Source: Squalus acanthias
Taxonomy: Eukaryota
Direction: 5' to 3'
NCBI GenBank assembly: GCA_030390025.1
Contig: CM059443.1
Location: 12,214,001-12,278,000, forward strand
DNA: 64,000 nucleotides
Shown: positions 1 to 64,000 of the stretch, one piece after another
How the letters are laid out: every line of letters starts with the position of its first letter
Numbering within the stretch: position 1 is the first letter of the stretch
Notes under the pieces: generated by a model
Databases searched by the model: none
Seen by the model: only the letters and a program-made list of their open reading frames with translations
What the model was told of the DNA's origin: nothing
Position numbers and translations under genes: made by a program

Positions 1-1066
1 AGAGTTAACCATGTTGGTGTGGGTCTGGAGTCACATATAGGTCAGACCAGGTAAGGACTTCATATTTCCTTTCCCTAAAGGACATTAGTGAAATCAGTTG
101 AGTTTTTACAACAATACAACAGCTCCATGGTCACTTTTACTGATACCAGCTTTTTATTTCCGAAGTTGTTTAAACATAAATTCAAATTGCCACGGTGGGA
201 TTTGAACTCACATTCTCTGGATTGACTAGTCCAGTAACATAACCACGACACTACTGCACCCTGGGTGAGATCAGTATGGAATGCTGGGAGCAGCTTGCTG
301 CTGGGAGGTAGCAGAATGCCAGTTGCCAAGGCAGATCCACTTTGAGAGACAGTGTGCTGAGGTGGAACAATGAAGAAAGGCAGGCCGGCAACCAGACTGG
401 AATAACAAATTCAGAATTCTCCAATTTTTCTCTCCAATTTTCATTCTCAGGATGTGGGCATTGCTGGCAAGGTCGGATTTGTTGCCCATCCCTAGTTGCC
501 CTGAGAAGGTGGTGGTGGTGGGCCGCCTTCTTGAACCGCTGCATGTAGTGGTTTGGACCCCCAACTCCCCCCTTGCCCCACCCACCCCCCATGAAGCTGT
601 TGACTCCTTCTTATGATCTGATGTCAGAAGTGCCTCTGGTAGTTCAGCCATTCTTTATGTGTTAGCCTCGATGGTGAGTGTTTTCCGGCTATTCAGCTAC
701 AGGGTGCATCACAGCAGCTGTCCAGACACATGTCATTTGTAGCAGGAGTCACAGGATAACAATCAGAAGCAGGAAACCAGGCTGATTTATTCCCTCCCTC
801 TCTTAACCCAGGGTTGTGGAGGCCCGATGCCACTCTGGCTGGGATCAGCCAACTATTGACCTCAAACTTATTGAATATTATGGATTGCGCTGTACATGCT
901 AGTAAAGCTTTCAAATGGGAAGTGGTGGCCTCTGACAAATGGCCTGGTGAAAGGCCGTTTGATTCCCAAGCATCGCAGCATGAATGAGCTATTGTCGTTC
1001 TCTTTTCCTTTAATTGTATTTAGTAATTCTTTTGTTTAACATTACATTTTTATTTTATTTCTGCAG

Positions 1067-1180
1067 AAAGGCTGGGATCCTGGAACACAATGTATAGCTA
1101 AGTGTGACCACAAAACGTCAAAGAAAGATGAGCTATCATTTCACAAAGGAGATATCCTGACTATTATTGAGGTTGTCAGT
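1067..1180 (+). CDS. MATK: MATK/CHK coding exon (SH3 N-half); first coding exon visible in window
   Basis: Polypyrimidine-CAG acceptor at 1064-1066 and GTGAGT donor at 1181. 114 nt translate [38 protein letters not shown], resembling MATK WAPGTQCITKCEH...ELAFRKGD. Confidence 0.92.
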
Positions 1181-1531
1181 GTGAGTATATAATAGCTAGT
1201 GTTTGTATTATCCCCTTAAATCTTGCTTCCTGTTTGGCAGGGCGTTTCTTTTATAATTTGGGATGTGAAGAGTGCGAGGTGTCACCTTGCTGTCCGGGAC
1301 ACCATGTGAGTGGAATATATCGCTTTCACGCTTTGCCCTTTTGAAGGGCTCGCACTGCTCTGTACAAATCCAACAACTGAGGAAACTGGCTCATCTAGAT
1401 CCTTGGTGTATAATTTCTTCTCCTCTCCCCTCCCCCTCCCCCCACTCCCACTCCCCCTCCCCCTCCTCTCCCTCCCACTCCCCCTCCTCCTCCTCCATAC
1501 AGCACATATTCCAAACAGCATCCACTCACCA

Positions 1532-2352
1532 AAATTCAACACAGATAAATGTGAGATATTACATTTTGGTAGGAAGAATAGGGAGGTCACTTATCACTTG
1601 GAGGGTGTAAGTCTCGGTGGGGTAGAGGAACAGAGGGATCTAGGAGTACAAATACACAAATCACTAAAGGTTGTGATGCAGGTTAGCAAGGCCATAAAAA
1701 AAGCAAACCAAGCACTAGGGTTTATTTCTAGAGGGATAGAATTGAAAAGTAGTGAAGTTATGCTAAACCTGTATTGAACGTTGGTTAGACCACACTTAGT
1801 GTATTGTTTACAGTTCTGGTCGCCATATTATAAAAAGGATATAGAGGCACTGGAGAGGGTGCAGAGAAGATTTACAAGGATGATACCAGAAATGCGAGGG
1901 TATATATATCAGGAAAGGATGAACAGCCTGGGTCTCTTTTCTCTTGAAAAAAGAAGGCTGAGGGGTGACCTAATAAGAGGTCTTTAAAATTATGACAAAT
2001 GTTGATAGAGTGGATACAGAGAGAATGTTTCCACTTGTGGGGAAGAGCATAACTAGAGGCCATCAATGTAAGATAGTCACCAAGAAATCCAATAGGGAAT
2101 TCAGAAGGAACTTCTTTACCCAGAGAGTGGTGAGAATGTGGAACTCGCTACCACAGTGAGTGGTTGAAGCGAATAGTATAGATGCATTTAAAGGGAGGCT
2201 AGACAAGCATATGAGGGAGAAGGGAATAGAGGGTTATGCTGATAGATTTAGATGAGAAAGACGGGAGGAGGCTCGAGTGGAGCATAGACGCCGGCATGGA
2301 CTGGTTGGGCCGAATGGCCTGTTTCTGTGCCGTATATCCTATGTAATGTAAT
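1532..2352 (+). mobile_element. CR1 LINE 3' fragment
   Basis: ORF2 C-terminal peptides (KFNTDKCEILHFGRKN...LVRPHL.YC.QFWSP) with a stop at 1775, 3' stem-loop and tatgtaat tail. Confidence 0.92.
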
Positions 2353-2354
2353 TT

Positions 2355-3197
2355 GCACATCCCAATCAACTCTCCCATCCGCACATCCCAATCAACTCTC
2401 CCATCCGCACATCCCAATCAACTCTCCCATCCGCACATCCCAATCAACTCTCCCATCCACACATCCCAATCAACTCTCCCATCCACACATCCCAATCAAC
2501 TCTCCCATCCGCACATCCCAATCAACTCTCCCATCCACACATCCCAATCAACTCTCCCATCCACACATCCCAATCAACTCTCCCATCCACACATCCCAAT
2601 CAACTCTCCCATCCACACATCCCAATCAACTCTCCCATCCGCACATCCCAATCAACTCTCCCATCCACACATCCCAATCAACTCTCCCATCCGCACATCC
2701 CAATCAACTCTCCCATCCGCACATCCCAATCAACTCTCCCATCCGCACATCCCAATCAACTCTCCCATCCACACATCCCAATCAACTCTCCCATCCACAC
2801 ATCCCAATCAACTCTCCCATCCGCACATCCCAATCAACTCTCCCATCCACACATCCCAATCAACTCTCCCATCCGCACATCCCAATCAACTCTCCCAGCC
2901 GCACATCCCAATCAACTCTCCCATCCACACATCCCAATCAACTCTCCCATCCACACATCCCAATCAACTCTCCCATCCGCACATCCCAATCAACTCTCCC
3001 ATCCACACATCCCAATCAACTCTCCCATCCACACATCCCAATCAACTCTCCCATCCACACATCCCAATCAACTCTCCCATCCGCACATCCCAATCAACTC
3101 TCCCATCCACACATCCCAATCAACTCTCCCATCCGCACATCCCAATCAACTCTCCCATCCACACATCCCAATCAACTCTCCCATCCACACATCCCAA
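2355..3197. repeat. 26-bp minisatellite, ~32 copies
   Basis: Unit [g/a]cacatcccaatcaactctcccatcc, starting right after a CR1 tail. Confidence 0.97.
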
Positions 3198-3382
3198 ACA
3201 GTCCAAAGGATTGCACGAAGATGGGAAAACTGAAGGAGGTGAGGAGTTCCCAGGAAATAACAAACTGGAGTCATAGATAGTGTGATAAGTTGATTTCAAA
3301 ATTGCAAGGATGCTGGGAGGAGAGAGAATGCGTAGGATGGGGTACTGGGAGCTTAGGAAGAACAAGAGAGAAAAGTTCAGCA

Positions 3383-3833
3383 AAAGCAAAATACTGCGGA
3401 TGCTGGAAATCTGAAATAAAAACAGAAAATGCTGGAAATGCTCAGCTGGTCAGGCAGCATCTGTGGAGTTAACGTTTCAGGTCGATGACCTTTTGTCAGA
3501 ACTGGCAGCTGTTGATGATTCTGGCATTTGCACCACATCTAGACTCATCTTTTGTTTCTTAACTTGTTCCCATTACCATCTCCTTTTGCCTTGCACCGTT
3601 ATCTCTTTTGTCTTTTAATCACTCCTGCCTTCCACCCTATCACAGACCTTCCCTTTTGTTCTTTCCTCCCCTCCCTCCTCTCCCTGCCCCTACACTTGCT
3701 TAAAAATCTGTTACATCTCTAACTTTTTCCAGTTCTGACGAAGGGTCATCGACCTGAAACATTAACTCTGTTTCTTTCTCCACAGATGCTGCCTGACCTG
3801 CTGAGTATTTCCAGCATTTTCTGTTTTTATATT
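3383..3833 (+). mobile_element. Penelope-like fragment with inverted pLTR and decayed hammerhead motifs
   Basis: Inverted terminal segments, 16-bp TSD agagaaaagttcagca (3367-3382 and 3834-3849), and CTGACGA...GAAAC at 3735-3760. Confidence 0.8.
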
Positions 3834-4000
3834 AGAGAAAAGTTCAGCACTGATCGAAGTGGTATCAATAAGATAGAGTGACAGGAACAATAGCGATGAG
3901 GGAGAGAGAGATGTTGGATGACAGAAGGGAGAGAAGGATCATAACTGTATAATGTCTAGGTTCATTAGTTACCTATCTGTGTCCTTTCTATTATAACCAG

Positions 4001-4116
4001 AGCAAGGGTCGGTATAGAGCGAAAAATAACAAGACCGAGGAGGAAGGTCTGATATCCAGAAGCAACTTACGTGAGCGTGAGGCCATTCGGGTTGACCCCA
4101 ACATCAGTCTGATGCC
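4001..4116 (+). CDS. MATK: MATK coding exon (SH3 C-half and SH3-SH2 linker)
   Basis: CAG acceptor and GTAAGT donor. 116 nt translate SKGRYRAKNNKTEEEGLISRSNLREREAIRVDPNISLM(P), cf. MATK LREREALSADPKLSLMP. Phase fits the neighbouring exons. Confidence 0.92.
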
Positions 4117-4130
4117 GTAAGTACCTGGAT

Positions 4131-4378
4131 TTGGAGGGATAGATGTTGGCCAGGACACCAGGAGAACGCTCCTGCTATTCTTCCAATAGGACCATGGGAT
4201 CGCCGACAGCGCCTCAGTTTAACATCTCATCCGAAAGGTGACACCTCCACCAGTCCAGCACTCCATCAGTACAGAAGTGTCAGCCTAGGTTATAAGCTCA
4301 AGTCTTGGAGTGGGGCTTAAATCCATGACTTTCTGACTCAGAAGCAAGACTGCTACCTACTGTGCCAAGGCTGACATC
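4131..4378 (-). mobile_element. DeuSINE (SacSINE1/AmnSINE-like) fragment
   Basis: Deu-domain-like gcctcagtttaacatctcatccgaaagg plus reverse tRNA-type head. Further copies lie at ~22465-22926, 27935-28375, 44623-45520, 56791-57152 and 61930-62475. Confidence 0.7.
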
Positions 4379-4933
4379 CATGATTAGCAATGACAGCTTG
4401 CCTATTCAATGTAAATGAGGTTCGACCTCAAACATTGACCGGACTTCCCTCTGACTGTATTGGATGGGCGCATCAGACAACACCACCCAACGGTATACAC
4501 TGGAAATGAAAATCACCTCCTCTATTTCCCAATATTAAGTGCACATTCTCTTCCTGTTTGGATGCACCCCACTTAAACCTAGCTCCAAAGAGCTTAGGCA
4601 CAGATCTGGCAAAACCCAGGGTTAGGGACCCCGAAGTGTGCTGGAGTTTAACCACCTCAAAATATTCTTCTTACCAACACAGAGCACCAGTAGACTTCCT
4701 ACTGCCTATCCAGCCAGGGCCACCCTTCCTGTTAGGGCATTGACCACATGAGGTTATCTTGAATTGAGGGGAAAGAATCCCAGCCTCCAGTCACAGGTCG
4801 ATGCCTCCAGGTTCCCATTAATGAGCCACGCTGGGTGGAGCACTGGAGTACAGCAGACCTGCCTGGCTCAGGCGTTAGATTACTGAGTCTGTCACAGAGG
4901 ACCCGCTGGTTTCAGTCGCCCTAGTATATATCA

Positions 4934-5180
4934 GGTGCAGTAACATAATGGTTATGTCATTGGACTAGTAATCCAGAGGCCTGGACTAATGATCTGGAGA
5001 CATGAGTTCAAATCCCACCATGGCAGCTGGGGAATTTAAATTCAGTTAATTAAATCTGGAATTAAAAAAAAAAAGCTAGTATCAGTAAGGGTGACTATGA
5101 AACTACCGGATTGTTGTAAAAACCCATCTGGTTCACTAATGTCCTTGCCGGCAATGCCCACACCCCGTGAATGAATAAAT
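4934..5180 (+). mobile_element. tRNA-derived SINE (second family)
   Basis: A-box-like start and B-box gagttcaaatccc. Related copies at ~1-262 (-) and 58346-58465 (+). Confidence 0.6.
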
Positions 5181-5332
5181 AACAAAAAAAATCTCAGATG
5201 GGTTATTTAAGGAAGGTTCATCTCTGTTCCTTGAGGAAGGGCCTCTCTTAAGTGATCTAGAGCTGAGAAGCTATAAGGAATGTTATGAGTGAGACTGCCT
5301 CCTCCCTAACGATGAATAAAATAAAACTCCAG

Positions 5333-5607
5333 TAACCAGAGGAGACAGATTTCAGATAATTGGCAAAAAAGTCAGTGGGCAGATGAGGAAAAACTTCTTT
5401 ATTCAGCGAGTTATGATGATCTGGAATGCACTGCCTGAAAAGGTGGAGGAAGTGGATTCAATAGTAACTTTCAAGAGGGAGGCGGATAGATACTTAGAAC
5501 GGAAAAATTTGCAGGGCTATGGAGAAAGAGCAGGAGAGTGGGACTAATTGTATAGCTCTTTCAAAGAGCTGGCATCGGGACGAATGGCCTCCTTCTGTAT
5601 GATTCTA
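5333..5607 (+). mobile_element. CR1 LINE 3' end fragment
   Basis: TRG.RF.I..K...MRKNFF.QRV..IWNALP-type sequence and ttctgtatgattct tail. Confidence 0.75.
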
Positions 5608-5987
5608 GAACACCCATCCTACATTATAGATCCATATCATGGAATCTCCATGCTGCCAGCAGCTCAGGGGTCATCATGTTCCACACAGGAAACAATCATC
5701 TCTGTCTGTTCCGATCCCTTCACCCTCAGTCTCATTCCCAGCCAGATATTTTGGCTCTTTTTTAAAAAAGTTTTCATTCAACCCAGCATTGACTGTTGGT
5801 AATCTATCCCAAGTATCCACTGCTCTGTGAAAGAAAAAACATACCTAGAATCTCAAGTCTTGCTTAAGGCTCATTCACTTCATCCTCCTGTCCTCTAGCT
5901 CTGTGCTCACATTCATGTCCCTCCCTCAACCTCTGGCGCTCAGTGTGTAAAACCTGGAACATGTCCTCTCCCAATCTTCTCATTTCC

Positions 5988-6192
5988 AACAACAACAACT
6001 TGTATTTATATAGCACCTTTAACGCAGTAAAACTTCCCAAGGTGCTTCACAGGAGCGTTATCAAACAAAATTTGACACTGAGCCACATAAGGAGAAATTA
6101 GGACAGATGACCAAAAGCTTGGTCAAAGAGGTAGGTTTTAAGGAGCGTTTTAAAGGAGGGGAGGGAGGCGGAGAGGTTTAGGGAGGGGTTCC
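5988..6192 (-). mobile_element. L2-type LINE 3' end
   Basis: Reverse tail caacaacaacttgtatttatatagcacc shared with the Deu-SINE tails. A related L2-like piece lies at ~57280-57660. Confidence 0.55.
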
Positions 6193-6919
6193 AATCAAAA
6201 CAAATTCAGCTCCCGCAAGTCTCCGCATAACATGGTGCCCTAAATCGTAGTGGATCAGTGGATAAATGCACTGCCCGCTGTGGTACTGAGCCCCACAGAC
6301 CAGGAAGATCCCAGGCTAGGTCTCCAGTCTGAGTTCACTGATCTCAGATGAGTCAATAGCTTCAGGCACTGCAATTGGCATCAGTGATCCATAGCTACAG
6401 AGGAAATGGATCAATAGGACCTGCTCCTTATTGTTTTCGAGTGATTCCTGCTGGAAAGTGCATGAGGTAGATCTTGACGTTGTGCGATAGTGTAAATAAG
6501 CCAATTGGAAATAATAATCGGGAGAGATGTAAAACGAGCTGCCGATTCGCTATCACCCGTTCTACACTATCGCACAAAGTCAAGATCTACCTCCATGTGT
6601 CTGGGGTTCATCTGTCATTCGCCGCACAGTTGAATAGCTTGTCAGCACTCATTGCTTGGCCTCACACATGAAGAATGGTCACTTGGGTGAGGTACCCAAG
6701 AGCAGCTGGCACCAGTGGAGTGTTCCTTCAGCCTGAGTCAGCGCCTTCAGGAGAAGTGGGGAGAAGATCGGCAAAAAGATTAATACACAAGAACGAGGGT
6801 GGGAAGAATTTGGGGTTTTGAAAAATTATTAGTTTAAAGGGGGTAAAGTTGTTGCCGGAGGAGAGAGGATGTCTTGGGACTACCTTGCTAACATTCGTTT
6901 GTTTTTCACTCTTTGTGAG

Positions 6920-7139
6920 GTGGTTCCATGGGAAGATCAGTGGCGAAGATGCAGTGAGGGTGCTCCAGCCCACAGAAGATGGCCTCTTCCTGGTGCGAGA
7001 GTCCATTCGACATCCTGGTGACTATGTGCTGTGTGTCAGCTCGAAAGAGGAAATCAGTCATTATCGCGTCATTTACAAAGATAATAAACTAACGATCGAC
7101 GAAGAAAACTATTTTTACAACCTCATTGAACTCATTGAG
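6920..7139 (+). CDS. MATK: MATK coding exon (SH2 core)
   Basis: 220 nt translate [40 protein letters not shown]...FYNLIELIE with the FLVRES motif. EDGLF and [11 protein letters not shown] are MATK-type rather than CSK-type. GAG acceptor, GTGAGC donor. Confidence 0.96.
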
Positions 7140-8760
7140 GTGAGCTATATCCAGTTTCTGTTCATGCGACCGTTTTTGCATTACACAATGAAAGATCATG
7201 GAGAGCAGGTTATCTGAGATCAAAGTGTGCGATAAATGACATTTTCTCCCCTCCTCACGCTGACTCGTGCTGGGCACGATTCCACAGGCACCCTCCGGGA
7301 CTTTGCCCAGGTAGCCCTCCTTCATGCATGAGTCTAAACAGTGAATTTTGGCAGGCTAATCAATGAGGGAAGGCATCTCAGCCAAGCCTGATCCAGTCAT
7401 CACCTCATGTGTGAACTTTCTAGCAGGGGTCTGTGTTTGGCAACCAGGAATATGATCCCTGGCTGATTTTCTCCTCCCTAATCCTGAGATGATGAGGCCA
7501 GATGTGGTACCCGTTACTTCACCCCAGCTGAGATCAGCTAACGCAGCACTAGGGATCAAACCTAGGACCTTCCTGATCTATAGACCTCAGTGCCAGGCAT
7601 CCTAACCAACTGAACCACAGGGGAACTCCTGGCAATATTCTTTCATAAAACATCAGCAAAAGTGCTTTCTGCAGATTTTAGATGGTGACTATCATAGAGT
7701 CAAACTAGAAAGATTTAAGGGGTGAATTTCCTCAGAATGTTCGTTGAACTTCTGCTGAAGTAACTGTGGCGGAGAGGGAGAATCTCCAAGGAAATCCATT
7801 CTCACAAAGGAGCATTAAACCAGCACTCTGATTTTCCCTCTTTCCCTGTGAGGAAGCGTCGAGTCTCTCTGCGATGGTACAGATGGTGACAGTACAGACA
7901 CATCTACAGCTAACCAATCCTTAGCCTCCCTCCAATGTGCTACATCACCCTACAGCCCAATGGCTCTTTTTTCTTTGTTGGAAAAACCTAAGTGAGATAA
8001 ATTAAGTAGTCGTTATTAGGTGACACAAAGTTTGAGCTTTAAAAGCCTGTAGATCATCGGAGCAAGTGAAGACTGAGGGAGGTGAGGAGGCCATGGGGCA
8101 GATGTATTAGAGTGGGAGATGGTGCAATGAGTCTTGATTTCAACATTGAGGATTCAAGGAGGAGGAAGAGTGTTGTACATCGCATTTGGAACTTAGGACA
8201 AACAAGACAGGAAAGTTGTACAGTGAGTGGAGGAAAGACAAGAGCAAAAGATCCAATGTTTATAATTTTCAGCCTCTCTATTAAACTGTTGCTGTAAATA
8301 TTAACACACACGCGATCACAAATTACAGGGTCTGAGACCTTAGTTTGTAGGTTAACCCCAGGAAGGGTGTCCTCTCCTTTGTCCTTCCTCCCATATTTAC
8401 AATCTTTGCTTCACCAAACTATACACCAAATATCGCTGTGGGATTAATTAAACGCACATATTCCCCCACCCCTAAATTTGGAAACCCTAGTTTTGTCACC
8501 TAGAGTGTAATGGGAACTTTACTGGTTTCAGAGTGTAAGTAATGGGAAGTGTTTCTGCAAACAGCATTAAACAAAGTAACACAGAGGAAGTTCAAAAATA
8601 GCCCAGAACTGTGTCGTAAACTGAAGAGAGATTAGGGTGGGGGCTCTGGGATGTAAGAAAGGAAGTTAAATTGCCTTCTAACAGACTTTTTACAGCTGAT
8701 GTAGTGGAACAAAGTTAATATATAGGAGAAATGTTAAAAATATATTAATTTCCTCTGTAC

Positions 8761-8881
8761 AAAAGCAAAATACTGCGAATGCTGGAAATCTGAAATAAAA
8801 ACAGAAAATACTGGAAATACTCAGCAGGTCAGGCAGCATCTGTGGAGAGAGAAACAGAGTTAACGTTTCAGGTCGATGACT
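8761..8881 (-). mobile_element. Penelope-like pLTR fragment
   Basis: aaaagcaaaatactgcgaatgctggaaatctg...gtttcaggtcgatgac, the same family as 3383 and 43595. Further pieces at ~23611-23745, 29165-29260, 34190-34320 and 57960-58345. Confidence 0.75.
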
Positions 8882-11800
8882 ACACCTTTCCCTAACGAGT
8901 TATTAGATCTGCGTAGTATTGCCTCTGCTATCTCTTCCCTAGATTCTTTTAAAATGCGTGGATGTAAGGGTTTTATCCTCTTTGAGTTTGATTAGTTTAT
9001 TTAATATATCTCCTCTTTTTATTTTAAATGCAATTATCTCATTACTAATCTCATCATCCGATGTCATGTCCACCTGTTCTATCTCCCTGTTCCATGGCTG
9101 TTCTTCAGATGTGAGCCCAGGCACTGTGTGTCGGCAGGGTATTCCACAAGGGGTGCATTCTGCCTTAGTAAACCCGTTATATTGTGACATTTGACTCTCT
9201 CATTCCTCTGGTATAACCCACCTGGTTGGGGAGGTCCATTCTGAGCAGAAAGCACTGTTTTTTACATTTTACAGGACAACAAATGGTCTACTAGTAGAGA
9301 TACTGACGCACATTACTGCTGGCTCTAGATTGAAGGGTCAATTGGGTGTGTGAGCAGCAACTTCACTGGTGGTAGTTCAGTCAATTCAGAGACTTGGTTC
9401 GAAATCTCAAGTCACCACACATCCTGTGTTACATCCAGTACCTGTACAGATACTTGAAAGATGTGTAGCAAATAAACCACCAAAACTCAATTATTTCTGT
9501 TTCTTTCCATTTTTGTCTCTTCTTGTCCTTAAGGCGGTAACTCTTGCTGGGGCATGGGCCATCCTCTGCTGGATCGACCACGTGCTCATTCTTCATGTGT
9601 GTACTTGGATAATGATTGTCAGCTGGCTATTCTACCATGGGGGTGGGGTGGGGTGGGGTGGTGACAGTCTACCCAACCACATTATCAACAATCTTAGCAA
9701 TAAGAGATTGCCCCAGACAAATGTAATATAGGGTATAGATTCCTGTGATATATGATATAGATGCCTGCAATGTATGATATAGATTTCTAAATATGTGGTA
9801 TATGGTGACTGTCATATATGATATAGATGCATAAACATGTGGTGTAGACAGCTGTGATATATGATATATATGCCTGCAATATATGGTATAGATGCATACA
9901 TATAGGGCGCTAACGGGAGGCGCAAAGCAACCCAATTTTCCCCCCTATATGTTTATTACAGTTATAAAAGAAGCTACAATACAAGAAGTAAAGAAGTTAA
10001 AATACAAAGCTTATACTTATAACATAGTAAATAAAACATTGAGATACAGCCTGCTAAACAATACAAGGTTCCAAGATGATCAAACTCGAGTTGTCTTGCA
10101 GTCACCTGAGTCCAGTTCCGCTCCGAGGAACGTTTAACATTCTATACCTTAAGTCTGCCTTAAATACATTAATCACTCATTACACTATGGGTACCCTGAG
10201 CCTGCTGTTGTGCCTGCATGTCAATCAATCTCAATGTTTCCCAAGCCAAGCAGCCTCCTAACAATTCCCTCACATTCCACAATGGGCAAAAACAGTCAAC
10301 TAACGGTTCCCATGCGATGATCCCATAAACATAAGATAACCAAAGTATGTCTATCTACGTAGGTTTATTAAGGACTGTTCATAAACTTCTGACAAGAACA
10401 ACTTTGAATCTAAAAAGCATATTCTACAGAAAAACCTGCAAAAAGTACTTATCTCAGGCCCCGCTCGCTCTAAGTTCAGGGGCCATGTTTGGGACAGATG
10501 AAGGTTCTTCCCTAAATAGGCCCCCCTCCCCCGGGGACCTGGTGTACCCAGGTCCCATGACAATTTCCAGCCCCTCCACTGCACTCTTGCCGGAATTATA
10601 CTGGGTGGTGCACTGCTAGGGGCCCGGACTTTCGGCCCATTGTTTTGGAAATATCTGCCGGGATGTGCAATCCAGGCCAAGGAAACCAAATCTGGACTTT
10701 ACAATAACCATAACTGCACTTCAAAGTAACTTAACTGCACTTCAAAGTAACTTATGTGAAGCACTTTGGGACTGAGAGGCACGATAAGGTGCTCTATAAA
10801 TGAAATTCTTTCTTTTAGATAAACATTTGGTACATGTGTTCATGTGTGACATATGCTTACTTGTTTTCCTTTAATTGAACAGCCCAACTGAAGGATTGGG
10901 CGCTTTGTGCAGGACACCACCCAAGGTTGAAAAGAGGAAAGAAGACAATGTGGTAGATTTTCAACTTGGAACCCGGGCATAAACTAGCATTGTGGATCCG
11001 CCACCCATTATAGAAACTGCCTAATTTACATTTCCAATTCCACTTTTATACTCAGGTGGCAAGCTGAAAATCTACCCCAAGATAAATCAAGATGTCTGAA
11101 TGTAAATTATGCCAAATTTGGTTTCATTGCGAGACGGAAGAGAAAGATGGGAGGAAAGGAAAAGAATGAAAAATGGTCTCAAGGTTTCAGGTCACTGTGG
11201 GCTTCAAAGTATCTGGCAGGGGTGGTACCCCAGGCCACCCAAGAAGGTCTACCACTCTTAACATGGGGTTCTTGGAACCATTATAGAATGACTACATGAT
11301 GCAAAAGTTGGGTGTGAATATCGGAATAGGAGTAGGCCATTCAGCCCCTCGAGCCTGTTCCGCCCTTCAATTAGATCATGGCTGATCTATTTCTTAACTC
11401 CATCTACTTGCCTGGTTCTATCAGCTTAATACCTTTGCCTAACAAAAATCTATCAATCTCAGGTTTGAAATTTTCAGTTGATCTAGCCTCAACAGCTTTG
11501 AGGGGAGGGAGAGAAGATGGAGTTGATGGGGAAGAACCACCAAGGCAAAGATGTCCTATTTCAGCCAGGTAGTTCATGGTGGCAATTTTAGATGGAGAAC
11601 TCAATGGAAAATGAAGGTGACACCCACAGAAATCAGGGTTTGACAGCATACAGCTGTGATCTAACAAAAATATTTCACCCTGTAGACAATGCTCACAACT
11701 CGCAAGATTAGTTAAACCTAATGTAGGCCTGTGAAGCTACAGCTACCAACCCTGCTCAACGGAGTCCAGATTAAAGTACAGTATGATGCAACAGTGTGCA

Positions 11801-11973
11801 GATGCACGGAGGCGTACAATTAATGGTTGACTAAAAAACTAGTGAAAAAACTTTCCTTACAGACATGTTACAGAGACACATTTGTATTTCACACCCTAGG
11901 TAACTTGTTTAATGTGGCTGGTTATTAGACTACAACATTTATTAAATAGAAAACATATTTACATGAAGTCATA

Positions 11974-12862
11974 GGGGGAAAAATTCAGTTGGTTGCGCCT
12001 CCCGTTAGCACCTTAAGAGGGTGCTAATGGGGCGCAAAGCAGCTAGCGCCTGGGTGCGGCGATGTTTGCGCCGCTCGCGAAATTAACTAGACATTTTGCG
12101 GCGGCACTAAACACTACCACCACGATCTCCTGCGCCAGCAGATCGTGACGTCAGTCGAGTGCGCAACGCCCCGGTAGCGCCCCGGAGCGGATATGGAGTG
12201 GCGCCCCCTGCCTTACCGCCTGCCACTAGCAATGACAGGTTGAGGGGAGTGTTTTGCAGTCAGGAAGGGACTGGGGGAGCGCTATTTAAAGGCGACCGCT
12301 TCCTGCCTTTTTTTGTTGGTGACATTTTTGAACCACGCATTCTGAGAGAGAGAGAGACTCCTGGAGAGATTCAACGCTGTGTGAAGGAGTTTTGGGTACT
12401 GAGCAGCACTTTGCAGGTTCATTTTGATTTGTCCTTCCTTGTATTGATTTAGAAGAGACTGTGGGGGTTGCACTCTGAGCTCTTTCCCTGGGCCTCTCCA
12501 TTGTTCTTTCCAGCAGATTTGATGTACAGGTCTCTCCAGGCCGAGATTCAAGGTTGCAATGAGCAGGATGTGGATGGAAAGCAAAATCAACCCTCCCCTT
12601 TAAGAACTGGCCGGGGCCATTGTGTCTGTGTTCCATTGCTGACTGACATCACATGAGCTTCGCCAGCGCTCTGAGTTAGCGCCTCGCTCCTCGGCCTTTG
12701 CGCCTTAAGACAGATGTGTAGCACCTGATTTAGCGCTCCAATCACCTCCAGGGGCGATAAAAGTCAAGTTTGCAGTCGGAGGCGATAATTAGCGCCATGT
12801 GCTAATCTTTGCGCCCGGCCGATAATTGCGCCCCAAACGGGGCGATACCGAATTTCTCCCCC
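11974..12862. mobile_element. PIF/Harbinger-type MITE family A, copy 1
   Basis: TIRs GGGGGAAAAATTC / GAATTTCTCCCCC, 3-bp TSD ATA, no coding capacity, colinear with the copy at 55886-56779. Confidence 0.8.
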
Positions 12863-13520
12863 ATAGAGTCATAACAGCACAGAAGGAGGCCATTCGGCTC
12901 ATCGAGTCCATGCCGACTCTCTGTAGAGCAATCCAGTCAGTCCCATTCCCCTGCTCTATCCCCGTAGCCCTGCAAGTTTATTTCCCTCAAGTGCCTATCC
13001 AGTCTCCCCTTGAAAACATTGAGTGTGTCCGCTTCCACCACTTCCGTCGGTAGCGAGTTCCAGGTCCTCACCACTTGCTGCGAAAAAAGTTTTTCCTCAC
13101 ATCCCCTCTGTATCTCTTGCCCAAAACCTTAAATCTGTGTCCCCTAGTCCTTGTACCATCAACTAGTGGGAACAGCTTTTCCCCATCTAGCTTATCCAAA
13201 CCCGTCATAATCTTGTACACCTCTATCAAATCACCCCGCAACCTCCTTTGCTCTAATGAAAACAAATCCAACTTCTCCAACCTGTCCTTGTAGCTAAGAT
13301 CCCCCATCCCCGGAACCATTCTGGTAAATCTCCCCTGCACCCTCTCAAGTGCCTTCACATCCTTCCTAAAGTGTGGTGACCAGAACTGGACGCATTACTC
13401 CAGTTGTGGCCTAACCAGTGCTTTATAAAGGTTCAGCATAACTTCTCTACTTTTGTACTCAATACCTCTATTAATGAAACCCAAGATCCCATATGCTTTG
13501 CTCACCACTCTCTCAATATG
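12863..13520 (-). mobile_element. CR1 LINE 3' fragment
   Basis: ORF 13068-13358 KALERVQGRFTRMVPGMGDLSYKDRLEKLDLFSLEQ. Same subfamily as the element at 51872-55885. Confidence 0.92.
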
Positions 13521-13822
13521 TCTCTCAATATTTTATACATTTAGTATAAAATAGCTCATGCAGAGTTTGCTAAAAATGTAACTCTTTCAACATCAGTTCT
13601 ATGGGATTATTGGGGGAGTACATCGCTCTGGGGGTGGGACCGGGGGTATTTTGATTAACCGTTGTTCAACTGAGTTTCTCATAGATGTATTTTGAAGAAC
13701 CTCTGTGATTTGATAGAGGTGTACAAGATTATGACGGGTTTGGATAGGCTAGACGGGGAAAAGCTGTTCCCACTAGTTGATGGTACAAGGACTAGGGGAC
13801 ACAGATTTAAGGTTTTGGGCAA

Positions 13823-16562
13823 ATCAAATTACCACTAATGGTGTGGAGGACTAATTCTTGGAATGCATGCGAGATGGTTTCCTGGATCAGTATGTGGAGG
13901 AACCAACCAGGGAACAGGCTATTCTGGATCTGGTACTGTGTAATGAGAAAGGGCTAATCAATAATCTTGTGGTAAAGGGGCCTTTAGGGACAAGTGACCA
14001 TAATATGATTGAATTTTATATTAAGTTTGAGAGTGATGTAGTCCAATCTGAAACTAAGGTCTTCAATCTAAACAGAGGAAACTACAAGGGTATGAGGGAC
14101 AAGTTGGCCATGGTAGATTGGGAGACTGCACTAAAAGGCAGCACGGTGGCATAGTGGTTAGCACTGTTGCCTCACAGCGCCAGGGACCCGGGTTCGAATC
14201 CGGCCTCGGGTGACTGTCTGTGTGGAGTTTGCACATTCTCCCCGTGTCTGCGTGGGTTTCCTCCGGGTGCTCCGCTTTCCTCCCACAGTCCAAAGATGTG
14301 CGGGTTAGGTTGATTTGGCTATGATAAATTGACCCTTAGTGTTAGGGGGATTAAATACGTGGGGTTACGGGGATAGGGTGGGATATGTGTCGGTGCAGGC
14401 TCGATGGGCCGAAATGGCCTCTATCTGCACTGTGGGGATTCTGTGATTCTGTATGAAGGTGGACATACAATGGATAACATTCAAGGAAATAATGCATAAT
14501 TTGCAACAAACATATATTCCTCCAGGGCATAAAAACCCAAAAGGAAAAGTGATCCAACCATGGCTAACAAAAGAAATTAAAGCTAGTATTAAGTCAAAGG
14601 AGGAAGCTTATCAAGTTGCCAGAAAAAGCAGTCAGCCTGAGGATTGGGATCTTTTTAGAAATCAGCAAAGGGGGACCAAGAAATTGATAAAGAAAGGGAA
14701 AATTGAATATGAGCACAAACTAGCGAAAAATATAAAAACGGATTGTAAAAGCTTCTATAGGTATGTGAAAAGGAAAAGACTAGCGAAGGTAAATGTAGGT
14801 CCTTTACAGTCAGAGACGGGAGTATTTATAATGGGGAATGAGGAAATGGCTGGGAAATTAAATAAATACTTTGTTTCTGTCTTCACGGAGGAAGACCCAA
14901 TAAACCTCTCAGAAATACGAGAAAACCAAGAGTGTGATGAGAATGAGGAACTTAAAGAAATTATTTATAGAAAAAAACAGTACTAGCAAAATTAATGGGA
15001 CTAAAAGTCGACAAATCTCAAGGACCGGATGACCTACATCCTAGGGTTTTGAAAGAGGTGGCCATTGGGATAGTGGATGCATTGGTTGTCATCTTCCAAA
15101 ATTCTATAGATTCTGGAACAGTTCCTGCAGATTGGAGGATAGCAAATGTAACCCCGCTATTTAAGAAAGGAGGAAGAGAGAAAACGGGGAACTGCAGACC
15201 TGTTAGCCTAACATCAGTAGTTGGGAAAATGTTGGAATCTATTATAAAGGATGCAATAACTGGACACTTAGAAACTAATAAGATTGGGCAGAGTCAACAT
15301 GGATTTATGAAAGGGAAGTCCTGTTTGACAAACCGATTGGAGTTCTTTGAGGATGTAACTAGTGGAGCAGACAAAGGGGAGCCGGTAGATGTGGTGTATT
15401 TGGATTTTCAGAAGGCCTTCGATATGGTCCCACACAAGAGGTTGGTGAACAAAATTAGCGCACATGGAATTGGGGGTAATATACTAGCATGGATTGAGAA
15501 TTGGTTAACAGACAGAAAACAAAGAGTAGGGATAAACGGGTCTTTTTCAGGATGGCAGGCTGTGTCTAGTGGAGTTCTGCAAGGATCGGTGCTTGGGCCC
15601 CAGCTATTCACAATCTATATCAATGATTTGGATGAGGGAACTAAATGTAACATTTCCAAATTTGCTGATGACACAAAGCTAGGTGGCAGTGTCAGTTGCG
15701 AAGAGGATGTGAAGAGGCTTCAAGGGGATCTCGACAGGCTCAGTGAGTGGGCGAGAACATGGCAGATGGAATATAATGTGGATAAATGTGAAGTTATCCA
15801 CTTTGGTAGAAAAAACAGAAAGGCAGAGTATTTCCTAAATGGTGAAAGATTGGGGAATGCAGATGCTCAAAGGGACCTGGGTGTCCTTGTACATTAGTCA
15901 CTGAAAGTGAATTTGCAGGTGCAGCAAGCCATTAGCAAGGCAAATGGTATGCTGGCCTTCATAACAAGACGATTTGAGTACAGGAGTAAAGAAGTCTTAC
16001 TCCAATTATATAGGGCCTTGGTGAGACCACACCTGGAGTACTGTGTACAATTTTGGTCTCCTTACCTAAGGAAGGATATACTTGCCATAGAGGGAGTGCA
16101 ACGAAGGTTCACGAGATTGATTCCTGGGATGGCGGGACTGTCGTATGAGAAGAGATTGAGTAAACCAGGCCTGTATTCTCTTGAATTCAGAATGAGAGGG
16201 GATCTCATTGAAGCATACAAAATTATTACAGGGCTTGATAGGGTGGATGCTAGGAGACTGTTTCCCTTGGCTGGGTAGTCTAGAACCAGGGGCCACAGCC
16301 TCAGGATAAAGGGTAGGCCATTCAGGACTGAGATGAGAAGAAATTTCTCATTTCTCTACCCCAGAGGGCTGTGGAGGCTCAGTCATTGGGTATATTCAAT
16401 ACAGAAGTCGATAGATTTCTGACTAGTCAGGGCATCAAGGGATATAGCGATAGGGCCAGTGAATGGAGTTGAGGCATAAGATCAGCCATGATCTCATTGA
16501 ATGGCGGAGCAGGCTCAAAGGGCCGAATGGCCTATTCCTGCTCCTATTTCTTATGTTCTTAT
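13823..16562 (+). mobile_element. 5'-truncated CR1 LINE (ORF2 endonuclease end plus RT), disrupted
   Basis: FLDQYVEEPTR, and an RT ORF at 14995-15897 with YLDFQKAFD, QGSVLGP and KFADD. Stops and frameshifts are present. Tail ctcctatttcttatgttctt. Confidence 0.95.
14137..14452 (+). mobile_element. HE1-type V-SINE inserted in CR1 ORF2
   Basis: A box tggcatagtgg, B box ggttcgaatcc (14191), V-domain gtgtggagtttgcacattctccccgtgtctgcgtgggtttcctccggg, and CR1-like tail. It interrupts ETALKG|MKVDIQW. Confidence 0.9.
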
Positions 16563-17474
16563 GGCTCAGTTGGTAAATACACCACCCAGTGTGGAGCTGA
16601 GGCATACAGACAGGAAGTCCCAGGTTAGATCACTGCTCTGTGTTGAGTTGACTGATCCAAGCCAGGGCAGCGGTGGAGGTACCTGTTGAGCTTGGGAAAG
16701 GGAAAAAACATCCCAATCCTGGTCGCTATTCAGCAACCTCTGCTGGATGTTGTATGTTTGTAGATGTTGGATGAGGACAGGATTGGGCTCGGCTAGGACA
16801 CCATCTCAATGCTGAATACTCCGCTAAAGCTCAGTGTCCAGGGTCACACGTGAAGAACGGACACTTGGTTGAGGTACCAGAGGGCTCCTGCCTGCATGAG
16901 TCCACACCTGAGCAGGGGATCAAAGTGAAACAGTAATAAAGCTGGAAGACCATTCAGCACTTGAAGGTTTTAGTAAATCTTTGAAGAGTGTTCCCTGAAA
17001 AACTGTATGAGGCAAACTTGTAGGTTACCTGGCTCACTGATCTCAAGAAAAATCACGAGTCAGAGTCTGGCTGCGGAGAATGTACTTTTTTTTCTCAGCC
17101 CACAAGAGAAATGGGTTCATGATAAAGCAGACTGTACATGGGGTTGTGGCAGGAGGGACTGAATGGCCTCTCATTCTGTGCTTTGAGTCTGCTGACCTCT
17201 AATTTTTAACACACAAATGAATACTCATCATCTTTTCTTGCTTGCAAGGAGCAAAATAACTGACAATAAATGTCCAGCATACTGGTGCCATTGCTCTACA
17301 TGCCTGTCTTGGTGCTGGTTCCTGAGTATGGTTCCAGGATGCACTGGGTGGTGCTAATCACTGTGACTGCTCATCCACAGGTGATGAATATCTCAACAGA
17401 ATGGCTGGGGTCCCAATAAGTGAAGGACCAAAAGTCTGAATCTGTACTTTTTTGTCCTTTTTTATTTTATTTAG

Positions 17475-17568
17475 CATTATATGAAAGATGCATGTGGACT
17501 CATCACTAGATTAACAAAACCCAAACTTAAGGAGGGCACAAAGTCAGCTGCCGAGGAGTTCTCGAAAG
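17475..17568 (+). CDS. MATK: MATK coding exon (SH2 end and SH2-kinase linker)
   Basis: TTAG acceptor and GTAAAC donor. 94 nt translate HYMKDACGLITRLTKPKLKEGTKSAAEEFSK, cf. MATK GTKSAEEE. Confidence 0.93.
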
Positions 17569-18134
17569 GTAAACAGTTCAAAGTGAGCAAGCTGTTGTAA
17601 ATACCTGTGGGTGAGTCCTTCACATTTACAGAACCTTTTGTTCCATTCTATACTGTTCAAGGCATAGCCAGCCCTTTGGCTCACCATGAAAGCGGGTTTG
17701 TATTAAGCAGGGTACGGGATGTTCATTTGCACTGGAACATTAGAAATCTTAGGAACAGATCCTCCCACAACAGGGTTTTGTTCTTTCTCTCTTCTCCTGC
17801 CTCAATAGGATGTTTCTCCCACCTAGCAGGGTCCCACTGCCCCCTCCTTCAACAGGATATTCCCCCCTCAACAGTCTTTCTGTCTCTTCCCTCTTGGCGG
17901 TTCCCCATCACCATCACCAGATCTTGTCCTTTCACCCCCACAACCGTGTATCTTTCAGTCTCTTCTTGCCCACTGTTAAACAGGATCTTTCTCAATCTCT
18001 TTCCCTTTCTCTTTCTTCTGCTGCTTCTCCTCATCCCTTAGGCAAGAGAGTCCCTCTCCCTCGCCCTCTTTATTATAATGACATTGTTGCAACATTAGTT
18101 TTAAGGAAGAAATTACTTTCTTCCCTTCTCTCCT

Positions 18135-18966
18135 ACAGACACTGACTCTCACTGGGGTACAGTTCCACAGACACTGACTTTCACTGGGGTACAGTTCCAC
18201 AGACACTGACTCGCTGGGGTACAGTTCCACAGACACTGACTCTCACTGGGGTACAGTTCCACAGACACTGACTCTCACTGGGGTACAGTTCCACAGACAC
18301 TGACTCTCACTGGGGTACAGTTCCACAGACACTGACTCGCTGGGGTACAGTTCCACAGACACTGACTCTCACTGGGGTACAGTTCCCCAGACACTGACTC
18401 TCACTGGGGTACAGTTCCACAGACACTGACTCTCACTGGGGTACAGTTCCACAGACACTGACTCTCGCTGGGGTACAGTTCCACAGACTCTGACTCTCAC
18501 TGGGGTACAGTTCTACAGACACTGACTCTCGCTGGGGTACAGTTCTACAGACACTGACTCTCACTGGGGTACAGTTCCACAGACACTGACTCTCACTGGG
18601 GTACAGTTCCACAGACATTGACTCTCACTGGGGTACAGTTCCACAGACACTGACTCTCACTGGGGTACAGTTCCACAGACACTGACTCGCTGGGGTACAG
18701 TTCCACAGACACTGACTCTCACTGGGGTACAGTTCCCCAGACACTGACTCTCACTGGGGTACAGTTCCACAGACACTGACTCTCACTGGGGTACAGTTCC
18801 ACAGACACTGACTCTCGCTGGGGTACAGTTCCACAGACTCTGACTCTCACTGGGGTACAGTTCTACAGACACTGACTCTCGCTGGGGTACAGTTCTACAG
18901 ACACTGACTCTCACTGGGGTACAGTTCCACAGACACTGACTCTCGCTGGGGTACAGTTCCACAGAT
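18135..18966. repeat. 32-bp minisatellite, ~26 copies
   Basis: Unit acagacactgactctcactggggtacagttcc. Confidence 0.97.
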
Positions 18967-19299
18967 ACTAGTTGCCCTCTGATAGCCTGTAATCACACAC
19001 AAGCACTTTTCAGCAGGGGTCACTGGATAGTGAGTGATTAGGAGTTGTTTTAAGAGCCGCTGTGAGGAGTTATTTTTGTTTTGTTTTCATTCTATATCCC
19101 GGGGTCCTGAGGTCAATTGTAGCACCCCTACTGCTGTCCCAGCTGAGATCAGCAAAGATCGGGATCAAACCTGGGACTCACCTGGTCGATATGATTCATC
19201 ATCACAAATCCCTGAGACCTTGTTCCATGTTCTGCTTTATCATCACACTGGGATGGGTAAATATTCTCTGTTTTGACTCTGTCCCTTGCTTTCTTTCAG

Positions 19300-19365
19300 C
19301 TGGCTGGCTACTTAACATGCAGCAACTAACATTAGGAGATCAGATAGGGGAAGGGGAATTTGGAG
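19300..19365 (+). CDS. MATK: MATK coding exon (kinase start, Gly-rich loop)
   Basis: CAG acceptor and GTGAGT donor. 66 nt translate (A)GWLLNMQQLTLGDQIGEGEFG. Confidence 0.95.
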
Positions 19366-19499
19366 GTGAGTGTTCAATGAATTAATTCCTAATCTCTTAA
19401 TTGTTTGTTTGTGAATAGGTTCTGCACTCACCCAGGTGAGGGATGTTAATGCTGGGAAATGGTACATTTCCTCATTTCAGGCAACCAATGTCTGAGCAC

Positions 19500-19877
19500 T
19501 CCTAGCTCAGGTACAGCATGAGGTAGATGCAGAGTAAAGCTTCCTCTACACTGCCCCATCAACCACTCCCAGTCATGAGGTAGATGCAGAGTAAAGCTTC
19601 CTCTGCACTGCCCCATCAACCACTCCCAGTCATGGGGTAGATGCAGAGTAAAGCTCCCTCGACACTGCTCCATCAAACACTCCCAGGGCAGGTACATCAT
19701 TGGTTAGACACAGAGCAAAGCTCCCTCTACACTGTCCCATCAAACACTCCCAGGTCAGGTACGGCATGGGTTAGACACAGAGCAAAGCTCCCTCTATATT
19801 GTCCCATCAAACACTCCCAGGTCAGGCACGGCATGGGTTAGACACAGAGTAAAGCTCCCTCTACACTGCCCCATCAA
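19500..19877. repeat. Degenerate ~57-67-bp tandem repeat, ~6 copies
   Basis: Core cagagtaaagctccctctacactgtcccatcaaacactcccag. Confidence 0.85.
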
Positions 19878-20450
19878 CGTTTTCAGACCCAGCCTCAAGA
19901 AAGCCCCCAGCTGCACCACTTTGACATTTTTTCCACTTCCCACACCAGCTGTCCTTGGACCTCTGAGAGTGAGATTGATATTAAATTGGGAATTAGTGAT
20001 AAACTGAGGGTCGTTTTGTGCTGTGGGCCCAAACTCACTAGAAACCTTCCCACACAGAGGATACTTTCAGTCCAACAGTCCAGGCTGATTCCCAGTCCAG
20101 GTTGCAGAGGTGAGAGTTAGTGTGGAACCACCTAGTTCCACCCCACCCCCAAAATAACAATATCAACCATTTATTCACAATAGAAATCTCTGCCTTTTCT
20201 TATGGAAAATTCTAAACATAAGTTAAGATACTTGCACGAGTTGCCTCATTTTCACATTTGTTCCTGCATAAGCAAAGCTGTTTCAGGGTTTTTTTACATG
20301 CTGTTTCTTTTTAGTTTCCTTGTGAGATGTTAGCTGGTTATTGGAAGTGCGCTTTGGATTTAATGAGTCAAATTTCGGAGGTAACCCCTAAATGTGGCTG
20401 CAAAGCACTTCAGTGGCGCTCAGTCTAACGTGCACTTTGTGTCCTTGTAG

Positions 20451-20550
20451 CTGTGTATCAAGCTGAATACATTGGGCAGAAAGTGGCTGTAAAGAACATC
20501 AAATGTGATGTCATGGCTCAGTCCTTCTTAGAGGAGACCTCCGTCATGAC
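20451..20550 (+). CDS. MATK: MATK coding exon (VAVK lysine, alphaC)
   Basis: TAG acceptor and GTAAGT donor. 100 nt translate (A)[32 protein letters not shown](T), and KNIKCDV is MATK-type. Confidence 0.95.
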
Positions 20551-21290
20551 GTAAGTGTGTCTTTTCGATGCTTTTCATCCTTCCTTTCCTGAAACTGCTG
20601 ACTCTTGCTGTGCTACAGTTCTACAGGTGTCAATAATGTGAGCGCTACGGCTTGTTATTCAACCATCTCCTCATTCAACATCTACATCTATACACTTTCC
20701 AGTGATGGGTCAGTGGATAGTAATCAAGAGTGAAAACCCTGGCTGATAATTCCCACCCATCCCTATCCCAGGGGCCCGAATGCCAATTGTATCGGCCCTG
20801 GCTGAGATCAGGTAACTCAGCACAGACCAGGTATCTTACCTGGGACTTGCCCAGCCTGCATGGCTCAGTACACTGGGTGATGCAACGATCGAGCCACCAT
20901 AGGACCTAGAGTGTATTGTTCCCAATATTTTAACCAATTACATGTTAAAGAGAAAATACGTACAGTGCTGTTTCCTAAAGGTTAATGAAGAAAGACCTTC
21001 CACCATACTCCAGTGAGTCTGTAAAAGGAACTCCTGCAGATGGACACTGTGCTGTGGTCCCTCAGTACCCACACTTTACCAAGAATAACATTCACGCCTT
21101 GCCAGCTGATTCAGATAATAACATGATTTTTTTTCAAATATTGGTGGTGATATTTTTAATATATTGAGTGCTGGTTGAGGGGACGGGTCTGGTTGGATGT
21201 TGAATCTGGTTGCGTGGGCTTGGATTTGGTTCAGTGGACACGGAGGCTGACTGAGTGGGAGTGGGTCTGGTTCAGAGGGCATGGATACGC

Positions 21291-22032
21291 TTCAGTGAGT
21301 GTGGGTCCGGTTCAGTGAGTGTGGGTCCGGTTCAGTGAGTGTGGGTCCGGTTCAGTGAGTGTGGGTCCGGTTCAGTGAGTGTGGGTCCGGTTCAGTGAGT
21401 GTGGGTCCGGTTCAGTGAGTGTGGGTCCGGTTCAGTGAATGTGGGTCCGGTTCAGTGAGTGTGGGTCCGGTTCAGTGAGTGTGGGTCCGGTTCAGTGAGT
21501 GTGGGTCCAGTTCAGTGAGTGTGGGTCCGGTTCAGTGAGTGTGGGTCCGGTTCAGTGAGTGTGGGTCCGGTTCAGTGAGTGTGGGTCCGGTTCAGTGAGT
21601 GTGGGTCCGGTTCAGTGAGTGTGGGTCTGGTTCAGTGAGTGTGGGTCTGGTTCAGTGAGTGTGGATCCGGTTCAGTGAGTGTGGGTCCGGTTCAGTGAGT
21701 GTGGGTCCAGTTCAGTGAGTGTGGGTCCGGTTCAGTGAGTGTGGGTCCGGTTCAGTGAGTGTGGGTCCGGTTCAGTGAGTGTGGGTCCGGTTCAGTGAGT
21801 GTGGGTCTGGTTCAGTGAGTGTGGGTCCAGTTCAGTGAATGTGGGTCCGGTTCAGTGAATGTGGGTCCGGTTCAGTGAATGTGGGTCCGGTTCAGTGAGT
21901 GTGGGTCCGGTTCAGTGAATGTGGGTCCGGTTCAGTGAGTGTGGATCCGGTTCAGTGAGTGTGGGTCTGGTTCAGTGAATGTGGATCCGGTTCAGTGAGT
22001 GTGGGTCTGGTTCAGTGAGTGTGGGTCTGGTT
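21291..22032. repeat. 20-bp minisatellite, ~37 copies, with degenerate flanks
   Basis: Unit ttcagtgagtgtgggtccgg. Confidence 0.97.
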
Positions 22033-24366
22033 GAATATAGGGTACATCCGATTGAATATAGGAGGTTCCAGCTAAGTGCAGGGTGGGTCTGGCTGCATGT
22101 AGAGTGGGTCCAGTTGAGGGGAGAGGTCGATCTAGTTGAGTGGGAGTCTGGTTCAGTGGGTACTGCTCTGTTTTTTTTTAAGGGTAGTTTATTTTCGTAT
22201 TTAAATGTTAATATTCCAGTACGGGAATGGGACTGGTCCTATCCTGTAGTGGTGCAAAGAGGTCAGAGTTGAATAGTGTTGATTAGCTTGGGGATCAGGG
22301 AGATTTGATACAGAACTTTTATGCAAGAGATTAAATGTATGGGGTAGAGTTTGTGATCGGGTAGACTGTATATGGGCTAGGTAATGAGTGAGCTTGATGG
22401 GTCTTTTCTCATTCCATGCTTTCTTTGGTTCTCCTGAACAGGGACTCTGACAGCATTGTACATTTAGCTTGCAAAAGAAAGAGCTGCAGTTCTATAATGC
22501 CTCTCAGAAACATCTCAAAGCTCTTCACATGCAATGACTTGAAAGTACAGTAAATGCTGTGTAAAATAATGCAGGAGCCAGTTTGCACAGAGCAAGATCC
22601 CACAAACTGCAATGAGCTGAATGACCAGCTAAATACGTTTTAGGCGGTAGTGATTGAGGGGGGAATGTTGGCTCGAACACTGGGAGAACTTCCTAGTCTT
22701 CAAATAGTGCGATGGGATCTTTAACATTCAGTTGAACTAGTAGAACAGGCAGACGGGGCCTTAGTTTAACAGCTCACCCAAAAGACGGCACCTCTGACAG
22801 TGCATCACTCCTTCAGTACTCAACTGACGTGTCAGCCTGGATTATGTGTTCAAGTCTACGTGCGGGGCTCGAACCCAAAACCTTCTGACTCAGAGACCAG
22901 AAAGTGCTGACAGAGCCAAACTGACAGTAATTTAATAAAGTGGAAGTGTAGTCAAATTTTAATAATTTAAAAAAAAGATTAACTGAAAAAATGATCAAAT
23001 CTGTGCTGGTTTTGTGTGAAGTTCATTTGTAAAGGACAATCCTTGGGAGGTCACTGTGTGGTTAGCAGTTTTGTAATGTGGCCACTAGGTGGGACAACAG
23101 TCCCTGTATTTATCCAATTTCCCACACTTGTCAGCGCTAATATCCCAGCATTATGTAGTCATTAGACGGAGGTTGCTCTGGGCCTCCCCCCAGTATCTGA
23201 GTGAGTGAACACACTGCCCGGTCTGGGACTGAAGCAGACTGACCAGAATGGTACCTGGTCAAACCTGGCTCTCGCCGGGGCTCTGTTTTCTGGATACTAG
23301 CACCCCTCCTGTACCTTGCTCAAGGGGCCATTCTGCCTGTGTGAGCCTAGACCGTGAATGTTCGCAGGCTATTCTGGGAGTATCGCAGCAAGGTCCGACC
23401 CAGCCCTCCTACAATTATAACAATTCAAGCCCGCTCCCGATGCCTTTGTCTGACGGCCAAAGCGACAGGTCCACCTCCACATGCAAGCTGCTGCTTCCTA
23501 ACCAGCGAAATGTGACCTTGTGCAGGCAGTAATCTGGGATAGTGTGCCCCAGGTCAACAGTGAACCCTTTTATTGCTACTGGATCGCACATAACAGTTCT
23601 ATTAGGTCTCAAAAGCAAAGTAAATGCTGGAATTCTGAAATAAAAACAGAAAAGGCTGGAAATACTCAGCAAGCCAAGCAGCAGCTGTGGAGAGAGAAAC
23701 AAGGAGGGCTAATGCTTCAGGTCGATGACCTTTCATCAGAACTGGTCGCACACCACTTAGATTGGAGGCACACAATGTTGCTAAGGTCATTGGGTGCACC
23801 TTCCTCATTTACATCCCTTTACAGGACACCGTCCACATGTGGCGGGAGTATTGTGCGCTCGGTCCCAAAGCGTCAGGAATTCTGACAGTGCCGGAACCCT
23901 GGTCGGCCCAGGTCTGCCCCAGAATCTGCCCTCTTCCACCCCCTCGCCCACTGCCAGTGCACTGCAAAAACCGCCCTCCCCATCCCCAGGAATGTCGGGG
24001 CTCTGATCTCGGAGCCAAGATGTTGGGTTTCAAATGAATAAGTGGCATTTTAAAAACCTAATTTGAACCAAAGGCTGTAAGGAAACCACAAACGCAACAT
24101 TCCAATGTTTCTGTCACATCACCTGACGCCCACACACGGGTGCACTTTCCAGCAAGAGTCACTGGATAATGACCAGGAGCAGGAACCTTGTCCAATTTTC
24201 TTCCTCCTCCCTGACACAAGGCACTGAGGCCAACTGTAGTGCCACTGACTAGGGATCAAATCCGGAACCTTCCTAATCCTATGGCTGAGTCCCGCACTGG
24301 GTGGGTGTGTATATTCAGCCTTTCTGTGTGTGCGGTACCCTGGCTGTGGGAAAGCTCACACAAGGC

Positions 24367-24613
24367 TAGGGTTGCCAACCCTCCAGGATTGCCCTGGAGT
24401 CTCCAAGAATTAATCTCCTGGACACGGCTGCCAGCAATTCTGGGAGAAAAATCATCGGGACATTAAAAAAAAGTTGTGTTTTTAAAAAATTTTCTTTGAA
24501 CATTTTTGTTTATTATATTGGAGACGGGGAAAAGGCTGATTGACTGGGGGGGGAGGTGAAAGGTCATGTGACGAAACCTCCAGGAATACATCCGAGCAGA
24601 GTTGGCAACCCTG
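24367..24613. mobile_element. hAT-type MITE
   Basis: TIRs TAGGGTTGCCAAC / GTTGGCAACCCTG and an 8-bp TSD cacaaggc / cacaagac. A shorter relative lies at ~39177-39260. Confidence 0.75.
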
Positions 24614-25277
24614 CACAAGACAAAAATGTGTGTGAGGTCCAAATTAAAAAGCACGTGTGTGGGGGAAATACTAGAGCAAAACGTTCCTCATATTTTGAAT
24701 TCTTTACTTTCTCCTTTCAGGTGCTAGGTCCTGTTGTCTTGCCTCTGCACTTCCTGTTTTGGTTAGGAGGGCATATTCGCCATGGTTACCATTAGTGCTT
24801 TTTTATGCCTGGCTGGTTGGAGGTTCTGCTGCTGTGTGGTGCCCTCCTGCTCCCCGCCCCTTCGCCCCTACCACACGGGGGTGGGGGGGTAGTAGCTGAG
24901 AGATCATTTTATTAAATTCCCACGGTCACGGCGATGGAGAGAGGGTTGGAAAAATCAGTCGTGGCCTCCTCTTTCCAATCATTATCCAGTCCAACTGAGA
25001 AAGTGTGGGCGTCAGGTGAGGACAGGATCAGGCCCGGCTACGGTGCCCCAACACAGTCAAATCTCCCGCTGACTCTGTTTCAGCTCAGGCAGGGAGAATG
25101 GGCACATGGGTGAGAGCCTGGTGTCCACGCAGCCAGACCTCAGCAAGAGCTGGCTGGGGGGGTGGGGGAGGAGGAGGAGAGTAAACTGGTTGGTAAAAAA
25201 AAACTGCCAGAAAAGAGACAGACTCCGCGGTGATGGATTTTGTTCTCTCATTTCACTCTTTTTGTAAAAAAAAACAG

Positions 25278-25362
25278 GAAACTGCAGCACGGGAACCTGG
25301 TGAAATTGTTGGGAGTTATAGTACACAATGGACTGTATATCGTGACTGAGTTCATGGGCAAG
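25278..25362 (+). CDS. MATK: MATK coding exon (kinase subdomains IV-V)
   Basis: CAG acceptor and GTATGA donor. 85 nt translate KLQHGNLVKLLGVIVHNGLYIVTEFMGK, with the two-residue-shorter loop of MATK relative to CSK (VEEKGGLYIV). Confidence 0.93.
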
Positions 25363-26715
25363 GTATGACCCTGTTTATTTTAAAACCCTCAGTCTCTCTG
25401 TATTTCTCTTTCCATCTCCCCCGAGGTCCTCCATCAGCCAATAGACTTGTGATGTAGATACTGGGCCATGTGTTCAACTCACTGTAGCAGTGTGGCGATG
25501 TTTACCATGCTATTATCATGCACGGTGACCCGGAAACTATTACAGTAAAATATCCACTGAAACATTAGGAATAGATTTATTATTGGAATGGCAGCCCCGA
25601 ACGATTTAAAAAAAATTAAAGTCTATTCTGTGTAAAAAAAAAAAAAAATTAAAAATACAAAAAGCTTTAATTCTGCTTCTTCTGCTTTCCGTCTTCCTGT
25701 ACCTCTCTCCCCCCCCCTTGTTTAAATTTTACTTGTTTCTATAAAATCGGTTCCTTTTTCTTGTAAGAAAATCCAGCTTTGACACATTGCCATCAGGGGT
25801 GAAGGCGGCCATGTTTTCTGACAGACCACTTAGCAGTAAAGTGGCTTTCAATTCGCTGTTTCTTATGTGGACCACTGAGAAAATTACAAGGCCCGAAATA
25901 AAGTCACGAATCAGGCCTTAAATCCACATGTGTGTGAAGGTGTATACATGGCGGGTAGTTTTTTCCTCGCTGTTCTGGCTGCTGTGTATCTGTCATGTTA
26001 TGCAAACATGCATTGTTGAGTCATTCCTTGCAGTATGAGCCTTTGGCTGGAAAGTGAGGATCTTTATCTGCCTGGAGGTTTTAACTGGTGTTACAGTTGG
26101 AGGAGAATTTTGTCCATTCTTGTGTGAAAATCATAAATCATATGGCCTCGCTAATGACCCTTCGTGTGAAAAAATTCTCCTAACCCCTTTTTTTTTTGTG
26201 CTTTTAACACTAGGCCCCAAGTCGAAGTCTAAGCCCCCTTGTTAGCATTTCACCAACCAGCGAAAATAATCTTTCACTATTGACCCTCCCAGCTGCAGTT
26301 GCAAATAGAAAGGAGCTGATTTGTTCCATTGGCTTCACTTTTACACACTTGTTGGGAGCGGCGACCAGATTCATGGGCTTTGCTTCTGGCCTGTTGAATG
26401 GGCAGAGTCTGTTTAGTACATCAGATGTCATTAAAATCAAGAACTGGTCAATTAAAACCCTCGTATTGAAACGGAGCCCTCACACACACACACACACACA
26501 CACAGAAAGGCGGCCCTGTATTCCCAATCAGCATCCTACGGCCTAACGGAGCGTTGCCAAGGGCTCCTTATAGGCCTCTCCCCAAACTGCAGTGTTGTTA
26601 GCAAGCACAAGTTAAAAGGCCCTTAGATTTTCCAGTAAAGAAAGATTACAGCATTTTTATAGCACTTTTCATGTCCAAAAACATCTCACAGCCAATGAAG
26701 TACTTCTGAAGTGTA

Positions 26716-27342
26716 CATGATTGCGGAGATGCCGGCGTTGGACTGGGGTGGACAAAAATGAGAAGTCGCACAACACCAGGTTATAGTCCAACAGATTTAT
26801 TTAAAATTACAAGCTTTCGGAGCTGTCGCCCCTTCCTCAGGTAAAGTTACAATGAGTAAATCTACAATATTTCACAGTATATAAACACAGAAACTGCAGA
26901 GATACAATCTTTCAGGGAAGGTGTCCTTACATCAAAGACACACCAAGAGCACAGCCAAGACAATGAGATGTGTCACACACACAACGCAAAATCATCGAGC
27001 AGAAACTGATAGCTAAGTTCCGCTCCCATGAGGATGGCCTCAATAGGGATATCGGGTTCATGCAAAAAAAACAAACACAAAAAGAAAACTGCAGACAGCA
27101 GGATTTGACACGTTGGACCCCCTGTGACACATCTCATTGTCTTGGCTGTGCTCTTGGTGTGTCTTTGATGTAAGGACACCTTCCCTGAAAGATTGTATCT
27201 CTGCAGTTTCTGTGTTTATATACTGTGAAATATTGTAGATTCACTCATTGTAACTTTACCTGAGGAAGGGGCGACAGCTCCGAAAGCTTGTAATTTTAAA
27301 TAAATCTGTTGGACTATAACCTGGTGTTGTGCGACTTCTCAT
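26716..27342 (+). mobile_element. Penelope-like element remnant with 222-bp inverted pLTRs and GIY-YIG C-terminal fragment
   Basis: Arms 26756-26977 and 27123-27344 with one mismatch seen. The spacer encodes TQRKIIEQKLIAKFRSHEDGLNRDIGFM (Penelope endonuclease C-terminus). 12-bp TSD ttctgaagtgta at 26704 and 27343. Inserted in a DeuSINE. Confidence 0.88.
27256..27293 (+). ncRNA. Minimal type I hammerhead ribozyme (Penelope-associated)
   Basis: ttac-CTGAGGA-a-ggggc(gaca)gctcc-GAAA-gc-tt-gtaa: stem I ttac/gtaa, 5-bp stem II, palindromic AGCT stem III, CUU triplet. Mirror copy on the - strand at 26807-26844. Confidence 0.7.
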
Positions 27343-27479
27343 TTCTGAAGTGTAGCCACTGTCGTCAAGAACTGTGGCAGCCAATTTGCGCACAGCAAGG
27401 TCCCACAAGTAACAATGAGATAAACGGCCAGTAGGAAAGTTTCACCATCTTTAAACGTTCTGTTCTCTGTCCGTTCAAG

Positions 27480-27553
27480 GGTAACCTCGTCAACTATTTG
27501 AGAACGCGAGGCAGATCGGTCGTCACACTGAAGCAGCTGATCCAGTTCGGGTT
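27480..27553 (+). CDS. MATK: MATK coding exon (alphaD, Src-docking RxRxR motif)
   Basis: AAG acceptor and GTGAGT donor. 74 nt translate GNLVNYLRTRGRSVVTLKQLIQFG(F). Confidence 0.93.
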
Positions 27554-29908
27554 GTGAGTTTCAAATCCTTTTCTGTTACACTTTCCCGGACCCTCCACTG
27601 TTCTCTCCTCCTCTGCTGAGGGCACTGATTCGTGCCAAGGTACAGTTCCGCGGGCACCCAGGACCCACGGGTCCAACGTCCAAACCCCACGGAGCAGGAA
27701 CAGAGCCAGGTCCATGTGGTATTGATCGGAGTCCGGCAGAGTGCGTGGCAGCAAGCACTAAACCTGGGAATTGGGCAAAATGGTGAAACTCCTGCTTTTA
27801 AATACAGAAGCACAGAATTTGTGCAAGACCTTGGCAGGGCCAGAGCTGGAGTTAGTGCGTACGGATAGGAGCCCTCTGCTATAGCAGGGACATTAGAATC
27901 GTGGAAAGGGTACAGTGAAGATTCACTAAAAAGGAAAACCAGATTTGCATTTATATAGTAAATTATTTCACTACCTTGGGATGTCCCAAAACACTTCACA
28001 GCCAATAAAGTACTTTTAAAGTGTAGTTACTGTTGTAAAGTGGGAAACGCAGCAGCCAATTTGCGCACAGCAAGCTCCCACAGACAGCAATGAGATAAAT
28101 GTTCCGAAAATCTGTTTTTCTGTTGGTTGAGGGATGAATATTGATCAGGACACCGGGGAGAATGCCCCGGCTCCTCTTCAAATTGGGATCTTTTATGTCG
28201 ACCCGAGAGGCCAGACGGGGCCTCGGTTTAACGTTCCATCTGAAAGACGGCGCCTCCGACAGTGCAGCACTCCCTCAGTACCTCACTGGAGTGTCAGCCT
28301 AGATTTTGTGCTGAAGTCTGATGGAGTCTGCGGACTCAGAGGCGAGAGGACGAGCCGCTGAGCCACGGCTGAGACCCACTCAGTGGGCGCCGGCGCGACA
28401 CTTTTCTTCTCCTTTAAATGACTCGGGGTGTCGGGATGCAGAAATAGAAGCCAGGCTTAAACGGAGCGCAGGGGAGATCGGTGTGCTCATTAACGCCCGC
28501 CCATTTTACTGCATTAAACTCCCTGTACATATTATTACAGAATACGCTGCCCCTCACTCCTCACTGTTGCAACATCGAAACAGGCCAACAATGTTTAAAC
28601 TGCATCCCGCTCACCCAGGGAACCTCCTGTGGCTAGTCTGGGACTGGGAGAGTGACGCTGCACTGCATTGAGACACAGACCATTGTACTGGCCTCGGCCT
28701 TGTCCTTGTCCTAGCCCTCTGGGGATGCTCAATCCAGGTAGCTCCCTGACTACAGGGAGAAGGTCCTTTACCTACTCAACCAGGATTAGCAATTCCTAAA
28801 TTGTTTAAATAGTGAGGTCATTGGACGGCAATCTGTGTGTCAGGCAGTTGTCAAATGTTATTTCGTTAACTCTGCCCTCTGCTTGTTCCAGCTAATTACC
28901 ACTAATGACCGATTAATGGTTGCTTTATCACAATCCACTTTAGGAATTAGGACTTGTTATTTTGAAGAGTAAAGTTCCAATTTAGTGAAAGGTGTGTCAT
29001 GGACAGCAATGCTCACCCGCCTTCTCCAGCTTGTTTTGAAAGTGTGTGTTTTAAAATACCCATTCTCCCTCCCGAATTCACGTGCAGTTTACATCGCGGG
29101 GCCTGTCCCACAGCACCAGTCCCAAAGAGAGACAGAGAAGTCAGCCAGCATCTGTAAAGGCCTAAAACATTCAGATTTTTCCTTTCTTTACAGATGCTGC
29201 CTGACTTGCTGAGCGTTTCCAATATTTTCTGTCGGATTTTCAGTGTCTGCAGTCTTCTGTTTCACAGCTGTTCAAAGTCCTGGCTGTGGCTTTCATTCCC
29301 GACCCAATGACCAGAGATTGAGGGTCAGCCCAAGGAGGTCAAAGGTCAGCCCACGGAGGTGGCTACGGCCGTTTACTCTGCTGGCTCTGGTGTCATGGCG
29401 CAGCGACGAATTGTCATTTCCCGCCCCCCCCCCCCCCCCACCCCCTCAAGAACCCGCACTGGAGAATGGGTCGATTGGGCTCAGCCTCCCTCCTTCCATA
29501 ACTCACCAAGTGTCCATTCATCATGTGGGAGCCTAGACAGCCAGCTGGTTATTCCACCATGGGGTGATCACAGCCTGTGCTGATCCTGGATCTCTCCTGC
29601 CTCACACACCTCGGCTTTCATACTCACACCTGTTTCAGCAGGAGTCAATGGATAGCAGTCTAGCAGCGGGAGACTTGACTGATTTCACCCCCCCACCCCA
29701 CTCCCTGCCAGCTTTCTTAACCCAGCGGCACTGAGGCCAATTGTAGCACCTCTAACTCAGCTCCGGCTGAAATCAACTAACTCGGTACAGACCAGAAATC
29801 CACCCTGGACCTCCTGTTTCCTACAGTTCAGAACCACACCACATGGTCCTGTTAATCAACAGATCCACCCTTTTGTTTCACCCCCCCCCTTTTTTTTCCT
29901 CCCAGAAG

Positions 29909-30218
29909 CTGGCAGCTGTCCTTTATTCTGCCAGTGCATTTCACACTTCTTTTAGCCTCAACCTGTCACATTAACACCTCCTCTTGCCTTGATCATCTCT
30001 TAATCTCTCCCTTTGTTCTTTCATCCCCTCCCCCTTTTCCCAGCTTTATCCTTGCTTTAAATCTATTTCATTTCCTGCTTTTTCCAGTTCTGACGAAAGG
30101 TCTTCGACCTGAAATGTTAACTCTGTTTCTCTCTCCACGGATGCTGCCTGGCCTGGAGTTTTTCCAGCGTTTTCTGTTGTTATTTCGGATTTCCAGCATC
30201 CGCAGTATTTTGCTATCG
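29909..30218 (+). mobile_element. Penelope-like 3' fragment with hammerhead core
   Basis: Same subfamily as 43595-44197. CTGACGA...GAAA at 30090-30114. Ends in the full tail cgcagtattttgctatcg. Confidence 0.8.
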
Positions 30219-30272
30219 TAACTATGAGTGGTCTCTCAGCCCCTCGCACAGTCTTACCTCTGCCTTCAGTAA

Positions 30273-30536
<264 letters not shown>

Positions 30537-30819
30537 TGAAGCAGGCAGATTGAACAGTGGGCGTCATGGAGCCTCCTCATTGCACACCGTTATAGCAGGA
30601 CTGTGAGAATTAGCCATGATCCGGTCAGTAAAGGAGTAGCTTCGTATCTGTACATCTTCCCCGCCTCCTGGGGACACCATTCCTGGACAGACCACCCTCT
30701 GGTACCTCACCCCACTGACCATTCTACACGTGTGAGCCTAGACAGTGAGTGTTGGCAGAATATTAGCCCATTGGGGAGCATTGCAGTTAAAACTGATCCT
30801 GTTCTCACCTGGCATCCAC

Positions 30820-31015
30820 ATCTACACTCACACGCACCAATGCACACGCACACTCACACGCACCAATGCACACACACACTCACACACACCAATGCACACA
30901 CCCACCCATGCACACACCCACACACCATGCACACGTACGCACATGTACACACATGCATATGCACACACATACACACAAACATGCGTACACGCACACACAC
31001 AAACACACGCGCACG
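30820..31015. repeat. Imperfect (CA)n microsatellite
   Basis: cacacgcaccaatgcacac-type degenerate CA run. Confidence 0.85.
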
Positions 31016-31681
31016 TTCCAGGACTGCTGGGCAAGATACAGTAGGGCAGCCAGTGTCCATGGAACTCTACCCCAGCGCATTTCAGTGCCTTCAGGAGAGA
31101 GGCAGAGCAAATTGTTAGGCACCTCATTCCAGTTTCATAGACATCACCGAGCTGCACCTTAGATCTAAGTGGATAAAAGAGCCTTGGCAATAGTCACCGA
31201 GAAAATCCCTCCTGTAGCACAGCAGCTGGGGGGCACAATACTGACACTTAAATTTACAGTCATTATACCTCAATCTCTTCAAACCTGCCAGAATCCTTTC
31301 AGCTGCCTTAATCTAGGATTTCCTCTAAATTACAGCCAGACACGAGATATTCTAACTCTTCCTCTGTGCCTCTCCTATTCTCTCCAAACTGTGCTCCATT
31401 GAACTATTGTGTGTGGACTGTGTTGGCCTGGGCCGACACAGAGCAATGGTGCGACAGCTGCCAGGGACCTTGGTAACTCTATCCCTTCCTCTGATTGAAT
31501 TGGCCACTTAAACCCCACAGGCCCTGCTACTTAAATGGCAGCCTGTCGCCAACCCATTGAGTGAGAGAGAGAGAGAGAATGAAGGGCCCACCGGTTTATG
31601 TTCTGCCAAGGTGTTAAGATTATTACACTTGTAATTGTCTAGGGGAGGAGTGTCTATAACAAGTTTCCTGATTCCTTCTAA

Positions 31682-31945
<264 letters not shown>

Positions 31946-32102
31946 TAACCCTTCTATTCGCAGCACCAACGGAGCTTTCATTCATTCGAAAACCAAAACT
32001 GTACAAAGTCTAATCAAAAAATATCCTCAGCGCCTGGAAGAGAAAGACTTGGTCAGTGCTTCAGGTGGAGTCCCTTCAGCAGAATGGATCCCTGCCCAAG
32101 TG

Positions 32103-32694
32103 GAATTCTTCACGTGTGGGTCTAGACAGTGAATTCTTCACGTGTGGGTCCAGACAGTGAATTCTTCACCTGTGGGTCCAGACAGTGAATTCTTCACCTG
32201 TGGGTCCAGACAGTGAATTCTTCACCTGTGGGTCCAGACAGTGAATTCTTCACCTGTGGGTCCAGACAGTGAATTCTTCACCTGTGGGTCCAGACAGTGA
32301 ATTCTTCACCTGTGGGTCCAGACAGTGAATTCTTCACCTGTGGGTCCAGACAGTGAATTCTTCACCTGTGGGTCCAGACAGTGAATTCTTCACCTGTGGG
32401 TCCAGACAGTGAATTCTTCACCTGTGGGTCCAGACAGTGAATTCTTCACGTGTGGGTCCAGACAGTGAATTCTTCACGTGTGGGTCCAGACAGTGAATTC
32501 TTCACGTGTGGGTCCAGACAGTGAATTCTTCACGTGTGGGTCCAGACAGTGAATTCTTCACGTGTGGGTCCAGACAGTGAATTCTTCACGTGTGGGTCCA
32601 GACAGTGAATTCTTCACGTGTGGGTCCAGACAGTGAATTCTTCACGTGTGGGTCCAGACAGTGAATTCTTCACGTGTGGGTCTAGACAGTGAAT
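32103..32694. repeat. 28-bp minisatellite, 21 copies
   Basis: Unit gaattcttcac[c/g]tgtgggtccagacagt. Confidence 0.97.
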
Positions 32695-33540
32695 AGTAGT
32701 CAGATGGCAGCCTATTCAACTGTGGTGGGCATCATGGCCAAGCCTGGCCAGAGGCACTGGATAGTGAGCAGGAATGGGAATCCCGGCTATATCCTGGCAT
32801 ATGACGGATGGGGCAGGGGCTGGTATAGGGGCAGGGCATGTGGGAGTGGAATAAGGGATGGGACAGGGGATGGATAATGGGCAGGGCGGGTATAGGGACA
32901 GGACAGGCATGGATAGGACGGAGTGAGGCGGGGAGGGGAGGGGGGTGCCAGGAGGTTTCAGGCTTGTTTAGCCGCTGATGAAAATTCAATTAAAACTGAA
33001 ATAACAAAAGGCTCCTCATCACGAGGCACAGGAGCAAAGTGGAACAATAGGCCGATATTCAGAAACCCCAGATAAAGGGCCTGATTTTAACCTAATCAGC
33101 CTGGCGGGAATGGGCGGGTTGGGGTCGAACACTCAGTTTATGCCCCGCCCCATTTTACGATGCATTGGCTTCAATGGAGCATGAGATGGGGCGGTGTTTA
33201 AGCCGGGCCGTCGACCCGAAACCACCCCATTCCTCCTGGGTGGCTCAGGTTAAAATCAGAGTATTAGTTCACATTTTAGAAATTCTTGGGCTGCCCATTC
33301 GATCCCCAGAATCTGGGGGAGATTTACTCGGTGTGCAAAGAAGCTGTAAGCCTGGTCGTTATAAAACCGAACCGTCCCGTACAAATCTGGAGGGGGTGAC
33401 ATTAGATTTCACAGGGCAAGGGTTCCCGATTTAGGGGAGGTCTGTAACTCTTTTTTTTACAGCAGTGCGTTCCTTCTTGAACTCCTCGCCGACCAAAAAT
33501 ACACTGGACTGAAATGATCGAAGGGAGGGTCACGTTTCAT

Positions 33541-34175
33541 AAGAACATAAGAACATAAGAAATAGGAGCAGGAGTAGGCCAATCGGCCCTTCGAGCCTGC
33601 TCCGCCATTCAATAAGATCATGGCTGATCTGATCCTCACCTCAAATCTAAAGAACACAAGAAGTAGGAGCAGGACCCGGCCACTCAGCCCCTGGGCCCGC
33701 TCCGCCACCCACAGGGCCTCGACCGATCCGAACTCAGCCTCATGTCCAATTTCCTGCCCGCTCCCCGTAACCCCTAATTCCCTTTACTTCTAGGAAACTG
33801 ACTATTTCTGTTTTAAATTTATTTAATGATGTAGCTTCCACAGCTTCCTGGGGCAGCAAATTCCACAGACCTATTACCCTCTGAGTGAAGAAGTTTCTCC
33901 TCATCTCAGTTTTGAAAGAGCAGCCCCTTATTCTAAGATTATGCCCCCTAGTTCTAGTTTCACCCATCCTTGGGAACATCCTCCCCGCATCCACCCGATC
34001 AAGCCCCTTCACAATCTTATATGTTTCAATAAGATCGCCTCTCACTCTTCTGAACTCCAATGAGTAGAGTCCCAATCTACTCAACCTCTCCTCATATGTC
34101 CACCCCCTCATCCCGGGGATTAACCGAGTGAACCTTCTTTGTACTGCCTCGAGAGCAAGTATGTCTTTTCTTAAG
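33541..34175 (-). mobile_element. CR1 LINE 3' fragment with duplicated 3' module
   Basis: ORF 33740-34111 YEERLSRLGLYSLEFRRVRGDLIE and (ttcttatg)n tail. Confidence 0.9.
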
Positions 34176-35178
34176 TTTCAAGCGTACCGCTTTGATGAAG
34201 GGTATCCACCTGAAACTCTGACCTCGCTTCTCTCTTTCAGATGCTGACAGCCCTGCTGTGCATTGCCAGCAATTTCTGTTTCCATTTCAGATTTCTAATC
34301 ATTTACACTTTTTGCCTTTCCATTTCTGCCAGAAGAATCAGGCAGGCGTAACCCATTAAACCAATAGAAAGTATACACAGAGCTCCCTCGCACCCCCCCC
34401 CCCAGGCCACGTACTCTGTGTCGAAATGATAACATTGCTGATGACCCCCTGAGCCCTTAAAGGGTTAAAAAACCTGCGCTGAACGTGCTTGACCTTCCTT
34501 GGCTCGTTCACCGCCTGCCCTCGTCTCAAGATGCCCTTGGCAGCGATGTTGCCGTGGAAATAAAACTTCCTGCCGTAATCCTCCATTATCCCCCCTCTCT
34601 TTATCCTCATGTGACACTTAATTACTTGCTAAATTGGAACAGCTCCTTCCAGAGTCACAACTAGAGGTTAACACATTACGCAGATGTGGTCACGCTGGAA
34701 TGACAGAGTGCTGCGCCAAGACATTTATTCCTTGTCATCTTTAAAATGAGGGCATTCTGATTGGCTCCGCCCTCCAAAAACATTTCCCCGTTAAAAGTAA
34801 AGGAGTTGAAATAAGTATCTGATAGCGGGCAAATTTGATTATCTTCAGGAGATGGTGCACGTAGCAGATATATCCTTGATTGTTCTTACTGAGAAAGTGT
34901 TGCAATTGAAATATTCAGTGGTTTGGTATTTTGTATGCTTAATTAGAATTAGATGCTGATAGTAGATCATTGCTGTGATATAACAGAGCGTGGCAATGAA
35001 ACTTACAGAATTTACAATCAGATGTAGAAATTTGCAGGGCTACGGGGAATGGGCGGAGGAGTGGGACTAGCTGAAGTGCTCTTGCAGAGAGCCGGCACGG
35101 GCTCGACGGGTCAAATGGCCTCCTTCTGTGCTGTTAACCATTCTATGATTTCTATGTTTTTATTTTGTGTGTGTGACC

Positions 35179-36000
35179 AATGAATTTCAACACAGAAAAG
35201 TGTGAGGTATTACATTTTGATAAGAAAAATAAGGAGGTCACGTATTACTTGGAAAATAAGAATCTAAATGGGGTAGAGGAGCAAAGGGATCTGGAGTACA
35301 AATATACAAATCACTAAAAGTTGCGACGCAGGTTAGCAAGGCCATAAAAAAAGCAAACCAAGCACTAGGGTTTATTTCTAGAGGGATAGAATTGAAAAGT
35401 AGGGAAGTTATGCTAAACCTGTATTGAACCTTGGTTAGACCACACTTGGAGTACTGAGTACAGTTCTGGTCGCCATATTATAAAAAGGATATAGAGGCAC
35501 TGGAGAGGGTGCAGAGAAGATTTACAAGGATGAAACCAGAATTGCGAGGGTCTACATATCAGGAAAGGATGAACAGGCTGGGTCTCTTTTCTCTTGAAAA
35601 AAGGCTGAGGGGTGACCTAATAGAGGTCTTTAAAATTATGATAGGTTTTGACAGAGTGGATAGAGAGAGTGTTTCCACTTGTGGGGAAGAGCATAACTAG
35701 AGGCCATCAATATAAGATAGTCACCAAGAAATCAAATAGGGAATTCAGAAGAAACTTCTTTACCCAAAGAGTGGTGAGAATGTGGAACTCGCTACCACAG
35801 GGAGTGGTTGAAGCGAATAGTATAGATGCATTTAAGGGGAGGCTAGACAAGCATATGAGGGAGAAGGGAATAGAGGGCTATGCTGATAGATTTAGATGAG
35901 GAAAGACTGGAGGAGGCTCGAGTGGAGTATAAACGCCGGCATGGACTGGTTGGCCAGATGGCCTGTTTCTGTGCCATATATCCTATGTAATCCTATGTAA
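35179..36000 (+). mobile_element. CR1 LINE 3' fragment, near-identical to 1532-2352
   Basis: Colinear with the 1532 copy, tcctatgtaa tail. A shorter copy lies at ~49955-50227. Confidence 0.92.
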
Positions 36001-36443
36001 AAATTAAGCAGTTTAATTTAAGGACAGTATATTGCGATATGATTTGCTTTATTATTAATGTTGTATGTAAATATTCTACGGGCCTATTTCTTCAGGCATT
36101 TTACTACACATTTGTGCTTTAATAGATCGGGGAGGGGAGAGGGGGTGTTGTGCGGGGGTGCGGAGGGACCCCGAATGACCTTGATGCTCAGGACCCCAAG
36201 AATTCTTAATTCGGTTCTGCAAAATTGCAACAGGCTTTTTGGGCCGAGTGACCTTGTTCTGTTCCAAAAAATTCTCTCGTCCTCAATTCACTTCGGATCA
36301 ATGTATCGCAAAACAGCGTCGAACTCCTGGTGCTGATCCTGACTTTAAAGCCTGTCTTGCGGGTCTAGTTTTCCGGATACAAAACTGGGTTCCAAGCTGC
36401 CCCTGAAATGCCGGTGTTTATCGCTCTTTCTGTTTCCTTGCAG

Positions 36444-36626
36444 TCACTGACGGACATGGCAGACAGAGTGGCGAAGGGGTATCGCATGGAATCTCCGGAA
36501 AAGTGTCCCGCCTCGGTGTACGACATGATGAAATCCTGCTGGGAGCACGATCCCGGGAAACGTCCCACCTTTAAAAAGCTCAAGGACAAACTGGAAAAAG
36601 AAGGACGGAAATCAGATTATGTTTGA
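36444..36626 (+). CDS. MATK: MATK last coding exon
   Basis: CAG acceptor. Translates SLTDMADRVAKGYRMESPEKCPASVYDMMKSCWEHDPGKRPTFKKLKDKLEKEGRKSDYV*. The 11 exons join in frame to 1335 nt. Confidence 0.96.
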   Translation, partial: SLTDMADRVAKGYRMESPEKCPASVYDMMKSCWEHDPGKRPTFKKLKDKLEKEGRKSDYV

Positions 36627-37060
36627 AGCAAAGACAGTTTGAAAAGCAACTCGGGGTCAGGTTTAAATAGCTTCAATGTCTCTTATTGAACTAGCGTTCT
36701 GGGATGGATCATTTCTAGGATCTTACGATTGAAGTGAGCAGCAGCACTGGGTGAAGAAGCACTGATTATACATAAAGGGATAAAAGAAAAACCCCTCAGT
36801 TTCCTGTTGGATTCCACTATTCACACTCCGATGGTTCCCGTCCATGTTTAACTCACCCCCTTTGTCTTTCCAGTTTCCGTTCACATCTCAACTGAGCTGG
36901 CCTCTGTAAGTTGTGTTTTCTCACATATGAGATTAGAAATTGACATCACTGTTTGGGGAATCGGGGGAGGGGGTTTATAGAGGGTCACATCAACCTCCGC
37001 TTTCACTCCCGGTGAAGCAATTTCACCAAAGACATTTCACCTGGGGACATAATCACACCA

Positions 37061-38648
37061 ACCCATTACAATCAGCACCGCACCACCCATTACAATCAGC
37101 ACCGCACCACCCATTACAATCAGCACCACACTGACCCATTACAATCAGCACCACACTGACCCATTACAATCAGCACCACACTGACCCATTACAATCAGCA
37201 CCACACTGACCCATTACAATCAGCACCACACTGACCCATTACAATCAGCACCACACTGACCCGTTACAATCAGCACCACACTGACCCATTACAATCAGCA
37301 CCGCACTGACCCATTACAATCAACACCACACTGACCATTACAATCAGCACCACACTGACCATTACAATCAACACCACACTGACCCATTACAATCAGCACC
37401 ACACTGACCCATTACAATCAGCACCACACTTACCCATTACAATCAGCACCACACTGACCCATTACAATCAGCACCGCACTGACCCATTACAATCAGCACC
37501 ACACTGACCATTACAATCAACACCACACTGACCCGTTACAATCAACACCGCACCACCCATTACAATCAGCACCGCACTAGCCATTACAATCAGCACCACA
37601 CTGACCCATTACAATCAGCACCGCACTAGCCATTACAATCAGCACCACACTGACCCGTTACAATCAACACCACACTGACCATTACAATCAGCACCACATT
37701 GACCCATTACAATCAGCACCGCACCACCATTACAATCAGCACCACACTGACCCGTTACAATCAGCACCACACTGACCCGTTACAATCAACACCGCACTGA
37801 CCATTACAATCAGCACCACATTGACCCATTACAATCAGCACCGCACCACCATTACAATCAGCACCACACTGACCCGTTACAATCAGCACCACACTGACCC
37901 ATTACAATCAGCACCGCACTAACCATTACAATCAGCACCGCACTAACCATTACAATCAACACCACACTGACCCGTTACAATCAGCACCACACTGACCCAT
38001 TACAATCAGCACCACACTGACCATTACAATCAACACCACACTGACCCATTACAATCAGCACCACACTGACCCATTACAATTAGCACCACACTGACCATTA
38101 CAATCAGCACCGCACTAACCATTACAATCAGCACCACACTGACCCGTTACAATCAGCACCACACTGACCATTACAATCAGCACCACACTGACCCATTACA
38201 ATCAGCACCGCACTAACCATTACAATCAGCACCGCACTAACCATTACAATCAGCACCACACTGACCCATTACAATCAGCACCGCACTGACCCATTACAAT
38301 CAACACCACACTGACCCATTACAATCAGCACCACACTGACCCATTACAATCAGCACCGCACTGACCCATTACAATCAACACCACACTGACCCATTACAAT
38401 CAGCACCGCACTGACCCATTACAATCAGCACCGCACCACCCATTACAATCAGCACCACACTGACCATTACAATCAGCACCGCACTAGTCATTACAATCAG
38501 CACCACACTAGCCATTACAATCAGCACCGCACCACCCATTACAATCAGCACCACACTGACCCATTACAATCAACACCACACTGACCCATTACAATCAGCA
38601 CCTCACCACCCATTACAATCAACACCACACTGACCCGTTATAATCAAC
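37061..38648. repeat. 24-25-bp minisatellite, ~64 copies
   Basis: Unit acccattacaatcagcaccacactg with variants. Confidence 0.97.
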
Positions 38649-39057
38649 AAGGGATAAGGGAGTTTTTAAACAAAACTCTCCTTATGGAGATGAAATGGGT
38701 GGGCTGGAGCCCATGATAGGGTAGATTGTACATGGGCTTTAAGACGAGCAGGGCTGCTGGACTGAATGGCCTTCTCTCATTCCATGCTTTGTTTTCCCTA
38801 CATTACAACAGTGACTACACTTCAAAAGTACAAATTGGCTGTAAAGCGCTTTGGGACATTCTTAGGTCATGAAAGGTGCTATATAAATGCAAGTCTTTTC
38901 TTTCTTTATGTCTTTTTTTTACTTGTTCTGAAGTCCCTACTCTTTGTGGTGCCTACTGACTAGTGGAGCAGATTTGTACCTCAATGGACAGCTTCTGCAC
39001 ACATTCCTTCTTAGTGTTTCATTAAATGTTGATGTGATCGTGCACCCCTGTGTTTAC

Positions 39058-39068
39058 AATAAATTAAA
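39058..39068 (+). terminator. Candidate MATK polyadenylation signal
   Basis: AATAAA overlapping ATTAAA, followed by U-rich and GU-rich sequence. It is the first canonical AATAAA I found after the stop codon. Confidence 0.5.
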
Positions 39069-40329
39069 GCCTTTTTTTACTGAGATGTTGTAACTTGATA
39101 TGGGCACATTGCGGAGGGAGCACACTCTGCCTCTAACCCAGTGGTACTCGTTCCATGGCCCTCTTGGGCTGTTTATCGAGTTGCCAACTCTCCAGGATTG
39201 GCCTGGAGGTCATGTGATGAATCCTCCAGGAATGCGTTCAACCAGATTTGGCAACCCGAGCTGTTTACCACCTCATCGCCTTAGCAAGCTGCCCGTTTCA
39301 TCTGCTCCTGGCACTCTCTTCATGGCTGTGGGATGTAGATCAAATGAGACCTCGGTCTCAGGGCTGTCACCCTTCCAGCAAAATCAGGTAAAGGGATGCT
39401 GTTGGAAGGCAGGGCTATCCCAGTTTCCACACATTGAGTGAAGGGGCGCCACTAAAATACATCTATTGGGCCAGTGGGCGTGACACCGACCGCACGGCGG
39501 GCGTGACACCGACCGCACAAGCGCTTGTGCCTCCGCACTGACAGCCTCTGCCAACCCAGCAGGCAGTGTCAAACTGAACCATACAATCCTGCAAGGTCCA
39601 GATTGGAGGTCAGTCTGCACTGAGCGTGGCAGTGAGGTGGGTGTTATAATGGGCCACCTGGCTAGAGAGGAAGGGAGGGAAACAGCCTGTGTATCCTCTC
39701 TTGAACACTCTTTAGTGCCCCTTGCTGGAAAATGCATGTATGTGGGTTGAGATTGACTGTAATGCCCTTCAGAGTTGAATAGCCCGCCAATACACAGTCC
39801 AGGCTGACACATGAAAAATGGATGAGGTATTGAAGGCCGTGAGATTGCAACCAACAAGTTCCATCACCCTCAGGAAAGGAGAGGGAAAATATTGCTGAAA
39901 AACAAGGTTTTGATGTCTTGTGCCTCATGATAGCAATCCTCCTGTTGGCATGTTTTCAAAGATTCTCACATAGTATAATCCCCAATATTGAAAAATGAAG
40001 AGGAAATCTTCCGAGATTACATTGGTTCTGCCTCACAGCCCCATGTAAATCTGTAAGAGTACATCACAAATCCCAGGGACTGCACTAAATCCCTACAATA
40101 CATGTCAACAGTATAAAGAGGAGATAACATAGGGCACAGTGAAGCTTCACCAACTGCAAGGTTTGCTTAAAAACAGAAGTGCTAAAAGTATAGAGCAGGA
40201 CAGTCAGCCTGTGAGTGAAAATCCAGGCGAATGTTGAAGGTAGAGAGACTTCACCAGAACTACTAGAGCCTGTTCTGGTGAGGACGGCACATCAAAACTT
40301 TAAGTCAGCCTGTCGTCACTGCAGCACAA

Positions 40330-41027
40330 GATGCACTGACTCCTTCTATGGTACCATTCCACAGACACTGACTCCCATTGGGTACAGTTCCACAGACACT
40401 GACTCCCACTGGGGTATAGTTCCAGACACTGACTCTCTCTGGAATACATTTCCACAGATACGGACTCTGACTGGGGTACAGTTCCACAGGGGTTGACTCT
40501 CACTGGGGTACAGTTCCACTGACTCTCACTGGGGTACGGTTCCACAGACACTGACTCTCACTGGGGTACAGTTCCACAGACACTGACTCTCACTGGGGTA
40601 CAGTTCCACAGACACTGACTCTCACTGGGGTACAGTTCCACAGACGCTGACTCTCACTGTGGTACAGATCCACAGACACTGAATCTCACTGGGGTACAGT
40701 TCCACAGACTCTGACTCTCACTGGGGTACAGTTCCACAGACACTGACTCTCACTGTGGTACAGATCCACAGACACTGACTCTCACTGGGGTACAGTTCCA
40801 CAGACACTGACTCTCACTGGGGTACAGTTCCACAGGCGATGACTCTCACTGGGGTAAAGTTCCACAGACACTGACTCTCACTGGGGTACAGTTCCACAGA
40901 CACTGACTCTCACTGGGGTACAGTTCCACAGGCGATGACTCTCACTGGGGTAAAGTTCCACAGACACTGACTCTCACTGGGGTACAGTTTCACAGACACT
41001 GACTCTCACTGGGGTAAAGTTCCACAG
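40330..41027. repeat. 32-bp minisatellite, ~22 copies, same unit as 18135-18966
   Basis: Unit cagacactgactctcactggggtacagttcca, degenerate at the left end. Confidence 0.95.
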
Positions 41028-41778
41028 GCTCAAATATAACGACCGCCCAGCTCTGATTGGTTCAGCACAACACCAGTGTGTGGATCAGGGGTGCTGTATT
41101 GTTTTCAATTTAAACCATTTCAGTTTCAGCACAGTCCTGTTAACCACCGTCTTTAATAATCTATTTGATCGCAATGATTTGCCTCTAAGATAATCCAATC
41201 TCTTTAAATCTGACTCAGAGACTCATTTGGCTGCTGATATGATCTATTATTGTTTGCGATTGAGCCATTTATCTAATTAAGTAATAATGGATGTGTGAAT
41301 GGACTGTCGTACCATATTAAACACAGGCAGGATGAACAGAGGACAAGACCGAAGTATGATCCTAGTAATCACTCTCGTCCCAGCCTGGGTACGGCTGGAT
41401 ATTTACTTTCATTGCGGATTTCCCTTTAGGGGTGGGCCCATTTTTTCGAAGCAGAGGTTAGGGTGGACTGGGATGGACGGGACTGGAACGGGACGGGGTT
41501 CAAGTTCTCAGTATAGTGCTGCATTATCTCACCAGTTATGTAAGTTGGTCTCTGTTTCTCATTGACCTTCCAGGATCGAGCATAATTACCCAAAGATTGA
41601 CATATGCCTTCAGAGCATGCACCAGCCTTCACCACCTGCTTTAATGCAGAGCCCTGTGATTTGTGGAGCTAGTGAGACTGGCTCACACTCCCAGCCTCGC
41701 TCCCCACTCTGTTGGTGCAGGGAACTTTATTCTTTTAAACAATCTTTTCTTTTGATTTGCAGCCTTGGGGCTCGTTGC

Positions 41779-42763
41779 CCTCACTGCCCCTGACCCCAGC
41801 CTCACTGCCCCTGACCCCAGCTTCACTGCTCCTGACCCCAGTCTCACTGCTCCTGATCCCAGCCTCACTGCTCCTGATCCCAGCCTCACTGCTCCTGACC
41901 CCAGTCTCACTGCTCCTGACCCCAGTCTCACTGCTCCTGATCCCAGCCTCACTGCTCCTGACCCCAGTCTCACTGCTCCTGACCCCAGTCTCACTGCTCC
42001 TGACCCCAGCCTCACTGCTCCTGACCCCAGCCTCACTGCTCCTGATCCCAGCCTCACTGCTCCTGATCCCAGCCTCACTGCTCCTGATCCCAGCCTCACT
42101 GCTCCTGACCCCAGTCTCACTGCCCCTGACCCCAGCCTCACTGCCCCTGACCCCAGCTTCACTGCTCCTGACCCCAGTCTCACTGCTCCTGACCCCAGCC
42201 TCACTGCTCCTGACCCCAGCCTCACTGCCCCTGACCCCAGCCTCACTGCTCCTGACCCCAGTCTCACTGCCCCTGACCCCAGCTTCACTGCTCCTGACCC
42301 CAGTCTCACTGCTCCTGACCCCAGTCTCACTGCCCCTGACCCCAGCCTCACTGCTCCTGACCCCAGTCTCACTGTCCCTGACCCCAGTCTCACTGCCCCT
42401 GACCCCAGTCTCACTGTCCCTGACCCCAGTCTCACTGCTCCTGACCCCAGTCTCACTGCTCCTGATCCCAGCCTCACTGCCCCTGACCCCAGTCTCACTG
42501 CTCCTGACCCCAGTCTCACTGCTCCTGATCCCAGCCTCACTGCCCCTGACCCCAGCCTCACTGCTCCTGATCCCAGCCTCACAGCTCCTGACCCCAGCCT
42601 CACTGCTCCTGACCCCAGCCTCACTGCTCCTGATCCCAGCCTCACTGCTCCTGATCCCAGTCTCACTGCTCCTGACCCCAGTCTCACTGCCCCTGACCCC
42701 AGTCTCACTGTCCCTGACCCCAGTCTCACTGTCCCTGACCCCAGCCTCACTGTCCCTGACCCA
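41779..42763. repeat. 21-bp minisatellite, ~47 copies
   Basis: Unit ctcactgctcctgaccccag[c/t]. Confidence 0.97.
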
Positions 42764-43594
42764 AAAATTGAATATGTGAAGTAAACACGTCAATGGAAAG
42801 ATTTTAGATTTGGACAAGTATTTTTGATTTGGACAAGTATTTTTGAAAAATGTGCTGGTTATATATCTAGAAAATGCATAAATTGCTCCTTGAATTTATT
42901 CTCCGAGATTGTGAATGCACAGTCAAAAGATGGGGTGGAGTCAAGGGGTATTTAAGGTGGGAGTGGGGGCGAGCACCTATTCTTAACAAATTCCCTTTAG
43001 TTACAGTTCAGGAGTATTTACATCACTGGCTCCCAGTACAAATTGTACATCATGGCTCAATGAGGCCAGTGAACGGAGCTCTATTGTGCGTCCTTGCACA
43101 CAGCGACCCATCTCCGCGTTAACTCACCAAAGGTCAATGCGCAGGCAGTGGTATAACTCATGGCTGCTGGCTCCGCCTCACTCTAAACAGGGACCAGTCT
43201 GAAACTGGTACTGTTGTGTATGTTGCCGCTATGGATACCAGCTTTCACAGGGGCAGGTCCCACCAGTCCAGTGATGTGATACAAGATGTGGCTCGCGAAG
43301 GTGGGATCACAATGGACTCGGAGCAGTCTGTGTTGTATAAATTGGAGCTCGGCCATTCACACGTATCACAAGCTCCTTTGGATCAGGGCTGTGCGTTTGA
43401 TCACATTTACAATCTTGTCCATTTTATGCTCCACTTATGCTGCCATCAGCAAAGCAAGGCTCTCCCCTTTCCCACCGCAATCTGGTTTGCAAATAACGAG
43501 CTCTTCCAGCTCGTAGCTTCTGTACCGCTCCCCGAGTCCCGCTTCATCAGCCCACTCGCTCCTCTGACCTCAAGCTGAACTCCTTCATCTCCTC

Positions 43595-44197
43595 GATAGC
43601 AAAATACTGCAGATGCTGGAAATCCGAAATAACAACAGAAAACGCTGGAAAAACTCAGCAGGCCAGGCAGCATCCGTGGAGAGAGAAAGAGAGTTGACGT
43701 TTCAGGTCGATGACCTTTCATCAGAACTGGGAAGAGCTGGAAATCAAATAGATTTAAGGCCAGGGTAAAGCTGGGAAAAGGGGGAGGGGATAAAGGAACA
43801 AAGGAGGAGATGAAGAGACATTAAGAGACATTAAGAGATATGCAAGGCTAGAGGTGGTGTTAATGTGACAGATTAAGGCTGAATGAAGTGTGAAATCTAC
43901 TGGCAGCTGTCCTTCATTCTGCCAGCAGATTTCACACTTCATTCAGCCTTAATCTGTCACATTAACACCACCTCTAGCCTTGCATATCTCTTAATGTCTC
44001 TTAATGTCTCTTCATCTCCTCCTTTGTTCCTTTATCCCCTCCCCCTTTTCCCAGCTTTACCCTGGCCTTAAATCTATTTGATTTCCAGCTCTTCCCAGTT
44101 CTGATGAAAGGTCATCGACCTGAAACGTCAACTCTCTTTCTCTCTCCACGGATGCTGCCTGGCCTGCTGAGTTTTTCCAGCGTTTTCTGTTGTTATT
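43595..44197 (+). mobile_element. Palindromic Penelope-like insertion (281-bp arms, 12-nt loop)
   Basis: Arms 43626-43906 and 43919-44199 with one mismatch seen. 14-bp TSD tccttcatctcctc at 43581 and 44198. Confidence 0.88.
44097..44133 (+). ncRNA. Minimal type I hammerhead ribozyme (Penelope-associated)
   Basis: agtt-CTGATGA-a-aggtc(atc)gacct-GAAAC-GTC-aact: canonical core, GUC triplet at 44127-44129, palindromic ACGT stem III. Mirror copy on the - strand with its core at 43699-43724. Confidence 0.75.
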
Positions 44198-44860
44198 TCC
44201 TTCATCTCCTCTATTGCTGAAACTGTCTCCAAGTAGCTCGATTTATTTCCCCTCAATAGCTCTTAACCGTCTCTAAATATATATGCCTCAACCAACATCA
44301 CTAAAACAGATGATCTAGTCAGTATCACATTGCCGTTTGTGGGACCTGGCTGTGCGCAAAATTGGCTGCTGCGTTTCCTGCATTTCAAGCAGTACTTCAT
44401 TGGCTGTAAACGCTTTGGGACGTCCCGGGGCCGTTAAAGGCGCTATATAAATGCAAGTCTTTCATTTTAAAGTCCAAGTCCATCCGAGAGTTGGACGCTG
44501 CTCCCGTATCTTCCAACACCTCTCTCCCACTCCTGGACAGGGCCCAGGATAAAGCTGCTCTCACCTCTAGTCTCCAACCTCTCTCCATCACAACCTTTCT
44601 TGTCTCAATTTTATTATTTGATGTGTCAGCTGTGGCTCAGTGGGTAGCCCACTCACCTTCTGAGTCCGAAGGTTGTGGGTTCACAGTCCCACTCCAGGGA
44701 CTTGAGCACAAAGGTTTAGGCTGACAGGGAGCGCTGCACTGTCGGAGGTGCCGTCTTTCAGATGAGACGTTAAACTGAGGCCCAGTCTGCTCTCTCAGGT
44801 GGATGTAAAAGTTCCTATGGTACTATTTTGAAGAAGAGCAAGGGAGTTATCCCCGGTGTT

Positions 44861-45360
44861 TAAGGATAAGGGCTAAACCATTTAGGACAGAAATGAGGGG
44901 GAATTTCTTCACTCAGAGGGTGGTGAACCTGTGGAACTCATTGCCACAGAGGGCAGTGTACGCCAGCTCATTAAATATATTTAAGAGGGAATTAGATATA
45001 TTTCTACAGGCAAAAGGGGTTAAGGGCTACGGAGAGAAGGCGGGGACGGGATACTGAATTGGAGGATCAGCCATGATCTCATTAAATGGCGGAGCAGGCT
45101 CGAAGGGCCGGATGGCCTACTCCTGCTCCTATCTTCTATGTATCTATGTATCTATGTGTCCTGGCCAATATTTATCCTTCAATCAAAAAGAACAGATTAT
45201 CTGGTTCTTGGGGAATTGGCTAAATACCTGAAGGGAAAACATTTGCTGGGCTACGGGGAAAGGGCGGGGGGAGTGGGACTAGCTGAAGTGCTCTTGCAGA
45301 GAGCCAGCACGGGCTTGATGGGCCAAATGGCCTCCTTCTGTGCTGTAACCATTCTATGAT
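44861..45360 (+). mobile_element. Two CR1 3'-end fragments nested in a DeuSINE
   Basis: CR1 tails at ~45135-45157 and ~45350-45360 interrupt a continuous DeuSINE at 44623-45520. Confidence 0.7.
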
Positions 45361-45868
45361 CACATTGCTGTTTGTGGGATCTTGCTGTGCGCAAATTGGC
45401 TGCCACGTTTCCTACATTAAAACAGTGACTACACTTCAAAAAGTACTTAATCAGCTGTAAAGCGCTTTAGGACATCCAGTCGTGAAACGCGCTATATAAA
45501 TGCAAGGCTTGCTTTCTTTCTTTCTTCTTTCTTATTACTACTGTGGTTTGTGGTCCTCTGAACTTTCCTCTCTTGTTCCTTCTAAACTCCAGCTATCCCA
45601 TCCTGCACTCTCTTCCTCCTCCCTGCATCCTATCTTTGAAATTAAGATTCGTGACACCATGTCCTGATCTTGCAACTGATAAACATGCCTCCTCCCTCAG
45701 TCTTCAAATAAGAAACTTTTTTTCCCTCACCACCATGCCCCCCCTCCCTGCCCCCCACCCCCCCATTACCTCACCCGAAGGTACTGACTCCCAGTTGGGG
45801 AGCAGCCACCAGCCGCCCTCCAGTAACTTGCCTAAGTGGCCATTCTTCACATATGAACCTTGACAATG

Positions 45869-46585
45869 AGTCATAGAGTCATAGAGTTATACAGCACAGA
45901 AAGAGGCCCTTCGGCCCATCGTGTCTGTGCCGGCCATCAAGCCCTGTCTATTCTAATCCCATTTTCCAGCACTTGGTCCGTAGCCTTGTATGCTATGGCG
46001 TTTCAAGTGCTCATCTAAATGCTTCTTGAATGTTGTGAGGGTTCCTGCCTCTACCACCCTTTCAGGCAGTGAGTTCCAGATTCCAACCACCCTCTGGGTG
46101 AAAAAGTTTTTCCTCAAATCCCCTCTAAACCTCCTGCCCCTTACCTTGAAACTATGCCCCCTTGGTTATTGACCCCTCTACTAAGGGGAAAAGTTCCTTT
46201 CTATCTACCCTATCTATGCCCCTCATAATTTTGTACACCTCAATCAGGTCCCCCCTCAGCCTTCTCTGCTCTAAGGAAAACAACCCCAGCCTGTCCAGTC
46301 TCTCTTCATAGCTGAAGCGCTGCAGCCCAGGTAACATCCTGGTGAATCTCCTCTGCACCCTCTCCAATGCAATCACATCCTTCCTACATAAGAACATAAG
46401 AAATAGGAGCAGGAGTAGGCCAATCGGCCCCTCGAGCCTGCTCCGCCATTCAATAAGATCATGGCTGATCTGATCCTAACCGCCAATCTATAGTGTGGCG
46501 ACCAGAACTGCACACAGTATTCCAGCTGTGGCCTAACTAGCGTTTTGTACAGCTGCATCATAACCTCCCTGCTCTTATATTCTAT
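45869..46585 (-). mobile_element. CR1 LINE 3' fragment containing a short second CR1 tail (46386-46490)
   Basis: ORFs 46152-46397 and 46373-46606 give CR1 ORF2 C-terminal peptides. Tail gagtcatagagtcata. Confidence 0.88.
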
Positions 46586-47079
46586 GAGTATCCAAAGGCT
46601 ATTCAACTTTAGGGTGCATTACAGCCGAGCCCAATCCGCTCCTTACTTGATATCACACTTCCAGCAGGAGTCGCCAGAGACCAATCAGGAGGCAGATCCC
46701 TGTCTAATCTCCGCCCCCTCGTAGCCCAATTGTAGCAACTCTACCACCGCAGCCAGGATCAAGTAATTCAGGTCAGGTATCGGCCCTGGGACTTTACTGT
46801 TCTGTGTGGCTAAGCTACTCACCAATTAAACTCTCTCAACCAGCTCCAATAGGCTACGTTTAGCCACAAAATGTAACTCCTGCCAGATCGATTAATACAG
46901 ACGAGAATCTTTACTCTTCGGCTGAACGGGTAAAGAAGATTATTTATGAACTTTAATGTTACAGAAATCTTTGCAAACCATTTACTGCACCTATGCATTA
47001 GCTCTTGTTTTGCACAAGGGTAAAAGCCAGAGAGAGTTTACCTTATTAATTACATTATTAGTTTCCGCTTTGGGTGCAG

Positions 47080-47780
47080 TCGGGAAATTGCGCCCAAAAT
47101 GCGCTTGAAATTGCTCTGGTTCGGTTACGTCAAAATTCATTTGCTTAACCACAAACGCAAAATCTTCTATAAACCAACGCAATTGGGCAGCGTAATAGTA
47201 GGTAATTGTTTCTTTCTTTCCATCAGGACGTATTCCTTGATGTATTTAAGAGTGGTAACCCGGTGCAGTTTTATTAATACAGCTCAAAATGGGTTTATCA
47301 CCAAAAATAAGCATTTTTAATAAGGTTGTCTACTCCTCCTCCTGTGAGTAACCAGATTTAAAATCACTGAAAATGACTTTAAAAAAAACCTATTCTGAAC
47401 CATTTCATAGTTTCATTGGTGTACACTAGTCAGTTTCTTAGTAAATTAAATATTTTTTGATATGAAGAAACTTTTAAACCGTGTCTACTAGTGCCTGTGC
47501 GTATAAGAAAATGAGCGCAATTTGAAGAGTCTCCCCGAACCAGCACAATCAGCGGAATCTCGCAATTCCGACCTGGGGGTGTGGCCAGTTTTGTGGGCGG
47601 GGCCTGATTCAGGAAAATTTGACTCTTGAACCAACGGTAAAAGATCGCGGAAAACGCGAGCGTGAGTGGTTTGGGCGCAACTCACCTACGTTTAAAATTC
47701 CCCGGTCTTCTGCGATAGTTCGGCTGATTCTGCCCAGATAGTGCTGGAATCTGGCCGCAAAGCTAGCGGAAACTTCCCCC
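47080..47780. mobile_element. Probable degenerate Harbinger-like MITE
   Basis: CpG-rich ends gggaaattgcgcc and gcggaaacttcccc around an AT-rich core. TSD not resolved. Confidence 0.35.
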
Positions 47781-47876
47781 TAAAATGTTTAAAGTTTAAA
47801 GGCTGGTGGGGCCCACCATTGTCATGAAGCACGCAGACCCTTTCTAGGCTCACCTGAAGAATGGGTGCTTGAGGGA

Positions 47877-47892
47877 GGCACCAGAGGGCGCT
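47877..47892 (+). promoter_or_regulatory. CTCF-like motif
   Basis: GGCACCAGAGGGCGCT is a close match to the CTCF core, and lies in apparently non-repeat sequence between the two genes. Confidence 0.4.
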
Positions 47893-48754
47893 GTGGATCC
47901 TGTATCCCAGCGAGAGTCAGCAGCCTTCCGAAGAGGAGGGGGGAAAAAATCGATTCAAAAGTTATATTCCAGCTGGCGTGGAGTGGAACGGGTGCGAGGC
48001 AGGAGCCTCGAGGAGCTCAGGCGCTACCAGCCACAAGTCAACACACCCTCGAATCAATAATTAAACAGCGCAGTTACACTGCAGCACCTGCCTCATAGCG
48101 ACCTAAATTATTGTCCCATCGCGCAGAAACTGCAGCATAACTGTGCCGTAAATTACCACACTTTGAAATGGTTGGCATTTCACATTCTGCACTATTTCCC
48201 TAATCTAACGGTTCCTCTCGTCCTGCCCTGAGACTAAATAAAAATACTGTTTTATTTTCTTGATAGATGACTGAGATTAGGGTCCTATAATGGGAACAAT
48301 AGCGGAAATTCTGTACACCTATCTTACCATCTAGTTCGATGTAAAACTAATATAGGCGGTCAAATAAGCCCTTCTTGTTCTTTCATTGAAAACAATCTTG
48401 TATTCTTTATGTACAAGGATTAGTGCAGCAAGAGCTTAGATTCCAATCAGCACTCGTATTCATCTCAGACATTCGAATGATGATTGAGTTTGTGTCTAAT
48501 CCCTGTATTACTCCTCTCCTCTTACACTATTTCCACCCAGGCCTGCTACTCCACCCCACAATTCCTGTAATTCCGGTTGACTCCAGCTAATGCACAGTCC
48601 GATCCAGGTGTACAATTCCCTTGTATTAACCTAACTTCCATTTGTTCTTTTTGTACAGATCGAGGCATATTTTAACTCAGTGAAAATTCTAATATGTATT
48701 TGGTCCCAATTATTCAAGAATGTATAGCTAGATTATGCGCTTAGAATAATACAA

Positions 48755-49060
48755 TAGAATCATAGAAACTTACAGCACAGAAAGAGGCCATTCGGCCCAT
48801 CGTGCCTGTGCCGGCTCTTTGAAAGAGCAGTCATGCTTAGTCCCACATCCCCGCTTTTTGTCTGTAAACCTGTAAGTTCCTCATCCTCCAGAACCCGTCC
48901 AACTCCCTTTTAAAATTATTTATTGAATCAGCTTCCACCACCTTTTCGGGTAGAGCGTTCCAGGTCCCAACAACTCTCTGTGTGAAAAAAAACTTCTCAT
49001 CTCCTCTCCAGACCTTTTGCCAATGATTTTAAGTCTATGACCTCTGGTTATTGACCCACT
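48755..49060 (-). mobile_element. CR1 3' end fragment
   Basis: Reverse tail atagaatcatagaa and the 3' stem-loop aggccattcggcccatcg. Confidence 0.75.
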
Positions 49061-50384
49061 TAATGTAATAAACTGTCACAAGATGTGCAGTAGAGGATTT
49101 AGGAAAGGGGCCGAGCAGTAGGCAAATTAGTAGAGAGACGAAACTGGGTTTTAGAGGATTTTGGGGAGAGGGAAGTACCAGGCCCTGGGTTTTTTGGAGA
49201 GAGATGGAGAGCGGGAGGGGGTTTAGGGCAAAGAGGGGAACCTGGAACTGGGGGTTTAGGAGGGAGGGATCGAGCATTAAGGCATTTAATAGAAAGACAG
49301 ACCAAGTGAATATAAAGAACACAGTTGCAATGTCACTACAAATAGAAACAGAGGAAATCCACCCCTTTGTTTTAACTCATAAATTTAACCCTCAGAGTGC
49401 TGCTAGGTTCAGGGAATCTTCTGTTTCCGTGAGCTAACCGGATTTGTTAGTTTTCAGCTCACCCACTGTGACAGGGAAATAAACACTAATATTACAGTAA
49501 TAAATCTACTCAAATACCAGGAATAGATTTGTCACTAGAATATTAACCCTGGACTATTAAAATACCTTTTATAAAAACAGTACAATATTCAAGTACATTC
49601 CTTGTATTTGATTTTGTCCCCTTTTCCTTTTATTTCCTTGCCCATTATTCAACTTTAATTTTGTTCATTTTCTAACTAATTTAATTTATTCTACATGTTC
49701 AAACTTACTTGCCCCTTTTTGTGAAGTTTAAAATCTGTTCCTTCACTTTCTTTTTCTCTCACATTGGCAGCCCCAGAGCACCATGGAAACCCACCTGGGA
49801 CATTGAGAGGCCTAATATACCCTTGTGCCTTCAAAGCCTAAGTGAATTATTGTTCAGCTTCAGTGTCTATTTTATTCCACATTTGTTTTTTCTTGGAATC
49901 GATGAGGATAGCACGGATGTGGAGAGTGGGAACAGGTGAAAACTGACAAAAGAATATAAGATAGTCACCAAGAAATCCAATAGGGAATTCCAAAGAAATC
50001 CAGAGAGTGGTGAGAATGTGGAACTTGCTACCACAGGGAGTGGTTGAGGTGAATAGTATAGATGCATTTAAGAGAAGCTAGATGAGCATATGAGGGAGAA
50101 GGGAATAGAGGGTTATGCTGATAGAGTTAGATGAGGAAGGGTGGGAGGAGGCTCAAGTGGAGAATAAACACCAGTATGGACTGGTTGGGCCGAATGGCCT
50201 GTTTCTGTGCTGTATGTAATTCTATGTGATAAAGTAAAAAAAAATAATATTTACACAATAAGGTGCAGTGATTGTAAATTCACCTAGCGGTATCAAAACC
50301 TTTATTACTCTGCAGATACTGCAGAAAAGCCAGATTTTCATGAATAATTCTGGAGTATAAGGAGTGTTAGGACTATAGACGATG

Positions 50385-51310
50385 CTCGACTGCTTCAGAC
50401 GGATCTCGATGTGTTGGGGGATTGGGCTTGTGACTGGAAAATGATGTTTAACTTGGAAAAGTGCAGTGTTATGTACGTGGGCAGGATGAATGGTAAACAT
50501 ACAAACACCCTCCAGGGAAAAGCATTAAAGCAGGTAGAAAAAGAAAGAGATATGAGCATTTTAGTGCATAAATCTCTAAAGGTTGATGAGCAATGGCGTG
50601 AAGTGATAGCTAGAGCGAATAAGGCATTTATAGGGCAATTGACTATTAGACAAAGTATACTATTTTGTCCTTGTAGAAGTCCTTGGTCAGGCCGCAGTTA
50701 GAAAAATGTGTCCAGTTTTGGTCTCCTCACATGCTGGGTAATATTAAGGCTTTGGAAAGAGTGCAGAGGAGGGCCCCTAGATTAATTCCCAGTTTGTAGC
50801 ATCTTAGCTATCAAGATAAGCTAAAAGAGTTGGGACTCTACACTTTAGAGAAGCGTAAACCTATGGGTGACGAAGGGAACAGATTGTGTTCCAGTTGACA
50901 CTTTGTTCTAATCAAAAGGTTAGGGAGGACCAGGGGTCACAATTTTAAGTTATGTAAGGCCAGATCTAGGTTAGATGTAAGGAAGTGGTTCTTTTCCCAA
51001 AGAATGGTGGACCTCTGGAACCGGCTGCTGTCTCATGCGGTGGATGCTGATTCACTGAATTCCTTCAAACAAGAGCTGGAACTGATTCTGGCTGGGGCGG
51101 TGATCACCTCATACAAGAGGTAGGTCCTGCAAGGAATTCAGGGCCAGAGTGATCTCCTGGACTAATTTTGATCACCTAAGTGGGGGTCGGAGAGGAATTT
51201 CCCAGATTTGTTTCCTCAAAATGGCCTGGGTTGTCAATCTGTTTTTTTTATCTCTCCCAGGAGATCATATAGTTTTGGCTGGGGTAGATGATGCACAAGG
51301 TATCACAAAT
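50385..51310 (+). mobile_element. Older CR1-clade LINE 3' fragment
   Basis: WACDWKMMFNLEKCSVM...ERDMSILVHKSLK...VQFWSP peptides, degraded. Confidence 0.75.
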
Positions 51311-51871
51311 TGTGTGGGACATGCCGGATGGCCATTTGGCTGAGGTAGCAGAGGGCTGCAGCTATCTGGAGCCCGTACCCCAGAGAGGGCCAGCACTTTC
51401 AGGAGAAGGGGGGAGAAAACTGGGGCAAAACAAAAAATGGAAAGAAAGGAAAGGATCTGCAATCCCATTTGCTGACAACCTGTGAAGCCACTTTCTTCAA
51501 TTACAAAATGTTGATCTATTTTTTTAAACTTTGAGATAACTACTGGAGGACTCCAGCCGTTTTAAGGTTGGCCAAGACAGTGTGGTCCAGTCCAAGATTT
51601 CCAAAGTTCATCTTTTTGTCATCGGCTGTTGGACCTCACAGGATTGGGGGGAGATTTTTGCACACTGGCTTCAGTCCTTCAATTTCTGATTTACTGCCAT
51701 GTGCTCGCTGACCAGGGATTTCCCGTTCCTGGTGCACTGTTCACCTGCCCCATTGACCTTGCTTGTTGAACCCTCCCTCCTTGTTTGGGACACAATGAGA
51801 TTCACTGTAATCAGTTCCATTTTGACAGATGTAAAGAAAGACTTGCATTTATAGAGCGCCTCCCACGATCA

Positions 51872-54800
51872 CAGGTGAATGCGTGGCTGGAGAGATGGTG
51901 CAGGCGGGAGGGCTTTAGATTCCTGAGACATTGGGACCGTTTCTGGGGAAGGTGGGACCTGTACAAGCCGGACGGGTTACACCTCAATGGAGCCGGGACC
52001 AATATTCTCGCGGGGAGGTTTGCTAGTTCTGTTGGGGAGGGTTTAAACTAGCTTGGCAGGGGGATGGGCACCAGCATATAGGAGTAGAAAGGAGGAATAA
52101 GGTGCATAAAAGAGTGAGTGTGTGGGATAGTACTAGAGAAGAAAGTAGTATTAGAGGCAGAAGTAGTATCATATTAGATAGGAGCAGACTAAGAAAGACT
52201 ACGAAAAATTCAAAAATGGGTTTAGAATGCATGTACGTAAACGCACAAAGTGTGGTGAATAAGGTTGGTGAGCTTCAAGCACAATTAGCCATGTGGCAGT
52301 ATGATGTTGTGGCAATAATGGAAACGTGGCTTAAAAGCAGTGAGGACTGGGCACTTAATATTCAAGGGTACAAGGTGTTCAGAAAAGATAGGGAAGGAAA
52401 AAAGGGAGGTGGGGTGGCAGTGCTGATTAAGGAAGACATTGTAGTATTGGAAAGGGAGGATGTTCTTGAGGGAACAAGGACAGAATCCGTTTGGTTAGAG
52501 TTGAGGCATAAAAGGGTATGATCACGCTATTGGGGGTATTCTATAGGCCTCCAAATAGTGAGAGGGAGGTAGAGGAGCAAATCTGCAGGGAAATTGCAGA
52601 GATATGCAAGAGCTATAGAGTGGTGATATTGGGGGACTTTAATTACCCAAACATCGATTGGGATAATGCTAAGGTAAAGGGAAAGGAGGGGGAGGAATTT
52701 CTGAAATGTGTTCAGGAAAATTTCCTTGACCAGTATGTTCTTGGCCCAACTAGAAAGGAGGCATTGCTGGATCTGGTGCTGGGGAATGAGGTGGGCCAGG
52801 TCGACCAAGGGCTCAATTTTCACCGGCCCGTGGAGGCGGGTTTGAAGGCGGGAGTGGTGTGAAAATAGCAGATTCGGGGGTCCCGAACCCATCCCGCCCC
52901 CATACCAGTTTCCCAGGAGGCGGGTACCCGACCTGTGCTGGTACCCGCCTCCCCCAGGCGGGAAGGGGATTAGTGCCAATAAACTGCCTGTTAACAGGCA
53001 GTTTTTTGCCTAATCCCTATTTTTAGCCCTGAAGTGTGGGCTTCCCGACAGGTCCGAACCACGCCGATTTAGCAAGGCGGACCGTCGGTCTGGAGGGCTT
53101 GGAGGGGTCGAGATGTCCGGTGTGCAGGTGAGTGATGGGTGCATGAGTGCAGAGGTAAGTGTGTTTGGTATGTGTAAAGTGTTTTAAGAACTTTTACTTA
53201 CCTTAACTTTGTCCTGCAGGCTGGCTTCCTTAAGGTGTCGGGAGTCCCTCACATCCACGGCACAGAAAGCAGAATGGCCGCGGAGCTGTCAAAAGCTGCA
53301 GTCTCTGCTTTCTGTGCTGGATTGATTTCTAACTGAGTCTAAGTACAGGGACTCAAGTTAGAAATCATATTGTCAGTGTTTGACAGCTTCAGCTTCAAAC
53401 GCTGAAATTTCATCTGTCAAAAAAGCTCTTGACAGATGAAATTTCAATGGCTGACGTCACCTGTATCCAAGGGACCCTTGATTGGCCTGCTAAGCCCGCT
53501 GGGCGGGCTTAACAAGGTCAATCAAGGGAAAATACAGTGGGTTGGCCACAAGTCAATGGAGGTGGGACTGCAACCCAAAAAGTGGGAGTCCCGCCTCCAT
53601 CACGTCCCCATTGACAAAATCCAGCCCCAAGTGTCTGTGGGAGAACACTTGGGTACGAGTGATCATTGTATCATAAGATTTAGATTAGCAATGGAGAGGA
53701 GCAAGGAACAATCTAGCGTGGAACTTCTAAACTGGAATAGGGCTAACTTCAATGGGATGCAAAAGGATCTAGCCAGGGTAAAATGGAACAAAAGACTGAT
53801 AGGAAAAACTGTAACAGAACAATGGGTAATCTTTAAGGAGGAGATGTTCCAAGTACAGACTAGGTACATTCTAACAAGAGGGAAGGGTAAGGGAACCAAA
53901 GCAAGGGCTCCTTGGATGACGAGGTAGATAGAGAAGATGATGAAACAAAAAAAGAGGGTGCATGATGCATGTCAGGTGAATTCTTCAAGGGAGAACCAGA
54001 CCAAATACAATAAGTTGAGAGGGGAAGTGAAGTTGAAAATAAGATTGGCAAAGAGAGAATATGAGAGTAGAATGGCGGTTAACATAAAAGGGAACCCAAA
54101 AATCTTCTACTGGCATGTAAACAGTAAGCGGGTAGTAAGAGGCGGGGTGAAGCCTATTAGAGACAAAGATGGTGATATATGCTTAGAGGCGCAGGGCAAG
54201 GCTAGAATACTCAATGAGTACTTTGTATTGGTGTTTACTAAGGAGGTGGATGCTGACAAAATATTGGTAGAAGTGGAAAAGGTAGAAGCAATGGAAGGGG
54301 TGAAAATTGATAGACAGGATGTACTAGAAAGGCTGGGTATGCTTAGAGTGGATAAGTCGCCTGGTCCAGATTGCTTGTATCCCAGGTTGCTAAGGGAATT
54401 GGGGGAGGAGATAGCGGAAGCGCTTGCCATAATTTTCCAATCTTCCCTAGATGCGGGGGAGGTGCCTGACGATTGGAAAGTGGCAAATGTGACACCATTA
54501 TTCAAGAAAGGGTGTAAGGACAATCCTAGTAACTACAGGCCGGTCAGTTTAACATCAGTGGTGGGTAAAGTTTTAGAAACAATAATCAAGGAAAAAATTA
54601 ACAGGCACTAGGAGAGGTTTAAGCTAATTAAGGAGAGCCAACACGGATTTGTAAAAGGCAGATCGTGTTTGATGAAGTAACAGGGAGGATTGATGAAGGG
54701 AATGCAATGGATGTTGTCTACATGGATTTTAGGAAGACGTTTGACAAAGTACCACATAGAAGGCTGGTTAACAAAATTGAGGCCCATGGAATAGGTGGGT

Positions 54801-55885
54801 CAGTGGCAGCTTGGATAAGGAATTGGCTTAAGGACAGAAAACAGCGAGTTGTGGTAAATGGCTGTTTTTCAGACTGGAGGATGGTCGACAGTGGTGTTCC
54901 CCAAGGGTCAGTGCTGGGGCCACTGCTTTTTTGATATATATAAATGACCTGGATATTGGAATACAGAGTAAAATTTCTAAATTTGCCAATGACACCAAAC
55001 TTGGGGGTGTGGAAAAAAAGTGAGGATGATACCAATCGACTGCAACAGGACATAGAAAGGCTCGCAGAATGGGCAGACAAGTGGCAGAAAGAATTTAATA
55101 CAGTGAAGTGTGAGGTGATGCATTTTGGCAGAAGGAACAGGGAGAGGCAATATACACTTAATGGCACAGCTTTAAAGAGTGTGCATGGACAGAGGGACCT
55201 GGGAGTTAATGTGCATAGATCCCTGAAGGTGGCAGGACATATTGAGAGAGTGGTTAACAAAGCATATGGGATCTTGGGCTTCATAAATAGAGGTATTGAG
55301 TACAAAAGTAGAGAAGTTATGCTGATCCTTTATAAAGCGTGGTTAGGCCAAAACTGGAGTATTGCGTCCAGTTCTGGTCACCACACTTTAGGAAGGATGA
55401 GAAGGCCCTTGAGAGGGTGCAGGGGAGATTTACCAGAATGGTTCCGGGGATGGGGGATCTCAGCTACAAGGACAGGTTGGAGAAGCTGGATTTGTTTTCA
55501 TTAGAGCAAAAGATGATTTGATAGAGGTGTACAAAATTATGACGGGTTTGGATAGGCTAGACGGGGAAAGGCTGTTCCCACTAGTTGATGGTACAAGGAC
55601 TAGGGGACACAGATTTAAGGTTTTGGGCAAGAGATACAGGGGGGATGTGAGGGAAAACTTTTTTACTCAGCGAGTGGTGAGGACCTGGAACTCTTGACCA
55701 ACTGAAGTGGTGGAAGCGGAGACACTCAATGTTTTCAAGGGGAGACTGGATAGGCACTTGAGGGAAATAAACTTGCAGGGCTACGGGGATAGAGCAGGGG
55801 AATGAAACTGACTGGATTGCTCTACAGAGAGCCAGTAGGAACTCGATGGGCCGAATGGCTTCCTTCTGTGCCGTTATGACTCTAT
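51872..55885 (+). mobile_element. Near-full-length CR1 LINE (ORF1 esterase C-terminus plus ORF2 APE-RT), disrupted
   Basis: ORF1 NAWLERWCRREGFRF...PDGLHLN (SGNH-esterase type). ORF2 YVNAQS, ETWL, YRPP, GDFNYP, SDH and RT QGSVLGP. Stops, frameshifts and two MITE insertions. Confidence 0.95.
52809..53627. mobile_element. PIF/Harbinger-type MITE family B, copy 1, inserted in CR1 ORF2
   Basis: TIRs GGGCTCAATTTT / AAAATCCAGCCC and 3-bp TSD CAA. It splits EVGQVDQ|VSVGEHLG. Confidence 0.85.
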
Positions 55886-56779
55886 GGGGTAAAAATTCAC
55901 TTGGTTGCGCCTCCCGTTAGCGCCTTAAGAGGGTGCTAATGGGGCGCAAAGCCGCTAACGCCCGGGCGCAGCGATGTTTGCGCCGCTCGAGAACTTAACT
56001 TGAGATTGTGTGGCGGCGCTAAAACTTACCGCTGCGACCACCTGCGCGCGCAGATTGTGACGTCATTCCATGGTGCAACGCCCTTGTGGCGCCCCGGAGC
56101 GGAAATTGAGTGGCGTCCCCTGCCTTACCGCCTGGCGCTTCCAACGACCAGAAGACTGGAACGCTATCAATCGCTGTGGGGCTGGGGGGGGGCGCTATTT
56201 AAAGGGGGCCTCTTCCTGTCTTTTATTGTTGGTGGCATTTTTGAACTACGCATTCTGAGAGAGAGAGGGAGAGACTTCTGGAGAGATTCAACGTTGTGTG
56301 AAGGAGTTTTGGGTACTGAGCAGCACTTTGCAGGTTCATTTTGATTTGCCATTCCTTGTATCGATTTAGCAGAGACTGTGGGAGCTGCACTCTGAGCTCT
56401 TTGCCTGGTACGCTCCATTGTTCTTTCCAGCACATTTGATGTGCAAGTCTCTCCAGGCCGAGATTCAAGGCAGCAATGAACAGGATGTGGATGGAAAGCA
56501 AGATTAACCATCCCCTTTAAGAACTGGCCCGTGCCATTGTGTGTGTGTTCCATTGCTGACTGACATTACATGAGCTTCGCCAGCGCTCCGAGTTAGCGCC
56601 TCACTGCTCGGCCTTTGCGCCTTAAGAGAGGTGTGCAGCGCCTGCTTTAGCGCTCCACTCACCTCCCGGGGCGGTAAAAGTGAAGTTTCCTGTCAGTACC
56701 GATAATTAGCGCCAGGCGCTAATATTTGCGTCCGGACGATATTTGCGCCCCAAATGGGGCGCGACCTAATTTCTACCCC
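55886..56779. mobile_element. PIF/Harbinger-type MITE family A, copy 2
   Basis: TIRs GGGGTAAAAATT / AATTTCTACCCC and TSD TAT (55883-55885, 56780-56782). Confidence 0.82.
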
Positions 56780-58464
56780 TATGACTCTATAACTTCCCAA
56801 AGCACTTTACAGCCAATGAAGAGCTTTTGAAATGTAGTCACTGTTGTAATGTAGGAAACGCGGCAGCCAATTTGCGCACAGCAAGGTCCCACAAACGGGC
56901 ATGTGATATTGACCAGATCATCGGTTTTTAGGTGCTGATTGAGAGATTAATATTGGCCGGGACACCAGGGAGAACTCCACTGCTCTTCTTTGAAATAGTG
57001 CCGTGGGATCTATTACGTCCACCTGAGAGAGCAGACGGGGCCTCGGTTTAACGTCTCATCTGCAAGATGGCACCTCAGACAGCACAGCACTCCCTCAGCT
57101 CTGCACTGGAATGTCAGCCTGGATTATGTGCTCACGTCTCTGGAGTGGGACATGGATAGTAAGCGGTGGGAGGCAACTCAACCATGGAAGCACAACATCC
57201 GAGCCTGATCCAGTACTCGCCTTATGTTCAAATTGCTTCATACATACAGTAACAGTGTCCCTTGCCAGCAGGAGTCACTAAGGAGCATCTTGAAGGAGGA
57301 GAGAGAGTTGGAGAGGCTTAGGGAAGGAATTCCGGAGCTTAGGGCCCAAACAGCTGAAGGCACGGCCGCCAACGGTGGGGTAAAGGAAGTGGGGATGTAC
57401 AAGAGGCCAGAGTTGGAAGAACGCAGAGTTCTCAGAGGGTTGTAGGGCTGGAGGAGGTTACAGAAAAAGGGACAGGCGAGGCCATGGAGCGATTTGATGA
57501 TGAGAATTTAAAAATGAGCTGTTCAGGGACTGGGAGCCAATGTAGGTCAGTGAGAACAGGGGTGATGGGTGAGCGGGATTTGGTATGGGTTAGGTTACGG
57601 GCAGCAGAGTTTTGGATGAGCTTAAGTTTATAGAGGGTGGAGAATGAGAGAGTATTGGAACAGTCGAGTAGATATAAAAGTAATGGAAAAGATGCAGCAT
57701 GGGTTCACTAGGATGTTACTGGGGTTGAGGGGTTACAGTTATGAAAAGAGACATGAGATGGTAGGGCTTTTTTCACTGGAGCTGAGAAGGTTAAGTGGTG
57801 CTAGAGTACAGGAAGGGGGGAAAAGAACAGCCACTCCTGATCGGTATTTAGTGCACCTGTTAGAATGGACAACCATGTACAGAACAGGTACAAGGTGGGT
57901 TGTCCACACCCCTGGGGTCCACCTGCCTATCTACCGCCGCATTCACGGGTCACGGCAATCCTTTGCCAGATTTTCCATGCTTCTCTCCCCCTCTACTATT
58001 CTGCTGTCACCATTTACACATCCTCTGGACCTGTCTTTTGTTTCTATACTTGTCCCATTATTACCTCCTTGCACCATCATCCCTTTTGTCATTTAGTCAC
58101 TCTGCCCTCCACCCTGTCACAGACCTTTCCTGTTTGTTCTTTCCCTGCCCCCCTTTTCCCTGGCTCTTCACTTATCTAAAAGCTGTTCCTCTCTAACATC
58201 TTCCAGTTCTGACCAAGGGTCATCGACCTGAAACGTTAATTCTGTTCTCTCTCTCCACAGATGCTGCCTCACCTGCTGAGCGTTGCCAGCACTTTCTGTT
58301 TTTATTTCAGATTTCCAGCATCCACAGTATGTTGCTTTTATTTCAGGTACGGTAGTGTAGTGTTACTGGATTAGTAATACAGAACGCCTACACTAATAAT
58401 CCAGAGAACGTGAGCTCAAATCCCACCATGGCAGTTCGAGAATTTGAATTCAGTTTAAAAAAAA

Positions 58465-58820
58465 ATCATAGAACATTACAGCACAGAAGGAGGAGGCCAT
58501 TCGGCCCATCGAGCCTGTGCCAGCTCTTTGAAAGAGCGATCCAATTAATCCCACTCCCCTGCTCTTTCTCCATAGCCCTGCAAATTTTTCCTTTTCAAGT
58601 ATTTATCCAATTCCCTTTTGAAAGTTACTATTGAATCTGCTTCCACCGCCCTTTCAGGCAGCGCATTCCAGATCACAACAACTCGCTGCGTAAACAAAAA
58701 CTCCTCATTTCCCCTCTGGTTCTTTTGCCAATTATCTTGAATCTGTGTCCTCTGGTTACCGACCCTTCTGCCACTGGAAACAGTTTCTTCCTTACTTACT
58801 CTATCAAAACCCTTCATGGA
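58465..58820 (-). mobile_element. CR1 3' end fragment
   Basis: ORF 58545-58829 FTQRVVVIWNALPERAVEADS. Confidence 0.8.
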
Positions 58821-58899
58821 ATGTTTCAAATAAGCAGCATTGTCTTTGTTTAAATGTCACAAATGTGATTGCGACAACTCTTGCAAACATAAAAGCAAA

Positions 58900-59734
58900 G
58901 GGCTGGATTTTGTCAATGGAGACGCGTTGGGGGCGGGACTGCTGGTTGTCGGGTTTCAGTCCCGCCCCCAATGACGTCTGGCCAACCCACGCTATTTTCC
59001 CTTGATTGACCTTGTTAAGCCTGCCCTGCGGGCTTACTGGCCAATTAAGGGAAAGCCGGTGACAGAGGACGTCAGCATATGACGTTTCATCTGTCGAAAA
59101 TTTTTTGACAAATGAATTGTCAGCGTTTGACAGCTTTGAGAAGCTGTCAAACACTGACAATCTCTGTTCTAAGGTGAGCCCTTGCACTGAAGGTTCACCA
59201 AAACCTCTTCCCTCAGCAGCAATCAGATGGCTGCTGCATCTGAGAATGCAGCAGCCATTCTGTCATCTCTGCCGTTGAGATGAGGCACCTCTGGATCCCC
59301 AAGGGTTGAAGCCTGCAGGAAGAAGCAAAGGTAAGGAAACTTTTCCAACACTTTACACTCACCTCTCATACTTACCTCTCCACACTTGCACCCATCACTC
59401 ACCTCTACAGCGGACTTTTCGACCCCTCTCACCCCCGCAGACCCACTGCTCGTCTCGCTGACCCTGGTGAGGTTCGCAGCCGTCGGGAAGGCCCGCACTT
59501 GCAGGGGTAAAATGGGGATAAGCCTCAAAACTGCCTGTTGACAGGCAGTTAATTGGCTGTAATCCCCTTCCCGCCTCGAGGAGACGGGTCCCTGCGCGAC
59601 TCGGGGACCCGCCTCCCGGGAAGATGGCACAGAGGCGGGTTGGGAGCGGGGTTGGTACCCGCTCCCAGTTTCTGCCATTTTCCCGGCAGTCCCGCCTCTA
59701 TACCCGTCTCCCCAGGGCTGGGAAAATTCCCCCC
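58900..59734. mobile_element. PIF/Harbinger-type MITE family B, copy 2 (opposite orientation)
   Basis: Starts GGGCTGGATTTTGTCAATGG, the reverse complement of the copy-1 right end. Ends GAAAATTCCCCCC. TSD AAA. Confidence 0.75.
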
Positions 59735-59789
59735 AAAATCTCACCACTTGTGTGATACATTTTCCAAACACAGTTGATGGAGGTCCCTA

Positions 59790-59984
59790 AACCAGGGATA
59801 ATGGGCCATCAGATCTGAGCGGAGAAGGAGCCCAATAGTTTACCGTAGCATCTTATAATGATTTAAGCCGTTTAGCTCGATGTCTACCAATTACACCCAA
59901 GGCTTATCTGTCCTTCAGGCGCACTCTGCTCCAGCCAACAACAGCCTGCCTTCCCTCCCCGTAATTAGACCCGTTTCTGCCAAA
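59790..59984 (+). promoter_or_regulatory. Putative complexin proximal promoter/5'UTR with homeodomain sites
   Basis: CCAAT at 59832, TATAAT at 59854, TAAGCC at 59864, GGCTTA at 59901 (K50/CRX-OTX-type) and TAATTA at 59962. Confidence 0.35.
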
Positions 59985-60160
59985 ATGGCATTCTTGCTCA
60001 AATCCATGATCAGTGGAAAAATTAAAGATCTGGGAGGAGGAGGAGGAGGAGGAGAAGAAGAGGAAAAGTCGGAGGAAGGAGACGGAAAGCCGACCCCAAA
60101 AAGCACAGGAATGACCAGGGACGAGTTTGAGGAATACCAACGGCAGCTGTTGGAGGAAAA
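59985..60160 (+). CDS. Complexin-3/4 family gene (CPLX4-like), first coding exon; later exons not found in window
   Basis: Kozak-like aaaATGG. Translates MAFLLKSMISGKIKDLGGGGGGGEEEEKSEEGDGKPTPKSTGMTRDEFEEYQRQLLEE(K), cf. CPLX4 MAFLMKSMIS...GMTREEYEEYQKQMIEEK. Phase-2 GTGAGT donor at 60161. Confidence 0.92.
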
Positions 60161-60679
60161 GTGAGTGCTACAACAGAGTAAAGGGATTGAAAGGGAAAGA
60201 GACTGTGGGAACTAAAGGGGCAGTTTTAAAGATAAACACGAGTTAGGATTATTTTTTAAAAAGTAAATAGGTGTACACAAACGAAGCAGTATCAAAAATG
60301 AACACCGTGTATGTTTAAGTGAAATTCTAAACTTTAGGCCAATTCACAAACTCTGAGGGGCAGTGGGCACATATTGTCATTAACTATTCATAACAAGAGA
60401 AATGCAGTTTGGAAATACAGCACACAGCACTGTCTAAATCACTCCTTCGATTCTGTTAACGGGAAAGAAAGTTGTTTGCTTAGAATTTACAAACAGTGGC
60501 AGAATTTAAGTTGGAACTGAGAAACCATTCAGTTGTAGATATCACAGCCCGAGCTCAGAGTGCACAGCAATACTTAATATGAGTCTTAATAGGCATTTTG
60601 GCCCATGCTCTTTGAAAAGCCTTGTCAAGCACTCACCCTTTTCATGACTTGGCGTATTCATTCCAAGGAGTGAAATAAT

Positions 60680-61060
60680 GCAAAGTGGTAAATGCACTGG
60701 TGTGGTGCCGAGCCATACAGACAAGGATGGTCTCGGGTTCGAGCCCCAATCTCTGCCCAGTGAGCAGATCTCAGCCGATCCTACCATTGACCTGTGTGTC
60801 CCTGGGCCGAGGAGGGGAGAGAATCAGCCAGGGTTCCCGCTTCTGATCACTGTCTATTGACCCCTGCTGGAAAGTTCACGTCTGTGGACGTCAGGCGAGA
60901 CAGGATCATGTTCAGCCATGATTGCCCCCCATGGCTGAATAGCCCGATGACACTCAATACTCGGTCACTTGGGTGAGGTACTGGAGGGTAATTGGCACCT
61001 TGTGACCCGTACGTCAGCAAGTGTCAGAGCCTCCGAGGAGTGGGTGGGGAGGAGAAATCT
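60680..61060 (+). mobile_element. Old tRNA-derived SINE-like dispersed repeat (family unassigned)
   Basis: B-box-like ggttcgagccc and body gacccctgctggaaag...ggtcacttgggtgaggtac. More than 10 diverged copies in the window, e.g. 6250-6780, 7300-7630, 16560-16920, 20590-20900, 29500-29850. Confidence 0.55.
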
Positions 61061-62679
61061 TTCAGGGTAATAACTGTGCTAGTGCTAGTGTAAATTAATT
61101 AGTACGAATCCTTGACTGCATAATTTCTGCTAAAAATGCCCATTTTTGATAGTTCTAGCATTATATTCATTTTCTTATTATACTATCAAATGTGAAATCT
61201 TAAATTAGGCCCTGTATTTGTTTTTAAATTTCTTTCCATGTAACCCCACTCTGTATTTCAGCTTTACATTGAAAGCGTTCCGAGAAACCATTTCTTCTTT
61301 GTTTTTCCCCCCTTTCTCGAATCTCTCTAATTTATCGATATTACTATGGCCAGTGATCCTCTGAACTTTCTTCTATTATTCCTCCTAAGCTCCAGATACC
61401 CCGTCTACACAGTCTTCCTCCTCACTGTGTCTCCTACTCTAACTCATTATTTCCCAGGCCCTTGCAACTGCAGAACTCCTCAGCTCCCTCTGTCTTCCCC
61501 TCCCTTCCCTTCCTCCGACAGTTTACAGGCTTTTAAGCCTCATCTTCCCTCATCCCCTTTGCACCCTCGGCGGGTCCTTCGCCTGGGGTTGCTCAATATA
61601 AGGAAACCCATTGTCTGGCAGCTGTAACAGAAACCTGACAGCCCTGTTCACCTTAACAGGTACACAATTACAGTGTCTAAGCCTTTGTATATTTGAATTG
61701 CCTGAAGTGACTGGCTGCTGTGAGGGGACACACTGCATTTGAGTCATGACATAGTTTATGTCAGGTCATGCTGGCTCTCCCTCATTTTCAGTTAACGGAG
61801 ATCTGTGCTTACAGTCGAGGGATAACTTTGCCTTGGGCAGACTATTTGACTATGGGAGGTGCCGCAGCCAAACCCGACCTTGTCTTCACTCAACATCCGC
61901 ACACAGGCAGCTGCCATCAGGAGTCACTGGATAGTTGTGGGTTCAAGTCCCACTCCAGAGACCTGAGCACCAAATCTAGGCTGACACTCCAGTGCAGTAC
62001 TGAGGGAGTGCTGCATTACAGGATGCAATGTTCCCTGTAATTTTTTTTGGGTGCGCGGCCTCTTTAAGGGGCTGATTGGCCCATTCAAACTTCCGCGCGC
62101 ATGCAACTTTTCCATTGAGAAACCTGTAAGCGACCTGCGCGGGAACTTCAGACAGTCGCACAACTAAACGGGAACTTCGGTAATAGGTGCCGTCTTTCGG
62201 ATGAGGCACTGAACATCTCAGGTGGACGTAAAAGATTCCACAGCACTATTTCAAAGAAGAGCAGGGGAGTTATCCCCGAGGGTGTCCTGGCCAACATTTA
62301 TCCCTCAACCAACATCACTGAAACAGATTGCCTGATCATTACCACATTGCTGTTTGTGGGATCTTACTGTGCACAAATTGGCTGCCCCGTTTCCTATATT
62401 ACAACAGTGATAACACTGCAAAAGTACTTCAATGGCTGTGAAGTGCTTTGGGACGTCCTGAGGTCATGAAAAGCAGTGGGTTTTTCCATTCACACAGTCA
62501 GTGCCATTCTACATCAGCAAGTTTTTCTTTATATAGCGATGAGGAGTGGGAATCCTGAATCGTTATCCTCACCGGTTGTACTGCCTCCTCCACCATCGCA
62601 GCTGAGACCAGCCAACTCCGCACAGAGCAGAAATCAAACCTGGGTCCTCCTGGTCCGTGTGGGTGAGGCGGTGCTGAGC

Positions 62680-63752
62680 TCATAGAATCATAGACTGGTA
62701 CTGTACAGAAGGAGGCCATTCGGCCCATCGAGTGCGCCGGCTCTTTCGAAGAGCAGTCCAGTTAGTCTCACTCCCCCCACTCTTTCCCCAGATCCGTGAA
62801 ATTTTGTCTCCTTCAAATATTTATCCAATTCCCTTTTGAAGGCTACTATTGAATCTGTGCACTCCAAATCCTAACCACTCGTTGCGTAAAAAAGTTTTTC
62901 CTCATGTCGCTCTGGTTCTTTTGCCAATCAACTTAAATCTGTGCCCTCTGGTTATCGACCCTTCAGCCACTGGAAACAGTTTCTCTTTATTTACTCTAAC
63001 AAATCTCCCCTTAGCCTTCTCTGCTCTAAGGAGAACAACCCCAACTTCTCCAGTCTATCCACGTAACCTCATCCCTGGAACCATTCTAGTATCTGTTCAA
63101 AGTTTTGTCTTTTATCCTCTTACTTTGTCAGCTTAAACATCCTGGCTCCAGTTTGTTCTCCATCAGCCAAAAGGGTAGTGGCAGAGGCAAAGGGAGGCAG
63201 TCAAGATATTTGTTTTGGGTTAAGGTCACCACATTACAGGAAAGATGTGATTGCACGAGAGAGGGTACAGAGGAGCTTTACAAGGATGTTGCCGGGAGTA
63301 GAGAATCTTAGCTATGAGGAAAGACTGGATAGGCTGGGTTTGTTTTCCTTGGAACAGAGGGAGGCTGAGGGGAGACCTTATTGAGGTGTATAAAATTATG
63401 AGGGGCCTAGATAAAGTGGATAGAAAGGACCTATTTCCCTTAGCAGAGGGGTCAAAAACCAAGGGGCACAGATTTAAAGTAATTGGTGGAAGGTTTAGAG
63501 GGGATTTGAGGGGAAATGTCTTCACCCAGAGGGTTGTGGGTGTCTGGAACTCACTGTCTGAAAGGGTGGTAGAGGCAGAACCCTAACCACATTTAAAAAG
63601 TACTTGGATGTCCACTTGGAATGCTGTAACCTGCAGGACTACAGACCAAGAGCTGGGAAGTGGGATCAGGCTGGATAGCTCTTTGTCGGCCGGCGCGGAC
63701 ACGATGGGCCGAAATGGCCTCCTTCCGTGCTGTAACTTTCTATGATTCTATA
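62680..63752. mobile_element. Two CR1 3' fragments, one on each strand (62680-63090 minus; 63225-63752 plus)
   Basis: RLDRLGLFSLEQ and LRGDLIEVYKIMRG peptides, ttctatgattcta tails. Confidence 0.85.
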
Positions 63753-64000
63753 AGGAGTAGGGAGCAGGATCATAGCTAGCACTGAGGCCTGACCGGTCAC
63801 TGTTCCTCCACCTTTACTGGAATGTGAGGCAACTGTGATGGGGGTAAAACTGGCAAATCATTCCCACAATGCAATGCAGTACAGGTGACGTCTGCAAAGC
63901 GTGCGCTCTGCATTATGGGAAAATTATCCTGGTATGTGAGCTGGGTTAATGCTGCCTACTGATAGTGTCCACACATGCTGGCAAGTACTTAGCTCAAGCA

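Follow-up and report, generated by a model that had tools for sequence, protein, structure and literature searches.

Within the 64-kb stretch of DNA analyzed here (the window), we find two copies of a MITE, family A, at the same base of the 8-bp tandem tail of two CR1 LINEs, in opposite orientations relative to their hosts, an arrangement noted in the first-pass annotation and borne out by the coordinates and the TAT duplications (Table 1). It is likely that these are independent insertions into a pseudo-palindrome in the CR1 tail that is preferred by the transposase, with the LINE a passive partner. That one mobile element supplies landing sites for another here is real but probably incidental.

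Two MITE copies and their CR1 hosts

The family A copies align +/+ over their full length at 85.7%, whereas their hosts lie on opposite strands, so the MITE is flipped relative to its host. On the plus strand copy 1 is flanked by ATA/ATA (TAT on the CR1 strand) and copy 2 by TAT/TAT, as the first-pass annotation had quoted them. Both copies show a 3-bp TAT TSD and exact end-to-end boundaries; a 2-bp AT duplication (the ISL2EU-type TSD) is inconsistent with the flanks of both. The inverted ends are imperfect: ∼13 bp with 12 of 13 matches and a G at base 5 of both ends in copy 1, and ∼12 bp with 11 of 12 matches and a T at base 5 of both ends in copy 2. Family A has the features of a MITE, being short (889-894 bp), with inverted ends, a TSD, and stops in all six frames. 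We also observe TATA-like words near both subterminal regions and a short conserved minus-strand ATG frame. These features would suit a deletion derivative carrying the starts of two convergent genes; the search against longer proteins did not support this origin.

A high genomic copy number is a further trait of MITEs; the window holds two full copies of family A and one related end. This orphan end is 83.7% identical to family A over 43 columns, with a different terminal sequence, and is not bracketed by a matching 3-bp duplication. It adjoins TAT, as first described, although its span begins at 9905 rather than 9906. It is not at a TCTATGA-type motif and lies outside any CR1 tail, which counts against strict targeting. 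MITEs with similar ends are common in the window (families B, C, and D); the two family B copies are 74.6% identical to each other, with G-rich ends similar to those of family A and a different target.

The hosts align at about 92.5% (BLAST; 12863-13522 on the minus strand against 55236-55885 on the plus strand), and the alignment agrees with their description as the same young CR1 subfamily with a shared peptide: The peptide is common to both copies, with synonymous differences only. The broken ORF2 of host copy 2 comprises an endonuclease and a reverse transcriptase, the canonical CR1 combination of an apurinic-type endonuclease with reverse transcriptase. The endonuclease is recognized by Pfam (Exo_endo_phos, E = 7.9e-7; Exo_endo_phos_2, E = 6.8e-11). 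RVT_1 matches to the broken pieces are weak (E = 0.07 and 0.19), and the copy has 65.8% DNA identity over 1,061 columns to an element with RVT_1 at E = 2.8e-32. An esterase ORF1 is a further canonical CR1 feature (PMC13343379), and a 57-aa ORF1 remnant of host copy 2 matches Lipase_GDSL_2 at E = 0.0015 (19.5 bits, below the curated cut-off of 32.9).

The canonical CR1 3′ end is described, in the source passages, as a hairpin followed by an 8-bp microsatellite (PMC8665684). The octamer tail can be read directly in the host CR1s, with 2 to 2.4 units each, and a hairpin is predicted just 5′ of the tail in both, a prediction not significant against shuffles (z = -0.3 and -1.4). Each host tail has exactly one TC-TAT-GA site, so the identical base of the two insertions is partly forced.

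Table 1. Coordinates of the features in the window
Feature	Position	Strand	Remarks
Orphan 41-bp left end related to family A	9905..9945	-	TA-rich repeat, not CR1 tail
Duplicated TAT (11971-11973) and final 4 CR1 tail bases, distal to copy 1	11967..11973	-	
MITE family A copy 1 (889 bp)	11974..12862	+	Reversed relative to host CR1
Host CR1 copy 1, 5′-truncated (660 bp)	12863..13522	-	Tail ends in MITE-duplicated TAT (12863-12865)
CR1 of another subfamily, 68-70% to hosts	45868..46386	-	8-bp tail unit as in hosts; empty
Older interspersed repeat, 5′ part, split by CR1 copy 2	51833..51875	+	51833-51868 by BLAST; remainder to 51875 added by eye from comparison with six other copies
Host CR1 copy 2	51876..55885	+	ORF1 end (esterase-like), broken ORF2, 3′ hairpin region, octamer tail
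MITE family B copy 1 (819 bp), TSD CAA	52809..53627	+	Within host CR1 copy 2, endonuclease region
MITE family A copy 2 (894 bp)	55886..56779	+	Same orientation as host CR1
Duplicated TAT (56780-56782) and one more CR1 tail unit, distal to copy 2	56780..56790	+	
Same older repeat, 3′ part	56791..57146	+	Resumes directly past CR1 tail
MITE family B copy 2 (835 bp), TSD AAA	58900..59734	-	Not in CR1 tail

The target site within the CR1 tail

The reconstructed empty sites of copies 1 and 2 agree at all 12 positions of a short comparison (8 left and 4 right) and, with wider flanks, at 32 of 34 (30 + 4). With the other 1,612 TAT-centered sites in the window, paired in all 1,298,466 ways, as a null, we found 79 pairs that match equally well under the 12/12 criterion (6e-5), 66 under the 32/34 criterion (5e-5), and 355 pairs as good with 6 + 6 flanks (2.7e-4). 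Overall, 0.005-0.03% of the window's TAT-site pairs match as well as the two insertion sites, a figure to be read in the light of a sample of two insertions in one 64-kb window, picked post hoc for their striking look. The base pairs around TAT in the empty sites are symmetric at three of five positions for copy 1 and four of five for copy 2. At TAT sites in general, at least three symmetric pairs occur in 161/1612 and at least four in 27/1612; the symmetry of the copy 1 site alone is unremarkable (top 10%).

The window contains 17 TCTATGA sites, of which 11 are in CR1 tails, and nine of the 15 unoccupied sites likewise lie within such tails. A 7-bp preference alone would place both insertions in tails with P = 0.40. 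What looks like targeting of the LINE may be reducible to a short palindromic preference whose commonest source is CR1 tails. Occupancy does not follow from a plain motif model, although the counts are low: MITEs occupy two of two 3′ ends in the host subfamily and none of the seven other TCTATGA-bearing tails, one of which combines the same unit with a perfect context. (Two of the 22 rows in the census of 3′ ends, 51319 and 40185, were dropped as spurious before counting.) This empty tail, at 45868..46386, is the sole unoccupied 9/9 target-context match among 1,620 TAT sites.

These occupancy figures bear most directly on the possibility of dedicated targeting, in which the transposase or a Myb-like partner is specialized on the 3′ end of this CR1 subfamily as a safe haven, in the manner of Dada at small-RNA genes, either by recognizing the tail together with upstream sequence or by tethering to a factor there. 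Both full-length MITEs lie in the host subfamily, both host-subfamily 3′ ends are hit, none of the window's 18 other LINE/SINE 3′ ends is occupied (the empty same-unit tail among them), and one site, with its near-identical flanks, is common to two diverged MITE subfamilies. Against this, the upstream 30-bp match is automatic given a single host subfamily, the presence of both orientations is what a short symmetric motif would lead one to expect, and the 7-bp motif already suffices for the P-value given above. The related orphan end is located outside such a tail, and no shared flank is seen for family B, whose ends are similar. We consider dedicated targeting unlikely, if the least unlikely of the alternatives.

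We also think it improbable that the two insertions coincide by chance, i.e., that any TAT/ATA (or W-rich) triplet suffices and that a scan of many windows selected a case in which the same tail was hit twice. The single window and its post hoc choice, the abundance of similar-ended MITEs, and the orphan end adjoining TAT outside any CR1 are all in keeping with coincidence. Given the first site, however, a second insertion would fall in any CR1-tail TCTATGA with a probability of 10/1617 = 0.006, a value that drops to 0.0006 for the host subfamily; the empirical pair null (5e-5 to 3e-4) points the same way; and extended target preferences are reported as general in the Harbinger superfamily in the passages seen of PMC2836001.

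Divergence and order of insertion

The MITE copies differ at 121 of 888 columns (13.6%) and their hosts at 37 of 649 (5.7%), a 2.4-fold difference. The excess is also present at non-CpG positions (86/749 vs. 28/617, P = 2.9e-6) and in transversions (65/888 vs. 13/649, P = 1.5e-6; 3.7-fold). The CpG observed/expected ratio is 0.78-0.86 in both MITEs compared with 0.39 in the window, so the copies are too young to have accumulated 13.6% by decay. The divergence excess is uneven (heterogeneity P = 6e-6): It sits in the subterminal blocks (36/148 and 19/152), while the central 400 columns exceed the host only marginally (28/373 vs. 28/617, P = 0.064). Base 5 covaries, the two inverted ends of a copy sharing a base that differs between the copies. 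That two MITE subfamilies inserted independently is strongly supported. The MITEs had been described as clearly diverged, with unrelated outer flanks, and indeed the outer flanks do not align; these unalignable flanks and the differing orientations are also our grounds for rejecting a segmental duplication as the source of both loci.

The first-pass annotation offered two accounts: repeated landing of a Harbinger-type family in the tail, which fits the data, and retrotransposition of a CR1+MITE composite as a unit, the MITE then flipping between its inverted ends. The second is contradicted by the 2.4-fold divergence and the base-5 pattern, and we regard it, like a variant in which the MITE was excised and re-entered the same site, as very improbable. 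It would explain the shared subfamily and base and sits well with the central columns, whose divergence is not significantly above that of the host. CpG decay is similar in MITE (13/49 and 7/43) and host (4/11 and 2/9), so the MITE and CR1 insertions are not far apart in age. The whole-element excess is nevertheless highly significant, and, for the composite, both inverted ends of a single copy must have undergone two matched changes. Flipping by recombination would call for a crossover in the outermost 6 bp, since base 7 distinguishes the left end from the right and both end types are retained. The MITE would moreover put ∼890 nt between the CR1 3′ hairpin, proposed in the source passages as the reverse transcriptase recognition site (PMC8665684), and the RNA end. 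Nothing shows the MITE traveling with the LINE, and the hitchhiking idea put forward with the composite is unsupported whichever way genome-wide flanks turn out. Template switching by the CR1 reverse transcriptase is likewise rejected, given the exact end-to-end boundaries and the TSD in both orientations.

At copy 2 the nesting runs from the old repeat through the CR1 to the MITE: The CR1 splits the older repeat, and the MITE therefore arrived last. The reverse order, in which the CR1 would have primed on TAT and joined the end of a MITE already in place, has a precedent in retrotransposons that target DNA transposons (passages of PMC4494074) but is extremely unlikely, as CR1 tail sequence continues beyond the far side of both MITEs and the older repeat at copy 2 is split by CR1 and MITE together and lacks the 11 bases concerned, so that the whole tail preceded the MITE there.

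Independent insertion remains the best explanation. The first step was retrotransposition of two members of a young CR1 subfamily, each ending in an octamer tail. Later, two already-diverged subfamilies of a nonautonomous ∼890-bp DNA transposon would have inserted independently by cut-and-paste at the second TAT of each tail, which was then duplicated, in an order that is seen directly at copy 2. The transposase, probably of the PIF/Harbinger type and supplied in trans, would prefer a near two-fold symmetric GANTC-TAT-GANTC around a 3-bp cut, to judge from the two sites; with this 8-bp unit in tandem, every internal TAT of a tail would be the center of such a site. Because of its symmetry the site would take the element either way round, which would account for the opposite orientations, and one such site per short tail would account for the identical base. 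The LINE would passively provide the landing sites, and the MITE would neither ride on it nor need to recognize it as a LINE. Vertebrate Harbingers are reported to have a 15-bp extended target preference (PMC2836001), and the extended target of Harbinger3_DR is palindromic (PMC3016246), both according to the passages seen of these papers.

Superfamily assignment and known systems

Family A probably belongs to PIF/Harbinger, judging from its inverted ends and TSD. G-rich ends are a Harbinger trait, and a 3-bp TSD is as expected of the superfamily. The inverted ends of ∼12-13 bp, imperfect, compare with terminal inverted repeats of 25-50 bp quoted for fish Harbingers in the passages seen of PMC9179366. 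The Harbinger fit was first proposed from the ends and TSD. Other traits of the superfamily are precise excision that restores one TSD copy and, in the autonomous partner, a DDE transposase and a Myb/SANT ORF; on the side of the transposase, Pfam gave no transposase or Myb match above cut-off in four long family A and four family B frames. Junction-spanning reading frames used as a protein query returned 17 candidates, none at E ≤ 0.001. The MITE frame had no real homolog among 1.84 billion representatives, the lone match (31% identity) being to a five-fold tandem peptide repeat and judged an artifact; its residues 20-65 gave one candidate among longer proteins, none at E ≤ 10. There were no Rfam matches in the window, and contigs of prokaryotic genomes gave none to a conserved 21-bp stretch of the MITE.

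We put forward tentatively, as a possibility short of an expectation, a cartilaginous-fish Harbinger-type lineage with most of its copies at one CR1-tail base, the preference being kept across subfamilies >10% diverged and LINE expansion creating the niche. If so, each insertion would part the LINE 3′ hairpin from most of the remaining tail, possibly disabling the template copy; the system would mirror the known cases in which a retrotransposon targets a DNA transposon, and its transposase would have to possess a usable specificity of 11-13 bp. Borne out genome-wide, it would make a product of retrotransposon tail slippage the main landing pad of a DNA transposon, allow one to test in nature whether the target motifs of Harbingers follow host repeats, and suggest that the transposase recognizes a long, defined target. 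Otherwise, the finding reduces to ordinary nested insertion within an intron rich in repeats.

In a literature search at the level of titles and the openings of abstracts, we found no DNA transposon concentrated in LINE tails. In the passages available to us, sequence-specific DNA transposons are described as few, with small-RNA genes, 28S rDNA, and microsatellites as targets (PMC8869645), and the mobile elements reported to target other mobile elements are all retrotransposons (PMC8869645, PMC4494074). Among these, Tx1-Mar / SINEU and Tx1-9_AMi of crocodilians differ from family A in that retrotransposons target DNA transposons, the direction being reversed.

According to the passages seen, the zebrafish PIF/Harbinger elements Harbinger3_DR and Harbinger3N_DR share the 3-bp TSD of family A; the pair includes a nonautonomous element moved in trans and has a palindromic extended target centered on the TSD (PMC2836001, PMC3016246). 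They differ from family A in a CWG target center and an unrelated consensus, and the source passages tie the target to no other repeat. Dada, Pokey, and CryptonV, DNA transposons found at fixed positions in multicopy sequences as far as the passages of PMC8869645 go, may offer a parallel to family A. For Dada-like elements most copies are expected at one base of one multicopy target; two of two full family A copies lie at one base, with the orphan end elsewhere. Family A is nonetheless not a Dada member, its 3-bp TSD falling outside the 6-7 bp of Dada; Dada moreover is described there as having a single orientation at anticodon-region sites (PMC8869645), whereas family A occurs in both orientations at a target made by a retrotransposon. 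MuTAnT and the microsatellite-associated MITEs of pineapple are, like family A, nonautonomous elements that insert in simple tandem repeats (PMC4486113, PMC8449440); MuTAnT is described as Mutator-like with (TA)n as its target, whereas the target of family A is a LINE tail of two to three octamer units.

Two family A MITEs at one base of CR1 tails

Both copies of the family A MITE lie on one strand and align over their full length at 85.7% identity. Their inverted ends are short and imperfect (12/13 and 11/12 matches), and a 3-bp duplication, TAT in the host-strand reading, flanks each copy. The hosts are 3′ ends of CR1 LINEs on opposite strands; MITE copy 1 is therefore inverted with respect to its host, and copy 2 shares the orientation of its own. 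Past the MITE the host-strand tail runs on, for 4 further bases at copy 1 and for 8 at copy 2, and the two empty sites (the tail rebuilt without the MITE and with one TAT) are identical at 12/12 positions. Boundaries, duplications, and empty-site agreement thus bear out the claim of the first-pass annotation that a MITE sits twice at one base of a CR1 tail, in opposite orientations.

The window is vertebrate DNA, rich in repeats that appear to be intronic, within a MATK-like gene of the + strand. An SH2 exon at ~6918-7139 (wider, 6822-7217), supported by a Pfam SH2 match, has CHK/MATK as its best solved relatives (E = 4.5e-30) and CSK second (E = 1.9e-26); because of this exon, MITE copy 1, at least, is probably inside an intron of a CHK/MATK-like gene. 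A short frame at ~19330-19375 resembles a kinase domain start. LINEs of the CR1 group are abundant, which suits a shark or ray, where the available text of one study puts them at 22-34% of the genome (PMC13343379). The minisatellite arrays at 18.1 kb and 40.3 kb, 22 kb apart, have a common unit.

Repeats of the window and their coordinates
Feature	Position	Strand	TSD	Remarks
MITE family A copy 1	11974-12862	+	TAT (host strand)	self-comparison of the window, direct reading
MITE family A copy 2	55886-56779	+	TAT (host strand)	self-comparison of the window, direct reading
Host CR1 copy 2	51876-55885	+		opens with esterase-like ORF1 remnant (weak match); endonuclease and reverse-transcriptase pieces
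MITE family B copy 1	52809-53627		CAA	in endonuclease region of host CR1 copy 2
MITE family B copy 2	58900-59734		AAA	relative of 52809-53627, flank unrelated
Decayed short element	10950-11079			130 bp; inverted ends of same general type
Decayed short element	33077-33263			187 bp; inverted ends of same general type
Near-perfect large inverted repeat	43626-44199			281-bp arms, 12-bp spacer; foldback duplication or assembly feature
Near-perfect large inverted repeat	26753-27347			225-bp arms, 145-bp spacer; foldback duplication or assembly feature
Frequent repeat family, internal inverted segments	3290-3836, 8758-8880, 23610-23745, 29909-30218, 43594-44199, 58011-58339	both		many copies
Minisatellite arrays	2355-3200, 18133-18969, 40334-41031, 32103-32694, 37054-38649, 41779-42762

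A candidate target motif and its occupancy

We consider it probable that two Harbinger-like MITE subfamilies inserted independently at one CR1-tail base, through an extended palindromic target preference, of a kind already known, and sites made by repeats. A transposase acting in trans would prefer an extended palindromic site; CR1 tails, as tandem repeats, would supply such sites; and separate MITE subfamilies would have inserted into them independently. Boundaries, duplications, the order of events at copy 2, and the contrast in divergence are shown directly, and the motif, the superfamily, and the transposase acting in trans are inferred. Around its TAT the empty site has near two-fold symmetry (GANTC-TAT-GANTC), with 3/5 and 4/5 complementary pairs; the background among TAT sites is 161/1,612 for at least three of five pairs and 27/1,612 for at least four. 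A tandem run of the host tail's 8-bp unit always yields this site. Such a motif would account for the identical base, since each host tail, once hit, has a single TC-TAT-GA, and for both orientations, since the site is symmetric. The 7-bp core, TCTATGA, occurs unoccupied 15 times in the window, nine of these within seven CR1 tails; with the two occupied sites, 11/17 are in CR1 tails, and with nothing more than a 7-bp preference both insertions would therefore fall in tails with P = 0.40. LINE and SINE copies of the window end in at least four different tail units, several with a TC-TAT-GA centre, and tails are therefore the main source of the word here.

Dedicated targeting of the host CR1 subfamily, which we regard as unlikely, is favoured by a census of 3′ ends (20 LINE/SINE ends kept from 22 motif rows): 2/20 are MITE-occupied, both of the host subfamily. 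The tail of another CR1 subfamily at 45868-45890, which has the same 8-bp unit and is the sole perfect unoccupied context among 1,620 TAT sites of the window, is empty; this leaves room for subfamily-specific targeting, or for chance at low occupancy. The orphan left end reported by the first-pass annotation is indeed related to family A (83.7% identity), but it has a different terminus and starts at 9905 rather than 9906 (9905-9945). It lies in TA-rich DNA, and the wider family is therefore not limited to CR1 tails.

Coincidence, with two insertions sharing a base by chance, is quite unlikely: the other TAT-centred sites within the window form 1,298,466 pairs, of which 79 match as well (6e-5), or 355 with symmetric 6+6 flanks (2.7e-4). 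The shared insertion site is real, beyond the expectation of a TAT-only preference within the window, with the caveat that this window was chosen post hoc.

Divergence and order of insertion

Had one CR1+MITE composite been retrotransposed as a unit, near-equal divergence would be expected in its two parts. The MITEs, described in the first-pass annotation as clearly diverged, differ at 121/888 columns, and the hosts at only 37/649; the excess persists with CpG columns removed (86/749 vs. 28/617, P = 2.9e-6) and in transversions (65 vs. 13, P = 1.5e-6). The co-mobilized unit offered as one reading by that annotation is thus highly improbable. In its favour, the central 400 MITE columns diverge by 7.5% (P = 0.064 vs. 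host); the first 100 diverge by 3.9%, and the subterminal blocks by 24% and 12.5%. We read this unevenness as subfamily divergence, and the argument draws on part of the element only. Base 5 at both ends is G in copy 1 and T in copy 2, a matching within each copy that would be expected from two source lineages. Most CpGs are retained in the MITEs (0.78 and 0.86, vs. 0.39 in the window).

The host subfamily is represented a third time, by a fragment at 13706-13822 that has 2/117 differences from each host, the hosts differing from each other by four, and carries the shared state at all four positions. This is consistent with the young subfamily previously proposed, and with hosts that are two young copies decayed separately. 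The fragment is a 117-bp inverted piece, 470 bp from copy 1, fused to an older CR1 via a short shared word.

At copy 2 the host CR1 splits an older repeat (halves 51833-51875 and from 56791), unsplit copies of which exist elsewhere in the window. Distal to the MITE follow 11 bases that the older repeat lacks and that are therefore CR1 tail: the CR1 came before the MITE, which arrived last, and the reverse order, with the MITE present first, is scarcely credible. Host CR1 copy 2 bears two different DNA transposons, of families A and B; the family B copies are 74.6% identical, with 3-bp TSDs and with G-rich ends similar to those of family A.

Family assignment and known systems

Family A resembles a PIF/Harbinger MITE, as first suggested, in its 3-bp TSD, short ends, lack of coding capacity, and GCGCC words (13 and 17 per copy, vs. 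~0.9 per kb across the window). Membership is unproven: Pfam and protein searches of its reading frames found no transposase or Myb-like remnant, and its ends fall short of the 25-50 bp given for fish Harbingers in the available text of PMC9179366. The same text reports Harbingers as undetected in elephant shark and calls for a survey of other cartilaginous fish. A Dada identity is ruled out by TSD length, as excerpted in PMC8869645.

According to the portion of PMC2836001 available, the extended target preference of Harbingers spans 9 bp for plants and 15 bp for vertebrates. That of Harbinger3_DR is palindromic, according to the accessible part of PMC3016246; the family A site, seen at two copies, is near-palindromic. 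DNA transposons aimed at microsatellites or multicopy genes are known (PMC8869645, in part); a search of part of the published literature yielded no report of one concentrated in LINE tails. The available text of PMC4494074 documents mobile elements repeatedly inserting in others, in the direction opposite to the MITE-into-LINE insertion seen here; hitchhiking was tested and rejected there, and it is not supported here either.
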